Position numbers and translations under genes: made by a program
NCBI GenBank assembly: GCA_038206105.1
Contig: JBBRBF010000004.1
Span: forward strand, 8,053 to 72,052
DNA from: Actinomycetales bacterium
GTDB taxonomy: Bacteria > Actinomycetota > Actinomycetes > Actinomycetales > JBBRBF01
DNA: 64,000 bases
Reading direction: 5' to 3'
The notes under the pieces: model-generated
Told to the model about the DNA's origin: nothing
What the model saw: only the letters and a program-made list of their open reading frames with translations
The model's database searches: none
Part shown: positions 1 to 64,000 of the stretch, piece after piece
Numbering within the stretch: position 1 is the stretch's first letter
Layout: every line of letters starts with the position of its first letter

Positions 1-743
1 CCACGCTGCTCGTCGGGCACGTCACCAAGGACGGCGGGATCGCCGGGCCGCGCGTGCTGGAGCACCTCGTGGACGTCGTCTGCCAGTTCGAGGGCGAGCG
101 CCACTCCCGGTTGCGCCTCGTGCGTGCCGTGAAGAACCGGTACGGGCCCACCGACGAGGTCGGCTGCTTCGACCTGTCCGACGCCGGGATCACCGGGCTG
201 CCCGACCCCAGCGGCCTGTTCCTGTCACGGACCACGGTCCCGGTGCCGGGGACCTGCGTCACCGTCACCCTGGAGGGGCGCCGACCGCTGGTCGCTGAGG
301 TGCAGTCGCTCGTCGCCGCGAGCAGCGCGCAGGTGCCCCGCCGCGCGACGTCGGGGCTGGACTCCTCGCGGGTCGCCATGGTGGTGGCGGTGATGCAGCG
401 TCGCGCGCGCCTCGCCCTCGGCGGCCAGGACGTCTACCTGGCGACCGTCGGTGGTGTGCGCGTCGGTGAACCGGCAGCCGACCTCGCGGCGGCCCTGGCC
501 CTGGCCGGTGCGGTGGCCGACCGCCCCATCCCCGCCGGCACGGTCGCCGTGGGAGAGGTCGGTCTCGCCGGGGACGTGCGCCCGGTCGCCGGGCTGCACC
601 GGCGGCTGTCGGAGGCGGCGCGGCTCGGCTTCACCCGGGCCGTCGTGCCGCACGGCGCCGACACGGCCCCGACGCCGGAGGGGATGGAGGTGATCGAGGT
701 CGGCCACGTCGGGGAGGCGACGCTGCGGGCCGGGCTGGCGTGA
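1..743 (+). CDS. radA: DNA repair protein RadA/Sms, C-terminal portion (5' end outside window)
   Basis: Frame is open from the window edge. KNRYG (KNRFG-type) motif is followed by a Lon-protease-like C-terminal domain. disA follows directly, as in other Actinobacteria. Confidence 0.85.
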
Positions 744-878
744 GGCAGCGTCGGCGACGACCCGGGACCGTGACCACGTCGTGACCGCGTCGCGATCCCG
801 GTGCCCGGGCTCCGCCTGGATACACTCCGACCTACCGGCCGGTAGGTCGGGTCGACGTCGCACCACCTGGGGGCGGAG

Positions 879-1961
879 ATGGCGACGGATCGCGGGCACA
901 CCGCGTCGCTACTGCCGACACTCGCGGCCGTCGCGCCCGGTACGGAGCTGCGCGACGGGCTGGAGCGCATCCTGCGGGGCCGGACCGGCGCCCTGATCGT
1001 GCTCGGCCAGGACCACGGCGTGGAGCAGCTCTGCTCGGGTGGTTTCGTGCTCGACATCGACTTCTCGTCGACCCGGCTGCGCGAGCTCGCCAAGATGGAC
1101 GGCGCCATCGTGCTGGACGCCGCCGCGAGCCGGATCGTGCGCGCCGCGGTCCACCTCGTTCCCGACTCCTCGATCGACACGACGGAGTCGGGGACGCGCC
1201 ACCGGACCGCCGAGCGGGTGGCGAAGCAGACCGGCCTGCCAGTGATCTCGGTGAGCGCGTCGATGAACATCGTCGCCCTGTACCTCCACGGACGTCGGCA
1301 CGTGCTCGACGCCTCCGACGCCATCCTGGGGCGGGCCTTCCAGGCGCTGCAGACCCTGGAGCGGTACAAGGCGCGCCTCGACGAGGTCACCGGGACCCTG
1401 TCCGCCCTGGAGATCGAGGACCTCGTCACGGTGCGGGACGTGGCCAGCGTGGTGCAGCGACTCGAGATGGTGCGGCGGATCTCCGACGAGGTCGCCGGGT
1501 ACGTCGTCGAGCTCGGCACCGACGGCCGGCTGATGTCCTTGCAGCTCGAGGAGCTCGTCGGCGGCACCGGCCCGGACCGCGACCTGGTGATCCTGGACTA
1601 CCTCGACTCTGCGCGGCGGCCGATGTCGGTGCCCGAGGCGCAGGACGCGCTGGCGGGGATCGACCCGGCCGACCTCGTCGACCTCAGCCACGTCTCCCGG
1701 GTACTCGCCCTGACCGCCGGGACGGAGTCCCTCGACGGCGCCCTGAGCCCGCGCGGCTACCGCCTGCTGCACCAGGTGCCGCGGCTCCCGGGCGCCATCA
1801 TCGACCGCCTCGTCGAGCAGTTCGACGGGTTGCAGAAGCTGCTCGCGGCCTCGATCGAGGACCTGATGGGTGTCGAGGGCGTCGGCGAGCAGCGCGCCCG
1901 TGCGGTTCGGGAGGGTCTGTCCCGCCTCGCCGAGTCCAGCATCCTCGAGCGCTACGTCTGA
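879..1961 (+). CDS. disA: DNA integrity scanning protein DisA (diadenylate cyclase)
   Basis: 360-aa ORF with DAC-domain blocks (GALIVLG, DGAIVLD, RHRTAERV) and a C-terminal HhH-like region. ATG has GGAG just upstream. Confidence 0.9.
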   Translation: MATDRGHTASLLPTLAAVAPGTELRDGLERILRGRTGALIVLGQDHGVEQLCSGGFVLDIDFSSTRLRELAKMDGAIVLDAAASRIVRAAVHLVPDSSIDTTESGTRHRTAERVAKQTGLPVISVSASMNIVALYLHGRRHVLDASDAILGRAFQALQTLERYKARLDEVTGTLSALEIEDLVTVRDVASVVQRLEMVRRISDEVAGYVVELGTDGRLMSLQLEELVGGTGPDRDLVILDYLDSARRPMSVPEAQDALAGIDPADLVDLSHVSRVLALTAGTESLDGALSPRGYRLLHQVPRLPGAIIDRLVEQFDGLQKLLAASIEDLMGVEGVGEQRARAVREGLSRLAESSILERYV

Positions 1962-2028
1962 CGGACCGTCAGCCGTGGCCGCGGCGGCCCGCTGACCCGC
2001 CGCCACCTCACCGCCGGCCGCCGCGGGC

Positions 2029-3054
2029 TCAGTCCGCGAGGGTCAACCGCAGGGGCTCGCTGGCGACCCCGTCGACACTGGCCGTCACCTCGTAGGTCCC
2101 GGGGTCGGCCGCAGGCATGCCCGCCGGGCATCCCGGCGCGCTGTGCACCCGGGCCCAGGTCACCGCCACCCGCGCCTCGACGCCGGGGGCGACGAGCACC
2201 GGGCGCCCGCGCTGCGGCCCTGACACCTCCTGCGGGCAGTGCGCCGAGTCGTACACGAGCTCCTCCCCGGAGGAGACCGCGAGCCCGACGGTGTCGGCAC
2301 CGAGAACCACGGCACACGGCTCGGCGCCCGCCCGGGCGCGGACCACCGCGGAGAGCACCGGGTTCGACCCGGCCCCGGCAGCCGCCGAGTCGGCGCCGGC
2401 CAGCACCTGCACCCCATCCGCGGTGCAGGTGGGGGCGTCGACGGCGGCAGGCAGCGCGGCCGGCGCGTCCTCGGCGCCGGCCTCGGCCCTCGTGTCGCCT
2501 GCCGGGTCGGCTGCCCCGGTGTCGGCAGCCACAGCGTCGGCACCGGCGTCGTCGGCCGCGTCGTCGGCCGCGTCGTCGGACGTCGCGGCGTCCGAGCCCG
2601 GTGCGTCGCCACCGCCGCCCTCGGGCTCCGCGGCGCTGCCGGTCGCCGGGTCCTCACCGGTCGCCGGGTCCTCACCGGTCGCCGGGTCCTCATCCGTCGC
2701 GTCCTGAGAGGTCGCCGCCTCACCGGAGTCCTCACCGTCCCGCGCCTCACCGTCCGCGACAGCGTCCCCGCTCGGGGCGCCACCGCCCTCGGAGGTCCCT
2801 GCCTGCTCGCCGACGGCCGGATCGCCGACGACCCCGGCGATGGCCTGCACGCCGAGCACGGCGACGAGCGTCACGACGGCCAGCCCGAGGACGGCGACCA
2901 GGCGCCGTCGCCGGTAGACCGCCGGGCTGGCCCGCCGCCGGGGTCGGGGCGCCCACGGGGCGCGTCCTGACGTCACGGTCGGCACCCGCCGACGGTAGGG
3001 CGCGCGCAGCCCGGGACGGCGACGGCGCGCCGGGGCCGGCGTCCCTGACCACAC
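2029..3054 (-). CDS. Hypothetical membrane-anchored protein with acidic low-complexity linker and Cys-containing C-terminal domain
   Basis: Arg-rich N-terminus, one TM helix (LVAVLGLAVVTLVAVLGV), D/E/A/G/P-rich spacer and a ~130-aa C-terminal domain with 4 Cys. Family not recognised. Confidence 0.6.
   Translation of the reverse strand: MWSGTPAPARRRRPGLRAPYRRRVPTVTSGRAPWAPRPRRRASPAVYRRRRLVAVLGLAVVTLVAVLGVQAIAGVVGDPAVGEQAGTSEGGGAPSGDAVADGEARDGEDSGEAATSQDATDEDPATGEDPATGEDPATGSAAEPEGGGGDAPGSDAATSDDAADDAADDAGADAVAADTGAADPAGDTRAEAGAEDAPAALPAAVDAPTCTADGVQVLAGADSAAAGAGSNPVLSAVVRARAGAEPCAVVLGADTVGLAVSSGEELVYDSAHCPQEVSGPQRGRPVLVAPGVEARVAVTWARVHSAPGCPAGMPAADPGTYEVTASVDGVASEPLRLTLAD
2641..2694 (-). repeat. 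18-bp tandem repeat x3 inside the CDS (encodes DPATGE x3)
   Basis: ggtcgccgggtcctcacc occurs twice exactly, and a third copy has one change. Confidence 0.9.
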
Positions 3055-3106
3055 ACTGCCGACCGCACACCGCCGACCGCCCCGCCGTGGGGCAGGATCT
3101 GCGGCG

Positions 3107-3988
3107 ATGCCCGACCACCCGCTGCACCACGGCGTCCTGCGCTGGTACTCCGGCAGCGCACGCGACCTGCCGTGGCGCGAGGACGGCGCGAGCCCGTGGG
3201 GGGTGCTCGTGAGCGAGGTGATGCTGCAGCAGACACCCGTCGCCCGCGTGCTGCCGGTGTGGCGGGAGTGGGTCGACCGCTGGCCCCGTCCCGCCGACCT
3301 CGCGGTAGCGGCCCCCGGCGACGCCGTCCGCGCATGGGGGCGCCTCGGCTACCCCCGGCGCGCGCTGCGGCTGCACGCCGCCGCCCGCGCCCTCGTGGCA
3401 GACCACGACGGGCAGGTACCCGCCGACCATGCGGCGCTGCGCGCGCTGCCCGGGGTCGGGGAGTACACCGCCGCCGCCGTGGCCGCGTTCGCGTTCGGTC
3501 GCCGGCACGCCGTGGTCGACACGAACGTGCGCCGGGTGCAGGCGCGAGCCGTCACCGGGCTGGAGCAGCCGGCGTCGGCGCTGACCGCCGCCGAGCGGGA
3601 CCTGGCCACGGCACTGCTGCCCGACGACCCCGCGGCGGCCGCCCGCTGGTCCGTCGCGGTGATGGAGCTGGGGGCCCTCGTCTGCACGGCCCGGTCCCCC
3701 GGCTGCGAGATCTGCCCGCTGGCGCCGGCCTGCGCGTGGCACCGGGCGGGTCGCCCGCCCGCCACCGGCCCACGCCCCCGTGCGCAGCGCTGGACCGGCA
3801 CCGACCGCCAGGTCCGAGGGCGGCTGGTCCAGGTGCTCCGCGAGGCCTCCGGCCCGGTCGACCGGAGCGAGCTCGACGCGGCCTGGGACGACGAACCGCA
3901 GCGGCGCCGGTGCCTGGCCTCGCTGGTGGACGACGGCCTCGTCGAGCCGCTGCCCGGTCGGCGCTACCGGCTGCCGGGCACCCCGTGA
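3107..3988 (+). CDS. mutY: A/G-specific adenine DNA glycosylase MutY
   Basis: HhH-GPD blocks (VSEVMLQQT, LGYPRRA, LPGVGEYTAAAV, VDTNVRRV) and a C-x6-C-x2-C-x5-C iron-sulfur cluster loop (CTARSPGCEICPLAPAC). Confidence 0.85.
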   Translation: MPDHPLHHGVLRWYSGSARDLPWREDGASPWGVLVSEVMLQQTPVARVLPVWREWVDRWPRPADLAVAAPGDAVRAWGRLGYPRRALRLHAAARALVADHDGQVPADHAALRALPGVGEYTAAAVAAFAFGRRHAVVDTNVRRVQARAVTGLEQPASALTAAERDLATALLPDDPAAAARWSVAVMELGALVCTARSPGCEICPLAPACAWHRAGRPPATGPRPRAQRWTGTDRQVRGRLVQVLREASGPVDRSELDAAWDDEPQRRRCLASLVDDGLVEPLPGRRYRLPGTP

Positions 3989-4449
3989 ACCCCGGCGGCG
4001 CAGCAGACGACGCCGCGCGGGTCGCGAGCCGGCTGGCGCGGGCGTCGCTGGGGCTCTCGCTCGGGGGCGTCGTGCTCGGTCTGTTCGCGGTCGGCGCCCT
4101 CGTCACCGCCGGCGGGCGGCTCGGAGCCACGTCGCTCCCACCGGTGCTGCTGCTCGGCGTCGGCCAGGTCGGCGGGCTCGTCGGGGCGGCGGGGTGCGCC
4201 GTGCGGATCCGCCCGGTGCTCAGCGGTGGGGTGGCACCACACGTGGCGGCGGCGGCCGCGGTGCGCTCCTTGGACCGGCTGCTGCCCGCGGTGGCAGCGG
4301 TCGCGGCGCTGACTGCGGCCGCGATGCCGGTTCTGCTGCGCCCCGCGCCGACGGCGGCCTTCTCGGCGCTCGTCTCCCTGGCCCTCGTCGCTCAGCTGCT
4401 CGTGCTCGTGGCGGTGCTGCGGGCGCCGCTGCGTCGAGACGCGCACTGA
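3985..4449 (+). CDS. Hypothetical small integral membrane protein
   Basis: GTG overlaps the mutY stop (GTGA). About four hydrophobic helices. It is the tail of track ORF 3172..4449. No family recognised. Confidence 0.4.
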   Translation: MNPGGAADDAARVASRLARASLGLSLGGVVLGLFAVGALVTAGGRLGATSLPPVLLLGVGQVGGLVGAAGCAVRIRPVLSGGVAPHVAAAAAVRSLDRLLPAVAAVAALTAAAMPVLLRPAPTAAFSALVSLALVAQLLVLVAVLRAPLRRDAH

Positions 4450-4654
4450 CGCCACCCCCGAGCGGGAGCGCGTCCGTTTCCGGGCGTCCCGGAACCGGGC
4501 CCCGCTCGGGTCGGTGCTGCGGCGGCGGGACCGCCGGTCGAGCACGCGTCGGCGTGACCACACGTTCGGCACCCGGCGAGGCATCGTGCCGTCCGACCCG
4601 GCACGATGCCGACGTCACCGCAGACACGAACCGACGACGAGGAGCAGGTGCCCG

Positions 4655-5452
4655 ATGAGCGTCCTGGAGCGCCCCGACGGGGCCCGCATCTGGTGGACCG
4701 ACGCCGGCCGGGGCGAGCCCGTCGTGCTCGTGATGGGCCTGGCGTACCCGAGCGACATGTGGTTCCGGCTGCTGCCGGCGCTGACCGAGGGGTACCGGGT
4801 GCTGCGGCTCGACAACCGCGGCGCGGGCCGGACCGGGGACGTGCCCGGGGCCCCGTACTCGGTCGAGACGATGGCCGCCGACGTCCTGGCCGTGCTCGAC
4901 GCGGCCGGCGAGCGTTCCGCGCACGTCGTCGGCATCTCCATGGGCGGGCTGATCGCCCAGGAGATCGCGATGTCGGCGCCGGAGCGCGTCCGCTCGCTGG
5001 TGCTCGGGTGCACCCATCCCGGCGTCGCGGACTCGGTCTGGGACCCCGAGGCGATGACCCTTCTCGCCGACCGCGGCGGGCTGAGCCCCGAGCAGGCGGC
5101 GGAGGCATCGGTCCCGTTCAACTACGCGCCGGGCACGCCGCGGTCGCGGATCGAGGAGGACTGGGCGGTGCGGTTGCCGCTCGCGGGCACGGCGGCGGGG
5201 TACGTCGCCCAGGCGCGGGGTACCGCGTCGTGGTCGGGCCTGTCGCGGCTGGCCTCGGTGCGGGTGCCGACGCTGGTGGTGCACGGGGCCGGCGACCGGC
5301 TGGTCCCTCCCGTGAACGGACGCCGGATCGCTGCGGAGGTCCCCGGGGCGGAGCTGGTGCTCGTCGAGGACGCCAACCACCTGTTCATGACCGACCAGCC
5401 CGAGCGCTCGCGCGAGCTCCTGCTCGGCTGGCTCGCCCGGCACGCCGGGTGA
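4655..5452 (+). CDS. Alpha/beta hydrolase
   Basis: Internal ATG at 4655 preceded by GGAGCAGG. GISMGG nucleophile elbow, and the upstream part of the track ORF is R-rich junk. Confidence 0.8.
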   Translation: MSVLERPDGARIWWTDAGRGEPVVLVMGLAYPSDMWFRLLPALTEGYRVLRLDNRGAGRTGDVPGAPYSVETMAADVLAVLDAAGERSAHVVGISMGGLIAQEIAMSAPERVRSLVLGCTHPGVADSVWDPEAMTLLADRGGLSPEQAAEASVPFNYAPGTPRSRIEEDWAVRLPLAGTAAGYVAQARGTASWSGLSRLASVRVPTLVVHGAGDRLVPPVNGRRIAAEVPGAELVLVEDANHLFMTDQPERSRELLLGWLARHAG

Positions 5453-5472
5453 CGCGGTTCGGCAGGACCTCG

Positions 5473-5859
5473 TCAGCCGCCGTGGTGGACGGCCTCCACG
5501 TTGTGCCCGTCGGGGTCGCGCAGGAACACGGCGTAGTAGCCGGGGTGGTACTCGGGCCACTCTCGCGGTGAGTGCAGCACCTCGACGCCGGCCGCGGCGG
5601 CGGCCTCGTGGACGGCGTCCACGGCGGCCCGGTCGGGCGCGGCGAGCGCCACGTGGATCTCGCGTGTCTCCGGGCCGGCCCCCGGTGCCAGCCAGAGGTC
5701 GGGAACGCCGTTCGGCCCGGCGAGCCCGACGACGGCGGAGTCGCCGACGGGGAACCGGACCACCTCCTGCAGACCGATGGGCGCGAAGCACCGCAGGTAG
5801 AGGGCACTCGACGCCTCGACGTCGCCGACCTGGATCCCGATGTGATCGAGCATGCGCAC
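5473..5859 (-). CDS. VOC family protein (glyoxalase/bleomycin-resistance fold)
   Basis: 128 aa with the typical MLDHIGIQV start and a C-terminal YYAVFLRDPDGHNVE block. Confidence 0.8.
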   Translation of the reverse strand: MRMLDHIGIQVGDVEASSALYLRCFAPIGLQEVVRFPVGDSAVVGLAGPNGVPDLWLAPGAGPETREIHVALAAPDRAAVDAVHEAAAAAGVEVLHSPREWPEYHPGYYAVFLRDPDGHNVEAVHHGG

Positions 5860-5951
5860 ACGCTAGCCGCGACCACCGACAGCGGGCTGCCGTGCCGCCG
5901 TCTCCTCGAGTAGGTCCTCGTCCGTCGGGGCCGCCCGGGGGTCGTGACGCG

Positions 5952-6575
5952 TCAGAGGACCGTGTAGCCGCTCGGCAGCCCGCCCCGGCCCGTGGCGGCG
6001 CGCAGCAGGGGCCCGGCCGTCCCCGCGTCGGCGGCGAGCGCCCCGACGAGGTCGAAGGCCGCCGCGCCCGCCAGCGGCGGCACGGGCGACTCCTCGCCGA
6101 CCACTGCGCGCAGGTCGCAGGTGTGCACGACGAGCTCCAGCGTGCGCGTGGGCAGGTAGTCCCGCAGCCGCATCCCGCCGACGGGGGTGGTCACCAGGTC
6201 GTCGGCGCCGGCGGCAGCCACCCGCGGGAGCACCCGCTCGACGAGCGCGGCGACCGCGGCGGGCGGGTCGTCGCCCAGGCCGCGGCCCGCCTCCCGGCCC
6301 CGCTCGGCGACAGCGGCGGCATCACCCCCGACCGCGCGACGCACGTACGCGACCGCGGAGACGGCGTCGACCCCGGCGGTCGGGCGGTCGAGGTACGCCT
6401 CGACCGTCGACAGTGCCCGGCCCGTGTGACCGACGAGGTCGCGCACGGTCCACTCGCCGAGGGCCGGTTCGTCCCAGTGGCCGCGGCCGAGGGCGGCCGC
6501 GCCGGCGAACCAGCGGGACGCCTGCTCGAAGGCCGCCAGGGACGCCGTCCAGTCCCCGCTCACGTCCCCGCTCAC
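5952..6575 (-). CDS. DinB-like / mycothiol-dependent maleylpyruvate isomerase family protein
   Basis: N-terminal DinB-type helix bundle signature (WTVRDLVGHTG). GTG start overlaps the upstream stop (GTGA). 12-bp duplication gtgagcggggac x2 at the start. Confidence 0.65.
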   Translation of the reverse strand: MSGDVSGDWTASLAAFEQASRWFAGAAALGRGHWDEPALGEWTVRDLVGHTGRALSTVEAYLDRPTAGVDAVSAVAYVRRAVGGDAAAVAERGREAGRGLGDDPPAAVAALVERVLPRVAAAGADDLVTTPVGGMRLRDYLPTRTLELVVHTCDLRAVVGEESPVPPLAGAAAFDLVGALAADAGTAGPLLRAATGRGGLPSGYTVL

Positions 6576-8770
6576 CGTTGGAAGCAGACGTAGGTCGAGG
6601 AGCCCCCCGACGGCTGGTACCCGATCGAGCGCAAGAACGCGGACCTCGCCGTGGCCTCGCGGGCGAGGCAGACCTGGTCGACGTCGAGCAGGTCCAGGGC
6701 AGCGGTGACCCGTACGGGGTCGCGCATGCCGACCTCCCGGTTGGCGAAGGCGAGCAGGGTCAGCCGCTCCGGGTAGTGGAAGGCGGGCTCGTCGCGCAGG
6801 TGCGCCATGAAGTACGCGCGCGGCGCGACCGTCTTCACCGCCGTGGTGCTCACCGTGACCGTGATCGCGAGGTTGTCCGGCGCCAGCACCAGGTCACCCG
6901 GTTCCGAGGTCGCGAGCACGCCCTCCGCCGCCGCGAGTGACGACGGGTCCCGCTTCCAGCCCGGGGAGACGTCGAGGTACACGCCGTTGGCGCGTGACCA
7001 GATCGGCAGGCCCGAGGCCACGAGCACGACCACGAGCACGAAGGGGGCCGCGAGCCGCCGGACCGTGCGACCACGACGCCCGACCAGCGCGGCCGCGAGC
7101 ACCCCCACCAACGCGGCGACGGTGACCAGCCAGGACACGCGCCACAGGGTGGGCCCGAGACCGATGAGGTCGTAGGCCAGCACGGTCACCCCGGGCACGA
7201 AGGTCACGCCGGTGATGCCGACGAGCACCCCGGTGGTGACCCGCGCCGCCCGCAGCGGCAGCAGCAGCGCACCCGCCAGGACCGCGGCCACGGCGACCGC
7301 CGCGATCGGACCGTCCCTGAAGATCTCGTGCCCGAACCACGCCGGGTCGAATCGGAACAGCTTCCGTGACTCGAACACGTCCGCCGAGCGCCCCCCGAGC
7401 GCGAGGGTGACCACGCCCGCGCCGAGGGGGTAGGCGGCCGCCGCCCCGAGGCCGACGAGCGCACGCACGGGCCGGGTCAGCACCAGCGGGGCCACCCCCC
7501 CGACGGCGAGCAACGGCACGAGGAACATCGCGGTGGTGCTCAGCCCGACCGCCGCGACCCCGCCGGCGAACAGCCACCCGGCACGACGCCACGTCGGCCG
7601 CTCGACGAAGCGCAGCGCGTACACGAGCAGCAGCGGCACGAGGAGGCACAGCAGGATGACCTTGCCCTGCCAGATCCGGATCAGGAACAGGTTGCCCGGC
7701 GCCGCGTACCCGGTGCCCCCGTCCAGGAGCAGGAACGCCAGGGCGACCGACAGGGCCAGCGCGACGGCGCGCACCTGCCACGTGCGCAGCAGCCGCCACA
7801 GCGCCAGCACGGACAGGAACGTCGCCAGCGGTGGCACCACGACGTACACGACGGTCGCCGCGGGGACGCCGATCAGCCACGCGAGCGTGCCGGCCAGGGC
7901 GTCGTAGGACGCCACCGGCGGCCAGCTGGCCATCGGGTAGACGAGGTCCGAGAACAGCGTGTCGCGCACCGGGAACGAGCCGTGATCGACGACCCACTGC
8001 GCCAGGTTGACGTAGTACAGGTCGTCGGGGTTGGACCAGCGGGCCAGCAGCGCCAGCACGCCCAGCCCCGAGGCCCAGGCCAGGGCCACGGCCGAACCGG
8101 GCCCGCTGCCGGAGACAACCGCACGGAGGACCCTCGGCAGCCCCCGCCGCGCGCCGACCGCCTGCGTCGACACGCCGCCCCGCGCGGACGCGGCAGCGCG
8201 CCCGACGGCGGGACCCAGCCCCGCGGCCCCGGCGGTCACGGCCGCCCGGTGCTCGACGACCGCGAGCAGCGTCCCGGCGACGGCGGCGGTCAGCCACATC
8301 CCCGCCACCAGCGGCCACGCTGCCTGTACCGCCATCAGCAGCGCGGCGACCACGGCGGCCAGCGCCGCCGTCGTCAGGAGCACGCCGCGCACCACACCGG
8401 GCGGCCCGAGGACGTCGTCCGGCCGGGTCCCCACCCCCTGCTCGGCGGCGGCGGCGTCGGCAGCGACGGCAGCGACGGTGAGGTCGGGCGGGCCGCCGGC
8501 GTCGGCCCGGCGTCGCCGTCCGGCCCGCCAGGCCAGCAGCCCCAAGCCGGCCAGCGCGACCGCCTCCAGCGCGACGGCCCACTGCACGCCCAGCCGCAGC
8601 ACGAGGCAGACGTGGTAGACGACGGTCCACGTCGCGAGGACGACGACGGAGACGTCGAGCAGCCGGTCGCAGGCCCCGGGCACGCCGTCCCGGCGACGAC
8701 CGGTGGCCCGCGCCACCGACGCGGGGGCAGCGGTCGACCCCTGTGCGAGCCTGGTCCCGAGCGACGTCAC
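6572..8770 (-). CDS. Large polytopic membrane protein, GT-C-fold glycosyltransferase-like
   Basis: 732 aa with more than 12 predicted TM helices. A loop motif NPDDLYYVN resembles the DD-x-Y loop of Emb/Aft-type GT-C enzymes. C-terminal soluble domain. GTG start lies 6 nt after a TAGGGT -10 box. Confidence 0.6.
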   Translation of the reverse strand: MTSLGTRLAQGSTAAPASVARATGRRRDGVPGACDRLLDVSVVVLATWTVVYHVCLVLRLGVQWAVALEAVALAGLGLLAWRAGRRRRADAGGPPDLTVAAVAADAAAAEQGVGTRPDDVLGPPGVVRGVLLTTAALAAVVAALLMAVQAAWPLVAGMWLTAAVAGTLLAVVEHRAAVTAGAAGLGPAVGRAAASARGGVSTQAVGARRGLPRVLRAVVSGSGPGSAVALAWASGLGVLALLARWSNPDDLYYVNLAQWVVDHGSFPVRDTLFSDLVYPMASWPPVASYDALAGTLAWLIGVPAATVVYVVVPPLATFLSVLALWRLLRTWQVRAVALALSVALAFLLLDGGTGYAAPGNLFLIRIWQGKVILLCLLVPLLLVYALRFVERPTWRRAGWLFAGGVAAVGLSTTAMFLVPLLAVGGVAPLVLTRPVRALVGLGAAAAYPLGAGVVTLALGGRSADVFESRKLFRFDPAWFGHEIFRDGPIAAVAVAAVLAGALLLPLRAARVTTGVLVGITGVTFVPGVTVLAYDLIGLGPTLWRVSWLVTVAALVGVLAAALVGRRGRTVRRLAAPFVLVVVLVASGLPIWSRANGVYLDVSPGWKRDPSSLAAAEGVLATSEPGDLVLAPDNLAITVTVSTTAVKTVAPRAYFMAHLRDEPAFHYPERLTLLAFANREVGMRDPVRVTAALDLLDVDQVCLAREATARSAFLRSIGYQPSGGSSTYVCFQR

Positions 8771-8776
8771 GGCACG

Positions 8777-8782
8777 ACCCTA
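8777..8782 (-). promoter_or_regulatory. Candidate -10 box TAGGGT of a leaderless transcript for 6572..8770
   Basis: Minus strand reads cgaccTAGGGTcgtgccGTG. The TANNNT hexamer lies 6 nt before the GTG start. Confidence 0.4.
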
Positions 8783-8903
8783 GGTCGTCGCCGCGGTCCG
8801 CGCCGCGCACACGCCTCCGCGCCCGACGGACGGGCGGGCGGGCGCTGGCAGCGCCGCATCCGGTGCCGGACCGCGTCGTCACGGCGAGGGGCGGGCTCCG
8901 GAG

Positions 8904-8934
8904 CCGTACCCGGATCGCATGATCACCGGGGGGG
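8904..8934 (-). repeat. C-rich/GGTGATCA motif copy A
   Basis: Minus strand reads cccccccGGTGATCATGCgatccgggtacgg. It is near-identical to copy B at 20133..20163. Confidence 0.7.
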
Positions 8935-8953
8935 TAGGGGCCGGATACGGGCT

Positions 8954-8985
8954 GCGGACGGGCGGACGGGCGGACGGGCGGCCGG
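8954..8985. repeat. 8-bp microsatellite gcggacgg x3 plus one imperfect unit
   Basis: Direct reading of the intergenic region between divergent genes. Confidence 0.9.
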
Positions 8986-9021
8986 CCGCGAGGCAGGGCG
9001 ACCCGGGTCGACAGGGCGACC

Positions 9022-9027
9022 TAGGGT
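9022..9027 (+). promoter_or_regulatory. Candidate -10 box TAGGGT of a leaderless transcript for 9034..9627
   Basis: Plus strand reads cgaccTAGGGTgagcccGTG. This is the same 11-nt module and 6-nt spacing as on the opposite strand at 8777..8782. Confidence 0.4.
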
Positions 9028-9033
9028 GAGCCC

Positions 9034-9627
9034 GTGCGCCGCGACTCCCCCCGCCCGACCGGCGACGGCCGCGCCGGGTCCCGGCGCGAGGCCGTCGCCA
9101 AGGTGGCGCGCTACACCACGGGCTCCGTGGTCGCGGCGGGCTGCAGCGAGGTCGCGTTCCTGCTGCTGTACGGGGCGTTCGACGCGACCCCGGCGGTCGC
9201 GTCCGTGGTGGGCTGGCTCGCCGGCGCCGTCCCGAACTACTGGCTGAACCGCAGCTGGACGTGGCGGCGCCGCGGCCGGCCCAGCCTGCGGTACGAGCTC
9301 GTGCCGTACGTCGCGATCGTGCTGGGGACGGTGGCGCTGGCGACCGTCGCGACGACGCTGGTGCACCGCGCGCTCGAGGGCGCCGGCGTGGCGGGCGAGG
9401 TACGCCTGCTCGGGGTGGGGGGTACGTTCCTCGCGGTGTACGCAGCGGTCTTCCTGCTGCGCTTCTACCTGCTCGACCAGATGTTCCGCCGCGCACCGTC
9501 CGCGCCCGCGACGGTGGGGGCGACGTCCGCACCCGAGCACCCAGTCCCTGAACCAGCACCTGCACGAGCCCGCGAACCAGACCACGAACCAGCCGAGACC
9601 GGAGCCGACGGAGGACCGCGTGAGTGA
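9034..9627 (+). CDS. GtrA-family membrane protein (polyprenyl-phosphate-sugar translocation family)
   Basis: Four TM helices with the GtrA-like block NYWLNRSWTWRRR. P/E-rich C-terminal tail. Confidence 0.75.
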   Translation: MRRDSPRPTGDGRAGSRREAVAKVARYTTGSVVAAGCSEVAFLLLYGAFDATPAVASVVGWLAGAVPNYWLNRSWTWRRRGRPSLRYELVPYVAIVLGTVALATVATTLVHRALEGAGVAGEVRLLGVGGTFLAVYAAVFLLRFYLLDQMFRRAPSAPATVGATSAPEHPVPEPAPARAREPDHEPAETGADGGPRE

Positions 9628-10351
9628 GACCGAGGACGGCGTCGGCGCCTTCTCCCAGGCGACCGGCAGGAGCCTGGAGGAGGGCCCGGGGCAGTACCAG
9701 CGCCGCTACCGCGCCTACCAGCTGGAGCTCATCGCGCGGCACTGCGGCGACTCGGTGCTGGAGGTGGGGGCCGGGCTGGGCGACTTCGCGAGCCAGCTCA
9801 CCGGGCTGCGCCGGCACGTCGTGACCGACGTGGACCCGGGCTGCGTCGCCCGGATGGCGCAGCGGTTCGCCGACCGCCCGGAGGTCGAGGCCCGCCGGCT
9901 CGACCTCGACGGGCCCCTCGGCGACGTGGGCGAGACGGTCTCGACCGTCGTGGCCATCAACGTGCTGGAGCACATCGAGGACGACAGCGGCACGCTCGCC
10001 TCCCTCGCGCGCCTCGTCGAGCCCGGCGGCCGGGTCGTGCTCTGGGTGCCCGGCTACATGCAGCTCTACGGCGAGTTCGACCGCCGTGTCGGGCACGTGC
10101 GCCGCTACACCCCCGCCACGTTGCGGGCCGCCATCGAGGGCGCCGGGCTGACGCCGTCCGTGGTGCACCCGGTCAACCTGCTCGGCGGCATCGCGTGGTG
10201 GCTGACGGTGCGCCGGGGCGGGGTCGACGCCCCCCGGCCGAGCCTGCTGCGCCTCTATGACGCCGGTGTCGTGCCGGTGACGCGCACGCTGGAGCGTCGG
10301 GTGCGGCCGCCGTTCGGTCAGTCGGTGCTCGGCGTGGCGACCGTCGGCTGA
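9620..10351 (+). CDS. Class I SAM-dependent methyltransferase
   Basis: Motif I VLEVGAGLGDF. GTG start overlaps the GtrA-like stop by 8 nt. Confidence 0.8.
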   Translation: MSETEDGVGAFSQATGRSLEEGPGQYQRRYRAYQLELIARHCGDSVLEVGAGLGDFASQLTGLRRHVVTDVDPGCVARMAQRFADRPEVEARRLDLDGPLGDVGETVSTVVAINVLEHIEDDSGTLASLARLVEPGGRVVLWVPGYMQLYGEFDRRVGHVRRYTPATLRAAIEGAGLTPSVVHPVNLLGGIAWWLTVRRGGVDAPRPSLLRLYDAGVVPVTRTLERRVRPPFGQSVLGVATVG

Positions 10352-11769
10352 CGCCGCAGGGCGGTCCACGCGAGGGCGCCGGCACCGGGCAGCAGCACGA
10401 GCGCCGGCAGCTGGTAGCGCCAGACGAACTGGGTGGTGACGTCGGGCACGAGCAGGAGGCCGGCACCGCACACGGCCAGCAACAGCACGATCGAGCGCAT
10501 CCCCGAGCGCCGGGCGCGCCCCACGCCGGCGGCGGCGACCAGCGCGCCCACGAGGCACGCCAGCAGCACCGGGCCGGGGGTGTACCCGACCCACTGGTAG
10601 GCGGCCACGGCCGTCGCGAACGGCTGGTTCGTGCTCTGCTGCACGCCGCCGTGCTCGGCGAAGGCCGGTCCGGTCCAGCTCGTCGGCTCCGCGTCGACGT
10701 ACGTGCCGAAGCGCCACCTGTAGGCCCGCTCGTACTCGAAGCGGTCGCCGCGCCACACGTCGAAGTTCAGCGCGAAGTCCCGCAGCACCACCGAGACGTA
10801 GTCGCCGGGCTGCTGCCGGACGGCCGCCGCACCGAACTCCGCCATCGCCTCGCTCGGGGTCGTCCCCTCCGGCGGCGCCAGCCGGGGGACGGTGCGCGGG
10901 TCGTGCCACCCGTAGTTCGTCGGGTCCGTCCGCTCGCCGCGCGGCTCCGGGGGGCACAGCACCCGCTGGTAGTCCGGGACGTCGAGGGTCGAGCAGTCGA
11001 CGAACGTGGTGGTACGCATGTACGCGGACTTGCCGCCGATGTCCGTGATCGCGAAGACCCCGTAGGTCTGGTGGTACCACGCGGCGTACGCCCCCACCGG
11101 CAGCACGAACCCCACTGCCAGCACGGCGGCCGTCAGCAGCCGCCCTCGCGTGCCCCTGCCTGCGAGCAGGCAGTACCCGGCACCGGCCAGCACCAGCGGC
11201 ATCCCGACCTGGCGCACCGTGACGGACGTGCCGAGCAGCAGCCCCGCCACCAGCGCCAGCGCCAGCGTCGGACGGCGGCGCCACCCGAGGGCGACGACGC
11301 CCAGGGTCACGACCAGCACGAAGAACGTGTCCGAGAGCGGGGTCGACTCCAGCAGCAGCTGCAGCCCGTCGAACAGCACGGGCAGGGCCGCGAGCGTCGC
11401 GGGCCAGCGGCCCACGCCCCAGCGGCGGAGGAGCACGTAGAGCGCGGTGGCCGTGACCAGACCCAGCAGGTGCTGTGCCACGGCGACCGCCGCGACCGAG
11501 TCGGTGAGCCACGACAGCGGGGTGAGCAGCAGCAGCCCGTACCCGACGGGTCGGTCCGGGTTGGGTGCGAACGAGTCCAGGAAGCGCAGGTACGTGGGCG
11601 AGTCGGTGACCATCAGGGACGGGGTGAACGCCACCGAGACCACGACCCGCAACAGCGCGGCGAGGCCCAGCGCCACCAGGAACGGCCGGTGCCCGGCGAC
11701 CAGGCCACCCCCGGCGCCGTGCGCGCCCGAGGGGGCGCCGGTCCGCCGCAGGGTGGCCGCGGTGCTCAC
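10318..11769 (-). CDS. Polytopic membrane protein, GT-C-like (GT39/GT83-like) glycosyltransferase candidate
   Basis: Last 484 codons of track ORF 10318..13413. GTG start overlaps the upstream stop (GTGA). First-loop motif VTDSPTYLRF, about 9 TM helices and a Cys-containing extracytoplasmic domain. Confidence 0.65.
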   Translation of the reverse strand: MSTAATLRRTGAPSGAHGAGGGLVAGHRPFLVALGLAALLRVVVSVAFTPSLMVTDSPTYLRFLDSFAPNPDRPVGYGLLLLTPLSWLTDSVAAVAVAQHLLGLVTATALYVLLRRWGVGRWPATLAALPVLFDGLQLLLESTPLSDTFFVLVVTLGVVALGWRRRPTLALALVAGLLLGTSVTVRQVGMPLVLAGAGYCLLAGRGTRGRLLTAAVLAVGFVLPVGAYAAWYHQTYGVFAITDIGGKSAYMRTTTFVDCSTLDVPDYQRVLCPPEPRGERTDPTNYGWHDPRTVPRLAPPEGTTPSEAMAEFGAAAVRQQPGDYVSVVLRDFALNFDVWRGDRFEYERAYRWRFGTYVDAEPTSWTGPAFAEHGGVQQSTNQPFATAVAAYQWVGYTPGPVLLACLVGALVAAAGVGRARRSGMRSIVLLLAVCGAGLLLVPDVTTQFVWRYQLPALVLLPGAGALAWTALRRQPTVATPSTD

Positions 11770-13457
11770 GGGGCAGCCGCGCCGGCGCCCTGGACCCGGC
11801 GTCCCTGCCGCACCGGCGCCAGGGCCGGGGCGCTCTCCCGCGCCGGCGCCGGGCACCCCTCCCGCCACCAGGTGCCGAGGACGACGCGCGCGTAGCGCGT
11901 GCCGTAGACGAGGTTGCCGCCCTTCTTGCTGCTGCCGGCGGTGCGCAGGTGCATCGTGCCCGGCACCTCGAGCACCCGGTACCCGCGCGACAGGACGCCG
12001 ATCAGCAGCTCGGAGGACTGGTACTGCGGCTGGTCCAGGGTGACGTCGCCGGTGACGTCGGCCCGCATCGCCCGCAGCCCGAAGGAGGTGTCCGTCAGCC
12101 AGACCCCGGTCAGGGCGGACACGACCCAGGCGAACACGTGGACGCCGACGTGCCGCACCCGGTCCTGGGTGTGCTGGCGCCCGAGGCGGCGCGAGCCGGT
12201 GACGAAGTCGGCCCGCCCGGCCACGACCGGCGCCAGGACGTCGGCGATCTCGCCGGCGTCGTACTGGCCGTCGGCGTCGGTGGTCATGACGTAGCGCGCG
12301 CCGTACGTGCGGGCGACGCGGTACCCCAGCCGCAGCGCCGCGCCCTGCCCGCGGTTCGCCGGGCACGCCACGGCGTACGCGCGGCCGTGGGCGGCGACCG
12401 CGGCCGCCGTCCCGTCGCTGCTGCCGTCGTCCACGACGACGACGTCGAGGGGCAGGCCGCACGCCTGGTGCGGCAGCCGCGAGAGCACCTCCGGCAGCCC
12501 GGCGGCCTCGTTGTACGCGGCGACGACCACGACGACCGGGGCCAGGGCCGGGGTGCCGTGGTCGTCGCGGAAGCGCGCCAGCGCCGCGACGTCGGTCTCG
12601 TCGGGGTCGGGCCGCCTGCCCGACGAGCGCCGCCCGCGGAGCAGCGCCGTGAGCCCGAGCGCCCCCGCGGCCGGCAGCAGCGCCAGCGCGACCGGCGAGT
12701 CGAGCGCGGCCGGCCCCCCGGTCGCCTGGTCCACGACGAGGACGGCGGCCGCGACGGCCGCGACGAGCAGGCTCGGCGCCCGCAGGCCGGAGCGTGCCGC
12801 CCGGCCGAGGCCTGCGGCGGCCAGGAGCGCCAGGACGAGCCCCGCCAGCGGCACGACGTCCGGGACGGTGGGCACCCACGCCGACAGGAGCTCGACACGG
12901 GCGGACGTCGCCGGGCCCGTCCCCACCACCGCCGCGACCCCGGCCAGCGCGACACCGACCGCGGCGGTCACGACGCCCGCGCCACGCCCCCAGCCGAGCA
13001 CGAGGAGGCAGACCGCGAGCAGGGCCGCCAGGTACGTCGCGGGCACCGCGGCGTGCTCGGCGGCGACCTGGTCGGCGTCCACGAGGACGGGCAGGACCGC
13101 CAGGGCCGCGAGCCAGGGCGCCACCCCCCAGCGCAGCACCAGCGCGTAGGCGGCGACGGCTGCCGCCGGCCCGGCCAGGTGCGCGACGGCACCACCGACG
13201 CCCGACGGCGCTCCCGCGGCGTGCGCGAGCAGGCGCAGCACGACGCCGGCGGCGAGGGCGACGACCAGGACGCCGTGCCGCACCAGGAGGGCCCGAGTCC
13301 CGACGGCGCGGGGCCTGACAGCCCGGGGCCCGACAGCGCGCGGCCGGACGGCTCGGGCGCCTGAGGTGGCCGGGGTCGTGCTGACGGGTGTCGCGGGCTC
13401 CGCCGCACGCCACGAGCGGGGTGCGGACGGCGGCCGGGTCCTGCTACGCGCGGGCAT
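11766..13457 (-). CDS. GT2 glycosyltransferase (DPM1/GtrB/ArnC-like polyprenyl-phosphate sugar synthase type) with N-terminal multi-TM module
   Basis: C-terminal GT2 blocks VVVVAAYNEA, VVVDDGSSDGT and TTDADGQYD. The N-terminal ~270 aa are hydrophobic. Start is uncertain (ATG 13457 or GTG 13282). Confidence 0.8.
   Translation of the reverse strand: MPARSRTRPPSAPRSWRAAEPATPVSTTPATSGARAVRPRAVGPRAVRPRAVGTRALLVRHGVLVVALAAGVVLRLLAHAAGAPSGVGGAVAHLAGPAAAVAAYALVLRWGVAPWLAALAVLPVLVDADQVAAEHAAVPATYLAALLAVCLLVLGWGRGAGVVTAAVGVALAGVAAVVGTGPATSARVELLSAWVPTVPDVVPLAGLVLALLAAAGLGRAARSGLRAPSLLVAAVAAAVLVVDQATGGPAALDSPVALALLPAAGALGLTALLRGRRSSGRRPDPDETDVAALARFRDDHGTPALAPVVVVVAAYNEAAGLPEVLSRLPHQACGLPLDVVVVDDGSSDGTAAAVAAHGRAYAVACPANRGQGAALRLGYRVARTYGARYVMTTDADGQYDAGEIADVLAPVVAGRADFVTGSRRLGRQHTQDRVRHVGVHVFAWVVSALTGVWLTDTSFGLRAMRADVTGDVTLDQPQYQSSELLIGVLSRGYRVLEVPGTMHLRTAGSSKKGGNLVYGTRYARVVLGTWWREGCPAPARESAPALAPVRQGRRVQGAGAAAP
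13299..13358 (-). repeat. Imperfect 15-bp tandem repeat x4 (encodes PRAVx pentapeptide repeats)
   Basis: Units cccgacggcgcgggg / cctgacagcccgggg / cccgacagcgcgcgg / ccggacggctcgggc. They lie in the putative N-terminal tail of the GT2 gene. Confidence 0.7.
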
Positions 13458-14400
13458 CGACCCGCGCCGCCCCGGCGACCGCCGGGTCGAAGTCGGCCCA
13501 GGCGCCGCGCAGCCCCTCGTCCAGGGCCACCGTGGGCTCCCAGCCGCGGCTGCGGGCCCGGGAGACGTCCACGACGACGGCGGGCATCTCGCCGGGCTTG
13601 GGGGGCACGCGTCCGGCCGTGACCGGCTGGCCGACGACCTCCCCGGCGACCCGCACGATCTCGTTCACCGTGTACGACCGGCCGCCGCCGATGATCACCG
13701 GTCCGGTAGGCCAGCCCTGGACCGCCAGCACCATCGCCCGGGCCACGTCCGTGACGTGCACGAGGTCGCGGCGCTGCTCGCCGTCCCCGTACACCTCGAT
13801 CCGCCCATCGGCCGCCGCCGCCCGCATCAGCCGCGGCACCAGGCTGTCCTTGTGCTGCATGCCGGGCCCGTAGACGTTCGACAGCCGCAGGCACGGCGTC
13901 CGCATCCCGTAGGCGCCCGCGTAGCCGTGCAGCAGCATCTCCCCGGCGGCCTTCGTCGCGCCGTAGGGGGTCAGGGGAGCCAGCGGGAGGTCCTCCACGA
14001 TGGTCCGGGTACCGACGTCGCCGACGACCGCGTTCGTGGACGCCAGCACGAAGGTGCCGACGCCCCGCTCGCGAGCGAGCTCGAGCAGGCCCGCCGTCAT
14101 CTCGACGTTGGTGCGGTGCACCTGGGCGGGCCGCTCCACCGAGCCGAGCACCGACGTCGCCGCGGCCAGGTGCACGACCGCGTCGAGACCGGCGACGACG
14201 GCGCGCTCGCGCACCGCGGGGTCGCACAGGTCGCCGACCACGCCCCGCACGTCGTCGGAGCCGACCAGGTCGGCGCCCACGACGGCGTAGCCGGCGTCCT
14301 GCAGCGCCGCGACGACGTGCCGGCCGACGAAGCCCGACGCGCCGGTGACGAGGACCTGCGGGGCGGCGGGCACCGCGGCGTCCGCCGCACCCGCGCTCAC
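13444..14400 (-). CDS. NAD-dependent epimerase/dehydratase (GalE-like)
   Basis: VLVTGASGFVG Rossmann motif and YGATKAAGE (YxxxK). GTG start overlaps the upstream stop (GTGA). Only the last 318 codons of track ORF 13444..15093 are real. Confidence 0.85.
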   Translation of the reverse strand: MSAGAADAAVPAAPQVLVTGASGFVGRHVVAALQDAGYAVVGADLVGSDDVRGVVGDLCDPAVRERAVVAGLDAVVHLAAATSVLGSVERPAQVHRTNVEMTAGLLELARERGVGTFVLASTNAVVGDVGTRTIVEDLPLAPLTPYGATKAAGEMLLHGYAGAYGMRTPCLRLSNVYGPGMQHKDSLVPRLMRAAAADGRIEVYGDGEQRRDLVHVTDVARAMVLAVQGWPTGPVIIGGGRSYTVNEIVRVAGEVVGQPVTAGRVPPKPGEMPAVVVDVSRARSRGWEPTVALDEGLRGAWADFDPAVAGAARVDARA

Positions 14401-15566
14401 GAGCGCGGGCCGACGGGGTTCGTCGTCTGCCGCCAGTTCACGGCCGGGTGCAGGGCGTCCCGGTCGACGCGGTGCTGGTGCTGCTCGATGATGCCGAACA
14501 TCGACGTCAGCAGCGTGTCCGACAGCAGGTGCGGCTGCAGGCCGAGGGACTCCAGCGCGGTGTGAGTGAACCCGTAGTAGTGGTTCTCCTTCTCCACGCG
14601 CGGGTTGTCCAGGTACTCCACGTCGACGGGCCCGGGGTAGCTGTTGGACACGATCTTGGCCATCTCGGCGAGCGAGAAGCTCTCCGTGGCCTGGTTGAAG
14701 ACGCGGAACTCGCCGGCATCGGCCGGGTTCTCGCAGGCGAGCCGGATGCACTCCACGGTGTCGCGGATGTCGAGGACGGCGCGGGTCTGGCTGCCACCGC
14801 CGTAGACCGACAGGGGCAGCCCGAGGACAGCCTGGATCGCGAAGCGGTTCAGGACCGTGCCGAACACCGCGTCGTAGTCCAGCCGGGTCGCCAGGCGCGG
14901 GTCGAGCGCGGTCTCGGCGGTCTCCTGCCCGTACACGATGCCCTGGTTGAGGTCGGTGACGCGCAGCCCCCACGTGCGGCACCCGAACTCGAGGTTGTGG
15001 CTGTCGTGCACCTTGGACAGGTGGTAGAACGAGTTGGGCCGCTTTGGGTACAGCATCCGGTCGGTGCGGCCCTTGTGGGTGACGTCGAGCCACCCCTCCT
15101 CGATGTCGATGTTGGGCGTGCCGTACTCGCCCATCGTGCCCAGCTTGACGAGGTGGATGTCGCGGTCGATCTCGCCGATCGCGAACATCACGTTCAGCGT
15201 GCCGACGACGTTGTTCGTCTGGGTGTAGACCGCGTGCTTGCGGTCGATCATCGAGTAGGGCGCCGCGCGCTGCTCGGCGAAGTGCACGACGGCGTCCGGC
15301 GCGAACGCGCGGATCGTGTCGTACACGAGCTCGCCGTCCATCAGGTCGCCGGCGATGGCGGTGATGCTGCGCCCGCTGACCTCACGCCAGGCACGGACCC
15401 GCTCGTGCATGCTCTCGATCGGGACCAGGCTGCCCGAGCCGAGCTCGTGGTCGTACTGCCGGCGGACGCCGTTGTCGAGCACGACGACGTCGTGCCCCCT
15501 GCCCGACAGGTACATCGCGGTCGGCCACCCGAGATAACCGTCCCCGCCCAGAACCAGGACCTTCAT
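14397..15566 (-). CDS. UDP-sulfoquinovose synthase-like extended SDR (SQD1/SqdB/Agl3 type)
   Basis: ATG 15566 with AAGGAG 9 nt upstream. Full-length similarity to SQD1 as I remember it: GGDGYLGWPTAMYLS, HFAEQRAAPYSMIDR, LVKLGTMGEYGTPNIDIEEGW, FYHLSKVHDSHN, RLDYDAVFGTVLNRF, GEFRVFNQ. Confidence 0.8.
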   Translation of the reverse strand: MKVLVLGGDGYLGWPTAMYLSGRGHDVVVLDNGVRRQYDHELGSGSLVPIESMHERVRAWREVSGRSITAIAGDLMDGELVYDTIRAFAPDAVVHFAEQRAAPYSMIDRKHAVYTQTNNVVGTLNVMFAIGEIDRDIHLVKLGTMGEYGTPNIDIEEGWLDVTHKGRTDRMLYPKRPNSFYHLSKVHDSHNLEFGCRTWGLRVTDLNQGIVYGQETAETALDPRLATRLDYDAVFGTVLNRFAIQAVLGLPLSVYGGGSQTRAVLDIRDTVECIRLACENPADAGEFRVFNQATESFSLAEMAKIVSNSYPGPVDVEYLDNPRVEKENHYYGFTHTALESLGLQPHLLSDTLLTSMFGIIEQHQHRVDRDALHPAVNWRQTTNPVGPRS

Positions 15567-15625
15567 GCGAACGTGCTCCTTCCGGGCGTGCTCCGAGATG
15601 AATGCCTGCGCCCTACGTGGAGGCG

Positions 15626-15631
15626 ATGCTA
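15626..15631 (-). promoter_or_regulatory. Candidate -10 box TAGCAT for the sqd-type operon
   Basis: TANNNT hexamer about 60 nt upstream of ATG 15566 on the minus strand. Confidence 0.3.
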
Positions 15632-15648
15632 ACCACCACCCCTGCGGC

Positions 15649-15670
15649 ACACCATCACGACACCATCACG
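15649..15670 (-). promoter_or_regulatory. Exact 11-bp direct repeat x2 (minus strand cgtgatggtgt cgtgatggtgt), candidate response-regulator box
   Basis: The repeat ends 17 nt upstream of the TAGCAT hexamer, so it occupies the -35 position. Confidence 0.4.
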
Positions 15671-15731
15671 GGCGTCATGTCCCGTTCCGTCCCGGTCCGG
15701 CCGGTCACGACCCGGTACCGGCCGCCTGCGA

Positions 15732-16538
15732 TCAGTCATCCTCGGACCGCTCACAGATTGCGGTTGCGTGCTCACCCTCCGTCTCGGCGGTGGTCGTCGT
15801 CCGGGTGGCCACATCGGTGGGCACGGACCGCAGGAAGTAGGCACCGACCGCCCCGGCGAGTGTGGCGAACACGGCCACGGAGTACACCGCGAGCCCGACC
15901 TCGAGCACGCGGGCCCCGGCGCCGCCCGCGGTCAGCGGGTCGCCGGTGACCGTCGCGAGCGCGGCGTCGTGCAGCGCACTGGTGTAGGAGGCGTACCCGC
16001 CCAGCAGGTAGAGCGCCTGGCTGGAGGCGAGCACGACCGCGCCGGTGACCACGCCGAGCCAGCCGATCCGGCCCGACAGCAGCCGCCCCGCGGACCGAGA
16101 CCCCCGGACGGCGGCGGACAGCACGCTGCCGAGGCGGGCCACCCGGGCCACCCGCGCGAGGCGCAGCAACGACAGCGCCCGCAGGAACCGCAGGAAGGGC
16201 ACGGCGAGGAACACGAGCTGCCACCAGTGGCGGCGCCAGAACCGGCGCTGGTCCCGCGCGATGTAGGCCCGCAGGGCGAACTCGGCGACGAACACCGCCC
16301 ACAGCACCCACCCCGTCACGGCGAGGGCCGTCATCAGGGACTCGTCCTCGGCGACGACCTGGCCGAGGACCACGAGCACGAAGACGAGACCGAGGGCGCC
16401 CATCGGGCGGTCCAGCCGCGCCGCGAGCTCCTCGGCCGTGGACAGGTCGCGCGTCAACGGCTCGGCTGCGCGCTCCTGCTGCTGCGCCGGTCCGGTCCGC
16501 TGCGCCGGACCCGTCCCCTGGGCTGGGGGCCCGGTCAC
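15732..16538 (-). CDS. Voltage-sensor-containing ion transport protein (6-TM cation channel family)
   Basis: S4-like helix LRFLRALSLLRLARVARVARL and a pore-like segment ATVTGDP. GTG start overlaps the upstream stop (GTGA). Only the last 268 codons of track ORF 15732..16934 are real. Confidence 0.75.
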   Translation of the reverse strand: MTGPPAQGTGPAQRTGPAQQQERAAEPLTRDLSTAEELAARLDRPMGALGLVFVLVVLGQVVAEDESLMTALAVTGWVLWAVFVAEFALRAYIARDQRRFWRRHWWQLVFLAVPFLRFLRALSLLRLARVARVARLGSVLSAAVRGSRSAGRLLSGRIGWLGVVTGAVVLASSQALYLLGGYASYTSALHDAALATVTGDPLTAGGAGARVLEVGLAVYSVAVFATLAGAVGAYFLRSVPTDVATRTTTTAETEGEHATAICERSEDD

Positions 16539-17032
16539 AGGTACCGCAGCATGCGCGTGTTGCCCAGCGAGTTGGGCTTGACGTGGGCCAGGTCGAGGAA
16601 CTCGGCGACCCCGTCGTCGTGGCTGCGCAGCAGCTCGGCGTAGACCGCGGGCTCCACCGGGGTGCCGTCGATGACGTGGAAGCCGTGCCGCACGAAGAAG
16701 TCGACCTCGAAGGTGAGGCAGAACAGGCGCGGCAGGCCGAGGTCGTGCGCGTCCTGCACGAGCGCCTCCATCAGCACGTGCCCCACCCCCCGGCCGAGGT
16801 ATGGCGCGGAGACCGCCAAGGTCCGGATCTCCCCCAGGTTTTCCCACATGCAGTGCAGCGCGCCGCAGCCCGCGAGCTCGCCGTCGACCTCGGCGACCCG
16901 GAACTCCTGCAGCGACTCGAAGTAGGTCACCCACTCCTTCGTCAGCAGCACCCGCGACTCGACCAGGGGACGCACCACCTCGACGATGCCGCGGACGTCG
17001 GAGGCCCGCGCCCGCCTGACGGTGATGTTCAC
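16535..17032 (-). CDS. GNAT amino-acid N-acetyltransferase (short N-acetylglutamate synthase-like)
   Basis: GNAT core RGVGHVLMEAL and the C-terminal block AEFLDLAHVKPNSLGNTRML, typical of actinobacterial short ArgA-like proteins. GTGA overlap with the upstream gene. Confidence 0.75.
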   Translation of the reverse strand: MNITVRRARASDVRGIVEVVRPLVESRVLLTKEWVTYFESLQEFRVAEVDGELAGCGALHCMWENLGEIRTLAVSAPYLGRGVGHVLMEALVQDAHDLGLPRLFCLTFEVDFFVRHGFHVIDGTPVEPAVYAELLRSHDDGVAEFLDLAHVKPNSLGNTRMLRYL

Positions 17033-17661
17033 GCTCCGTCGCGCAGCAGTGCGAGCACGTCGGCGGAGGGCAGCACGGCCTCGCACGTCAGGGCGAGGTC
17101 GGCGAGGGACGCCTCATGGGCGGCGGGGTCGGCGGCGGCCACGCAGTCGGAGACCACGACGACGTGGAAGCCGAGGTCGGTGCCGTGCCGCGCCGTCTGC
17201 TCGACGGTCACGTTGGTCGCGACCCCGGTCACGAGCAGCGTGTCGACGCCGTGGTCGGCGAGCCACGTGGGCAACGGGCACCCGGCGAGACCGGAGAGGC
17301 GCTGGTTGTCGCTGACGTGGTCCGTCGCCGGGTCGTACCCGACGTCGGGGACCAGGGCCGTCCCGGCGGAGTCCGGCCGGAACGCGTGCTGGGCCTCACC
17401 CACCGCACGCATGAACGCGGTGTTGCGCACCAGCGCACCCTCGTCGGCGGGGACGGTGAACCGCGTGAACACGACGCCCGCACCGGCGTCGCGGGCGCCG
17501 ACGTGCAGATCACGGGCCCGCGCCTCGACGCCGGACTCTGCGACGGGCCCCGCGAGGATCGCCCCGAAGAACCCCTCCGGACGCACCACGTTCACCTGCC
17601 AGTGCAGCGCGAGGACGGCGCTGCGCCGCGCCTCGATCGGGTGGTCCAGGCGCCGGGTCAT
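17029..17661 (-). CDS. Isochorismatase-family cysteine hydrolase
   Basis: 210 aa with LLVTGVATNVTVEQTARHG and VVVSDCVAA (catalytic Cys context). ATGA overlap with the upstream gene. Confidence 0.85.
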   Translation of the reverse strand: MTRRLDHPIEARRSAVLALHWQVNVVRPEGFFGAILAGPVAESGVEARARDLHVGARDAGAGVVFTRFTVPADEGALVRNTAFMRAVGEAQHAFRPDSAGTALVPDVGYDPATDHVSDNQRLSGLAGCPLPTWLADHGVDTLLVTGVATNVTVEQTARHGTDLGFHVVVVSDCVAAADPAAHEASLADLALTCEAVLPSADVLALLRDGA

Positions 17662-19121
17662 CGGGCAATCATCCCACCGAGCTCCTCCCAGGCCCGTTCG
17701 GTGCCCCCGGCGACGACGTCCGCGCCGGGGGTGTTCACGGCGTCCGCGGTGACCCCGCAGTGCAGGTGCTCACCGGTGGACAGGACCCCGACCGTGACCC
17801 GCATCCGCTGCCCCAGCGGGATGCACGGGAACGCCTCGAGCAGGGTGCGTCCGGCGAGCGAGCGGGTCCCCGCGGGACCGGGGACGTTCGTCACGGCCGT
17901 CGCGGACCAGCCGTGCCGGGACCGGGCGGCGGACCGCTCGAGTGCGGCCGCCAGGGGCTCGGGCAGCCGTTCCACGAGGCCGAGGGCCGCGACCGGGCCG
18001 AGGGCGGCCGGCCCCGCCGTGGCCTCCCGGAGCCGAAGGTGCACCAGCCGCACCCTCGCCACCGGGTCCGGCTCGGACACCGGCAGGCCGACGACCACCC
18101 CGGAGACGAGGTTGCCCCCCGAGCCCCGCTGCCCGGGGTGCCGCAGCGACACCGGCACCAGGGCACGCAGGGTGCGCCCCGCCACCGGCGTGCCGCGCGA
18201 GAGCAGCAGGTCGCGCAGACCACCTGTGACGCAGGCGAGCGCCACGTCGTTGACGCTGCCCCCCAACCCTGCCGCGGCCGCCCGGGCGGTCACGAGGTCG
18301 CCGCGTGCCCAGCGCCACTCCCGCCGTGGCGACAGCGGACCCGACAGCAGCCGCTCGCCGGGCCCGACGGCCGACGCGAGGCGGGCGACGCCCGCGACCC
18401 CCCGCAGCGGCGTGGCGGCGCCCAGCACCCGCCGACCCGTGCCCGGCGTCGGGGCCGGCTCCGCCGCCGCGTCGACGCCGCGGCGAGCCGGCCCGGGGTC
18501 CCCGGGTGCCGCTCCCGTCGCGCCGCCGGCGGGCTCGGCCGGCCCGGCCGGGTCCAACAGCGCGAGCAGGGCGTCGACACCGGCCAGTCCGTCCACGAGG
18601 GCGTGGTGCGCGCGGACGAGCACCGCCCACCGGGGCGGCACGCCGCTGGACGCGGGGCCGGCCGCGCCACCGGTGCTGTGGCCTGGAGTGGCCGCGTCCC
18701 AGCCCGTCAGCACGTGTGCGTCCCACAGCGGTCGGTCCCGGGGCAGCGGGGGTTCGAGCAACCGGGAGACGGCCGCCTGCAGCAGCAGCTCGCCCGAACC
18801 GGGCTCGGTCGCCGAGCCGGCCGGCGGGTCCCCGGCGCCAGGGCCGTCCCGGCCGGACGACAGGTCGTGCCACACGAGGTGGCGGGCGACGTCGACGTCC
18901 GCGTCGACCCACCGGGGGCGGCGCAGGTCCCCCACGGTCGTGGCGACGACCTGCCGCAGTCGTCGCGGCAGCCGCTCGGCGAGCAGGCGGCCCAGCGCGG
19001 CACGGCCCGGCGCCGGTCCGGCCAGCACGAGCAGGAAGGCGACGTGCACCGGCTGCACGTCACGCTCCACGCGCAGGAAGGCCGCGTCCAGCGCGGACAG
19101 GCGGTCCCCGCTGCCGGTCAC
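17658..19121 (-). CDS. Wax ester synthase/diacylglycerol acyltransferase (WS/DGAT)
   Basis: HHALVDG active-site motif and N-terminal LSALDAAFL. GTG start overlaps the upstream stop (GTGA). Confidence 0.85.
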   Translation of the reverse strand: MTGSGDRLSALDAAFLRVERDVQPVHVAFLLVLAGPAPGRAALGRLLAERLPRRLRQVVATTVGDLRRPRWVDADVDVARHLVWHDLSSGRDGPGAGDPPAGSATEPGSGELLLQAAVSRLLEPPLPRDRPLWDAHVLTGWDAATPGHSTGGAAGPASSGVPPRWAVLVRAHHALVDGLAGVDALLALLDPAGPAEPAGGATGAAPGDPGPARRGVDAAAEPAPTPGTGRRVLGAATPLRGVAGVARLASAVGPGERLLSGPLSPRREWRWARGDLVTARAAAAGLGGSVNDVALACVTGGLRDLLLSRGTPVAGRTLRALVPVSLRHPGQRGSGGNLVSGVVVGLPVSEPDPVARVRLVHLRLREATAGPAALGPVAALGLVERLPEPLAAALERSAARSRHGWSATAVTNVPGPAGTRSLAGRTLLEAFPCIPLGQRMRVTVGVLSTGEHLHCGVTADAVNTPGADVVAGGTERAWEELGGMIAR

Positions 19122-20065
19122 GGAGCCCCGCTGGCGCGGTCGGGGCCGGCGGGGACGGCCGGGGCGGTGTGGCCGGTGACCTCGGCGAGCCAGTCGCGGA
19201 GCAGGTCGGCGGTGCGCTCGGGGATCTCGAGCATCGGCACGTGGCCGACCCCGGCGAGCTCGACGTAGCGCCAGTCGGGGTGGGCGGCTGCGACGCGGCG
19301 TGCCGCAGCGACCGGGACGAGCCGGTCGAGGTCGCCCTGCACCATGAGCACCGGGGCGCTCACCGCGCCCGTCATGGCCGCGTACGCCCGGTGCCGCGTG
19401 AGCACGCCGAGCAGGCTGCGCGTCGCCGTGAGGTAGGCCGCGTCCAGCCGGCGGTGACCCGACCGCCGGCGCCAGAGCTGCTGATGGGCCTCGACGAGGT
19501 CGGCAGGGACCCGGGAGGGGTCCGCGCAGCACATCCAGATGCTCTGGGCGACCAGCTGCTCCGCCGTGGAGCGCCGCCGTCGCGAACCGATCAGCAGCTC
19601 GCCGAGGCCCGGAACGGCGTAGCCGGCGAACCCGGCCGCGGTCAGGGGGTGCAGCCGGCTCCGGCCGGTGGGGACGGCCGGCGCCATCAGCGCCAGCGCC
19701 GACACGGTCGCGGGCGTGCGCGCGGCCTGGCGCAGGCAGAGCAGCCCGCCCATGGAGTTGCCGAGGAGCGCCACAGGATCCCCCGCCGGTGCGGCGACCT
19801 CGGTGACGAACCGGTGCAGCAGCCGCGCGTGGCCCTCGACCGTGCAGTCCCGCAGCGCCGGGCGGGTGAGCCCGTGCCCGGGCAGGTCGGGCACCAGCAC
19901 GCGGTAGTGGTCGGCCAGGAGGTCGGCCACCGCGAGCCAGTTCGCGTGGGATCCCGCGAGGCCGTGCACGCAGACCAGCGGCGGCGCTGCATCGCCGGCG
20001 TCCCCGACGACCTCAAGGTAGTGCGTCGGGCCGCCGAGGTCGGCCCAGCGGCTGCGCACGGGCAT
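19118..20065 (-). CDS. Alpha/beta hydrolase
   Basis: VHGLAGS oxyanion region and GNSMGG nucleophile elbow. ATG 20065 is preferred. An in-frame GTG at 20170 would pull motif copy B into the CDS. Confidence 0.8.
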   Translation of the reverse strand: MPVRSRWADLGGPTHYLEVVGDAGDAAPPLVCVHGLAGSHANWLAVADLLADHYRVLVPDLPGHGLTRPALRDCTVEGHARLLHRFVTEVAAPAGDPVALLGNSMGGLLCLRQAARTPATVSALALMAPAVPTGRSRLHPLTAAGFAGYAVPGLGELLIGSRRRRSTAEQLVAQSIWMCCADPSRVPADLVEAHQQLWRRRSGHRRLDAAYLTATRSLLGVLTRHRAYAAMTGAVSAPVLMVQGDLDRLVPVAAARRVAAAHPDWRYVELAGVGHVPMLEIPERTADLLRDWLAEVTGHTAPAVPAGPDRASGAP

Positions 20066-20132
20066 TCCTGCAGCATCACCCACCGCGGCCGGTCCTGCCT
20101 CTCCGCCCTGCGGCGATCCGCGATCAGGCACA

Positions 20133-20163
20133 CCCCTCCGGTGATCATGCACATCGGGTACGG
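20133..20163 (+). repeat. C-rich/GGTGATCA motif copy B
   Basis: Plus strand reads cccctccGGTGATCATGCACatcgggtacgg. It forms a 15/17 inverted repeat with the first 32-bp unit downstream. Confidence 0.7.
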
Positions 20164-20188
20164 CCGGCACGGGGGGCCCACACGCGGC

Positions 20189-20316
20189 ACGATGTCCTTG
20201 ATCACCATGGGGACGGCGGCACGACGTCCTTGATCACCATGGGGGCGGGGGCACGACGTCCTTGATCACCATGGGGGCGGGGGCACGACGTCCTTGATCA
20301 CCATGGGGGCGGGGGC
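20189..20316. repeat. 32-bp tandem repeat x4 (three identical units plus one 29/32 variant)
   Basis: Unit acgacgtccttgatcaccatgggggcgggggc at 20221, 20253 and 20285. The variant unit is at 20189. Lies in the divergent intergenic region. Confidence 0.95.
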
Positions 20317-20411
20317 GGCCTCGACCACCGGGGGTGGCGCGCGTCGGGGGGACGGGGGGCGGCCGGGTAGCGTCGGCGGGACACCCGCTCCCCCACGCAC
20401 CCGGAGAACCG

Positions 20412-21347
20412 ATGCCGCTGCGCGCCACCCGCGACGCGACCTGGCTTGTCGCGCTGGCAGCCGGCCTGTGGGGCACGGACGCCCTGCTCCGCCTCCCGCT
20501 GACCGGCGAGTACTCCGCGGCCACGATCGTGGCGGTCGAGCACCTCGTCATCGTCCTGGTGACCCTGCCCTGGCTGCCCGCCGCCATCCGCGCGCTCAGC
20601 GCGGCCTCGCCGAGGACCCGGTGGGCGGTCGTCGTCATCGGGGTCGGGGCCTCCGCGCTGGCGACCGTGCTGTTCACCCAGGCCTTCGGCTACGGCGGGC
20701 CGGTGACGCCGCTGGTGCTGCAGAAGCTGCAGCCCCTCGTCGCGGTCGCCGTGGCGTGGCTGCTGCTGCGCGAGCGGGTCACCCGCCGGTACCCCCTGTT
20801 CCTGCTGCCTGCGCTCGCCGGTGCGTGGCTGCTCGCCTTCGCAGACCCGCTGCGGGCGACACCGAGCAGCACCGTCGCCGCGCTGCTCGCGCTCGGGGCG
20901 GCGGTGCTCTGGGGCACCGGCACCGTGCTGGGCCGGCTGGCCGGGGCGGAGATCGGGTTCCGCGACCTCACGGTGCTGCGCTTCGCGGTCGGGCTCCCGG
21001 CGAGCCTGACCTTCGCCGTGGTCCTCGGCGAGCCGGTCACGGTCGCGCTGCGCGACGTCCCAGGGGTCGTCGGCCTGGCGCTCATCCCGGGTCTGCTGGC
21101 CCTGTCGTTGTACTACCGCGGCCTGCGCCGGACGCCGGCGAGCCGGGCCACGCTCGCCGAGCTCGCGTTCCCGTTCACCGCGGCGCTCGTCGGTGTCGCC
21201 GTGCTGGGCGCCACCCTGACGTGGACGCAGTGGCTCGGGCTGCTCGTGGTCGCCGCGTCGGTGACCGCCCTCGCACTGCACGAGCGCGTGAGCCGCTCCC
21301 CCGCCGTCGCGGTCCCCGCGCCCGTCGAGGAGGCGGTGAGCCGGTGA
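20412..21347 (+). CDS. EamA/DMT-family transporter
   Basis: About 10 TM helices in two EamA-like halves. ATG 20412 preceded by GGAGA. Confidence 0.8.
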   Translation: MPLRATRDATWLVALAAGLWGTDALLRLPLTGEYSAATIVAVEHLVIVLVTLPWLPAAIRALSAASPRTRWAVVVIGVGASALATVLFTQAFGYGGPVTPLVLQKLQPLVAVAVAWLLLRERVTRRYPLFLLPALAGAWLLAFADPLRATPSSTVAALLALGAAVLWGTGTVLGRLAGAEIGFRDLTVLRFAVGLPASLTFAVVLGEPVTVALRDVPGVVGLALIPGLLALSLYYRGLRRTPASRATLAELAFPFTAALVGVAVLGATLTWTQWLGLLVVAASVTALALHERVSRSPAVAVPAPVEEAVSR

Positions 21348-22186
21348 GCTCGTCCCCGCACGGGCGGGCGCCGGACGCACCCGGACCGGCGGGCGGCTCC
21401 CGGGGCGTGCTCGTGACCGGCGGGTCGCGCGGCATCGGCGCGGCGGTCGCCCGCACCTTCGCGGCCCGGGGCGACCGGGTGGCCGTGCACTGCCGCGCCG
21501 CCCGGGGGCGGGGCGAGGAGGTGGCGGCGTCGCTGGACGGCGCGGGCCACGTCGTCGTGCAGGCCGATCTCGCCGACCCCCAGGCCGTCCGGGACATGGT
21601 CGGCGACGCCATCGAGGGGCTGGGGCGGGTGGACGTGCTGGTGAACAACGCCGCGCTGTTCACCGACGCCGCCTCCGGCAGCCGTCGCGGGGACCACCGT
21701 CTGGCGGACACGGGGTACGAGGAGTGGGTGACCGCGTGGCGGCGCACCGTCGACGTCAACCTGCTCGGGACGGCCAACGTCACCTGGTGCGTCGCCCGGC
21801 ACATGCTCGCCGCGCCCGCCGCTGAGGGCCGGCCGGCGGGCCGGGTCGTGTGCGTCGGCTCGCGCGGCGCCTACCGCGGCGAGCCCGACGTGCCCGCCTA
21901 CGGCGCGACGAAGGCGGCCGTGCACTCCCTCGCTCAGTCCCTGGCCCTGTCGCTGGGTCCGGACGGGATCGCGGTGAGCGCCGTCGCGCCCGGCTTCGTG
22001 GCGACCGAGATGGCGGCCGCGGTGCTCGACGGCCCGGGCGGCGACGCCGTCCGCGCGCAGAGTCCCTTCGGACGGGTCGCGACGCCCGAGGAGGTGGCCG
22101 AGGCGGTGCTGTACCTCGCGTCCGACGCCGGTGGCTGGGCGTCCGGGGCCGTGCTCGACGTCAACGGGGCGTCCTACCTGCGCTGA
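21344..22186 (+). CDS. SDR-family oxidoreductase
   Basis: TGGSRGIG and YGATKAA motifs. GTG start overlaps the EamA stop (GTGA). It is the tail of track ORF 20294..22186. Confidence 0.85.
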   Translation: MSSSPHGRAPDAPGPAGGSRGVLVTGGSRGIGAAVARTFAARGDRVAVHCRAARGRGEEVAASLDGAGHVVVQADLADPQAVRDMVGDAIEGLGRVDVLVNNAALFTDAASGSRRGDHRLADTGYEEWVTAWRRTVDVNLLGTANVTWCVARHMLAAPAAEGRPAGRVVCVGSRGAYRGEPDVPAYGATKAAVHSLAQSLALSLGPDGIAVSAVAPGFVATEMAAAVLDGPGGDAVRAQSPFGRVATPEEVAEAVLYLASDAGGWASGAVLDVNGASYLR

Positions 22187-22230
22187 GACGGTCCTGTCGC
22201 GCCCGGCCCGGGCGAGGCGTTGGGCGCGAC

Positions 22231-22267
22231 GGCCCCGCGACCGCCGTCCGGGGCGGGGTCGCGGGGC
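22231..22267. terminator. GC-rich hairpin between convergent genes
   Basis: ggccccgcgacc ... ggtcgcggggcc forms a perfect 12-bp stem. Confidence 0.5.
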
Positions 22268-22284
22268 CGTGCGCTCCGGGCGCG

Positions 22285-22760
22285 CTACCGGTGACCGCGT
22301 CCGTTGCGGTTCGAGAACTTCGGTTGGCTCTGCACGTTGAGCTCGTCGAAGTCGACCCGTGCGGCCTTCTCGAACCGCCGTCCGCGCAGCTCGAGCACGT
22401 CGAAGCCCTTGACGATGTCGGAGCTGTAGACGTAGCCGTTGTACCAGTACGCCGACCAGGTGCCGCCCACGACGAGCTCGGTGTCGCCGAGCGTGCCGCG
22501 CTCCCAGTAGCCGAGCTCGCGCGGGTTGCGCGTGTTCGTGAAGTCCCACACCGAGACCAGACCCCGCCCTGGTACCAGGACTGCACCATCACGTCCCGGC
22601 CCGGAACCGGGACCAGGGAGCCGTTGTGGGCGACGCAGTTCTCGGTGGACGCGTTCTCGCGCGGGATCTTGTAGTAGCTGCGCTTCACGAGCTCGCGCCT
22701 GTCCCGCCGGCCGACGATGTCGTAGATGCCGTTGGCGCCGCGCGTGTCCGCGATCTCCGG
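22285..22760 (-). pseudogene. LVIVD-repeat (beta-propeller) protein remnant, 5'-truncated and frameshifted
   Basis: Homology runs in one frame (NCVAHNGSLVPVPGRDVMVQSWYQGG). It then continues in another frame (SVWDFTNTRNPRELGYWERG...YWYNGYVYSSD). The shift at about 22550-22565 looks like a small gtctg duplication. Confidence 0.6.
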
Positions 22761-22784
22761 TTCGCGCGGCTGCGGTCGTCGACC

Positions 22785-22973
22785 GGCACCGAGTTCGACC
22801 GGCGGTGGCTGGCGCTGATGACACGGCACCACGAGGGCGCGCTGCGGATGGCGGCCGACCGCGACGACTGCGGCGGCGCGGACCAGCGCGTCGGCGAGAT
22901 CGCGGCCGGTGTCGTCGCCGAGCAGGGCGCCGAGATCAACCGGATGGCCACCGTCCTGAACGAGATCGGCTGA
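22785..22973 (+). pseudogene. DUF305-family protein remnant (C-terminal third only)
   Basis: GTEFDRRWLALMTRHHEGALRMA ... QGAEINRMATVL. No N-terminal part or plausible start. It abuts the truncated LVIVD remnant on the other strand. Confidence 0.55.
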
Positions 22974-22977
22974 GCCG

Positions 22978-23358
22978 TCAGGGAACCCCGGCCGCCCGCG
23001 CGGCCGGCCCGCCCTCCGGAGAGGGCGGGCCCTGCCGGGGGGCGAGCTCGGACCACCGGACGTCGGTCACGGCCCCTCCCCGGACGTGGACCGGCGCCGT
23101 CGGCGCGCCGTCCGGCTGCCAGAGCACGTAGCTGCCCTCCCGCAGCGCCGGGTACACGGCGGCGAACACCTCGCCGTGCGGTCCGGCGCCGCGGGACAGC
23201 ACCGCGACGTGGCTGCGCTCACCGGGGCGGTCCAGCGGACTGATCTCGATCTCGGCGCCCGCCAGCCGGGCGTCGGTGCGCAGCACGAGCGCACCGACGT
23301 CCCCGCCGACGTCCACCACGACCGGTCCCTGCCCTGCGTGCGGGTTGTGGGCGCTCAC
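22978..23358 (-). CDS. Hypothetical protein, translationally coupled to DUF4331 gene
   Basis: GTG start overlaps the DUF4331 stop (GTGA). 126 aa, beta-rich composition. Family not recognised. Confidence 0.55.
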   Translation of the reverse strand: MSAHNPHAGQGPVVVDVGGDVGALVLRTDARLAGAEIEISPLDRPGERSHVAVLSRGAGPHGEVFAAVYPALREGSYVLWQPDGAPTAPVHVRGGAVTDVRWSELAPRQGPPSPEGGPAARAAGVP

Positions 23359-24803
23359 GGCGCCGGGGTGCTGAAGCCGTCCTTGGGATGGCCCAGGTAC
23401 GGGAACTCGGCGAGGTAGTCCACCGGTGCGACACCCTGGGTGACGGCGCCGGCGGCGTCGTCCGGGGTGTAGTCCGCCACCAGCGGGTAGGTCGCCCCCG
23501 CGATCGCGCGGATCTCGATCGTGACGACGTCGTCGGCCGGTCGCCGCCCGTTCGGGAAGCCCGCCAGGTCCCCGCCGAGGACACCCAGGTTGTCGGGGGC
23601 CGACGACGGGGGCACCGCCACGTTCAGTCGCAGCAGGTCGGCGTAGGTGGTGCCCGTGAACGTCGTGAGTCCCTCGACGACGCCCGCGGGCAGCCCCGTC
23701 AGCAGGATGGCGACGAGGTCCGCCCGGTCGTCGTCCAGCGCGGCGAGGTTCGGGAAGACGCCGGGGTACAGCACCGGGAGCAGCCGAGCCAGCTCGGGCT
23801 GCTGCACGAAGCGCAGGTAGTCGCGATCGCGGCGCGGCTCGTCGCTGTTCCACTCGTCCTTCAGACCCATCGGGACGACGACCTCGTTGAACAGGGGGTT
23901 CCCGAGCCGGGAGACCTGCGTGAAGGCGCCGGCGCCCCGGAAGGCGCCGAGACGGTCGTCGAACACCCGGGCGCGGCGCCGGTAGGCGGACGTCCACACC
24001 CCGATCACAGCGGCCGGGTCGTCGACGTCCGCGGGGACCGAGCCGTCCCGCGTCAGGTCGCTGATGGGGACCTGCAGCGCGATGGTGTGGACGTTGAGGT
24101 CCTTCGTGGCGTTCACACCGTCCATCGCCGCCATCGGCAGCAGGTGCAGGTCCTGGACCGGACGCAGCGCGCCCAGGTCGAAGATCGCGCCGAGGTCGAC
24201 GTAGAAGCCCTCCGCCCGCTGGCCGGCGAAGACCTTCCGGCCGCCGCCGAGGTCGTGCACGGCGGCGGCGGCGAGTGTCGGGTAGTCCGGGGTCGAGCGG
24301 GGGCCGACGTTGCACGGCGGGCTCGGCAGCCGCTCCGCGAGAACCTCGGTGCGCCTGCGCCGCCGGTCGTCACGGTCGTCGTCACGGTCGTCGTCACGGT
24401 CGTCGTAGTCGCCGCCGCGGCGACGGTCGTCGTCCTTGCCATGACGGCCACCGACGCGACGGGAGACGCTGTAGAACTGGCGCCGGTTGAAGTCCTCGTC
24501 GTCCAGCGACGTGATCTGGCCGGTGTTGTACAGGAACGTGTCGGGGTTGCGGACCTCGGTGGTGAACCGGAACGCGTAGGTCACGTCCGCATCGGCGCGA
24601 CCGCCGTTGGAGATGTTGATCTCGTAGAGCACGTCGTCGCCGAACTCGTAGAAGTTCGGCCCGCCGGCCGGCTCCTGGAGCGGCACGTAGTTCGCGATGA
24701 GGGTGACGGTGTCGGGCCGGTCCGGGCTGACGAAGGCGTAGACGTCGGTGGAGTCGGCGACGGGGTCCTTGGCGATCTCGGGCGCCTCGCGGTGGCTGGA
24801 CAC
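23355..24803 (-). CDS. DUF4331 domain-containing protein
   Basis: Characteristic N-terminus MSSHREAPEIAKDP..D.TDVYAF and length. Contains an unusual D/R-rich insert. Confidence 0.85.
   Translation of the reverse strand: MSSHREAPEIAKDPVADSTDVYAFVSPDRPDTVTLIANYVPLQEPAGGPNFYEFGDDVLYEINISNGGRADADVTYAFRFTTEVRNPDTFLYNTGQITSLDDEDFNRRQFYSVSRRVGGRHGKDDDRRRGGDYDDRDDDRDDDRDDRRRRRTEVLAERLPSPPCNVGPRSTPDYPTLAAAAVHDLGGGRKVFAGQRAEGFYVDLGAIFDLGALRPVQDLHLLPMAAMDGVNATKDLNVHTIALQVPISDLTRDGSVPADVDDPAAVIGVWTSAYRRRARVFDDRLGAFRGAGAFTQVSRLGNPLFNEVVVPMGLKDEWNSDEPRRDRDYLRFVQQPELARLLPVLYPGVFPNLAALDDDRADLVAILLTGLPAGVVEGLTTFTGTTYADLLRLNVAVPPSSAPDNLGVLGGDLAGFPNGRRPADDVVTIEIRAIAGATYPLVADYTPDDAAGAVTQGVAPVDYLAEFPYLGHPKDGFSTPAP
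24365..24409 (-). repeat. 12-bp tandem repeat (gtcgtcgtcacg, about 3.75 units) encoding DDDR repeats
   Basis: Direct reading. Lies inside the DUF4331 CDS. Confidence 0.9.
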
Positions 24804-24807
24804 GCCG

Positions 24808-25104
24808 TCACCCCGCCAGTCGGGCGAGGGTGCGGGCGAGCTGCGCGTCGGTGACGACCGTCTCCCGGTCGTCGACCATCAGCGTGATCTCGCCGGCCGC
24901 CACGTCGCTCACGTAGGCCACCACCGAGCCGACGAGCTCGTCCAGGGGGCCGTCCTGCGTCGCAGCGCCCCCCGCTCCGGCGAGAGCACCGACGACGGCG
25001 ACGCCGCCCGTGAGCGCCCCCGCGCCCGCAGCGACGGAGCCGGCGCCTGCCATCAGGAAGGAACGCCGGGAGTGCCCGGCAGCGAGTATCGCGTGTGCAG
25101 TCAT
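24808..25104 (-). CDS. Small Tat-signal protein
   Basis: ATG 25104 with GAGAGGAAAG upstream. Twin-arginine motif SRRSFL followed by an A/G-rich hydrophobic region. 98 aa. Confidence 0.6.
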   Translation of the reverse strand: MTAHAILAAGHSRRSFLMAGAGSVAAGAGALTGGVAVVGALAGAGGAATQDGPLDELVGSVVAYVSDVAAGEITLMVDDRETVVTDAQLARTLARLAG

Positions 25105-25207
25105 GGTCTTTCCTCTCGGCCGGCAACGCCGGCGGGGGCGCCGGCCCCATGTCGGCGTCCGGGGCGCGTCACCGCCGCCGACGGCGACGACGGTGCCCTC
25201 CCGCGCT

Positions 25208-25240
25208 CCGGGTCCCACCCGCATCGCGGGGGGGACCCGG
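25208..25240 (-). other. Very stable hairpin (15-bp stem with one mismatch, 3-nt loop) in the 5' region of the DUF4331 operon
   Basis: ccgggtcccacccgc atc gcgggggggacccgg. Confidence 0.6.
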
Positions 25241-25365
25241 GAGCAGCGTGTGCCCACAGACCCGCCCCGTCAAGTAGAACGGGTGAACCCGCGGCCTCTG
25301 TCGGAGCGCGAGCGGGCGGATGAGCCGGGTCACGGGAGCGGGTGGACGACGGCGGCGGGGCGCGT

Positions 25366-25394
25366 GGGACCCGGAGTGCATGATCACCGCGGAG
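25366..25394 (-). repeat. C-rich/GGTGATCA motif copy C
   Basis: Minus strand reads ctccgcGGTGATCATGCACtccgggtccc. Confidence 0.6.
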
Positions 25395-25411
25395 CGGTGG
25401 GGACGTGCGAA

Positions 25412-25445
25412 GGCCCCCGGCCTCCGCATGGGAGGGCCGGGGGCC
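25412..25445 (-). terminator. Hairpin terminator candidate downstream of clpC
   Basis: ggcccccggcctcc gcat gggagggccgggggcc, 40 nt after the clpC stop. No U-tract, which is common in high-GC actinobacteria. Confidence 0.5.
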
Positions 25446-25484
25446 GCCGTGTCGTGCCGGGTGTTGCTGGTCGGTCGCTGCTGG

Positions 25485-27983
25485 TCAGTCGCTGCCGGCG
25501 GTCTCCACCGGGGGCGCGTCGGGCAGCTCGGTCTTGGTCTCGCCCGTGAAGGTGAACCGTGCACCGGCCCCCTCGCCCTCTGCGTCCACGACCACGATCT
25601 GGCCGGGACCGAGCTCTCCGAACAGGATCTTCTCGCTGAGCGTGTCCTCCAGCTCGCGCTGGATCGTGCGTCGCAGCGGCCGGGCCCCGAGCACCGGGTC
25701 GTACCCCCGCGTGGCGAGCAGGTGCTTCGCCGCCGGGGTGAGCTCGATGCCCATGTCCTTGTCCTTCAGGCGCTCCTCCAGCCGCGCGACCATGAGGTCG
25801 ACGATCTCGACGATCTCGTCCTGGGTGAGCTGCGGGAAGACGACGGTGTCGTCGACGCGGTTGAGGAACTCGGGGCGGAAGTGCTGCTTGAGCTCCTCGT
25901 TGACCTTCTGCTTCATCCGGTCGTAGTTCGTCGACAGGTCGCCGCCCGCCTGGAAGCCCATCTGCAGGCCCTTGGCGATGTCCCTCGTACCGAGGTTCGT
26001 CGTCATGATGATCACAGTGTTCTTGAAGTCGATCGTGCGGCCCTGGGAGTCGGTGAGCCGGCCGTCCTCCAGGATCTGCAGCAGTGAGTTGAAGATGTCG
26101 GCGTGCGCCTTCTCCACCTCGTCGAACAGGACCACAGAGAACGGACGACGCCGCACCTTCTCGGTGAGCTGGCCGCCCTCCTCGTAGCCGACGTACCCGG
26201 GCGGGGAGCCGAACAGCCGCGAGACGGTGTGCTTCTCGGAGAACTCGCTCATGTCGAGCTGGATCAGCGCGTCCTCGTCGCCGAAGAGGAACTCGGCGAG
26301 CGCCTTGGCGACCTCGGTCTTCCCGACACCGGTCGGCCCGGCGAAGATGAACGAGCCACCGGGACGCTTCGGGTCCTTCAGGCCCGCCCGCGTGCGGCGG
26401 ATCGCCTGCGACAGGGCCGAGACGGCGTCGTGCTGACCGACGATCCGCTTGTGCAGCTCGTCCTCCATGTGGAGCAGCCGGCCCGACTCCTCCTCCGTGA
26501 GCTTCACGATCGGGATGCCCGTCGAGGTGGCCAGGACCTCGGCGATGAGCTCGTCGTCGACCTCGGCGACGACGTCCATGTCGCCGGCCTTCCACTGCTT
26601 CTCGCGCTCGGCCTTCGCGGCGAGCAGCTTCTTCTCGCCGTCGCGCAGGTTCGCGGCCTTCTCGAAGTCCTGCGCGTCGATCGCGGACTCCTTCTCGCGC
26701 CGCACGTCGGCGATCTTCTCGTCGAACTCGCGCAGGTCCGGCGGCGCCGTCATCCGGCGGATCCGCAGCCGGGCACCCGCCTCGTCGATGAGGTCGATCG
26801 CCTTGTCGGGCAGGAACCGGTCGTTGACGTACCGGTCGGCGAGGGTCGCGGCCGCCACCAGCGCCGAGTCGGTGATCGACACCCGGTGGTGGGCCTCGTA
26901 CCGGTCGCGCAGGCCCTTGAGGATCTCGATGGCGTGCGGCAGGGTCGGCTCAGCGACCTGGATGGGCTGGAAGCGGCGCTCCAGCGCGGCGTCCTTCTCG
27001 ACGTTCTTGCGGTACTCGTCGAGGGTGGTCGCGCCGATGGTCTGCAGCTCGCCGCGCGCCAGCATCGGCTTGAGAATGCTCGCGGCGTCGATCGCGCCCT
27101 CAGCGGCGCCCGCCCCGACGAGGGTGTGGATCTCGTCGATGAACAGGATGATGTCGCCGCGGGTGCGGATCTCCTTGAGCACCTTCTTGAGGCGCTCCTC
27201 GAAGTCGCCGCGGTACCGGCTGCCAGCCACCAGGGCACCGAGGTCGAGCGTGTAGAGCTGCTTGTCCTTCAGCGTCTCGGGGACCTCGCCCTTGGTGATG
27301 TTGGTCGCGAGTCCCTCCACCACGGCGGTCTTGCCGACGCCGGGCTCCCCGATGAGCACCGGGTTGTTCTTGGTGCGGCGGGAGAGCACCTGCATCACCC
27401 GCTCGATCTCCTTTCCGCGCCCGATCACCGGGTCGAGCTTGCCCTCACGCGCCGACTGCGTGAGGTTGCGGCCGAACTGGTCGAGCACCAGCGACCCCGA
27501 GGGAGTGCCCTCCTGCGGGCCGCCGGACGTCGCCGGCTCCTTGCCCTGGTACCCGGAGAGGAGCTGCAGCACCTGCTGCCGGACCCGGTTGAGGTCCGCG
27601 CCGAGCTTGACGAGCACCTGGGCGGCAACGCCCTCACCCTCGCGGATCAGACCCAGCAGGATGTGCTCGGTCCCGATGTAGTTGTGACCGAGCTGGAGGG
27701 CCTCGCGCAGGCTGAGCTCCAGGACCTTCTTGGCCCGCGGGGTGAAGGGGATGTGCCCGGACGGCGCCTGCTGGCCCTGACCGATGATCTCCTGCACCTG
27801 CTCACGCACCGAGTCGAGGTTGATGCCGAGGGACTCCAGCGCCTTCGCGGCAACGCCCTCGCCCTCGTGGATCAGACCCAGCAGGATGTGCTCGGTCCCG
27901 ATGTAGTTGTGGTTGAGCATCCGGGCCTCTTCCTGGGCCAGGACGACAACGCGGCGGGCGCGGTCTGTGAACCTCTCGAACAT
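25485..27983 (-). CDS. clpC: ATP-dependent Clp protease ATP-binding subunit ClpC
   Basis: 832 aa with Clp-N repeats and two AAA+ modules ([16 protein letters not shown]). N-terminus [13 protein letters not shown]. Confidence 0.95.
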
Positions 27984-28164
27984 GCGTGACGCTCCTCGCG
28001 AGCGGTCGGCGGCGGGGGCCTGCGGTCCCCTGCTGACTCTTCGATGCTATCCCCGGTCGTGGACGCACGCCGTGTCCGCGTGCACCGCGGCCCGGGGGTA
28101 CCGAACCGTGTGACCGTGTCCTTCGGCTCAACCGAGTCCCGACCACAGGTGTTCCGGACGTCGT

Positions 28165-28181
28165 GTTCGCCGCTGGCGGAC
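28165..28181 (-). promoter_or_regulatory. ClgR-type operator candidate (half-degenerate)
   Basis: GTTCGC cgctg GCGGAC upstream of clpC. Confidence 0.4.
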
Positions 28182-28205
28182 GCTCGCGCCTGGTTCCTCC
28201 CGCGA

Positions 28206-28222
28206 GTTCGCTGACGGCGAAC
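28206..28222 (-). promoter_or_regulatory. ClgR-type operator candidate (perfect palindrome)
   Basis: GTTCGC tgacg GCGAAC, about 225 nt upstream of the clpC start. Confidence 0.55.
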
Positions 28223-28291
28223 GCACTCCGGCGGAGTCGGCGGGTCCCCGAAGCCCGCAGACGCCGTCCCGGTCGTCACCTGCGCCCGGCG

Positions 28292-28654
28292 TCAGCCGTT
28301 CGCCGCGTGGTAGGCCTCGAGCACGTCCGCCTTGATCCGGCCCCGCTCGCTCACGGCGTAGCCGTTCTGCTTGGCCCACTCGCGGACGGTGGCGGTGTCG
28401 GGTCCCGCCGTCGCGGCCGCGCGCGACCCCGAGCGGCGACCCGCCCCCCGTCCGGACCCCGACCGTGCCGAGGACCGGCCACCGGTGCGCCGGGCGTGCC
28501 CGACCCAGGCAGCGAGCTCCTCGCGCATCCGCGCCGCGTTGTCCTCGTTCAGGTCGATCTCGTAGCTCACGCCGTCCAGGGCGAACGAGACCGTCTCGAC
28601 CGCGTCGCCGCCATCGAGGTCGTCGACCAGGATGACCTGCACCTTCTGTGCCAT
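28292..28654 (-). CDS. lsr2: Nucleoid-associated protein Lsr2
   Basis: [16 protein letters not shown]... N-terminal dimerisation domain, R/G-rich linker and C-terminal RGRI AT-hook-like DNA-binding motif. Confidence 0.9.
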
Positions 28655-28933
28655 GAATCTGCCCACCAGCTCGTCGTCGGGGAAATGCGAGAGAAAGACG
28701 GAGAAAACCTCCGGCCGTCCACAGGGGCGGCCTCATGATTATGAGAGGCCGCGATCACCGGCGTCAATTCGAGTGCTATTCGGTGTGTCCGATTCCGTGA
28801 CGCCGGTCGCATTTCGCGACCACGCGCTCGCTGCACGTCACCGCGGGAAAGCCAGAAGGCGGAAAGCCTGCCGGCCGTGACCGAGGAGAACTGAGAACCG
28901 ACGGGAACGGCGAGAACCGGCGGGAGGGGTCCG

Positions 28934-29140
28934 TCAGGCCGGCGGTCGGTCACCGTCGTCCGGGGTGACCTCGGGGGTCACGTGCTCCGTGCCGACGCGC
29001 GCCTCCTCGGCGACGCGCTCCCGCTCCAGCCGTGCCACGGCGGCGCGCTCGGTGCGGTCCGCCCGCAGCATCGCCCGGATCGCCACGACGAACAGGAACA
29101 GCACCCCCGCGGACGGGACCAGCGCGACGAGGTACTCCAC
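28934..29140 (-). CDS. Hypothetical small membrane protein
   Basis: 68 aa with one TM helix (LVALVPSAGVLFLFVVAI). GTG start, no clear RBS. Confidence 0.4.
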   Translation of the reverse strand: MEYLVALVPSAGVLFLFVVAIRAMLRADRTERAAVARLERERVAEEARVGTEHVTPEVTPDDGDRPPA

Positions 29141-29203
29141 CGGGCAAGCGTACGCAGCAGCCCGCCCGCCGCTCGCGTCGGCGCCCGCGGCGCTCCGCTC
29201 CCG

Positions 29204-30754
29204 CTACTCGGGGCGGACCAGCGGGAACAGGATGGTCTCGCGGATGCCGAGCCCGGTCAGGGCCATCATCAACCGGTCGATCCCCATCCCCTGCCCGCCG
29301 GCGGGTGGCATCCCGAGCTCCATCGCGCGCAGGAAGTCCTCGTCGACGCGCATCGCCTCGTCGTCACCGGCCGCACCGAGCCGTGCCTGCTCCTCGAACC
29401 GCCGCCGCTGCACCACCGGGTCGTTCAGCTCGGAGTACCCGGTCGCGAGCTCGAAGCCGCGCACGTACAGGTCCCACTTCTCGACGACGCGGGCGTCGTC
29501 CGGCGTCGACTTGGTCAGAGGAGACGTCTCGACGGGAAAGTCCAGCACGAACGTCGGGGCGTGCAGGTGGTCGCCGACGAGGTGCTCCCACAGCCCCTCG
29601 ACGAGCACGCCGTGCGACGCGCGGGCGGGGCCGACCTCCAGCCCCGTGCGCTCGGCGTGCCGGCGCAGCGCAGGCGCGTCGGTGTCGGGGGTGACCTCCT
29701 CGCCGAGGGCCGCCGACAGCGAGGGGTACATCCGAAGCCGCTCCCACCGCCCGCCGAGGTCGTACTCGCTCCCGTCGACCAGGGTCACGGTCGTGCCCCC
29801 GCTCGCGGCGCTCGCGGCGCCCCGGACCAGCTCGACGGTGAGGTCGGCGACCGAGGTGTAGTCGCCGTAGGCGGCGTAGAACTCGAGCATCGCGAACTCG
29901 GGCGAGTGGGAGGAGTCGGCGCCCTCGTTGCGGAAGTTGCGGTTGATCTCGAAGACCCGCTCCAGGCCACCCACCAGCGCGCGCTTGAGGAACAGCTCGG
30001 GGGCGATCCGCAGGAACAGGTCCATCCCCATCGCGTTCGACCGCGTGACGAACGGCCGGGCCGTCGCGCCTCCGTGCTGCGTCTGCAGCATCGGCGTCTC
30101 GACCTCCGTGAAGCCGTGGGCGTGGAACGTCTCGCGCAGGCTGCGCACGACCGCTGCCCGGGTGCGCGCCGCCCTGCGGGCCTCCGGCCGGACGACGAGG
30201 TCGGCGTACCGCTGCCGGACCCGGGACTCCTCGGCCATCTCCTTGTGCAGCACCGGCAACGGGCGCAGCGCCTTGGCGGCCATCCGCCACTCCTCGGCCA
30301 TCACGCTCAGCTCGCCGCGGCGGCTGGCGACGACCCTGCCGCGGACGAAGACGTGGTCACCGAGGTCGACGTCCGCCTTCCAGTCCGTCAGCGCCCGCGC
30401 CCCGGCGACCGACTCGCTCAGCATCACCTGGAGCCGCGGGGCGACGTCGTCGACGCCCGCCTGCATCCCCTGCTGGATCGTCGCGAAGCACAGCCGGCCG
30501 GTGGTGCGGACGAACACGACGCGACCCGCGACGCCCACGACGTCGTCGGTCTCCTGGCCCGGCTCGAGGTGGCCGTGGCACGCGCGGACGTCGGCGAGGG
30601 TCGTCGTCACCGGGACTGCGACCGGGTAGGCGCCGCCGGCGGCCTCGATGCGCTCCCGCTTCTCGCGCCGGACGCGGACCTGCTCCGGCAGCGCGTCGTC
30701 GGCGTCCTCGGTCGCGGCGACCGCGTCTGCCGCGTCACGCTGCTGGTGGGTCAC
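29204..30754 (-). CDS. lysS: Lysine--tRNA ligase (class II)
   Basis: OB anticodon-binding domain plus class II core ([33 protein letters not shown]). GTG 30754 chosen just downstream of the panC stop. Confidence 0.9.
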
Positions 30755-30786
30755 GGCGGGCAAGGCTAGCGACGCGTCCCGCGGGG

Positions 30787-31695
30787 TCAGCCGACCGGCA
30801 GCGGCCGGCCGACCGCCAGCGGCGCGTTGTCGATCAGGCGGGTGGCCCCCACGCGGGCGGCGACCGCGAGCAGCGCGTCGCCCCGGTACCACTCCGGCAC
30901 GTCCTCCAGCGTGCTCGGGTGCGCGAGCACGAGGTAGTCCACCCGGCAGGCCGGCTCGGCCACGAGCACGTCGCGGGCCGCGCGCCGGACGGCGCTGGCG
31001 CCCTCACCGGCGGCGGCGGCACCGGCCCGCAGCGCCCGCGACAGGCACAGGGACACCTCGCGGTCGAAGCCGGTGAGGAAGGCGTTGCGGCTGCTGAGCG
31101 CCAGCCCGTCGTCCTCGCGCACCGTGGGGACGGCGACGATCTCGGTGTCGAAGTCGAGGTCGCGGACCAACCGCCGGATCAGCAGCAGCTGCTGGGCGTC
31201 CTTCTGGCCGAAGTACGCGAGGTCGGCCCGGGTCAGGTGCAGCAGCTTGGCGACCACGGTGAGCACCCCGTCGAAGTGCCCGGGCCGCGAGGCGCCCTCC
31301 AGCACCTCGCCCAGGTGGCCGGAGCCGATCCTGATGCCGGGGTCGCCGTCGGGGTAGACGACGTCCGGACCCGGCGCGAGCACGAGGTCGACACCCTCGG
31401 CGCTGAGCATCTCGATGTCGGCGTCCAGCGTGCGGGGGTACTTGGCGAGGTCCTCGGTCGGCCCGAACTGCAGCGGGTTGAGGAAGATCGTCACCACGAC
31501 CGAGGCCGCCCGGCGTCGCGCCTCGCGGACCAGCGCGGTGTGCCCGCGGTGCAGGGCGCCCATCGTCATCACGACCGCCACCGGGCCCGGCAGGCCCGCG
31601 AGGGCGGCGGCGAGCTCGGCGCGCGTGCGGACGACGTCCGGGCCTGACGCGGTGCTGCGGAGGTCCGTCACGGCGCGCACGCTACCGGCGCGCAC
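30787..31695 (-). CDS. panC: Pantoate--beta-alanine ligase
   Basis: MGALHRGH motif, FLNPLQFGP and YFGQKDAQQ blocks. Confidence 0.9.
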
Positions 31696-31716
31696 CGGCC
31701 CGACCGGGACGCCGGG

Positions 31717-32628
31717 TCAGGGCCGGCGGTCCGCGAGGGCGTCGAGCAGCGCCTCCGCCGCCTCCGGACGCAGGCGCCCGGTCGCGAGCGAGCGCTCGGC
31801 CGTCGCGCGGGCCAGCGCGCGATAGGTGGCGAGCACGTCGGGTGTGCCCGCGCGCTCGGCCTCGGCGGCGAGCACGTCGCGGTGGGCGACGACCGTGCCG
31901 GCGTCGCCGCGGGCCACCGGCCCCGTGAGGGCCTCGTCACCGCTGCGAAGCGCGTTGTCCAGCGTGGCGTGCAGCAGCGGTCCGAGCAGCCGACCGGTCG
32001 CCTCGACCCCCGCCGCGCGCAGCAGCTGGGCAGCCTGCGCCACGAGCGTGACGAGGTGGTTGGAGCCGTGGGCCAGTGCCGCGTGGTAGAGCGGACGGTC
32101 CGCCTCGGCGACGACGACGGGCTCGGCGCCCATCTCGACGACCAGTGCCTGCGCCACGGGCAGCACCGGTCCGGGTGCCGTGACACCGAAGCACGCGTCG
32201 GCGAGCCGCGGCAGGTCGATGCTCGTGCCGGTGAACGTCATCACCGGGTGCAGCGCCAGCGGGATCGCCCCGGAGCGGGCGGCGGGTGCGAGGACGTCGA
32301 CGCCGTGCCGGCCGCTGGTGTGCACGACGAGCTGACCCGGCTGCCACGCCCCGGTGGCCGCCAGGCCGACGACGAGGTCGGAGAGCGCGTCATCCGGCAC
32401 GGCCAGCAGCACGAGCTCGGCCCGTTCGACGACCGCTGCCACGTCCAGCACCGGCACACCCGGCAGCAGCGCGTCGACCCGCTCGCGGCTCGCCGCGGAG
32501 ACCGCGGTGGCACCGACGACCGCGTGGCCGGCCGCGCGCAGGGCGCTGCCGAGCACGGCGCCGACGCGACCGGCACCGACCACGCCGACGCCGAGGCGGC
32601 CGGGGCGGTCCCCGGGGGCAGCCGTCAT
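31717..32628 (-). CDS. Rossmann-like and DUF2520 domain-containing protein (putative oxidoreductase)
   Basis: ATG 32628. VGVVGAGRVG dinucleotide fold and a DUF2520-like C-terminal half (YHAALAHGSNHLV, TGPVARGD). Confidence 0.75.
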   Translation of the reverse strand: MTAAPGDRPGRLGVGVVGAGRVGAVLGSALRAAGHAVVGATAVSAASRERVDALLPGVPVLDVAAVVERAELVLLAVPDDALSDLVVGLAATGAWQPGQLVVHTSGRHGVDVLAPAARSGAIPLALHPVMTFTGTSIDLPRLADACFGVTAPGPVLPVAQALVVEMGAEPVVVAEADRPLYHAALAHGSNHLVTLVAQAAQLLRAAGVEATGRLLGPLLHATLDNALRSGDEALTGPVARGDAGTVVAHRDVLAAEAERAGTPDVLATYRALARATAERSLATGRLRPEAAEALLDALADRRP

Positions 32629-32692
32629 GGCGGGCGAGCCTAGGGCGCGCCGCACCCGGGTCGGGCACCCCGGGCACGTAGGCTCGGCCGGC

Positions 32693-33418
32693 GTGGGACG
32701 GCACGAGCGGGTCGCGGCGCTCGCGGGCCTCGACCGGCCGGGCCTGGCCGTCGCGGACCTCGGCTGCGCCCAGGGCCGCACCGTGCGCGCACTGCTCGCC
32801 GAGGCGCACCCGCCGGCCGTCGTCCACGCCCTCGACCAGGGAAGCGACCTCGACGACGACGTGCTGCACGACGCGCGGGTCGTCAGCCGCGTCGCAGACC
32901 TCGACGACACGCTGCCGCTGGACGACGCGAGCCTCGACCGGGCCGTGTCGCTCAACGTCGTGGAGCACCTCGCGGACCCGGTCGCTCACCTGGCCGAGTG
33001 CCGGCGCGTGCTACGCCCCGGCGGGCTGCTCGTGCTGGCGCACAGCGACTGGGACACCGCGCTGTTCACCGGCACGGACGACCCCCTGACGCGCGAGCTC
33101 GTCGACCGGTTCGTGGCCGTGGTGCCCAACTGGGCCGAGCGCGCCGACGGCTTCATGGGCCGCAAGCTGCTCGCTCTCGCCGCCGCCGGCGAGGGCTGGG
33201 GGACCGCGGCCGTCGACGCGTGGGCGGACCCCCACCGCCGCTTCGACGACGGTTCGGTGGCGTGGAAGGTCGCGATGGGGATGCTCGCCGCCGCCAAGGA
33301 CGACGCCGCCCTCGCCGGCCGCGGTGCGGGTTGGGTGGAGGGGCTGCGCCGGCTCGCCGACGCCGGCCAGTTCCTGTTCGCCGTCACCGACGTGGCGGTG
33401 GTGCTCCGCCGCGGCTGA
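32693..33418 (+). CDS. Class I SAM-dependent methyltransferase
   Basis: GTG 32693. VADLGCAQG motif I and LRPGGLLVL. Confidence 0.7.
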   Translation: MGRHERVAALAGLDRPGLAVADLGCAQGRTVRALLAEAHPPAVVHALDQGSDLDDDVLHDARVVSRVADLDDTLPLDDASLDRAVSLNVVEHLADPVAHLAECRRVLRPGGLLVLAHSDWDTALFTGTDDPLTRELVDRFVAVVPNWAERADGFMGRKLLALAAAGEGWGTAAVDAWADPHRRFDDGSVAWKVAMGMLAAAKDDAALAGRGAGWVEGLRRLADAGQFLFAVTDVAVVLRRG

Positions 33419-33471
33419 GCCGGCTCCTCACGCGACGAGCCTCCTCACGCGAGGGGCCGGGGCCGGCTCGG

Positions 33472-34308
33472 TCAGGCGGGTCCGCGCAGCTCCTGCGTGC
33501 AGCACCTGGCGCTGCCGCCGCCCTTGAGCAGCTCGGAGAGGTCGACCGGCACCGGCACGTACCCGCGCTCCGCGAGCTGCGCCGCCAGCTTCTCGGCGCG
33601 CTCGGGCAGCACCACGTTGACGCCGTCGCTGACCGCGTTGAGCCCGAGCACCTCGGCGTCGGTCTCGTCCGCCACGACGGCCTCGGGGAACATCCGCTCC
33701 AGCACGCGGCGGCTGCCCTCGCTGAAGGCCGGCGGGTACCAGGCGATCTGGCCCTCGCCGGGGGTGTCGTCCAGCACGGCCAGCGCCGTGTCCAGGTGGT
33801 AGAAGCGCTCGTCGACGAGGCGGAGGCTCACGACGGGCATGCCCACCGCGTCCGAGAGCTCTGCGTGCCCGCGGGGGTCGGTGCGGAAGCCGTACCCCGC
33901 GAGCACGACGTCGCCCAGCACGGCGAAGTCGCCCTCGGCCTCGTTCGTCCAGCGCGGCGCGCGGACGTCGAGCCACCCGAGGTCCGCCGCCGCAGCGGTG
34001 TGCCACGCCAGGTGGTGACCGGCCTCGGCGGCGCGCTCGGGACGGGCGAACCGCGCCCCCAGCACACGCCCGTCGACCACGGTGGCGCCGTTGGCGGCGA
34101 AGACCATGTCGGGCAGCCCGGGCTGCGGCGTCAGCAGGTCGACCCGGTGCCCGAGCGCACGGTAGGTGCCGACCAGCGCCTGCCACTGCTCCATCGCGCG
34201 GGCGGTGTCGACCGGGCGGGCGGCGTCCATCCACGGGTTGATCTCGTAGCGCACCTCGAAGTGCTCGGGTGCGCACATCAGGTAGCGGCGGGGCGCGGCA
34301 ATGGTCAT
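33472..34308 (-). CDS. Amidinotransferase/DDAH-family (guanidino-group modifying) enzyme
   Basis: ATG 34308. RRYLMCAPEHFEVRYEINPWM start and a C-terminal catalytic-Cys block GGGSARCCTQEL. Confidence 0.75.
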   Translation of the reverse strand: MTIAAPRRYLMCAPEHFEVRYEINPWMDAARPVDTARAMEQWQALVGTYRALGHRVDLLTPQPGLPDMVFAANGATVVDGRVLGARFARPERAAEAGHHLAWHTAAAADLGWLDVRAPRWTNEAEGDFAVLGDVVLAGYGFRTDPRGHAELSDAVGMPVVSLRLVDERFYHLDTALAVLDDTPGEGQIAWYPPAFSEGSRRVLERMFPEAVVADETDAEVLGLNAVSDGVNVVLPERAEKLAAQLAERGYVPVPVDLSELLKGGGSARCCTQELRGPA

Positions 34309-34373
34309 GCGGCTGAGCGTAAGGTCGGACGTGACGCAACACCACGTCGAAGTCATGCGAAGGGAGCATCAGT

Positions 34374-34802
34374 ATGTTAAATCTCGATGACATAGACCGG
34401 CAGATCGTTGCGTCGCTGATCGAGGACGCCCGCCAGAGCTACGCGGTGATCGGGGCGCGCGTGTCGCTCAGCGCCCCCGCGGTGAAGCGGAGGGTCGACC
34501 GGCTCCGCGCCGAGGGCGTGCTGCGCGGCTTCACCGCCGACGTGGACCCCGCTGCGCTCGGTTGGCGGGTGCAGGGCTTCGTCGAGCTGTTCTGCGACGG
34601 CCGTGTGCCCCCGGCGGCGATCCGGGCGATGGTCGCCGACATCCCCGAGGTGGCGCAGGCGTGGACGGTCACCGGGGACGCCGACGCCCTGGTCGAGATC
34701 CGAGCGAGCGACATGACGCACTTCGAGGACGTGCTGGAGGCGGTGCGGGACAACGAGCGGGTCCGCTCGACCCGCTCCACGATCGTGCTGTCACGGCTCT
34801 GA
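34374..34802 (+). CDS. Lrp/AsnC-family transcriptional regulator
   Basis: 142 aa with an N-terminal HTH (LDDIDRQIVASLIEDARQSYAVIGARVSLSAPAVKRRV) and a RAM domain. GAAGGGAG RBS. Divergent from the DDAH-like gene. Confidence 0.9.
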   Translation: MLNLDDIDRQIVASLIEDARQSYAVIGARVSLSAPAVKRRVDRLRAEGVLRGFTADVDPAALGWRVQGFVELFCDGRVPPAAIRAMVADIPEVAQAWTVTGDADALVEIRASDMTHFEDVLEAVRDNERVRSTRSTIVLSRL

Positions 34803-34839
34803 CCAGGATCTCGATCCCGACCGGGTCAGCCTCGAGCCG

Positions 34840-36381
34840 TCACGGCTCGGATCGCTGTTGCATCCACCGCTCGGGAGGCGCGGCCGCCCGGGCCGACCGG
34901 GCCCGCTCCGCCTGCTCGTCGAGCAGCCGCCCCGCCACGCCGGCGTCGAGGTGGTGCACGCCGGGTGACACGGGCCCGGGCGTGGAGTGCGCGAGGACGG
35001 CCGCGACGTCGAGGCGGCGCTGCAGGGGGCCCTGGCGGATCGCGAGGCTCTGCGTCCGCTCGTGCGGCACGACGTCCAGCTGCCGCCAGAGCCGGCCGCG
35101 GCGGCACAGCAGCGCGCGGTCGGTCACGCGGAAGCCGTTGCGCCGCCAGCCGACGAGGTCGAGCCACCGGGACCGGCGGGGTGCGCCGACGAAGCCCCGG
35201 GGGTCCTCGTCACCCGTCGCCCCCTCCAGCCCGGCCGCGACCACCTCCCAGGGGTCGTCGGGGGTCCCGAGGTCCGGCAGCACCAGGGAGAGGACGGTGA
35301 TGGCGTCGCGGCGCGGACCCACCGGCAGCAGCACGTTCTGGTCCGAGCCGCCCTGCTCGGCGCCGGTGGCGTAGCCGGCCACGTTGACCTCGACGCGCCA
35401 CCAGTCCACGGGCCGCCACAGCAGCGGCTGCGACAGCCGGACCGCCTGCACCCGACCGGGGGGCACGGTCTGCGCCCGCGACTCCAGCAGCCCGTGGCGC
35501 AGGCGCACGCCGTCCGCCGACGTGGCGACCCGGAAAGAGAAGCCCCGGTTGAAGCGGGACCACGTCGCGCCCACGAACCCGAGCAGGGCCGGCGCGAACC
35601 CGAGCAGCACCCCGGGGGTGTCGAGCACGACCCCGACCACCACCACGACGACGACGGCGACCACGAGCGCCACAGTGGTCCCGCTGAGCAGGAGGGATCC
35701 GACGAGCCGGTCGACGGGGACCTCCAGCACCGACGTCTCCGGTGCCTCCGGTGCATCCTCGCCCTCGGCGTAGCGGACGCCGGCCGCGCGCGCCAGCAGC
35801 GTGTTGCGCAGCCGCTGCGCCTCGGCCTCGGGCAGGTACGCCAGCTTGACGTCGCTGCCGGCGCCGCCCGCGACCTCCAGCTTGAGCTCGGTCAGGCCGA
35901 GCAGCCGGGCGAGCAGGGGCTGCACGACGTCGACCGCCTGCAGCCGGTCCAGCTGCGCCTGGCGCTGGGTGCGGTTGAGCACGCCCGAGTGCAGGTGCAC
36001 GGCGTCAGGACCGACCTGGTAGCGCGTCATCCGCCACGCCAGGGCCGAGTACACGGCCGCGACCACGACCCCCGCGACGAGGATGCCCGCGCTGACCAGC
36101 AGCTCGGTGCCACCGGGCAGGTCGCGGCCCGCGAAGAGGTTGTCACCGGTCTGCTGCACGTAGATCGCCAGCAGCACCGCGATGATCTTCCAGCCCTTCA
36201 CGACCGGCGTGACCGGGTGCATCCGGTGCCACTGCCCGTCCGCCTCCGGCGCGCCCGGTGCGGCCGGTGCATCCGGCGCGGCGGGCGTGTGCGGCGCGTC
36301 CGGGGAGACGTCCATGGCCTCGTCCGCGGGGGCGTCGGCGGAGCCGGCCGCCGGGACCTCGGGTCCGCCGGTGGCGGTCAC
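34840..36381 (-). CDS. PH-domain (bPH_2, YdbT-like) membrane protein
   Basis: GTG start overlaps the upstream stop (GTGA). Repeated TM-pair plus PH-like modules. Tail of track ORF 34840..36720. Confidence 0.7.
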   Translation of the reverse strand: MTATGGPEVPAAGSADAPADEAMDVSPDAPHTPAAPDAPAAPGAPEADGQWHRMHPVTPVVKGWKIIAVLLAIYVQQTGDNLFAGRDLPGGTELLVSAGILVAGVVVAAVYSALAWRMTRYQVGPDAVHLHSGVLNRTQRQAQLDRLQAVDVVQPLLARLLGLTELKLEVAGGAGSDVKLAYLPEAEAQRLRNTLLARAAGVRYAEGEDAPEAPETSVLEVPVDRLVGSLLLSGTTVALVVAVVVVVVVGVVLDTPGVLLGFAPALLGFVGATWSRFNRGFSFRVATSADGVRLRHGLLESRAQTVPPGRVQAVRLSQPLLWRPVDWWRVEVNVAGYATGAEQGGSDQNVLLPVGPRRDAITVLSLVLPDLGTPDDPWEVVAAGLEGATGDEDPRGFVGAPRRSRWLDLVGWRRNGFRVTDRALLCRRGRLWRQLDVVPHERTQSLAIRQGPLQRRLDVAAVLAHSTPGPVSPGVHHLDAGVAGRLLDEQAERARSARAAAPPERWMQQRSEP

Positions 36382-36935
36382 AGCCCCGCCAGGCGGGCCT
36401 CGCCGCGGGAGGCGAGCCGGTCGCGCAGCCGCGCCGCCTCCCCCGGCGGCAGGCCGGGGATGCTCGCGTCCGTCCCGGGGGAGGCCGTGTGCAGCTGGAC
36501 CGAGGAGATCGCGAACCGGCGGTCGACCGGCCCCGCGTTGACGTCGACGTACTGCATCCGGCCGTAGGGGACCACGACGACCTGACGGAACATCAGGCCC
36601 TTGCGCACGAGCAGGTCGTCCTCCCGCTCTGCGTAGCCGATGGCCCGCACCTGCCGGGGGACCAGCCACAGCAGCCACGCCAGCACGAGCAGCAGCGGCA
36701 GCAGCGCGAGCAGCGGCCAACCCGTCCGCAGCACGATCGTCAGCACCGTGATCGGCACGAGGAACGGCGCCAGCCCGAGCAGCACACCGAGGCGGCGGAC
36801 CGTGACCAGGCGGGGTGACACCGCGGTCCAGCGCACTCCGGGAGGGGCGAACGGCTCCTCGACCCGCCGGCTGCGGGGGCGCTCGTCGGCGCCGTCCGCT
36901 CCGGGCTCCTCGGGGGGCTCACTCACCCGTGCCAT
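36378..36935 (-). CDS. PH-domain (bPH_2, YdbS-like) membrane protein
   Basis: 185 aa with two TM helices followed by a PH-like domain (PYGRMQYVDV). Confidence 0.7.
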   Translation of the reverse strand: MARVSEPPEEPGADGADERPRSRRVEEPFAPPGVRWTAVSPRLVTVRRLGVLLGLAPFLVPITVLTIVLRTGWPLLALLPLLLVLAWLLWLVPRQVRAIGYAEREDDLLVRKGLMFRQVVVVPYGRMQYVDVNAGPVDRRFAISSVQLHTASPGTDASIPGLPPGEAARLRDRLASRGEARLAGL

Positions 36936-37016
36936 GGTGGCAGAGCCGGCGCAGGAGGGTGCGCCGGCCGGACGCGGGCGAGGTCTCCACCGACAGGCGG
37001 GTGCGACAGTTGCCGT

Positions 37017-37691
37017 GTGAACGCAGCCACGCCCTCAGCGAGCGCCGCGCCGGCGGCCCCGGGACCCCGCCTCGACGTGCTCGACTGGCGACGGCGGGTC
37101 GCTGCCCTGTACGCCGCGGTCCGCGACGCGGCCGTGACCGACCCGGCCGCTGCGCACACCGCGTGGCGGGTGGGCCGCGAGGAGCTCTTCGAGATGCACC
37201 CCGCGTCCCCGCTGCTGCCGGCCACCCGGGAGGCCTTCACGGGGATCCCTGTGGCTCCCTACGACCCCGCGCTGCGCTTCGTGTCCGAGCTGGAGGCCTG
37301 CGACTCGGAGCACATGGACGTCGCCACCGGCACCGACGGGGTCGCACCCTTCGACCGGGTCGGGCGTGTCCGTCTCGACGGGCTGGGCAGCCTCGACGTG
37401 TGGTGGCTGGGCAGCTACGGCGGCGGGCTGTTCGTGCCGCTGCGGGACGCGGGCGCGGGCACGACGTCCTACGGCGGCGGCCGGTACCTGCTGGACACCG
37501 TCAAGGGCGCCGACCTCGGCGGGTCGACGCCCCCGGACGGCGCACCGCGCCTCGTGCTGGACCTCAACTTCGCCTACCACCCGTCGTGCGCCTACGACCC
37601 GGCGTGGGCCTGCCCGCTGGCACCTGTCGGCAACCGGCTGGACGCCGTGGTCGACGTCGGCGAGCTGCTCCCCGAGCGTCCCTGGTACTGA
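37017..37691 (+). CDS. DUF1684 domain-containing protein
   Basis: GGGRYLLD and NFAYHPSCAYDPAWACPL blocks. Confidence 0.8.
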   Translation: MNAATPSASAAPAAPGPRLDVLDWRRRVAALYAAVRDAAVTDPAAAHTAWRVGREELFEMHPASPLLPATREAFTGIPVAPYDPALRFVSELEACDSEHMDVATGTDGVAPFDRVGRVRLDGLGSLDVWWLGSYGGGLFVPLRDAGAGTTSYGGGRYLLDTVKGADLGGSTPPDGAPRLVLDLNFAYHPSCAYDPAWACPLAPVGNRLDAVVDVGELLPERPWY

Positions 37692-37731
37692 CCGGCGTTC
37701 TCGGCACCGACCGGCGTCCCCGGCGCGGACC

Positions 37732-38697
37732 TCAGCCGATCAGGCCCGCGTCGGTCAGCCAGGCCTCGGCGACGTCGGCGGGCTGCTGCCGCTCGGCGTC
37801 CACCTGCCGGTTCAGCTCGATCAGGTCGTCCGTGGTGAGCTCGTCCGCGAGCGAGTTCAGGGCGTCGGTGAGCGCGCTGTCACCGGCGGCGTCGGCGTTC
37901 ACGGCCGGCACGAGGTTGTCGGCGAGCTGGAGCTTCTGGTCGTCCTCCAGCAGCACGAGGCCGTCGTCCTCGAGCCGACCGTCGGTTGTCGCGACCAGGC
38001 CCAGCTGGGCATCGCCGCCGGCGACCGCCTGCTTCGTCTGCGGGGTGCCGAAGCCCGTCGGCAGGATCTCGGTGATCTCGATGCCGTATGTGTCGGTCAG
38101 GCCGGGGGCGCAGAAGGGCCGGTCCGAGCACTCCTCGGTCGCGGCGAGCACCACGGGCTCACCGAGGTCACCGAGGTCCGACAGCGTGGTGAGGCTGTTC
38201 GCGTCGGCGAACTCCTGGGTGACGGCGTAGCCGTTCTGGTCCGCGGCCTGGGCCGGGTCGAGCAGCGTGACGTTCTGCTCCTCGGCCAGCGGCTGCATCG
38301 CCTCCACCGTCGCCTCGGGGTCGTTGGTGGCGATGGGCTCGGCGTCCGGCCCGTTGGCGCCGAGGTTGAGGAACTCCGCCAGCGTCGCCGCGTACTCCGG
38401 GACGACGTCGATGTCGCCGCTGCTCAGCTCCGGGAAGTACAGCTCGCGGTTGTCCGCGTTCACCGTCTCGGTGCTCAGTCCGGCGTCCTCCAGCAACGAG
38501 ACGTACATCGCCTGCATGATGAGCATCTCGGTGAAGTTCGCGCCGCCCACGACGATGGTCTCGCCGGAGCCCGTGGCGCCGCCGGACTCCTCGGTGAACG
38601 GGTCGCCGCCGGCGTCGTCGCTGCCACCGCAGGCGGTGAGGAACAGGGAGGCGCCGGCGAGTCCGGCGAGCAGGGGCAGACGTCGATGAGTGCGCAC
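37732..38697 (-). CDS. Glycine betaine/osmoprotectant ABC transporter substrate-binding lipoprotein
   Basis: GTG 38697. Lipobox LFLTAC. OpuAC-type blocks (VVGGANFTEMLIM, DIDVVPEY). Confidence 0.8.
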   Translation of the reverse strand: MRTHRRLPLLAGLAGASLFLTACGGSDDAGGDPFTEESGGATGSGETIVVGGANFTEMLIMQAMYVSLLEDAGLSTETVNADNRELYFPELSSGDIDVVPEYAATLAEFLNLGANGPDAEPIATNDPEATVEAMQPLAEEQNVTLLDPAQAADQNGYAVTQEFADANSLTTLSDLGDLGEPVVLAATEECSDRPFCAPGLTDTYGIEITEILPTGFGTPQTKQAVAGGDAQLGLVATTDGRLEDDGLVLLEDDQKLQLADNLVPAVNADAAGDSALTDALNSLADELTTDDLIELNRQVDAERQQPADVAEAWLTDAGLIG

Positions 38698-38818
38698 AGG
38701 GCACCGCCTTCTGTGTCCCGCGGCCGCAGGGGCCGCGCGTGTCCGGCAGGCACCAGGACCAGCGCCCGCTGATGGTCCAGTCAACTCGGGGACGCGCGAC
38801 CGCACACCTCGAGACGCA

Positions 38819-39571
38819 TCACGATCGGGTCACGGCCCCAGCAGGTGTCGGCCCCGAGCCGGCCGCGACGGCCTGACGGGTACGGGCGCGCGCCCGGCGG
38901 ACCGCGCGCTTCGCGGGGTCGACGCGGTCGGTCAGCACCGCCATCAGCACCTCGATCACGAGCGCGAACACCGCGATGATGATCGCCCCCGCGACGAGCT
39001 CGCCGACGTCCCGGTTGGCGTAGCCGCTGGTGACGATCCGCCCGAGACCGCCGAACGCCGCGATCGCGGCGATCGCGACCGTCGCGACGAGCTGCACCGC
39101 CGCCAGCCGCACCCCCGTCATCAGCAGCGGCGTCGCCAACGGCAGCTCGACGCGCGTGAGCACCTGCCACGCCGTCATCCCCATCCCCTGAGCCGCCTCG
39201 ACGGCGCCGCGGTCGACCTCGCGCATCCCCACATAGGTGTTCGTGATGATCGGGGGGATCGCGAACAGGGTGAACGCGACCAGCGCGGACGTGACCGACA
39301 GCCCGAACGGCGGCCGCGGCGCGAGCACGAGGATGACGAGGATCGCCAGCGTCGGCACGGCCCGGCCGATGTTGCCGATCTGCACGGCGAGCACGCCGCC
39401 CTTGCCGATGTGGCCGAGCCACACGGCCAGCGGCAGCGCGACGAGGCACGCGAGGCCCAGCGAGGCGACGGTGAGGCCCATGTGCTCCACGAACAGCGCC
39501 GGGACGCCCCGCCGCCCCTGCCAGTTCGCGGGGTCCCCGAACCACTCGGCCGTCGCACCGACCCAGCCCAT
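38819..39571 (-). CDS. ABC transporter permease (Opu type)
   Basis: ATG shares 1 nt with the upstream stop (TGATG). BPD-type permease helices. Confidence 0.85.
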   Translation of the reverse strand: MGWVGATAEWFGDPANWQGRRGVPALFVEHMGLTVASLGLACLVALPLAVWLGHIGKGGVLAVQIGNIGRAVPTLAILVILVLAPRPPFGLSVTSALVAFTLFAIPPIITNTYVGMREVDRGAVEAAQGMGMTAWQVLTRVELPLATPLLMTGVRLAAVQLVATVAIAAIAAFGGLGRIVTSGYANRDVGELVAGAIIIAVFALVIEVLMAVLTDRVDPAKRAVRRARARTRQAVAAGSGPTPAGAVTRS

Positions 39572-40281
39572 CAGCCGGCCCTCCCCCGCTGCCAGGGTGT
39601 CGCGGCCTTCTGCGCGGCGAGCAGCAGCAGGTCCGCCGCGACCGCCAGCACCACGCACAGGAGCGATGCGGTGAACACCTCGGCGCGGAACGTCGAGCTC
39701 AGTCCGCGGGTGATGAGGTCACCGAGGCCGCCGTACCCGACGATGGTGCCGACCGTGGTCAGCGCGACCGTCGAGACGGCCGCGACGCGCAGGCCCGCGA
39801 AGGACGCAGGGAGCGCGAGCGGCACCTCGACCTTCCACAGCAGTCGCCACCGGCCGTACCCCATCCCGAGGGCCGCGTCGCGGACGTCGTCGTCGACGGC
39901 GTCGAGCCCGGCGAGGATGTTGCGCACCAGGATCGTCAGCGAGTACAGCACCAGCCCGGTGATGACGGTCGCGGCGGACAGCCCGGTGAACGGCAGCAGC
40001 AGCGAGAACATGGCCAGCGACGGGATCGTGTAGAGCACGGTGGAGACCCCGATGGTGAGCGGGCGGATCCGGCGGATCTGCCGCGCCAGCACCGCCATCG
40101 GGACGGCGATGGCCAGCCCGAGCAGCAGGGCGACCCCGGTGATGTACAGGTGCTCCTGCGTCCCGGCGAGCAGCACGTCGGCCCGGGTCCGCACGTACTC
40201 GGGACAGATCCAGTCGTTGCGGACAAGACAGTTGTCGGCGACGCTGCTCGCGTGGACAGCACCGGTGACGAGGACGGACAC
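39571..40281 (-). CDS. ABC transporter permease (Opu type)
   Basis: GTG 40281. N-terminal NCLVRNDWICPEYVRTR block typical of OpuCB-like permeases. Tail of track ORF 39571..41844. Confidence 0.8.
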   Translation of the reverse strand: MSVLVTGAVHASSVADNCLVRNDWICPEYVRTRADVLLAGTQEHLYITGVALLLGLAIAVPMAVLARQIRRIRPLTIGVSTVLYTIPSLAMFSLLLPFTGLSAATVITGLVLYSLTILVRNILAGLDAVDDDVRDAALGMGYGRWRLLWKVEVPLALPASFAGLRVAAVSTVALTTVGTIVGYGGLGDLITRGLSSTFRAEVFTASLLCVVLAVAADLLLLAAQKAATPWQRGRAG

Positions 40282-40305
40282 GGCGGGAACGCTACCGAGG
40301 AAGTG

Positions 40306-41439
40306 ATGATCCGGCTCGAGGGAGTCGGCAAGCGCTACCCCGACGGGACCGTCGCCGTGGACGACCTCGACCTGGAGGTCCGCCGCGGCGAGCTCGTCGC
40401 GCTCGTCGGCCCGTCCGGCTGCGGCAAGTCGACCACCCTGCGGCTGGTGAACCGGCTGATCGAGCCGACGTCCGGCCGGATCGTGATCGAGGGCGACGAC
40501 GTCACCCACGTCGACGTCGTGAAGCTGCGCCGCCGGATCGGCTACGTGATCCAGCAGGTCGGGCTGTTCCCCCACCTCACGGTGGCAGGCAACGTCGGTA
40601 CGGTGCCCGACCTGCTCGGCTGGGACTCCTCCCGCACGCGTGAGCGCGTCTCCGAGCTGCTCGACCTCGTCGGGCTGCCCGCCGACGAGTACGGCAAGCG
40701 GTACCCGCACGAGCTGTCCGGCGGTCAGCGCCAACGGATCGGGGTGGCCCGGGCGCTCGCCGCCGACCCGCCGGTGCTGCTGATGGACGAGCCCTTCGGC
40801 GCGGTCGACCCGATCGCGAGGGACCGGCTGCAGGGGGAGTTCCGCCGGATCCAGAACGAGCTGCACAAGACGGTTCTCTTCGTGACGCACGACATCGACG
40901 AGGCGGTGCGTCTCGCCGACCGGATCGCGGTCCTCAGCCAGGGCGGCCGGCTCGAGCAGCTCGCCGACCCGACCACCGTGCTCGGCGCCCCCGCCAACGA
41001 CTTCGTGGCCGACTTCGTGGGCTCCGACCGTGGACTGCGACGCCTCGCCGTCACACCGATCGAGTCGCAGGACCTCGAGCACCCGCCGACGGTGCTCCTC
41101 AACGACCCGGCGGCCACCGCCCGCGACGCCGTGGACGGCGCCCCCCAGCCGTACGCGGTGGTGCTCGACGACCGCGGTGGCCTGCACGGGTGGGTCTCGC
41201 GCCGGCACCTCGACGGCGACGGCGCCGTCCGGCAGCGGCTGCACCGCTTCGACGAGACCATCGAGCTCGGGGACTCGCTGCGGCGCGGCCTCGCGGAGAT
41301 CGTGCAGCACGACGCCGGGTGGCTGCCCGTGCTCGAGGGCGACCGGTACGCGGGCGTGCTCACCCCCGACGCCGTCTACGCCGCCCTGCGGCGGACCGTG
41401 CCCGCCGACGCCCGCGAGGTGGCGGCCGAACCGGTCTGA
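40306..41439 (+). CDS. Glycine betaine/proline ABC transporter ATP-binding protein with C-terminal CBS pair
   Basis: ATG 40306 with GAGGAAG RBS. Walker A GPSGCGKST, signature LSGGQRQR, Walker B LLMDEP. Confidence 0.9.
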   Translation: MIRLEGVGKRYPDGTVAVDDLDLEVRRGELVALVGPSGCGKSTTLRLVNRLIEPTSGRIVIEGDDVTHVDVVKLRRRIGYVIQQVGLFPHLTVAGNVGTVPDLLGWDSSRTRERVSELLDLVGLPADEYGKRYPHELSGGQRQRIGVARALAADPPVLLMDEPFGAVDPIARDRLQGEFRRIQNELHKTVLFVTHDIDEAVRLADRIAVLSQGGRLEQLADPTTVLGAPANDFVADFVGSDRGLRRLAVTPIESQDLEHPPTVLLNDPAATARDAVDGAPQPYAVVLDDRGGLHGWVSRRHLDGDGAVRQRLHRFDETIELGDSLRRGLAEIVQHDAGWLPVLEGDRYAGVLTPDAVYAALRRTVPADAREVAAEPV

Positions 41440-41494
41440 TCTGATCTGACCCCGTCGATGCCGGGTCCGGCGACGCGATCGGCCGGTTCCGGGA

Positions 41495-41992
41495 TCAGTG
41501 CGCGGCACCCACCGGGGGCATCCCGCCCGCGTCGTCATCGTCCTCGGCCTCGTCGTCGTCGGGCAGCCGGCACCAGCGCTCCACGACGAGACCGGCGACG
41601 ACCATCGCGAGGGCGGCGAGGGTCGCCAAACAGGCCAGCACGAACCGCTCGCGACGCGGCTCGATCGCGAGGTCACCGGCGACGAGCAGGGCCTGCGCGG
41701 CGTACCAGCCGGTGAGCGCCGCCCCGGAGAGCGAGCAGGCCTGGGCGAGCACCACGGTCCGGGCGGCTCGCAGCGGGTCCAGCGGTCGGTCCCGGTGCCC
41801 GGCGTTCCACCGCCGGACCGGCCGCCCCACGAGCAGCACGGCACCCGCGACGACGAGCATCGCGACGACCGCCAGCCACGGCAGCGGCAGGCCGGTGCCG
41901 CCGCGGGACTCCCACAGCCCCAGCGCTGAGAAGCCGACGACGCCGACGACGGCGGCCGTCGCCGCCAGGTGGCGGCGCCGCGTCGCCCTCAC
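41495..41992 (-). CDS. DUF3180 membrane protein
   Basis: GTG overlaps the folK stop (GTGA). Four TM helices. Conserved position after folK. Confidence 0.7.
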   Translation of the reverse strand: MRATRRRHLAATAAVVGVVGFSALGLWESRGGTGLPLPWLAVVAMLVVAGAVLLVGRPVRRWNAGHRDRPLDPLRAARTVVLAQACSLSGAALTGWYAAQALLVAGDLAIEPRRERFVLACLATLAALAMVVAGLVVERWCRLPDDDEAEDDDDAGGMPPVGAAH

Positions 41993-42540
41993 GTCGCGTC
42001 CAGGTCGATGTCGGGGCGCCGCCGCACGCCACCGGCGTCCTGCGCGGCCGCGGCCAGGGCGGCGACCCGGCCGCCCGACGGACCCGGCAGCACGGCGGCC
42101 GGGTCGAGCTCGGCCCACGGCGCGAGCACGAAGGCGCGCTCGTGGGCCCGCGGGTGGGGCAGCGACAGCTCCGCGTCGGACGCGACGAGGTCGCCGACCG
42201 CGACGACGTCCACGTCGAGGGTCCGCGACCCCCAGCGCTCGGTGCGCTGCCGGCCGTGGGCCGCCTCGATGCGGCGGCACCGGTCCAGCAGGGCGCGGGG
42301 CGCGGCGCCGCTGCGGCCGAGGACGACCGCGTTGAGGTAGTCGCCCTGCTCCGGGCCGCCCACCGGGTCGGTCTCGACCACCGGGGAGACGCGGACGGCG
42401 TCGAGCACCGCGCGCAGCGCGGACACCGCCTCCCGCAGCGTCGTCTCGCGGTCACCCAGGTTGGACCCGAGCGCCAGCACCACCGGGACCGGCCGTTCGG
42501 GGACGGCGTCCAGGTCCACCACGCGCACCGGGGAGGTCAC
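41989..42540 (-). CDS. folK: 2-amino-4-hydroxy-6-hydroxymethyldihydropteridine diphosphokinase
   Basis: VLALGSNLGDR, RWGSRTLDVD and LPHPRAHERAFVL blocks. GTGA overlap with folB. Confidence 0.9.
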   Translation of the reverse strand: MTSPVRVVDLDAVPERPVPVVLALGSNLGDRETTLREAVSALRAVLDAVRVSPVVETDPVGGPEQGDYLNAVVLGRSGAAPRALLDRCRRIEAAHGRQRTERWGSRTLDVDVVAVGDLVASDAELSLPHPRAHERAFVLAPWAELDPAAVLPGPSGGRVAALAAAAQDAGGVRRRPDIDLDAT

Positions 42541-42935
42541 GGGGTGACCCGCCCGCGCCGGATCCGCACCACGACGTCGTCGAAGACCACGTCGAGGGGC
42601 GCCTGCGGCTTGTGGACGGCCACGTCGACCAGCCGCACCCGCTCGTCCGCCAGGCACACGTCGGCGACCCGCCGTGCCACGGTCTCGATCAGGTCGTGGC
42701 GCTCCCCGCCGACGACCCCGGCCACCGACGATGCGACGGTCCCGTAGTCGACGGCGTCGGCGAGGTCGTCGCTCGCGGCGGCCGGCCGCGTGTCGAGGTG
42801 CAGCACCACGTCGATCACGAAGTCCTGCCCCTGCTCGGTCTCGAACGCGTGGACGCCGTGGTGACCACGTACGCGGATCCCCTGCACCGCAACGGTGTCC
42901 AGCGGGCGCGACGCGTCGGTGCCGGGGTCAGCCAC
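42537..42935 (-). CDS. folB: Dihydroneopterin aldolase
   Basis: GIRVRGHHGVHAFE and VDYG blocks. GTG start overlaps the folP end by 8 nt. Confidence 0.85.
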   Translation of the reverse strand: MADPGTDASRPLDTVAVQGIRVRGHHGVHAFETEQGQDFVIDVVLHLDTRPAAASDDLADAVDYGTVASSVAGVVGGERHDLIETVARRVADVCLADERVRLVDVAVHKPQAPLDVVFDDVVVRIRRGRVTP

Positions 42936-43809
42936 GCGCACCCGCCCAGGCCGCGGCCACGCGGACCGCGTCCGCGCTGGCGCGCACCTCGTGCACCCGC
43001 ACGCACCAGCCCCCCGCGGCCGCGGCCAGCGCGCTGACCGCGGCCGTCGCGTCGTCGCGGGCGGCGGCAGGCACCGGGTCCCCGGCGCCGCCGAGCAGGT
43101 GACCGAGGAAGCGCTTGCGGGAGGCGCCGACGAGCAGCGGCCGTCCCAGGGACAGCAGGTCGCCGAGCCCGGCGAGCAGTGCCCAGCTGTGCGACGCCTC
43201 CTTCGCGAACCCGAGTCCGGGGTCGAGCACCACCCGCGCCGGGTCGACGCCGGCGTCGACGAGCGCCTCCAGCCGGGCGCGCAGCTCGACCCGGACGTCG
43301 GCCACCACGTCGTCGTAGCGCGCGAGCGAGTCCATCTCGCTGGCGTGCCCGCGCCAGTGCATCGCGACGTACGGGACACCGGCGGCCGCGACCGTGGTGG
43401 CCATCCGGGGGTCGGCGAGGCCGCCGGAGACGTCGTTGACCAGGGCGGCGCCGGCGTCGACGGCGCGCGCGGCGACCTCGGCGCGCATCGTGTCGACGCT
43501 CACGAGGGCGCCCTCGGCGACGAGACCGGCCACGACCGGCAGCACCCGGGCGGCCTCGTCGGCGGCGGGCACCCGGGCGGCGCCGGGTCGCGTCGACTCG
43601 CCACCGACGTCCAGCAGGTCGGCGCCGTCGGCGAGCAGCGCCCGACCCCGGGCGACCGCGGCACCGGTGTCGGCCCAGCGCCCGCCGTCGCTGAACGAGT
43701 CTGGGGTGACGTTCACGACGCCCATCACCAGGGTCCGCCCGGTGGGCAGTCCGGGCAGTCCGTCCGGCGCCGCCGGCCCGGTCGGTGCCGTCGACCGTCC
43801 CTGGGCCAC
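42928..43809 (-). CDS. folP: Dihydropteroate synthase
   Basis: MGVVNVTPDSFSDGG, DVGGESTRPG and DPGLGFAK blocks. Confidence 0.9.
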   Translation of the reverse strand: MAQGRSTAPTGPAAPDGLPGLPTGRTLVMGVVNVTPDSFSDGGRWADTGAAVARGRALLADGADLLDVGGESTRPGAARVPAADEAARVLPVVAGLVAEGALVSVDTMRAEVAARAVDAGAALVNDVSGGLADPRMATTVAAAGVPYVAMHWRGHASEMDSLARYDDVVADVRVELRARLEALVDAGVDPARVVLDPGLGFAKEASHSWALLAGLGDLLSLGRPLLVGASRKRFLGHLLGGAGDPVPAAARDDATAAVSALAAAAGGWCVRVHEVRASADAVRVAAAWAGARG

Positions 43810-43811
43810 GG

Positions 43812-44399
43812 TCAGCGCCCGTGGATCAGGGACAGGGCCTCCGCGCGGCTCGCCGCGTCGCGCAGCTGACCGCGCATCGCCGACGTCACGGTGCGCGACC
43901 CGGGCTTGCGGGCTCCGCGCACCGACATGCACAGGTGCTCGCACTCGATCACGACCATCACGCCCCGTGGTTTCAGCACGCGCACGAGGGTCTCGGCGAT
44001 CTGCGTCGTGAGCCGCTCCTGCACCTGGGGCCTGCGGGCGAAGGCGTCGACGAGACGGGCGAGCTTGCTGAGCCCGGTGATCTGTCCGTCCTCGCCCGGG
44101 ATGTACGCCACGTGCGCGACGCCGTGGAAGGGCAGCAGGTGGTGCTCGCAGAGCGATACGACCTCGATGTCCTTGACGAGCACGAGCTCGTCGTGCCCGA
44201 TGTCGAAGGTGGTGGCGAGCACGGACTCCGGGTCGGTCCACAGGCCGGCGAACGTCTCGGCGTACGCGCGCGCGACCCGCGCAGGCGTCTCGGCGAGCCC
44301 GTCGCGGTCGGGGTCCTCGCCGATCGCGAGCAGGATCTCGCGGACGGCGCGCTCCACCCTGGCAGCGTCGTAGGGCGGCCGCTGGTCTGGCTCGCGCAC
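43812..44399 (-). CDS. folE: GTP cyclohydrolase I
   Basis: [12 protein letters not shown] and VIECEHLCM zinc-site blocks. Last 195 codons of track ORF 43812..46871. Confidence 0.9.
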
Positions 44400-44404
44400 G
44401 CGCG

Positions 44405-46465
<2,061 letters not shown>

Positions 46466-46654
46466 CGGTGCGGGCTGGTGCCCGGTCCCTCCTGCTCACG
46501 CTGCTGGTCATCGACGGTACTACGCGGGGCTGGCGCGGGCCGCATCCCGCTCGCGGCGGCCCGGGCCGGGCACGTGGGGTGAACGCCCCCCACCGCCGCC
46601 GTGTTCCGGGGCCCGCGACCTCCCGGCCGCGCGGCGCAGGCGGTCTGCTGGGTG

Positions 46655-47212
<558 letters not shown>

Positions 47213-47262
47213 CGGCGGCGGTCTCCTCTGCGGTTCGGGACACGGGGCTCGTACGGGCGCGG

Positions 47263-48354
47263 TCACGGATCCGCCCCGGCTGGGACCCCGGGACGCTGCA
47301 GTACCAGCGTGCCACAGCGCCGCCACCCGAGGACGCCGCCGGGCAGGTGCACAGGGCCCTGCCCGCGCCACCGCGTCACGAGGGCGTCGAGCGCCTCGGT
47401 GTGCCTGCGCGAGAGCGCACCGCCGGGTGTGCCGGCCGCCAGGGCCGCGGTCCGCAGCACCCGCATCCGCAGCGCGGCCGGTGCCCGGGCCAGGCCCGCC
47501 ACCCCCAGCGCGCTGCCGCCGCCCGGCCCGGGGGGGACCCCGAGGGCCGTGGCCAGGTCGGCGGCGAGGTCGTCGAGGGCGTCCGCGTCCTCCCGCAGCA
47601 GGTCGGCGCTGCGGGCGAGGCCTGCCGCCGCGGCCGGGCCGACGGCGTCGCGCAGGGCCGGAAGCGCGCCGTGGCGGACCCGGCTGCGGGTCTGGGTGCG
47701 GTCGGTGTTCGTGGGGTCCCGCCACGGGACGAGGCCGAGGGTGGCGCAGGCCGCCTCGGTGTCGGCGCGACCCAGTCCCAGCAGCGGGCGGCGCAGCACG
47801 CCGGACCGGGGCGCGATCCCGGCCAGCGACCGGGCGCCGGACCCCCGCGCCAGGCGCATCAGCACGGTCTCGGCCTGGTCGTCACGCGTGTGCCCGAGCA
47901 GGACGGCGACCGCACCGTGGCCGGTCGCGGCGGCGGCGAGCGCGTCGTGCCGGGCGTCGCGCGCCCGCGCCTCCGGCCCTCCGCCGCCGGCGGGCGCCAC
48001 GCGCACCACCGTGACGTCCACCGGGTGCAGCCCGAGGTCGCAGCACGCCGTCGCGGCCTCGCGTGCGGCGTCGCCGGAGCCGGGCTGGAGGTCGTGGTCG
48101 ACCACCACGGCCCCGGCCCGCAGCCCCGCCCGGGGCGCGACGTACGCCGTCGCCGCGGCGAGGGCGAGGGAGTCCGGGCCACCGCTGCAGGCGACCAGCA
48201 CCAGCGGCCCCGGACCGGCGCTCCCCGTCGCGGCAGCCGCGAGGTCGGCGAGGCCCGCGCGGACGGCGGAGCGAACCGCCGCCACGGCCGGGTGCGGGCC
48301 ACCGCGTCGCGACGCCGGGTCGGGCGGGTGGGGAGGGTCGGGCGGGTCGGGCAC
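47263..48354 (-). CDS. tilS: tRNA(Ile)-lysidine synthetase
   Basis: PP-loop VACSGGPDS. Confidence 0.85.
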
Positions 48355-48364
48355 GTCGGGTCCC

Positions 48365-49471
48365 TCAGCCGTGCACGCGCCGCACCCAGCTCCGCGGGGC
48401 GGCGATCTCCTCGGGCGACGGCAGGCACTCGGGCCCGGTCCAGACCTGGTTCAGCCCCTCCCAGCCGACGTCGTCCACCACGCCCCGCACGAACCGGGCA
48501 CCGTCGGCGTACTGCCGCATCTTCGCCTCCAGGCCGAGGAGGCGGCGGAGCACCTGGTCGAGCGCCCCCCGGCCGGCGCGCCGGCGCCCGAACCGGCGCC
48601 GGATCTCGGCCACGGTCGGGATCACCTGCGGGCCGACCTCGTCCATCACCACGTCGGCATGACCCTCGAGCAGCGACATCACCGCGGTGGTCTCTGCGAG
48701 TGCCCGGCGCTGCTCGGGGGTCTGCAACAGGTCGATCACCCCCGCCCCGTCGGTCCCCCGGAGGGCGTCCGGCAGGTTCCGCAGGGCGGCGGCGAGCCGC
48801 TCGACGGTCGCCGACGGGTCACTGACGAGGTCGTCGGCGAGCGCCCGCACCTGCCCGACGAGGTGGTCGCGCAACCACGGCGTCGCCGCGAACTGCACCC
48901 GGTGGGTCTCCTCGTGCAGGCACACCCACAGCCTGAAGTCGCGGGGCTCGACCGCCAGCTCGCGCTCGACGTGCACCACGTTCGGCGCCACGAGGAGCAG
49001 GCGGCCCGCCGGCCCGGTCGCAGCGTCGTCGTCGAGCCCGGCGAAGACGTCGTACTGCCCGAGCACGCGGGAGGCGAGGAACGCCAGCAGGGAGCCGACC
49101 TCGGCGCCGGTGACGCGGCTGCCGACCGCGGCGGCGACGGCACCCGGCGTGCTGTCGCGCGAGCGCCAGGCCTTCTCCACGCTGGGCGCGAGCACGGCGC
49201 GGAACCCCGCGATGTTGGCCCGGGACCAGCCGGTCCGGTCCACCACGAGCAGCTCGCTGCCGTTCGGGGTGTCGAGCAGCGCCGTCCGGGCGACGTGGCC
49301 GGTCGACTGGTCGGCGAACGCCCGGAGCTCGCCGACCACCTGCTCGGCCTCGTCGCGGGAGACCACCGGCCCCGGCCGGACCAGGCGGGCGGCAGTCCGC
49401 TCCGCGAGGTCCCAGTCGACGACCTGGTCCACGGGGGGCACGGGGGCCTCGGGGGGTGCGCTCGTCCTCAC
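48365..49471 (-). CDS. Zinc-dependent metalloprotease (DUF2342-like)
   Basis: HEETH zinc motif. GTG 49471. Tail of track ORF 48365..50167. Confidence 0.7.
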
Positions 49472-49505
49472 CGGCTCACCGTACGGGTGGCCTGCCCCGG
49501 TCACC

Positions 49506-50960
49506 TCAGCGGCAGCCGCACCGGGCGAGCGCCGCGGCCACCTCGTCGGCCGCCTGCCGGGCCGCGACCGTGACGGGGACGGCGTCGGCCAGGACCGCGA
49601 ACGCCAGGTAGTCGCCGTCGGCGGTGACGAGCGTCCCGGCCAGGCTGGTGGTGCCGGTGAGCGTGCCGGTCTTCGCCCGCACCACGCCCGCGCCCGCCGC
49701 CGCGGGGCCGGTGAACCGGTCGGCCAGGGTGCCGGTGAGGCCGCCGACGGGCAGCCCGGTGAGCAGGCCGCGCAGGTCGGGCCGGGTCCCCGCCAGCACG
49801 AGGACGTCGGTGAGCGTGGACGCCCGCACGGAGCTGCCGTCCGCGAGGCCGCTGCCGTCGGCGAGGACGGCGCCGCCGGTGTCGACGCCCAGCGCCCGCA
49901 CCGCGGCGAGCACGGCCCGGCCCGAGCCGGCGAACGTCGCGGGCTCCCCGGTCCGGCGGGCGACGACGTGGGCGAGGGAGTCCGCGACGAGGTTGTCGCT
50001 GGTCCGCAGCATGTGCGCGACGACGGCAGCCGCCGGCGCCGAGCGCACCTCCGCGAGCACCGGGGCACCGGGTGGCGGAGCGGCGCGGGTGACGCGGCCG
50101 GCGACGTCCACGCCGCGGTCGGCGAGCAGGGCCGCGAACCGGGTCGCGGCGGCCAGCGCGGGGTCACCGGACCGTGGGGCGAACCGGCCGCTGCCGGTGC
50201 GCCCGGCGTCCACGGCCAGCGGCGCGAGCGGCGCGGTGAAGCCGGCGGCGACCTCGCTCGGGGTCACGCCGGGGGCGAGGCCCTGGCGGGCGAACAGTCC
50301 GTCGTCCAGGCGCACCCGGACCGGTCCCGCCGCTCCGGCGTCGTCCTGCTCGGCCTCGTCGACCGGGGTGGCCAGGGCCGCGGCGGTCGCGGCGGCGAGG
50401 TCGCCGAGGCCTGCCCGCTCACCGTCCGGGTCGGCGGCCGTGGTCGCCGCTCCGCCGGTCAGCAGCACGTCGCCCCCGGCGACGAGCACGACCTCGCCGT
50501 CGCAGGCGCCGCGCACGACACGCGTGGCGAGGCGGCCCTCGGGGCCGAGCACGGACAGGGCCGCCGCCGCGGTGAGCAGCTTCGCCGTCGACGCCGGCTC
50601 CTGGGCCGCCTGCGTCCCCCGCCGGTAGAGCACGTCGCCGGTGACCCCGGCTACGACGTGAACGCCGACCCTGCCGCCGAGGTCGGGGTCGGCGACGAGC
50701 GGGTCGAGCCGCCGCGCCAGTGCCCGGGCGGCGGGGGCAGCGGTGGTGACCGGCTCCAGCACCGCCGTCGCGGGGACGCCCGGTGCCCGGGCGCCGGCGG
50801 CCGGCGGGAACGGCGGCGCGGTCGGCCGGGGGGCGTCCGTCAGGGGCCCGGGGACCACGTCGGCGACGTCGGCGACGCCGTACCCGACGAGGGTCGCGGC
50901 GGCGAGCGCGACGGCGGCGGCCGTGCGTGCCCCTCGGACCACCCCGCCTCCCCTGCTCAC
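49506..50960 (-). CDS. dacB: D-alanyl-D-alanine carboxypeptidase/endopeptidase (PBP4 family)
   Basis: SxxK motif PASTAKLL. N-terminal anchor [21 protein letters not shown] 50960. Confidence 0.8.
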
Positions 50961-51053
50961 CGCTGCCGGGCCGCCGGGGTCGATCACCGGCCCCCCGGTG
51001 GGCGAGACTATCCCCGCCCGTCCCACCGTCACCGCCGTCGTCAGGAGCACAGC

Positions 51054-51545
51054 GTGGAGTTCGACGTCACGATCGAGATCCCCAAGGGTCAGCGCAACAA
51101 GTACGAGATGGACCACGCCTCCGGGCGGATCAAGCTCGACCGGACGCTGTTCACCGCGACGCGCTACCCGGCCGACTACGGGTTCGTCGACGACACGCTC
51201 GGCGAGGACGGCGACCCGCTGGACGCGCTCGTGCTGCTCGACGAGCCGACCTTCCCCGGGTGCCTGATCCGGTGCCGCGCGATCGGAATGTTCAAGATGC
51301 GGGACGAGGCCGGCGGCGACGACAAGCTGATGTGCCTGCCCACCGGGGACCCGCGGATGGACCACATCCAGGACCTGCCCGACATCGGCGAGTTCTACCG
51401 GCTGGAGATCCAGCACTTCTTCGAGACGTACAAGGACCTGGAGCCGGGCAAGTCCGTGGAGGGCGCCCACTGGGTCGGCCGCGAAGAGGCCGAGGCCGAG
51501 ATCGAGGCCTCCTACGCGCGGGCGAAGGAGAACGGCGGGCACTGA
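51054..51545 (+). CDS. ppa: Inorganic pyrophosphatase (family I)
   Basis: GTG 51054 with [35 protein letters not shown] blocks. Tail of track ORF 48687..51545. Confidence 0.9.
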
Positions 51546-51574
51546 CCGGCCGGACGCCCGCCGCCGGCCCCTCG

Positions 51575-51602
51575 ACGCGTTACCCGCGCGCGGGTAACGC
51601 GT
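51575..51602. terminator. 28-bp perfect palindrome, bidirectional terminator candidate
   Basis: acgcgttacccgcg|cgcgggtaacgcgt between convergent ppa and 51580..52980. It overlaps the latter's stop codon. Confidence 0.6.
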
Positions 51603-52980
51603 GAGGCCGGGGCGGGACGCCGGCCAGGTCCGTGTCGGCCAGAGCCGCCTGCACGATGCCCGCCAGCTCGCCGCGCGTCGGGCCGGCGTCGACGGGCGTG
51701 CGCCACCCGGACGCGTACACAGCGCGAGCGAGCGGCTCGACCGGGTCGAGGCAGGAGGGCGGCTCGAGCATGGTCACGTAGCCCGGCGTCGCCGCGTCGA
51801 TCCGCGGGTCCACCTGCGCGGCAGCCAGCACGAGGTCGGACGGCAGCCTGCGACCCAGGTCGACGTCCCCGCCCTGCCAGCGGCGGACGAGGTCGCCGTC
51901 CATGTGCACGTGGTCCCTCACCCACGGCAGCATCGCGCCCTGGCACCAGGCGTCGAACGGCTCGCCCACGACGGCGGGGTCAGCCCCGGTGTCGAACAGG
52001 TGGAGCAGGTGGCGGACCTGCATGAACGTCGTGGCCACGCCGCGTCCGAACGTCGGTGTGGTCGTCGCAACCGCGTCCCCGACGCTGACGAGGCCGGGGA
52101 CGACGGCGCGTCCGTCCGCCGCCTGCTGACCGCGGTAGACGTTGCGCAGCGGCCCCCCGGGCAGCACGTCAGTGACCGGCTCTGCGCGTGCCTCGTCGGT
52201 CCACTCGGCGAGCCCGGGTATGGCCCGGCAGGCCGCCTCGAACGCCACCCGGTGCCGCAGGCCCGTGAGCACCGCGTCGGAGACCGGCCGCACCAGCAGC
52301 ACCGAGAAGTGGCCGCGTTCGTGCCGGAAGACGATCGCCTGGTACCCGTCGAGGTCGGCCTGCCAGGCCAGCGGGTTGGCCATCGGCCCGGGCGCGGCGC
52401 CGGGGCGCAGCCGGTACTGCCGGTCGACGTACGCCATCCCGCAGGGGCCGCCGTCCGACGCCGGAGCGCGCAGGTCCTCGAGCGCCCGACCCGACCGACC
52501 AGAGGCGTCGACGACGAGATCGGCCTCCACGTCGGCGCCGCCGACGACGACCCCGACCGCGCGGCCACGGTGGGTCCTCACCCGGTCGACGTGCCCGCGG
52601 CGCACCAGCAGGCTCGGGACGTCGCGCGATGCCTCCCGAAGGGCCCGTTCGAACGTCTCGCGACGCGACAGGTGCCCGGCCTCGATAGACCCGAGGCCGG
52701 GGACGTGGAACCGGACCGGCTCGGCGCCGGCGGCCAGCCACGCGTCGAGGGCTGCGGGCCACTCCTGCCGCAGGACGTGGCCCACCTGCGGCCGGAAGCC
52801 GTGTGCGTGGTGGAACTGCATCACCCCACGGCGGGCCCAGCGGCCATGTCGCGGCGGTCCGGGGTCGCGGTCCACGGCGACGACGGTGTGGCCCCTCGCG
52901 GCGAGGGCTCGCCCCACGAGCAGGCCGGCCGGTCCGGCCCCGACCACCGCGACGCGCAATGGAACCACCTCCGCCCGCAC
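51580..52980 (-). CDS. FAD-dependent oxidoreductase/monooxygenase
   Basis: N-terminal VAVVGAGPAGLLVGRALAARGH dinucleotide fold. 466 aa. Confidence 0.75.
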   Translation of the reverse strand: MRAEVVPLRVAVVGAGPAGLLVGRALAARGHTVVAVDRDPGPPRHGRWARRGVMQFHHAHGFRPQVGHVLRQEWPAALDAWLAAGAEPVRFHVPGLGSIEAGHLSRRETFERALREASRDVPSLLVRRGHVDRVRTHRGRAVGVVVGGADVEADLVVDASGRSGRALEDLRAPASDGGPCGMAYVDRQYRLRPGAAPGPMANPLAWQADLDGYQAIVFRHERGHFSVLLVRPVSDAVLTGLRHRVAFEAACRAIPGLAEWTDEARAEPVTDVLPGGPLRNVYRGQQAADGRAVVPGLVSVGDAVATTTPTFGRGVATTFMQVRHLLHLFDTGADPAVVGEPFDAWCQGAMLPWVRDHVHMDGDLVRRWQGGDVDLGRRLPSDLVLAAAQVDPRIDAATPGYVTMLEPPSCLDPVEPLARAVYASGWRTPVDAGPTRGELAGIVQAALADTDLAGVPPRPHALPARG

Positions 52981-53137
52981 CGATCGTGTGGTGCGGCACC
53001 CAGGGTGCGCCCTGCGGGCGCGGGGTCCCCAGGGGTTTTCGTGTCGCCGGCCCGGGCAGGACCAGCCGGCCCGCGCGAGCGGGTGGACCCCCGAGCCACA
53101 CCCGCCCCGGCCTGCCGCACGCCGGCCGGGAGGTGCG

Positions 53138-54385
53138 TCACCCGTCGAGGGGGGCGGGCCGCTCGTCGGCGTGGGCGATGTGGGCGAGCTGTCGCCAGAT
53201 CATCACCACGAACAGCGCGGATCCCGCGAAGGCGAACCAGAACGGCGCCGTCACGCCGAAGCGCTGGGCGAGCAGGCCGCCGACCGTCGACCCGAGCACG
53301 AGGCCGCCGAAGACGCCGACGAGGTTGACGCTGCCCACGCGTCCCTGCAGCGCGCGGGGCACCGCCCGCTGCCGCACCGTCACCGACGTCGTCCCCCACA
53401 CGAAGGCGTGGACGCCGAAGACGAAGAAGACGGGCATCGCGATCCAGGGGCTCGTCGTGAGCGCCAGCGCCAGGTGCGTCAGCGTCTCGATCACCAGCCC
53501 GACGCGCATCAGGTCGCCCAGGCTGACCCGACGGGTGATCCAGCCGTAGCAGCCTGTCCCGACCAGACCGCCGGCGGCGATCACCGTCATCACCAGGCCG
53601 AAGCCGACCTCGCCGAGACCCAGCCGTCGCGTCGCATACAGCACGAGCACGGACCACGCCGCGCCGAACGTGATGTTGAAGCTGAAGATCGTCAGCACGA
53701 GGGTCCGCACCGCTGCGTGCCGCCGCACCCAGCCGAAGCCCTCGGCGACGCTCCGCCGCCAACCCGCGTGGCTGCCGGCGTCGTGCTCGTCGCGCGGGAG
53801 GACGACGCGCGTCACCAGCACCGCGCCGAGGGCGACGACGACCGCCTGTGCACCGAAGGCCCAGGCGGCACCGGCGGTGAACAGTGCGGCGCCCAGCGGC
53901 GGGCCCGCCATCTGGTTCATCGTGATGAAGCCGGTCATCAGGCGGGAGTTGGCGACCGCCAGGTCCTCACGCGCCACGAGCATCGGCAGCAGGGTCTGCG
54001 AGCTGTTGTCCGCGAAAACCTCCGCCGTACCGAGCACGAACAAGGCCGTCAGCGCCATCGCGATCGAGACGCGGTCGGTGAGGACCGCGAGCGTCAGGAC
54101 GATGAGCACCCCGGCCCGGGCGATGTCGACGACCACGACGATCAGCCGCCGGTCCAGCCGGTCGGTGAGAGCACCGGCCACCAGCCCGAACAGCAGCGGG
54201 GGCAGCCACTGCACGGTCGCCGCGAGCGCCACCAGGAAGGCGTCCCGGGTGAGCGAGGCGACCAGCAGCGGCCCGGCGGCGAGGGCGATGCCGTCCCCGA
54301 GGTTGGTCGTCCACGACGACGCCAGCAGCCACCGGAACGCGACGCCGAGGCGCGAGGGCGCGACGACGTCTGCGATGCGGCCCAC
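53138..54385 (-). CDS. MFS transporter
   Basis: 415 aa, 12 TM helices, GALTDRLDRR loop motif. Confidence 0.85.
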   Translation of the reverse strand: MGRIADVVAPSRLGVAFRWLLASSWTTNLGDGIALAAGPLLVASLTRDAFLVALAATVQWLPPLLFGLVAGALTDRLDRRLIVVVVDIARAGVLIVLTLAVLTDRVSIAMALTALFVLGTAEVFADNSSQTLLPMLVAREDLAVANSRLMTGFITMNQMAGPPLGAALFTAGAAWAFGAQAVVVALGAVLVTRVVLPRDEHDAGSHAGWRRSVAEGFGWVRRHAAVRTLVLTIFSFNITFGAAWSVLVLYATRRLGLGEVGFGLVMTVIAAGGLVGTGCYGWITRRVSLGDLMRVGLVIETLTHLALALTTSPWIAMPVFFVFGVHAFVWGTTSVTVRQRAVPRALQGRVGSVNLVGVFGGLVLGSTVGGLLAQRFGVTAPFWFAFAGSALFVVMIWRQLAHIAHADERPAPLDG

Positions 54386-54429
54386 GGGTCAGCGAGCCTA
54401 GAGGTGCGGCGGCTGGCACAATCGCGGGC

Positions 54430-54945
54430 GTGGACGCCCCGCTGGTCGTGCCCTTCGACGGGCGCTCGCCTGTGACCGACCCCGCTGCCTGGGTGGCGCC
54501 GGGCGCCACCCTCGTCGGCGACGTGAACCTGGGGCCGGAGGCGAGCCTCTGGTTCGGCGCGGTCCTGCGCGGCGACGGTGACCGGATCACCGTCGGCGCC
54601 CGCTCGAACGTGCAGGACGGCTGTGTCGGGCACGCCGACCCCGGCGTCCCGCTGACTGTCGGGACGGGGGTGTCGGTGGGGCACCGCGCGGTGCTGCACG
54701 GGTGCACCGTCGAGGACGACGTCCTCGTCGGGATGGGGGCGGTGGTGCTGAACGGCGCGCGGGTCGGCGCGGGGTCGCTGGTCGCCGCCGGCGCCGTCGT
54801 CCTGGAGAACACGCAGGTGCCGCCGGGATCGCTCGTCGCCGGGACGCCCGCCCGGGTGCGACGCGAGCTCACCGGCGACGAGGTGGACCGGTTGCGGCGC
54901 AACGCCGAGCACTACGTCGCGCTGGCCGCCCGGTACCGGGGCTGA
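54430..54945 (+). CDS. Gamma carbonic anhydrase-family protein (hexapeptide repeat)
   Basis: Left-handed beta-helix repeats with a His triad context (NVQDGCVGH, VGHRAVLHGC). Confidence 0.85.
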   Translation: MDAPLVVPFDGRSPVTDPAAWVAPGATLVGDVNLGPEASLWFGAVLRGDGDRITVGARSNVQDGCVGHADPGVPLTVGTGVSVGHRAVLHGCTVEDDVLVGMGAVVLNGARVGAGSLVAAGAVVLENTQVPPGSLVAGTPARVRRELTGDEVDRLRRNAEHYVALAARYRG

Positions 54946-54989
54946 GCCCACTCACGACGGCGACCGGCTCCGCGAGCACGCACCGCGGG

Positions 54990-55282
54990 CTAGCGGGCCA
55001 GGTGTGACCTCGATCCTCGGCGTGTCACCGGTGCTGCCGACCCGGACGACGTCTCGCTGCACCTGTGCCGGGTTCCGCACATCAACCCGCGCACGACCCC
55101 TCGTGGCCGTGTACCTGCACGTCGCCGACGCCGACGACCTGCCCACACAGTGGTCCGCCGCCGGGGTCGACGGACGCCACCACGCCCCGGTCGACACCGA
55201 CTACGGGCTGCGCGAGGGGGCGTACGTGGACCCCGACGGCAACCTGCTGCGGTACGGGTCAGCGCTGCGGGCAGCGACCTGA
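54990..55282 (+). pseudogene. VOC/bleomycin-resistance-like remnant (truncated, probably frameshifted)
   Basis: C-terminal half is recognisable (AVYLHVADADDL...DTDYGLREGAYVDPDGNLLRYG). An upstream DDVSLHL-like strand is in another frame. No credible N-terminus. Confidence 0.35.
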
Positions 55283-55287
55283 CGCAC

Positions 55288-55881
55288 TCACTCCCGAACC
55301 GGTCGGTAGGTGCAGACCAGGACGCCGGTGCCGGCCGTGGTGGCGGAGACGAGCTCGAGCGGGCGCGGCCGGCCGTCGGCCGGGAACACCCGCTTGCCGC
55401 CGCCGAGCAGGACCGGCTCGACCATCAACCGGTACCCGTCGACGAGGTCGTGCTCGACGAGCTGCGCCGCGAGCGAGGCGCTGCCCATCACCTGCACCAC
55501 GTCACCGTCCCGCGAGCGCAGGTCGCGCACCGCGCCGATCGCGTCATCCGCCGGCAGCAGCACCGAGCCCGACCAGGTGAGGTCACCATCGCCGAGGGTG
55601 CGCGACGCCACGTACTTCGGCAGCGCGTTCATCCGGTCGGCGAACGGGTCACCGGCCCGGCCGGGCCACGCAGCGGCCATCGCCTGCCAGGTGCGGCGAC
55701 CGAACAGCAGCGCATCCGTAGCGCTCAGGAGCGTGTCGATCGCCGAACCCATCGTCCCCGGGTCGAAGTACGGCATGGACCACCCGCCGTGGGCGAAGCC
55801 GCCCTCGGTGTCCTCCTCGGCCCCGCCGGGTGCCTGCACCACGCCGTCCAGGCTCATGAAGTCACTCAGGACGATCCGCAT
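55288..55881 (-). CDS. Dihydrofolate reductase-family protein (RibD C-terminal domain type)
   Basis: MRIVLSDFMSLDGVVQAPGG start. GAGGAG RBS. Confidence 0.8.
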   Translation of the reverse strand: MRIVLSDFMSLDGVVQAPGGAEEDTEGGFAHGGWSMPYFDPGTMGSAIDTLLSATDALLFGRRTWQAMAAAWPGRAGDPFADRMNALPKYVASRTLGDGDLTWSGSVLLPADDAIGAVRDLRSRDGDVVQVMGSASLAAQLVEHDLVDGYRLMVEPVLLGGGKRVFPADGRPRPLELVSATTAGTGVLVCTYRPVRE

Positions 55882-56162
55882 CGTTGCTCCTCACGTCGTC
55901 GTGTGCGCGATCCGTCCGGTAGACCGGTGCCGCCCGGCCGACTCATCGGCGCTGACCACCACTGTGCACGTCGCCCGGATGGGCGCCGACGGGGGTCGAG
56001 GGCCTCGCCGCGGGACGTCGTGGGACGTGGCGGCACGTCGCGGCACGCTTCCGATGACGCCCGCCGCCTCGTTATCAGTTCGGCTCTTTTCCGATAACCA
56101 CGGGAGGCGCTGATGCCGGCGGCGGGGTCCAGCTGGCCGTCGACCTCGTACGAGAGGCTGCC

Positions 56163-56672
56163 GTGGACCACGCCCTGCTCCATGCGCTGCTGCGGGGCAA
56201 GGGCCTGACGCGGACGGTGACGGTACCTGTGTCCGCGGGCCTGCTCACCGACGTCGACGCCTACTTCGCCTCGCTCGACGCCTACCGCGCCGGCGAGCCC
56301 GCCGTCATCGTCGAGCTGCTCGCGAACGCGTCGTTCAGGGCCATCGGCAACAGCCGCACCCTCGTCGGCGAGCTGCACCGTGTTCGCGAGTCCTGGAACG
56401 AGCGGGTGAGGGCCCGCAGGGACGCCCGCACGTGGAGGATCGCCGACCTCGTCCTCCGTCATCCCGTGGTCGACGCGCCGCTGCTCGCGCGCGAGCTGGG
56501 CATCCCCGCCAGCAACGTCTACCGGTCTCTTGCACCGCTGCTGGAGGCCGACGTGCTGAAGGAGGCCAGCGACCGCCGCCGCAAACGGACGTGGCGGTCG
56601 AACGAAGTGATCGCCCCCCTGGACGCCCTCGCGGCGCGAGCCGGCCGCCGCATGGCTCCCCAGGGAACCTGA
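56163..56672 (+). pseudogene. Fic-family protein remnant (C-terminal part only)
   Basis: Begins right after where the HPFxxGNGR motif should be (ALLHALLRGKGLTRTVTVPVSAGLLTD) and continues into a C-terminal winged-helix region. No Fic core upstream. Confidence 0.5.
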
Positions 56673-56733
56673 CCGCCGTGCTCGGGCAGCCGGACCAGGC
56701 CTCGGCTGACGGCCTCCCCGCCGACGCGTGGCG

Positions 56734-57068
56734 TCACGGCTTCGGAGGCAGCGAGCGGACGTGCCTGACGCCGTGGCCCACCCAGCGCCGAAGCTCCTCG
56801 TCGCTGCCGAGGGCCTCGGCAGCGACGCCGAGCCATCCCGTCATCGTGCGGTCACGCATCTCGAACGGTCGGACGCCGGGCTCCGTGGTCAGCCGGTCGG
56901 CGTCGGCCGGATCGACACGCAGCATCAACCCGCCCTGGCTGCTGGCGCTGACCGCCATGTGCCCGCCGATCAGGAACGCGTGCCCGCGAACATGCGCTTC
57001 TCCGTCAGGCCGGGTTCACCCTGCACGACAGCCCGGATCCGGTCCGCGAGCTCGACGTCGTACGTCAT
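56734..57068 (-). pseudogene. TfoX N-terminal-domain protein, frameshifted
   Basis: MTYDVELADRIRAVV..GLTEKRMFAG is in one frame. FLIGGHMAVSASSQGGLMLRV continues in another frame. The shift is at about 56965-56975. Confidence 0.6.
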
Positions 57069-57251
57069 GCGCGAAGTGTCTCGCAGGCTCACCTGCGTCC
57101 TGCGACCACAGGCCGTCCAGCCGTCCCATCGGCCCGGTCGAGAGGCCCACCCGGACCTGGACGACCGTGGCAGTCTTCGGTGACGAGCGCTGCTCCGTTG
57201 CGCCGCAGCGCTCGTCAACGACGCCAACGACCCCGTGAAAGGAACCGCCCC

Positions 57252-57731
57252 ATGTCCGTCGTCTCTGCTCCGGCTCCCATGACCACCTCGACCGGCGCCT
57301 AGCTGCCCCTGGTCACCCTCCCGCAGACCGAGCTGCTGAGCGTGAACCAGAAGGACATCCCGGTGATCAAGGACGCGCTGGGGCCCGGGGTGCACTTCCA
57401 GCCGCTGCGCCTGGACATGGAGCTGGGCGAGTGGGTGCCCTGGCACTACCTGGAGTACCCCGACCAGCCGCAGACCGCCGGCTCCTACCTGTTCGAGCCG
57501 GGGTCCTCCGTGCACACGCTCGTCTGCCCCGACTCCAACACCGAGGGCACCGTCGTGCTGTTCCGCGTGCACGGCGCGAACATCAACGTCAACGAGGACG
57601 GCACCGACCACTCCATCCTCGACGTGGCCCTGATCCGGCACCTGACCGACGCCTTGTCCGAGGCCCAGGGCCTCGGCGAGGTCACCTACGTCGGGGGCGG
57701 CGCTGCCGGCCTCACGACCGCGGGCACCTGA
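57252..57731 (+). pseudogene. 2,4'-dihydroxyacetophenone dioxygenase-like cupin with in-frame TAG
   Basis: ATG 57252 with GAAAGGA RBS and an in-frame TAG at 57300..57302. Family-like sequence continues immediately after it (LPLVTLPQTELLSVNQKDIPVIKDALGPGVH...YLEYPDQPQTAGSYLFEPGSSVHT). Confidence 0.55.
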
Positions 57732-57771
57732 GGCGCGCGCCCGCGCGGGTGGCCGGGCGATCGATGCGACC

Positions 57772-57801
57772 GGACCTGTCGTGCATGATCACCGAGGGGG
57801 G
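57772..57801 (-). repeat. C-rich/GGTGATCA motif copy D
   Basis: Minus strand reads cccccctcGGTGATCATGCACgacaggtcc. Confidence 0.6.
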
Positions 57802-57826
57802 CGGCGAGGAGGTGTGGCGAGGAGGG

Positions 57827-58840
57827 TCAGGACCAGGCGCGGCGGGATCGGGCGGACCAGTAGCCGTCGGCGGGCTCGGCCAGGTCGTCCAGCTCAGCGA
57901 GCCACCCGTCCGGCAGCTCCAGCGAGGCTGCGGCGGCGTTGCTGGCGACCTGCTCCGGGGTGACGGCGCCCGACAGCACCCGCCAGGCCCACGGCTGGGC
58001 CAGCGCGGCGGCCACCGCGAGCTGGTCGACACCGACGCCGAGGTCCGCGGCCAGCTGAGCCGCCCGACGGGAACCCGGACTGCCGTCGTCCCCGCCCGGG
58101 GCGAGCCGCCCGTTCGCGACGACCTCCTTCACGATGACGCGCGCGCCGCGGTCTGCGGCCTCGGCCAGCGCCGGGCCGGCCGAGGGCTCCAGCGGGTTCC
58201 ACGTCGTCTGCACCGAGGTGAACACCGGCTCCCCGCCGACGACGACGTCGAGGGCTCGGCGCACGGTCTTCCCCTGCTGCGCGCCGGACGTCGACACGCC
58301 CACGCGGACCCCGCCGTCCCGGAGCCGTGCCAGCGCCACGTGCAGGGCGGCGTCGGCCAGCACGCCGGTGTCCAGCGTCGCGGAGTGCACGTGGTAGACG
58401 TCCAGCCGGTCCCCCAGCAGCTCCCGCGTGAGCACCACCTGCTCGGTGAACGCGGCGAGGGAGTGGTCCTTGACCTCGTGCACCTCGGCGTCGAGGCGCC
58501 AGTCACCGACGTAGCGGTACCCCCACTTGGAGCCGACCTCGACGTCGCCCACCTCCGGGCGGTCCGCGAGCCACGCCGCGAGGAACTCCTCGGCGCGACC
58601 GTAGGAGCGGGCGACGTCCAGGTAGCGCATGCCGCACGCGTACGCCGCGTCGAGCACCGCCGCGGACCGTCGGCGCAGGTCCTCCACCCCGCGCTCGCCG
58701 CCGAGGTCGTCGGCGCGGCTGGCGGTGATGTAGGCGGGGCGGGCGACCGCGGCCAGCCCCAGTCCGATGCGGCGCGCGGGGAGCTCGCCGTCGGCGGAGG
58801 GCGAGCCGTAGACCTCCCCGGTGTTGTTGGGCATAGTCAC
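57827..58840 (-). CDS. Aldo/keto reductase
   Basis: 337 aa with AKR blocks (DVARSYG, GSKWGY, LDVYHVHS). Confidence 0.85.
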   Translation of the reverse strand: MTMPNNTGEVYGSPSADGELPARRIGLGLAAVARPAYITASRADDLGGERGVEDLRRRSAAVLDAAYACGMRYLDVARSYGRAEEFLAAWLADRPEVGDVEVGSKWGYRYVGDWRLDAEVHEVKDHSLAAFTEQVVLTRELLGDRLDVYHVHSATLDTGVLADAALHVALARLRDGGVRVGVSTSGAQQGKTVRRALDVVVGGEPVFTSVQTTWNPLEPSAGPALAEAADRGARVIVKEVVANGRLAPGGDDGSPGSRRAAQLAADLGVGVDQLAVAAALAQPWAWRVLSGAVTPEQVASNAAAASLELPDGWLAELDDLAEPADGYWSARSRRAWS

Positions 58841-58869
58841 ATCATCGCCGACGACGAAGGTGGAACCCG

Positions 58870-59868
58870 ATGAAGAAGCTCATCAACGACCCGGCCGACG
58901 TGGTCCGCGACGCCCTGCTCGGCATCGACGCCGCGCACCCCGAGCTGCGCGTCGACCACGAGCACCGGGTCGTCTACCGGGACGACTCGCCCGTCAGCGG
59001 CAAGGTCGGCCTGGTCTCCGGCGGCGGCACCGGGCACGAGCCCCTGCACGGCGGGTTCGTCGGCCTCGGCATGCTCGACGCCGCCTGCGCCGGGGAGGTG
59101 TTCACCTCGCCGGTGCCCGACCAGATGCTCGCGGCGACGACCGCCGTGGACGGCGGCGCCGGCGTCCTGCACATCGTGAAGAACTACACCGGCGACGTGA
59201 TGAACTTCGAGATGGCGGCGGAGCTGGCCGCCGACTCCGGCGTCCAGGTCGAGGCCGTGGTGGTCGACGACGACGTCGCGGTGCAGGACAGCCTGTTCAC
59301 CGCCGGACGGCGCGGCGTCGGCGCCACCGTGCTGCTGGAGAAGATCGCCGGTGCCGCGGCCGAGGCGGGGCGCAGCCTGGGCGAGGTCGCGGGGATCGCC
59401 CGCCACGTCGATGACACCGCGCGGAGCATGGGGATGGCCCTCACGTCGTGCACGGTGCCCGCCGCTGGTAAGCCGACGTTCGACCTCGGCGAGTCCGAGA
59501 TGGAGATCGGCGTCGGCATCCACGGCGAGCCGGGGCGCGAGCGTGTGCCGCTCGCGCCGGCGTCCGAGGTCGCGCAGATGCTGCTCGACCCGATCCTCAC
59601 CGACCACGACTTCACCGGCGGCGACGGCGTGATCGCCTTCGTCAACGGGATGGGCGCCACCCCGCTGTTGGAGCTGTACCTGATGTACAACGAGGTCGCC
59701 GGCATCCTGGAGCGCGCCGGGATCGGCGTGGCCCGCTCCCTCGTCGGCTCCTACATCACCAGCCTCGACATGGCCGGCTGCTCGGTGACGCTATTGACGG
59801 CGGACGACGAGATGCTGCGGCTGTGGGACGCGCCGGTCAGCACCCCCGGCCTGCGGTGGGGGCTCTGA
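58870..59868 (+). CDS. dhaK: Dihydroxyacetone kinase subunit DhaK
   Basis: MKKLINDPADVV start, SGGGTGHEP, NYTGDVMNF. Confidence 0.9.
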   Translation: MKKLINDPADVVRDALLGIDAAHPELRVDHEHRVVYRDDSPVSGKVGLVSGGGTGHEPLHGGFVGLGMLDAACAGEVFTSPVPDQMLAATTAVDGGAGVLHIVKNYTGDVMNFEMAAELAADSGVQVEAVVVDDDVAVQDSLFTAGRRGVGATVLLEKIAGAAAEAGRSLGEVAGIARHVDDTARSMGMALTSCTVPAAGKPTFDLGESEMEIGVGIHGEPGRERVPLAPASEVAQMLLDPILTDHDFTGGDGVIAFVNGMGATPLLELYLMYNEVAGILERAGIGVARSLVGSYITSLDMAGCSVTLLTADDEMLRLWDAPVSTPGLRWGL

Positions 59869-59869
59869 C

Positions 59870-60520
59870 GTGGCCGACGGCTCCACCGTGACCGTCGAGC
59901 ACCTGGCCGCCTGGCTGCGGGACTTCGCCACCCGGGTGAGCGAGAACAGGACCCGGCTGACCGACCTGGACTCCGCCATCGGCGACGCCGACCACGGCGC
60001 CAACATGGACCGTGGCATGAGCGCCGTCGTCGCCGGGCTCGACGGCACCGCCGCCGCGGCAGGCCCGCTGCTGAAGGGTGCCGGCATGGCACTGGTGAGC
60101 AAGGTCGGGGGAGCCAGCGGCCCGCTCTACGGCACCTTCTTCCTGCGGATGGCGACGGCTGCCGGTGACGCGGAGTCCCTCGACCCGGTGGCCTTCGCGG
60201 CCGCGTTCCGGGCCGGGCTGGACGGCGTGGTGTCCCGCGGCAAGGCCGGGCCGGGCGACAAGACGATGGTCGACGCGCTGACCCCGGCGGCGGACGCGCT
60301 CGACGCGGCCCTCGCCGACGGCGGCGACCTCGCGGCAGGGTTGCGGTCCGCGGCGCAGGCGGCCGAGGCCGGACGCGACGCGACGACGCCGATGCAGGCC
60401 CGCAAGGGACGGGCGAGCTACCTGGGCGAGCGCAGCGTCGGCCACCAGGATCCCGGCGCCACGTCCGCCGCGCTGCTGGTGACGGCCGCGTCGGACACCC
60501 TCGCCGGCTCCCCGGCGTAG
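59870..60520 (+). CDS. dhaL: Dihydroxyacetone kinase subunit DhaL
   Basis: LDSAIGDADHGANM and GGASGPLYGTFF blocks. Confidence 0.9.
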   Translation: MADGSTVTVEHLAAWLRDFATRVSENRTRLTDLDSAIGDADHGANMDRGMSAVVAGLDGTAAAAGPLLKGAGMALVSKVGGASGPLYGTFFLRMATAAGDAESLDPVAFAAAFRAGLDGVVSRGKAGPGDKTMVDALTPAADALDAALADGGDLAAGLRSAAQAAEAGRDATTPMQARKGRASYLGERSVGHQDPGATSAALLVTAASDTLAGSPA

Positions 60521-60529
60521 GGCCGCGCC

Positions 60530-63034
60530 GTGGTCGGGATCGTCGTCGTCTCGCACAGCCGCGCCCTCGCCGGGGCCGCGGTGGCACTTGCGGCCGAGAT
60601 GGTGCACGGCCAGGACGTGCGGATCGAGGTCGCGGCCGGCCTGGACGACGGCTCCTTCGGCACCGACGCCGTTGCCGTCGCCGACGCGGTCGCGCGTGCG
60701 GACGACGACTCCGGCGTCGTCGTCCTGATGGACCTCGGCAGTGCCGTGCTGTCCACCGAGACGGCGCTGGAGCTGCTGGACGACGACGTCCGCGACCGGG
60801 TCGTGCTCTGCGCCGCGCCGCTCGTCGAGGGTCTGGTGGTCGCGGTGGTCGCGGCGGCCGGTGGCGCGGACCGGAACGAGGTCGCCGCGGAGGCCGCGGA
60901 CGCGTTGGCGGCCAAGCAGTCCCAGCTCGGCCTCGGCGAGCCCGCCGCGGTCGCGACCGAGATAGCAGCGCCCGCGCCATCGGCGCCGCCGCGGCCGGGC
61001 GCCGACGACGGGCAGGTCGTCGCCACCTTCAGCGTGGGTGCTCCGCACGGCCTGCACGCCCGACCCGCCGCGCTCCTGGTCCAGGCGGTACGGGGTCACG
61101 ACGTGACGGTGGAGCTGCGCAACCTCACCACCGGCGCCGGTCCCGTGCCGGCGGCGAGCCTGTCGCGCGTCGCGACGCTGGGTGCACTGCGAGGCCACGA
61201 GGTCGAGGTCCGCGCGACGGGAGAGCAGGCCCGCGAGGTGGTCGACGACGTCCTCGCCCTCGCCGCCGACGGCTTCGGCGAGGGCGCGGCGACGGCAGCC
61301 GCGACCGCGCCGGAACCGGCAGCTGCCGTGGAACCGGCGGCGATCCCGGAGAACGCGGAGCCGGTGGCCGCGTCGCCGGGGATCGGGATCGGGCCGGCGT
61401 TCGCGCTGCGGCAGACGGTTCCGGTCGTCACCGAGCACGACGTCCCCCGGGGGGACCCCGAGGGAGAGTGGCGCGCGGTGTCCGAGGCGGTCGACGCCGT
61501 CCGCACGGAGGTGGCCCGGGTGCGAGCCACGACTGCCCGCGACGTCGGAGGGCAGGAGGCAGCGGTCTTCGACGCGCACCTGCTGCTGCTGGAGGACCCC
61601 GAGCTGCTCGACGACGTCCGGGCCAGGATCGGTGCGGGCAGCTCCGCCGCCGCCGCCTGGGACGGCGCCGCCACGGAGGTGCGCGACGGCTTCGCCGCGC
61701 TGGCCGACCCGTACCTGCAGGCCCGCGCCGCCGACGTCGACGCCGTGGCGGGGCAGGTGCTCCGGATGCTCCTCGGCGCCGCCGACGCCTCGGCGGAGGG
61801 CGTCGCCGGTGTCGTGATCGCGGCCGACCTGACCCCTGCCCAGGCGGCGGGGCTCGACCCCGAGCTCGTCGTCGGCGTCGTGCTCGCCGGGGGGAGCCCG
61901 ACCGCGCACAGCGCGATCCTCGTTCGGGCGCGGGGCATCCCGGCGGTGGTGGGTGCCGGGCCCGACGTCCTCGACGTCGCCCCGGGCACCGTCGTGGCCG
62001 TCGACGGGACCCGCGGCGAGATCGTCGTCGACCCCGCGCCCGCCGTCCTCGCCGGCCTCCGCCAGCGCGCCGCGGACCTCGGCCGCCGCCGCGTGGCGGC
62101 CCTGTCCCGTGCGAGCGAGCCGGCGACCACGCGGGACGGGGTGAGGGTCCTGGTCGGCGCGAACGTGGGCTCGGTCGACGACGCCCGGGCCGCCGCCGCC
62201 GCGGGCGCCGACCTCGCCGGCCTCGTGCGCACCGAGTTCCTGTTCCTCGGCCGGGACCAGGCGCCGGGTGTCGAGGAGCAGGTCGCCACCTACCGCGAGA
62301 TCGCAGCCGCACTGGGGGGTCGCCGGATCACGCTGCGGACGCTGGACGTCGGCGGCGACAAGCCCCTGGGCTACCTGCCGGTCGCGCCCGAGGCCAACCC
62401 GTTCCTCGGCGTCCGGGGGGTGCGCCTGTCGCTCGCCCGACCGCAGGTGCTCGCCGACCAGCTCCTGGCCGTCGCGCGGGTGGCGCGCGAGGTACCGGTC
62501 AACCTGATGTTCCCGATGGTCACCACCGTCGAGGAGCTCGCCGCGGTACGCGCCCTGGTCGACGAGGCCCTGGCGCGCGACGGCGGTGCCCCGGCGCCGG
62601 ACCTGCGCATCGGCATCATGGTCGAGGTCCCGGCGGCGGCGCTGAAAGCGGCGCGGTTCGCCCCGCACGTCGACTTCCTCAGCATCGGCACCAACGACCT
62701 CACCCAGTACGCGATGGCGGCCGAGCGCGGCAACGACGCCCTGACGCGGCTCGCCGACCCGCTGGACCCCGGCGTGCTGCGCCTGGTGGACGCGGTCTGC
62801 CGGGGCGCCGGTGACGACGCGCTCGTCGCGGTCTGCGGCGAGGTCGCGGCCGACGAGGCGGCGGCTGCGCTGCTCGTGGGTCTCGGCGTCCGCGAGCTCA
62901 GTGTCTCGCCCCCGGCCGTCCCGGGAGTGAAGGAGGCCGTGCGCGCCTGTGACGTCGCCGCAGCCGCGGAGCTGGCCTCCAGAGCCCTGGACGCCGAGGG
63001 GGCGGGCGACGTCCGGGCGATGCTGCACGGGTAG
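60530..63034 (+). CDS. dhaM: DhaM-type phosphotransferase fused to HPr and a full-length PEP-protein phosphotransferase (EI)
   Basis: N-terminal EIIA-Man-like VGIVVVSHS. HPr-like GLHARPAA. EI blocks GGSPTAHSAILVRARGIPAVVG, LRTLDVGGDKP, FLSIGTNDLTQY. Confidence 0.85.
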   Translation: MVGIVVVSHSRALAGAAVALAAEMVHGQDVRIEVAAGLDDGSFGTDAVAVADAVARADDDSGVVVLMDLGSAVLSTETALELLDDDVRDRVVLCAAPLVEGLVVAVVAAAGGADRNEVAAEAADALAAKQSQLGLGEPAAVATEIAAPAPSAPPRPGADDGQVVATFSVGAPHGLHARPAALLVQAVRGHDVTVELRNLTTGAGPVPAASLSRVATLGALRGHEVEVRATGEQAREVVDDVLALAADGFGEGAATAAATAPEPAAAVEPAAIPENAEPVAASPGIGIGPAFALRQTVPVVTEHDVPRGDPEGEWRAVSEAVDAVRTEVARVRATTARDVGGQEAAVFDAHLLLLEDPELLDDVRARIGAGSSAAAAWDGAATEVRDGFAALADPYLQARAADVDAVAGQVLRMLLGAADASAEGVAGVVIAADLTPAQAAGLDPELVVGVVLAGGSPTAHSAILVRARGIPAVVGAGPDVLDVAPGTVVAVDGTRGEIVVDPAPAVLAGLRQRAADLGRRRVAALSRASEPATTRDGVRVLVGANVGSVDDARAAAAAGADLAGLVRTEFLFLGRDQAPGVEEQVATYREIAAALGGRRITLRTLDVGGDKPLGYLPVAPEANPFLGVRGVRLSLARPQVLADQLLAVARVAREVPVNLMFPMVTTVEELAAVRALVDEALARDGGAPAPDLRIGIMVEVPAAALKAARFAPHVDFLSIGTNDLTQYAMAAERGNDALTRLADPLDPGVLRLVDAVCRGAGDDALVAVCGEVAADEAAAALLVGLGVRELSVSPPAVPGVKEAVRACDVAAAAELASRALDAEGAGDVRAMLHG

Positions 63035-63170
63035 CGCCCGGACCGGTCGGCCGCGGGCGCCTCGGGTGTATCCGGCGTCCCCGAGCCCGCTCCGAACAGG
63101 TAACCGCCAGGGCGGAGGCGCCGTGCCGGCGCGGTCCGTCACCTGGGGGACCGCCGTGGAGGAGGTCGCC

Positions 63171-64000
63171 GTGCCCGTGGTCACGGATGCTCCACCGCCG
63201 TCGGTGGCGGCCGACCTCGCAGGTCTGCGCGACGCCCTGGACGCCGCGGTGCCGGCCAAGGTCGTGGACCGCAACCTGCTCGTGGGCACCTGGAACCTCC
63301 GCGCCTTCGGCGACCTCACCGAGCAGTGGTCCTCGTCCCCGCGCGACAGCCCCAAGCGAGACCTCGCCTCGCTGCGGTGCATCGCCGAGATCCTCCGGCG
63401 CTTCGACGTCGTGGCCGTGCAGGAGGTGCGTGGCAACCTCAAGTCCCTGCGCCACACCCTGCGGGTGCTCGGGCCCGACTGGGGCGTCATCCTCACCGAC
63501 GTCACCCGGGGGGACCAGGGCAACGGCGAGCGGCTCGCGTTCCTGTTCGACTCCCGGCGCGTGAAGCCGTCCGGGCTGGCGTGCGAGCTGGTGCTGCCGG
63601 AGCAGGACGGCGAGCCGGTGCGCCAGTTCGCCCGCACGCCGTACGCCGTGAGCTTCAGCGCCGGCGCCGAGACCTTCGTGCTCGTCACGCTGCACGTGCG
63701 CTACGGCACCGGGCCGCAGGACCGCGTCGACGAGCTGGACGCCGTCGCACACTGGCTAGCGGACTGGGCACGACGCGAGAAGCAGTGGGGCCACAACCTG
63801 CTGGCCCTCGGCGACTTCAACATCGACCGTGCCGGCGACCCCCTGTTCGAGGCGTTCACCTCGACCGGCCTCGCGCCCCCGCCGGAGCTGGACGCGGTAC
63901 CCCGGACGATCTTCAGCACCGGCGGCGGGAAGTTCTACGACCAGGTCGCGTGGTTCACCGGCGACAGCGGCGTCCCCGCGATCAGCATGCGGTACACCGG
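63171..64000 (+). CDS. Endonuclease/exonuclease/phosphatase (EEP) family protein, 3' end outside window
   Basis: Not in the ORF track because it runs off the window. GTG 63171 with GGAGGAGG RBS and no stop to 64000. EEP blocks GTWNLRAFG, VVAVQEV, LGDFNIDR. Confidence 0.7.
   Translation, partial: MPVVTDAPPPSVAADLAGLRDALDAAVPAKVVDRNLLVGTWNLRAFGDLTEQWSSSPRDSPKRDLASLRCIAEILRRFDVVAVQEVRGNLKSLRHTLRVLGPDWGVILTDVTRGDQGNGERLAFLFDSRRVKPSGLACELVLPEQDGEPVRQFARTPYAVSFSAGAETFVLVTLHVRYGTGPQDRVDELDAVAHWLADWARREKQWGHNLLALGDFNIDRAGDPLFEAFTSTGLAPPPELDAVPRTIFSTGGGKFYDQVAWFTGDSGVPAISMRYT

Follow-up and report, generated by a model that had tools for sequence, protein, structure and literature searches.

In a window of 64 kb (the whole stretch of Actinomycetales DNA analysed here, 64,000 nucleotides), the octamer GGTGATCA recurs mainly between genes, which raises the question of what kind of element it marks. 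A sequence-only reading had offered three options: an operator for one regulator, a small structured RNA module, or a REP/MITE-like element. The ten occurrences that it gave were all recovered (8920, 13692, 20199, 20231, 20263, 20295, 25381 and 57786 on the minus strand; 20140 and 57362 on the plus strand), against a computed expectation of 0.92 ± 1.0, in agreement with its estimate of about one, and none of 100 shuffles reaches ten. The GC content, put there at about 73%, was computed as 0.70-0.78, slightly higher than that figure.

Eight of the ten octamers are non-coding and two coding, as had been read. The eight family members, whose sequences are as earlier quoted, comprise the solo copies A, B, C and D and four 32-bp tandem units, inverted and adjoining B. 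Each unit measures about 30 nt and has a C-rich lead, followed by the invariant GGTGATCA, by (A/T)G(C/G)AC and by a tail that is looser. The 30 nt preceding the units contain 50% C and 26% G, against 37.6% C and 37.3% G in the window overall. On a 31-nt weight matrix the eight sites score 35.9-42.6 bits and the runner-up 12.6 (both strands, 128 kb), the maximum on shuffled sequence being about 10-12 bits; as the matrix was built from the copies, the top eight match by construction, and the informative part is the gap beneath them. Coding DNA contains none of the eight units of about 31 nt and none of the five independent loci, for which the chance is about 1e-5 at a non-coding fraction of about 10%, summed over the gene table of the contig of a sister species (L293, see below).

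The two remaining octamers were rejected as family members, since they consist of ordinary codons (V-I-I-G and V-I-K-D). That at 13692 encodes P-V-I-I-G in an NAD-epimerase gene (13444-14394, minus; Pfam E 2e-58), and that at 57362 encodes P-V-I-K-D in a cupin gene, scoring 6.4 bits on the 31-nt matrix with its flanks. This cupin gene had been described as decayed, but its ORF is intact, with 99% GC at third codon positions. Taking into account that V-I-K/M-D/H is frequently encoded by GGTGATCA(A/T)G(G/C)AC in numerous high-GC genes unrelated to each other, the 14-nt match proposed as the inverted partner of copy D is a coding coincidence, and the suggested parallel with copy B and its array is wrong because this 14-mer, inside the cupin gene, encodes V-I-K-D. 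The GGTGATCA motif is a real, lineage-specific repeat family of about 30 bases, dispersed between genes in an uncultured actinobacterium of the Kineosporiaceae.

Copies A and B lie in divergent promoter regions, as previously noted. Copy B (20133..20163, plus, cccctccGGTGATCATGCACATCGGGTAcgg, 42.6 bits), between a hydrolase and an EamA gene, is the left arm of an inverted doublet, and its true inverted partner is the innermost tandem unit, unit 1 (20183..20213, minus, tccccatGGTGATCAAGGACATCGTGCCgcg, 38.6 bits), with which it has ACATCG in common. The partner arm (20190-20206) matches at 15 of 17 positions, a value reached by none of 300 shuffles. Units 2-4 (20215-20245, 20247-20277 and 20279-20309, minus, 35.9-37.9 bits) are 32-bp head-to-tail repeats of the right arm with its C-rich lead, cccccatGGTGATCAAGGACGTCGTGCC, and Tandem Repeats Finder reports the array as 20186-20316, with a period of 32, 4.1 copies and 96% matches.

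Copy A (8904..8934, minus, cccccccGGTGATCATGCGATCCGGGTAcgg, 37.1 bits) is a solo unit midway between the divergent leaderless-type promoters of a DUF6077 gene (start 8770, minus) and a GtrA gene (start 9034, plus). Copy C (25365..25395, minus, gctccgcGGTGATCATGCACTCCGGGTCcca, 37.2 bits), also a solo unit, has the context earlier ascribed to it. It is separated by 17 nt from the hairpin of the clpC terminator (25412-25448), which it follows, and the -35-like box TTGACG (25268-25273) of the small-ORF/DUF4331 operon lies about 90 nt downstream of it. The solo copy D (57770..57800, minus, ccccctcGGTGATCATGCACGACAGGTCcgg, 39.6 bits) lies where an aldo-keto reductase gene (57827-58840, minus) and the cupin gene (57303-57731, plus) converge, in the 95 nt that separate their stop codons, with a strong C-rich tract 3' of the reductase stop codon. 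A decayed remnant, E (36979..36992, minus, CGGTG-GAG-ACCTCG), is found between DUF1684 and bPH_2 genes. A shuffle-scored arm search found no inverted partner for copies A and D, copy C being likewise a singlet, and the solo copies have no significant fold (z -0.5 to +0.7 versus shuffles); a weak CGGTG..CAnCG dyad is visible within some copies only.

Comparison of the B, C and E loci with those of the sister species L293 (assembly ENA ERZ25039476; about 86-91% DNA identity to the window) shows that copies are gained, lost and decaying between the two species, one of the three loci being retained (C), while B is absent and E differs. At B, the window has a segment of about 205 nt (20112..20316) that the sister species lacks; it contains the copy, the spacer, the array and a further 21 nt on the left. 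The edges of this block coincide with the indel: the BLAST segments break at window positions 20115 and 20332, and orthologous hydrolase and EamA genes flank it. The gap between the annotated ends of these genes is 151 nt in the sister species, and the start-to-start gap in the window is 346 nt, using re-assigned gene starts (20065 and 20412). In this two-species comparison the indel may be an insertion or a deletion, and no convincing target-site duplication was found at its junctions, which share only GCGGC, trivial at 75% GC.

Copy C is kept at the orthologous site (36.8 bits), with 13 of 13 core positions and the five of CGGGT identical in a spacer that is otherwise 52-73% identical. So perfect a core in a diverged spacer (0.6^18, about 1e-4) points to selection or homogenisation acting on the solo unit. 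A decayed partner arm remains at this copy in the sister species (p about 0.03). Where the window has only remnant E, the sister species has an intact singlet, cGGTGATCATGCACCTCGGGGAC (L293 1017-1047, 22.1 bits), giving two copies in its 22.5-kb contig.

Across other relatives the distribution of the family is patchy. In L294, a more distant relative with two copies in 22.5 kb, the same 16-nt arm is found on both sides of perfect 22-23-bp hairpins, each starting 7 nt past a stop codon, that of clpC or that of disA. The clpC element has a perfect 23-bp stem (-66 kcal/mol, z -8.9) and the disA element folds with z -5.1; their inner stem, CGCCACC..GGTGGCG, is also seen in ordinary terminators that follow clpC and disA elsewhere in the Kineosporiaceae. 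The arm is modular, the 16 nt GGTGATCATGCGATCC at the core start of copy A being identical to the 5' arm of the disA hairpin, with a different interior. A locus from a metagenome scan, L126, has perfect 12-nt arms starting 11 nt past a stop codon (z -3.4), and a Kineococcus locus, L028, has three 16-nt tandem units followed by a hairpin, both in convergent gaps; copy D and L028 are downstream of stop codons in the orientation of the gene. L126 and L028 come from exact-pattern scans, so that their cores match by construction and only the C-rich lead, the inverted arm and the tandem units count as independent evidence. No copy was found at the clpC loci of seven other relatives (22 kb each from Quadrisphaera, Pseudokineococcus, Thalassiella and Kineococcus gypseus, and three metagenome contigs of 5-14 kb).

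The pattern CNCCNNGGTGATCAWGSACNNCG, used on a genome collection, was too loose, the matches listed being almost all conserved coding V-I-K/M-D, and among these only the Kineococcus locus was useful. The metagenome scan with GGTGATCATGCACNNCGGGT gave 37 matches, approximately as chance and coding V-I-M-H predict, of which only L126 looks related. Two pattern scans of viral contigs gave no family-like matches, the B locus and the L294 hairpin had no significant BLAST match among plasmids and phages, and a literature search for the literal motif sequence returned primers only.

On balance, the motif probably represents the unit of short intergenic elements that are interspersed as a lineage-specific family in one Kineosporiaceae branch and resemble REPIN/MITE-type elements in kind. 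The REP/MITE-like option of the sequence-only reading is favoured by the inverted doublets, the presence or absence between sister species, the decay at one locus, the copies in convergent gaps and the post-stop hairpins in a relative; what does not fit it is that a single unit is no good palindrome and that the window ORFs scanned include no transposase. Doublets are found at B with unit 1, at L126 and in both L294 copies (300 shuffles gave no score as high; z -3.4 to -8.9), and singlets at A, C, D and the E site of the sister species. Contexts are mixed, comprising divergent promoter gaps (A, B, E), a post-terminator position (C) and convergent gaps (D, L028, L126), and the neighbouring genes are functionally unrelated (DUF6077/GtrA, hydrolase/EamA, DUF4331, reductase/cupin). 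Tandem amplification of one arm recurs in the window array and in Kineococcus.

According to this proposal, the complete form would be an inverted doublet of two facing units, with a spacer of about 4-5 to 40 nt, which as a DNA cruciform or as RNA would form a hairpin with the base GGTGATCATG/CATGATCACC. Doublets lie mostly right after stop codons, where they may act as terminators or 3'-end-stabilising hairpins. The solo units A, C and D would be half-elements whose partner arm has been lost, and the four 32-bp units at B would reflect a slippage-type amplification of one arm. Copies may be spread or homogenised by gene conversion, by a transposase whose gene lies elsewhere, or by a host protein that binds the GGTGATCATG core. 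The conservation of the copy C core is not predicted by pure decay, and counts against the proposal.

The family resembles the REP/REPIN elements of Proteobacteria, associated with RAYT transposases, and the BIME clusters of E. coli in its short (20-40 nt) extragenic units, in the occurrence of singlets, inverted dimers forming one long hairpin, and tandemly reiterated clusters, and in an abundance that differs between close relatives and a frequent location at gene 3' ends (PMC3733652, PMC3337134). REPs themselves occur as singlets, dimers and clusters (PMC3733652), their singlets being interpreted as remnants of inverted doublets (PMC3337134), and the REPIN arrangement, two inverted units separated by a short spacer and forming one hairpin, is present at B with unit 1, L126 and L294. 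Unlike REPs, which are characterised by a terminal GTAG or CGTC tag (PMC3733652), a single unit here is not a clear palindrome (solo fold z about 0), and the window units have neither GTAG nor a terminal CGTC, type-2 units containing CGTC only internally (GGACGTCGTG). The host is, moreover, an actinobacterium, and a REP survey makes no mention of Actinobacteria (PMC3733652). The copies counted here amount to five loci in the 64 kb of the window and to two copies in 22.5 kb in each of L293 and L294. MITEs (Correia, ERIC, Nezha) share the terminal inverted arms, seen here at B, L126 and L294, the short variable interior, the intergenic location and, in the block of about 200 nt at B, presence or absence between sister species; unlike MITEs, there is no demonstrable target-site duplication, most window copies are single arms, and no insertion sequence was found that has the same ends and could be the parent.

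Within Actinobacteria, the TRIT motif of Mycobacterium is a sequence-conserved palindromic terminator with 147 copies in M. tuberculosis, reported from this genus only, its centre lying about 8 nt within the coding end (PMC3152330). Compared by description only, the L294 and L126 copies are likewise conserved palindromic hairpins tied to stop codons, whereas the window copies are mostly half-elements distant from them. The four 32-bp units at B and the three 16-nt units of L028 also recall mycobacterial MIRUs as intergenic, head-to-tail, near-identical repeats of tens of bases. However, MIRUs measure 46-101 bp and lie within operons, with small ORFs overlapping the flanking genes, and here the period of 32 bp is not divisible by three and the array is between divergent genes.

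No RAYT/IS200-type or other transposase was found among about 55 window ORFs scanned with Pfam, nor in the gene tables of the related loci. The ORF at 48687-51545(+) is a shadow of real minus-strand genes. It has been considered, as a rather unlikely possibility, that these are REPIN-like palindromic repeats of Actinobacteria without a recognisable RAYT, in which a putative protein recognises the GGTGATCATG core. This protein could be a novel mobilising or homogenising enzyme, or a host dsRNA/dsDNA factor acting at gene ends. Such a system would account for the conserved core of copy C in a fast-evolving spacer and for a tandem multiplication of one arm that happened repeatedly, in Kineococcus as well as in the window.

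The motif could instead be the operator or binding site of one DNA-binding protein, a regulator or a nucleoid-type protein, with an asymmetric GGTGATCA(T/A)G(C/G)AC core and with the 32-bp units, upstream of the gene for the EamA transporter, as a cooperative array. This would agree with a conservation of sequence and not of structure, with the perfectly kept core of copy C, with the location of A, B, C and the E site of L293 each upstream of at least one gene, and with an array period of three helical turns, which places the sites on one helix face. Nevertheless, we consider the operator option unlikely and poorly supported: the motif stands at about -1 to about -200 relative to the nearest start sites and keeps no common register, D is found between convergent genes, L126, L028 and both L294 copies are found at 3' ends, the adjacent genes form no functional set, the arm spacing of the doublets is variable, and no copy is adjacent to a regulator gene. 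Furthermore, the flanking genes are kept in the sister species, yet the B cluster is wholly absent and the E site is not shared intact. Known sites were also discarded: GGGTAC as the -10 of a SigB-type promoter misses a -35 at proper spacing; an ECF41/SigJ-like TGTCACA-N16-CGTC on the reverse strand of the array and a DnaA box were dropped on spacing or sequence; the motif contains GTG-N6-CAC and not the GTG-N8-CAC that a CRP-like site needs; and parS, dif and KOPS/Chi-type polar motifs, which occur outside intergenic DNA as well, were dropped.

A module of transcript 3' ends appears quite improbable. It would combine a C-rich, Rho-loading-like tract with a hairpin whose base, GGUGAUCAUG/CAUGAUCACC, is read by a putative termination or RNA-processing factor, similar to what has been proposed for TRIT in mycobacteria. 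The very stable stems just past stop codons in L294 and L126, the position and orientation of D and L028, the C-rich lead, the inner stem common to ordinary clpC and disA terminators, and the actinobacterial precedent of sequence-conserved terminator hairpins (PMC3152330) are in its favour. However, among the five window loci four are unable to form this hairpin, as A, C and D have no partner arm; no transcript would be expected to end at A and B, which are between divergent genes; C comes after a conserved terminator hairpin already present; and consensus promoter and terminator scans at all four loci found nothing, the U-tract being absent.

It is highly improbable that the motif is a structured RNA acting in cis, as a riboswitch or leader, or that it supplies small ORFs with a ribosome-binding site and start codon. 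GGTGATC, the 3' part of the extended Shine-Dalgarno sequence GGAGGTGATC, is as GGUGAUC complementary to the 16S rRNA tail GAUCACC, and type-1 copies carry ATG directly after it, at the expected spacing. Type-2 units, though, lack ATG at that position, the putative peptides (MHIGYG..., MRSGYG...) differ in length and are alike only in the motif, and the genes at A appear leaderless, with start sites about 100-135 nt from the motif. The structured RNA option is further weakened by solo folds with z about 0 and by the absence of any Rfam match at the gathering score or at a relaxed E-value. Finally, a chance or compositional artefact, such as codon-driven enrichment of GGTGATCA, in keeping with the commonness of the octamer and its 13-mer extension in high-GC coding DNA and with the two coding matches in the window, is refuted by the shuffles, by the alignment of eight non-coding copies over about 20-31 positions at more than 20 bits above background, and by the related copies in L293 and L294.

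A lineage-specific repeat family is in itself an expected genome feature. Annotators should be cautioned that such motifs are not to be read as regulons, and the 32-bp array offers a practical marker for strain typing. Dispersed small repeats have been much studied in Proteobacteria and hardly catalogued in high-GC Actinobacteria, where canonical U-tract terminators are scarce and TRIT-like hairpins hint at termination or RNA-processing factors yet to be found. If the preferred reading as a REPIN/MITE-type repeat family is true, a second, unrelated actinobacterial family, with stop-codon hairpin doublets, decaying singlets and tandem amplification, would provide a tractable comparative system.

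In the window, the octamer GGTGATCA is found ten times, and every position agrees with the sequence-only reading, whose expectation of about one copy agrees with the mean of 0.92 +/- 1.0 obtained in shuffled sequence; none of 100 shuffles attained ten, the GC content of the window being 70-78%. The aligned copies also read as had been quoted. The unit consists of a C-rich lead followed by GGTGATCA, (A/T)G(C/G)AC and a looser tail, and similarity between copies ends at about 31 nt. The 30 nt upstream of the units are 50% C and 26% G, compared with 37.6% C and 37.3% G for the window overall. Since the 31-nt weight matrix applied to both strands was derived from the copies themselves, the eight top scores (35.9-42.6 bits) arise by construction, and the informative result is the gap that separates them from the next-best site (12.6 bits), which falls inside the range of shuffled sequence. 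The units therefore form a discrete set, and they lie in non-coding DNA: the repeat family is real and specific to its lineage.

Two further octamers were rejected as members. The one at 13692 lies inside an NAD-dependent epimerase gene (13444-14394, minus strand; Pfam E 2e-58), where it encodes P-V-I-I-G, and the one at 57362 encodes P-V-I-K-D and scores 6.4 bits with its flanks. The latter, a 14-nt match, had been regarded as an inverted partner of copy D within a decayed cupin gene; the ORF is intact, with 99% third-position GC. Collection scans indicate that unrelated high-GC genes frequently contain GGTGATCA(A/T)G(G/C)AC as the codons for V-I-K/M-D/H, and the supposed partner is thus a coding coincidence.

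Copy A (8904..8934, minus) is situated between divergent DUF6077 and GtrA genes, both leaderless-looking, about 100-165 nt from either start. These genes show the leaderless actinobacterial layout TAGGGT-N6-GTG at 8768-8782 (minus) and 9022-9036 (plus), and an 8-nt tandem repeat at 8954-8985 (GCGGACGG four times on the plus strand; CCGTCCGC on the motif strand) directly upstream of the copy prolongs its C-rich lead. Copy B (20133..20163, plus) is flanked by genes for an alpha/beta hydrolase (ATG 20065, minus) and an EamA transporter (ATG 20412), the latter with the Shine-Dalgarno sequence GGAGAA and a -10-like TAGCGT at 20368. Copy C (25365..25395, minus) is found 3' of the clpC terminator hairpin, about 90 nt upstream of the TTGACG box of an operon comprising a small ORF and DUF4331; the earlier placement of A and B in divergent gene gaps, and of C between terminator and operon, is borne out. 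Copy D (57770..57800, minus) occupies the 95 nt that separate the stop codons of convergent aldo-keto reductase and cupin genes. The genes beside the four copies share no obvious feature. The window represents core chromosome (radA, disA, clpC, lsr2, lysS, panC, folP, ftsH, tilS, dacB), and no transposase was found among the approximately 55 ORFs scanned in it. A long ORF with high third-position GC (48687-51545, plus) was rejected as a shadow ORF; it lacks any homologues, and Zincin_2 and Peptidase_S13 proteins are encoded on the strand opposite it. The leader region that separates the TTGACG box from the small ORF contains a GC-rich stem-loop, GGGTCCCCCCCGCGATGCGGGTGGGACCC (25210-25238, minus).

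Four tandem units (20183..20309, minus) stand inverted beside copy B. Copy B and the innermost of them form an imperfect inverted repeat, or doublet, matching at 15 of 17 positions across a 33-nt spacer, a value reached in none of 300 shuffles. Units 2-4 are head-to-tail copies of the innermost arm, the whole being a 32-bp array (20186-20316, 4.1 copies, 96% matches). No partner arm was found for copies A, C and D.

Comparison of ClpC homologues assigns the window to Kineosporiaceae: identity is 90-92% for Quadrisphaera, Pseudokineococcus, Thalassiella and Kineococcus, and 99-100% for two further assemblies. A contig obtained from the 99% match (L293; contig_58694, ENA ERZ25039476), representing a sister species, is syntenic with window positions 16943-37994 at about 86-91% DNA identity and allows three loci to be compared. 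At locus C, a unit scoring 36.8 bits is present at the same place after clpC; its 13-nt core and CGGGT are identical, in spacer DNA only 52-73% identical (at 60% background, 0.6^18, about 1e-4), and a decayed partner arm is retained (p about 0.03). At locus B, a segment of about 205 nucleotides (20112-20316) is present in the window but missing from L293, and its limits coincide with the motif cluster; the hydrolase-EamA gap is 151 nt in L293, measured between annotated gene ends, and 346 nt in the window, measured between re-assigned starts. At a third locus, between the DUF1684 and bPH_2 genes, a further unit is intact in L293 and survives in the window only as the remnant CGGTG-GAG-ACCTCG (36979..36992, minus).

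Other features were observed along this stretch. At the left end of the locus B indel, 21 nt (20112-20132, GGCGATCCGCGATCAGGCACA) contain GCGATCC twice as a near-repeat, the heptamer of copy A and of the L294 arm described below, and may be what is left of an older unit. The clpC terminator hairpin (25412-25448, minus), which lacks a U-tract, is kept in L293, where several stem and loop substitutions appear stem-preserving. About 1.6 kb of L293 (15257-16904) has no BLAST counterpart in the window, the flanking alignments abutting at 22760/22762; it spans the intergenic gap between a DUF305/DUF4142 gene and a 537-aa gene as well as the first two-thirds of the latter, and represents a difference in gene content, or strong divergence, beside the DUF4331 operon. 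In the lsr2 promoter (28738-28767, minus; TTGACG, 18 nt, CATAAT), the spacer carries CCGGTGATC, and its L293 counterpart (9205-9234, plus) is a perfect palindrome, CGGTGATCACCG; by matrix score this is no family member.

A more distant relative (L294; ENA ERZ23497145), with ClpC 93% identical to that of the window, has two elements, each 7 nt past the clpC or disA stop codon, with stems of about 22-23 bp (z -8.9 and -5.1). Both arms of each start with (G)GTGATCATG(C/G)GATCC, an exact match to the first 16 nt of copy A. The inner stem, CGCCACC..GGTGGCG, is common to ordinary clpC/disA terminators in other genera, and the GGTGATCATG arm thus acts as a module to which different interiors are joined. 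With differing outer stems, this inner stem occurs at L294 12522 and 20774, L295 20172, L298 8952 and L300 12579, clpC/disA terminators of several Kineosporiaceae genera, which may constitute a second, wider family of related hairpins. Two pattern-scan matches provide independent evidence in their family-like features beyond the pattern: a Kineococcus locus (L028), which has a C-rich lead and a tandem run of three 16-nt GGTGATCAAGCACTTC units that ends in a hairpin, in a convergent gap after a stop codon, and a soil contig (L126), where ccctcc..GGTGATCATGCACCTCGGGTC with a perfect inverted arm of 12 nt occurs 11 nt past a stop codon (z -3.4). The clpC loci of seven other relatives contained no copy (22 kb each for Quadrisphaera, Pseudokineococcus, Thalassiella and Kineococcus gypseus; three metagenome contigs of 5-14 kb). 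In Thalassiella azotivora (L300), units starting with GCGCACCTTTCCACC occur three times after the clpC terminator (12670-12810), spaced 42 and 83 nt, and a convergent gap holds a perfect 20-nt palindrome, CTGGGGGTGATCACCCCCAG (4777-4796), within a longer one.

The best argument for something, a protein or gene conversion, acting on single units comes from the conserved core of copy C, a solo unit, and for this reason we retain an operator or other protein-binding role as an unlikely explanation. Against the proposed operator for one regulator, the copies have no common promoter register, no coherent gene set and no retention at orthologous promoters; moreover, one copy in the window and four in other relatives are located at 3' ends. 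A pure terminator module leaves copies A and B and the hairpin-less singlets unexplained. A structured RNA, also suggested earlier, or a small ORF finds no support; the copies have no match in Rfam, and the solo copies fold no better than shuffles (z -0.1 to +0.7).

The family most resembles small dispersed repeats of the REPIN/MITE type, the earlier option that fits most closely on doublets, clusters, turnover between sister species and patchy distribution. REP surveys (PMC3733652; PMC3337134) describe the same spectrum of doublets, singlets and clusters; the family departs from REPs proper in unit palindromy and terminal tag, and agrees with REPIN/MITE elements in architecture and polymorphism. 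The complete form would be the inverted doublet, singlets would be half-elements, and clusters would arise by tandem reiteration. Units reside in any non-coding gap, with gene ends preferred, copies are gained, lost and decayed between sister species, and their distribution among genera is patchy. The comparisons establish that the family is discrete and non-coding in location, that it has a doublet architecture, and that the indel and the decay occurred; we infer that the units are mobile, that singlets are remnants and that the 32-bp array originated by slippage. Doublets after stop codons, for which the sequence-conserved hairpins (TRIT) of Mycobacterium (PMC3152330) offer a parallel, probably act as terminators or 3'-end-stabilising hairpins.

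Follow-up and report, generated by a model that had tools for sequence, protein, structure and literature searches.

What is an array of short tandem repeats, accompanied by an inverted copy of the same sequence, doing in the spacer between two divergent operons of an actinobacterial chromosome? The first-pass annotation had seen in it a divergent control region, with proline-rich reading frames on the minus strand as a conceivable stalling leader, the inverted copy as possible partner in a multi-state hairpin, and the 32-bp period as the layout of an iteron or operator array. Here we weigh these proposals against the window (the whole stretch of 64 kb that was analysed, with a G+C content of 75%), against related genomes that carry the same operons and against more distant Actinomycetota. 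The flanking genes are those originally named, with hydrolase and WS/DGAT genes (and also an isochorismatase gene) on the minus strand and EamA and SDR genes on the plus strand; the ATG of EamA lies at 20412, not 20413 (Table 1). The window corresponds to a conserved actinobacterial chromosomal region, radA-disA ... lsr2-clpC-lysS-panC ... ftsH.

Structure of the repeat block

The array is the top-scoring tandem repeat of the window (20186-20316, period 32, 4.1 copies, 96% matches, score 241, among the 125 rows of TRF output for the 64 kb). Its 32-mer, GGCACGACGTCCTTGATCACCATGGGGGCGGG, occurs without mismatches at 20218, 20250 and 20282 and with three mismatches at 20186, and has zero matches in shuffled windows. 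These four units (20186-20313, three of them identical) are the four repeats of the first-pass annotation, whose earlier register (20189, 20221 and so on) describes the same array shifted by 3 nt. The inverted copy is equally real, its arms at 20140-20156 and 20190-20206 being 17 nt long and complementary at 15 of 17 positions (88%); against units 2-4, the arm at 20140-20156 is 75% complementary across 24 nt. The proposed kinship between the inverted copy and the tandem units is borne out by the architecture of the units and by the ACATCG flank of unit 1: the units align to the canonical module in the C-tract, in GGTGATCA and in ACNTCG, and carry two substitutions (TGC to AGG) inside a box that is otherwise invariant. 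As read from the sequence, the block is an inverted pair of modules of a dispersed family, with a four-fold amplification of one arm that is probably recent since three units are still identical. Canonical G-quadruplex motifs form four clusters in the window, none of them in the array, where only the general G/C skew stands out.

Table 1. Coordinates of the block, its flanks and further copies of the module (positions in the window unless another genome is named).
Feature	Position	Strand	Remarks
Alpha/beta hydrolase gene	19118..20065	-	First gene of the hydrolase-WS/DGAT-isochorismatase-GNAT operon
Putative -10 of the hydrolase operon, GATGCT-N6-ATG (20065)	20072..20077	-	Leaderless layout; kept in 3/3 genomes
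Lineage-specific block, ~200 bp	20114..20313		Half-copy, canonical module, spacer and four tandem units; delimited by alignments of the hydrolase/EamA spacer, with boundaries uncertain by a few bases owing to G/C-rich junctions
Degenerate half-copy of the box, CGCGATCAGGCAC (versus GGTGATCATGCAC)	20117..20129	+	21 nt upstream of the canonical box; read from the sequence
Canonical family module (the inverted fifth copy)	20130..20165	+	C-tract CACCCCTCC, box GGTGATCATGC at 20140-20150, then ACATCGGGTAC
Spacer separating the two inverted arms	20166..20185		
Tandem unit 1, variant with three differences	20186..20217	-	ACATCG flank in common specifically with the neighbouring canonical copy
Tandem units 2-4, identical 32-mers	20218..20313	-	On the minus strand, C-tract CCCCCGCCCCC, then degenerate box CATGGTGATCAAGGACGTCGTG
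G-rich tract right of the array	20314..20367	+	Partly shared with relatives; with the array, the most G/C-skewed 130-nt stretch of the window
Putative -10 of EamA, TAGCGT	20368..20373	+	Within an invariant CGGGTAGCGTCGGC block; conserved in three genomes
EamA transporter gene	20412..21347	+	Followed by the SDR gene
Solo family copy	8917..8927	-	DUF6077/GtrA divergent spacer; C-rich tract GCGGACGG x4 at 8954-8985; box kept in L170
Solo family copy	25378..25388	-	97 nt downstream of the ClpC stop, past its terminator hairpin; kept in L001 and L170
Solo family copy	57783..57793	-	34 nt downstream of the aldo/keto-reductase stop, between convergent genes
L071, Kineosporiaceae MAG			3+3 copies in inverted arrays, 18-nt period; begins 5 nt past a stop codon and ends upstream of a thiolase gene
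L116, same Kineosporiaceae MAG as L071	1660-1850		190-bp element with ~32-nt terminal inverted repeats
L116, second instance			Two tandem copies, with the stop codon of a gene inside the box
L126, Acidothermaceae MAG			95-bp hairpin upstream of a heat-shock (HAIR) promoter
L121, Actinomycetota MAG			Box pair exactly between convergent genes

A dispersed family of intergenic modules

The 11-mer of the canonical box, GGTGATCATGC, has four exact copies in the 64 kb, at 20140 (+), 8917 (-), 25378 (-) and 57783 (-), where 0.72 would be expected even with one mismatch allowed, and within the window the 8-mer GATCATGC is confined to these four family sites, all of them intergenic. Read as CGGTGATCATGC, each copy has a C-rich, G-poor tract before it and N3-5 CGGGTAC or GGTCC after it; box and flanks of this kind, seen in the canonical module of the block, are found again at three further sites of the window and in relatives. 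The family module can be summarized as about 80 nt of C-rich, G-poor sequence and then the box, (C)GGTGATCATGC(A). For the 17 copies from all genomes examined, the C/G ratio over the 80 nt that precede the box ranges from 1.15 to 4.8, the 95th and 99th percentiles of the background being 1.44 and 1.70, and downstream of the box these 17 copies have no C/G skew. When the 64 kb are ranked by G/C skew in 130-nt windows, all four family sites fall in the top six, with the array region in first place.

In the relatives, the solo boxes at 25378 and 8917 stand out as conserved in spacers that have otherwise diverged; for the copy at 57783, a search via DhaK homologues found no syntenic relative. At 8917 even the C-tract is maintained from different short tandem repeats, GCGGACGG four times in the window versus CCCCGA six times in L170, and because these repeats differ between genomes local tandem amplification beside the box is recurrent. 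In the relatives, the density of the box is 1-2 per 21 kb. The 200-bp element as a whole was not found a second time, the three other copies of the window being solo modules.

Further copies came from a scan of reference genomes with the pattern CGGTGATCATGCNNNNNGGTNC. The matches listed were mostly coding coincidences, such as the DPVIMLTGP of thiolase, and the informative ones among them are non-coding and belong to Actinomycetota MAGs (L071, L116, L121 and L126; Table 1). In these foreign copies the box itself is forced by the search pattern, and the independent evidence consists of the extra, unforced copies and the shared flanks. By type of spacer, four family loci are divergent, two convergent and three co-directional, a distribution that, to judge from these loci, is that of a repeat and not of a promoter-proximal operator. 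A metagenome scan with the core of the tandem unit returned 33 hits, all of them coding (PMVIKD motif) and none of them an array, the block had no BLASTN match among plasmids and phages, a full-text literature search for the box sequence retrieved PCR primers only, and we found no description of the repeat family in the literature. Two resemblances of the box were also considered. Local alignment with the 3' end of 16S rRNA (GCCGTACC...GATCACC) scored 18-19 versus a shuffle mean of 13, and random segments of the window reach 27, as expected of a chance likeness. The operators of CRP/GlxR, Rex, PhoP, MtrA, DasR and FadR in actinobacteria, those of BldD, ArgR and CsoR, and SigF/SigB or ECF promoter spacings, compared as leads only, do not fit the box in spacing or sequence.

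The orientation of the module raises the possibility that it acts in transcription termination, with the C-rich tract as Rho-loading (rut-like) RNA and the box as a pause or factor site, in which case the inverted pair with its four-fold arm would block read-through into either operon. The strong excess of C over G is confined to the upstream side of the box, and in all co-directional and convergent spacers examined the box lies after the stop codon of the upstream gene and on the same strand (ClpC +97 nt, aldo/keto reductase +34, L071 +5, L116 with the stop inside the box, L121 on both strands). However, this regularity concerns just 4-5 informative loci, for which chance orientation has p ~0.06, and four loci occupy divergent spacers, where no upstream gene ends. 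The GG-N6-TGC-G/A of the box also resembles the elemental pause consensus, but the likeness is weak. A role as terminator or insulator is, in our opinion, rather improbable for the block.

The dispersed copies also bear on whether the array could be an assembly artefact or a simple local VNTR outside any family. The block is found in one assembly only and its array, 128 bp long, is near short-read length, but unit 1 differs from the others at three positions, the sequence on both sides is unique, the array has an inverted partner, and its units have the C-tract and box architecture of the family. Such an origin is very unlikely.

Empty sites, putative promoters and transcripts

Three sequences from other assemblies fall into one cluster with the hydrolase protein. 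In the contigs of two relatives, L001 (ENA ERZ25039476 contig_58694) and L170 (ENA ERZ25039498 contig_122037), the hydrolases are ~86-89% identical and the divergent EamA/hydrolase arrangement is kept along with the neighbouring genes, but about 200 bp corresponding to window positions 20114-20313 are absent from the spacers, whose flanking sequence aligns well. In the third assembly, an N-terminal extension of the hydrolase is in fact the translation of the empty-site sequence, so that its implied upstream sequence also lacks the block. Because the same spacer occurs in two relatives without the block, the latter is, as far as these alignments indicate, lineage-specific and dispensable for both operons, and its absence from the relatives' spacers means that it is not a conserved control element of these operons, contrary to its description as a divergent control region. 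In two more distant relatives (L171 and L172), the gene next to the hydrolase is a different one, an SDR gene just 50-100 bp away, and these genomes cannot polarise the event; the absence in L001 and L170 may be a shared deletion, as an alternative to a gain in the present lineage. Comparison of filled and empty junctions reveals at most a 2-4-bp GCGG-like repeat in G/C-rich sequence.

From their conservation in the three genomes, we infer -10 elements for both operons (Table 1), that of the hydrolase being placed in the same leaderless layout as that of the DUF6077 gene (TAGGGT-N6-GTG). A scan of 19950-20500 for sigma-70-type promoters and intrinsic terminators gave zero hits in this GC-rich DNA. 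Since the putative -10 elements flank the block on both sides, the block would lie upstream of both core promoters and hence probably in neither mRNA.

This position is relevant for the idea that the inverted copy pairs alternatively with units 1-4 in either transcript and thereby forms a multi-state hairpin, a riboswitch or an sRNA. The pairing at 15 of 17 positions is real, and the minimum-free-energy fold does make use of it, but the folding energy of the block is close to that of shuffled sequences (z = -0.54 and -0.48 for the two strands, and ~0 for single modules), compensatory changes are absent, and the block is probably upstream of both transcription starts. An Rfam/Infernal search matched no known structured RNA, with no hit at the gathering threshold in the whole window and only chance-level matches (E ~5-9) in 19000-21500. 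The hairpin thus finds little in its favour, and a structured RNA of any of these kinds is highly improbable. A hairpin inside the module, CCGGTG...CAYCGG, was rejected as well for want of covariation: in the best candidate stem, 64% of cells pair, compensatory pairs number 0, and shuffles do equally well.

The mini-ORFs that drew attention to the locus do exist. The minus-strand ATGs at 20304 and 20272 each open MVIKDVVPPPPW, and that at 20240 opens MVIKDVVPPSPW, with stop and start codons overlapping in ATGGTGA, while the ATG at 20208 opens an ORF of 173 aa that, as originally described, is not in the frame of the hydrolase. They could be imagined as a translated leader in which the overlapping ATG...TGA frames (MVIKDVVPPPPW) are read and EF-P-dependent stalling at PPPP tunes the hydrolase operon. 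The lack of a Shine-Dalgarno sequence, already remarked upon in the first-pass annotation, holds for every mini-ORF, the 14 nt before each ATG being C-rich, and a TANNNT-N6 leaderless promoter precedes none of them; the putative promoter of the hydrolase is instead downstream of the array, with a leaderless ATG. The PPPP codons are the C-tract CCCCCGCCCCC read as codons, a C-rich tract precedes the box in every family copy, and the corresponding reading frames of other family copies encode unrelated peptides. The fourth ORF, of 173 aa, has a non-coding pattern of G+C at the three codon positions (0.56/0.82/0.85, compared with 0.81/0.56/0.94 in the hydrolase), and the relatives lack the block altogether. 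A stalling leader is thus not supported, and a translated leader is the least probable of the readings that we considered.

In favour of a leader, small ORFs that overlap have been described in mycobacterial MIRUs. In Mycobacterium, MIRU-VNTR loci are intergenic tandem repeats of a dispersed family that contain small ORFs with overlapping stop and start codons, and the present array resembles them in each of these respects. However, MIRUs measure 40-100 bp, are located between co-transcribed genes and are frame-coupled, whereas here the unit has 32 bp, the spacer contains divergent promoters and the ORFs have no initiation signals. The last ORF being out of the hydrolase frame and having non-coding statistics, the array does not belong among the MIRU-VNTR loci.

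Nature and origin of the element

Our preferred reading, to which we assign a probability of roughly 0.55, is that the block represents a locally amplified member of a family of interspersed non-coding repeats similar to REP/BIME or MITE elements. Positions 20114-20313 would be a lineage-specific insertion or expansion of such a short interspersed repeat, in which two modules face each other, the canonical copy on the plus strand (20130-20165) and the opposing arm on the minus strand. The opposing arm would have been amplified head-to-tail into the four 32-bp units, presumably by replication slippage or unequal recombination, in a place between two putative divergent core promoters where the block would be dispensable for both operons. 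The mini-ORFs, their proline codons and the 32-bp phasing would then follow incidentally from the sequence of the module and from which unit chanced to be duplicated, and any effect on the flanking genes would pass through a factor recognising the box.

Compared with known systems, the family behaves like REP/BIME, BOX or MITE-like repeats, being extragenic and dense, occurring as solo, paired or clustered copies, differing between relatives while persisting at orthologous sites, and changing in tandem number. The REP/BIME and REPIN sequences of Enterobacteria and Pseudomonas are likewise short, dense extragenic repeats, found singly, as inverted pairs or in clusters in all types of spacers, and they persist vertically at orthologous sites, yet their presence or absence differs between relatives. 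The extragenic location in multiple single, paired or clustered copies has its equivalent here in the four loci of the 64 kb and in the pairs and arrays of L071, L116, L126 and L121. In contrast, the imperfect palindrome of 20-40 nt that characterizes REPs is missing (no covariation, fold z ~0), so that the family is not a classical REP. Instead of a palindrome, its module has an invariant 10-nt box and a strand-asymmetric C-rich tract, and no RAYT, the Y1 HUH transposase that goes with REPs, was detected among the ~45 window ORFs scanned; the papers on RAYTs and REPINs that we found do not mention Actinobacteria. BOX elements of Streptococcus pneumoniae (boxA-boxBn-boxC) are modular and intergenic, with inverted-related end modules and one module that varies in tandem number. 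The block shares with them this modular intergenic organization, the inverted-related ends and the tandem-variable module, but differs in that its amplified module doubles as an inverted arm, in having no sequence relationship to them and in its host, an actinobacterium with 75% GC.

The likeness to MITEs, such as the Correia/NEMIS elements of Neisseria, lies in a non-coding insert of ~100-250 bp with terminal inverted repeats near promoters, with a size range that suits both the 190-bp element of L116 and the 200-bp block. Terminal inverted repeats are present in the two cases, 20130-20165 facing units 1-4 in the block and ~32-nt repeats bounding the L116 element. Unlike in MITEs, there is no readable target-site duplication or parent transposon and solo half-elements are common, and multiple copies of the whole element are lacking, since the other window copies are solo modules and plasmids and phages gave no match. 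Since a target duplication could not be made out and the full-length element was found only once, we use the MITE label without confidence. The reading as a mobile repeat is more generally weakened by the absence of a clear target-site duplication, of a second full copy and of a transposase in the window.

The solo copies, kept amid diverged flanks, and the invariant 10-nt box without covariation look more like a selected protein-binding site than like selfish DNA. Since the box is invariant and the solo copies are conserved, this suggests that some protein recognises the box sequence. The main rival to the amplified-repeat reading, although an unlikely one, follows from here: a transcription factor or nucleoid protein would bind the box, and four extra sites plus an inverted one would co-regulate the hydrolase/WS-DGAT and EamA/SDR operons. 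In keeping with this, the box is invariant in sequence with no structural covariation, solo copies persist at orthologous sites, the block sits just upstream of both putative core promoters, and the 3+3 boxes of L071 are found upstream of a thiolase gene, the present locus being likewise lipid-related. However, relatives have the same operons without the block, other copies are located between convergent genes and directly after stop codons, for a regulon the density is high (~1 per 10-16 kb), two substitutions (TGC to AGG) lie inside the box of the tandem units, and no regulator gene is adjacent to the array.

Iterons and operator arrays do resemble the block in their direct identical repeats accompanied by an inverted one and in the spacing of about three helical turns. 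The periods of the family nevertheless vary, with 18 nt in L071, 21 nt for the adjacent half-copy and 32 nt in the array, so that the presentation of all copies on one face of the helix, as initially envisaged, is not a family property. An iteron does not agree with the conserved chromosomal housekeeping context (radA-disA...ftsH) and the absence of a replication initiator gene. From the original operator-array proposal, protein binding to the box at the DNA level may hold, whereas a conserved control role, given the absence of the block in relatives, and the helical phasing do not.

More speculatively, the module (the invariant GTGATCATGC box with its ~80-nt C-rich, G-poor tract) might be an undescribed orientation-specific functional element of high-GC Actinomycetota, either a Rho-type terminator or 3'-end signal, with the box as sequence-specific pause or protein-binding site, or the substrate of a domesticated transposase (REPIN-RAYT-like), that spreads and amplifies locally, and the array a newly acquired bidirectional insulator between the two divergent operons; we consider this quite doubtful.

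For the locus itself, reading the block as an amplified repeat is deflationary, since the polyproline mini-ORFs and the three-turn phasing would be side effects of a recent repeat amplification. As a recent and probably dispensable expansion, the array is of modest interest in its own right, though it may serve as a VNTR marker for strain typing. The more useful result is the family behind it, defined by a box and a strand-asymmetric C-rich tract, conserved at orthologous intergenic sites, distributed in several actinobacterial lineages and without an entry in Rfam. If the box were a terminator signal, it would be relevant to transcription termination in GC-rich actinobacteria without canonical terminators; if a domesticated transposase acted on it, to the question of whether REPIN-like systems occur outside Proteobacteria.

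Box copies in the window and their C-rich tracts

The window contains three exact copies of the box GGTGATCATGC beyond the one in the 200-bp block that separates the hydrolase and EamA genes. Two of these, at 25378 and 8917, are kept at orthologous sites in relatives, where the flanks have diverged. The tract adjoining the 8917 box is made up of four tandem copies of the 8-bp repeat GCGGACGG, and its counterpart in L170 (ENA ERZ25039498 contig_122037), a relative devoid of the 200-bp block, consists of six copies of CCCCGA, such that composition has been retained and sequence has changed.

Coordinates of box copies and associated features (window positions unless a locus is named)
Feature	Position	Strand	Context
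Exact box copy	8917-8927	-	intergenic, strongly C-rich G-poor tract before box
Exact box copy	25378-25388	-	intergenic, strongly C-rich G-poor tract before box
Exact box copy	57783-57793	-	intergenic, strongly C-rich G-poor tract before box
8-bp tandem repeat	8954-8985		beside 8917 box
CCCCGA repeat	L170, about 20440-20530		counterpart of 8917 tract
Unit-core match	57361-57374		cupin gene
Inverted arrays	L071, 98-345		Kineosporiaceae MAG DASQJO010000106
Family hairpin	L126, 2650-2740		Acidothermaceae MAG
GC-rich hairpin	25408-25447		3' of clpC stop codon
Leaderless-type start	8770-8790		DUF6077 gene
Leaderless-type start	20065-20077		hydrolase gene

Many L170 genes, including clpC, DUF4331 and epimerases, are fragmented compared with the window and L001 (ENA ERZ25039476 contig_58694), which suggests frameshift errors in the L170 assembly and therefore calls for caution with its indels. 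The absence of the 200-bp block from L170 is corroborated by L001.

Family copies in other MAGs and a coding look-alike

In L071, an 18-nt unit with GATCATGC forms two inverted arrays of three units each, separated by a spacer of ~140 bp. A 46-aa ORF (MGSKQDDAQQAPHRPTMIGPACMIGPVCMITTGGG...) traverses the right-hand array and, as with the minus-strand polyproline mini-ORFs in the 32-bp units of the window, probably arises as a by-product of the repeat sequence. The family hairpin of L126 lies directly upstream of CTTGAGT-N7-ACTCAAG (HAIR/HspR operator) repeats that are part of a heat-shock gene promoter.

A 14-nt exact match to the core of the 32-bp unit (CGGTGATCAAGGAC) also codes for PVIKD in the cupin gene. 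All metagenome occurrences of the 19-mer unit core are likewise coding and specify PMVIKD. We judged the match a codon-usage coincidence.

Gene ends and starts around the boxes

The hairpin downstream of clpC, which lacks a T-run, is conserved in L001 and L170, and a C-G to U-A change in its stem looks compensatory. Beyond the hairpin come the box and, after that, the conserved TTGACG promoter-like block of the 98-aa/DUF4331 operon. Elsewhere, downstream of the SDR gene (22300-22700), G+C content drops locally to about 65-68%, and the ORFs of this region gave no Pfam match.

The starts of the DUF6077 (TAGGGT-N6-GTG) and hydrolase (GATGCT-N6-ATG) genes are of leaderless type, suggesting that leaderless mRNAs are common in the source organism.
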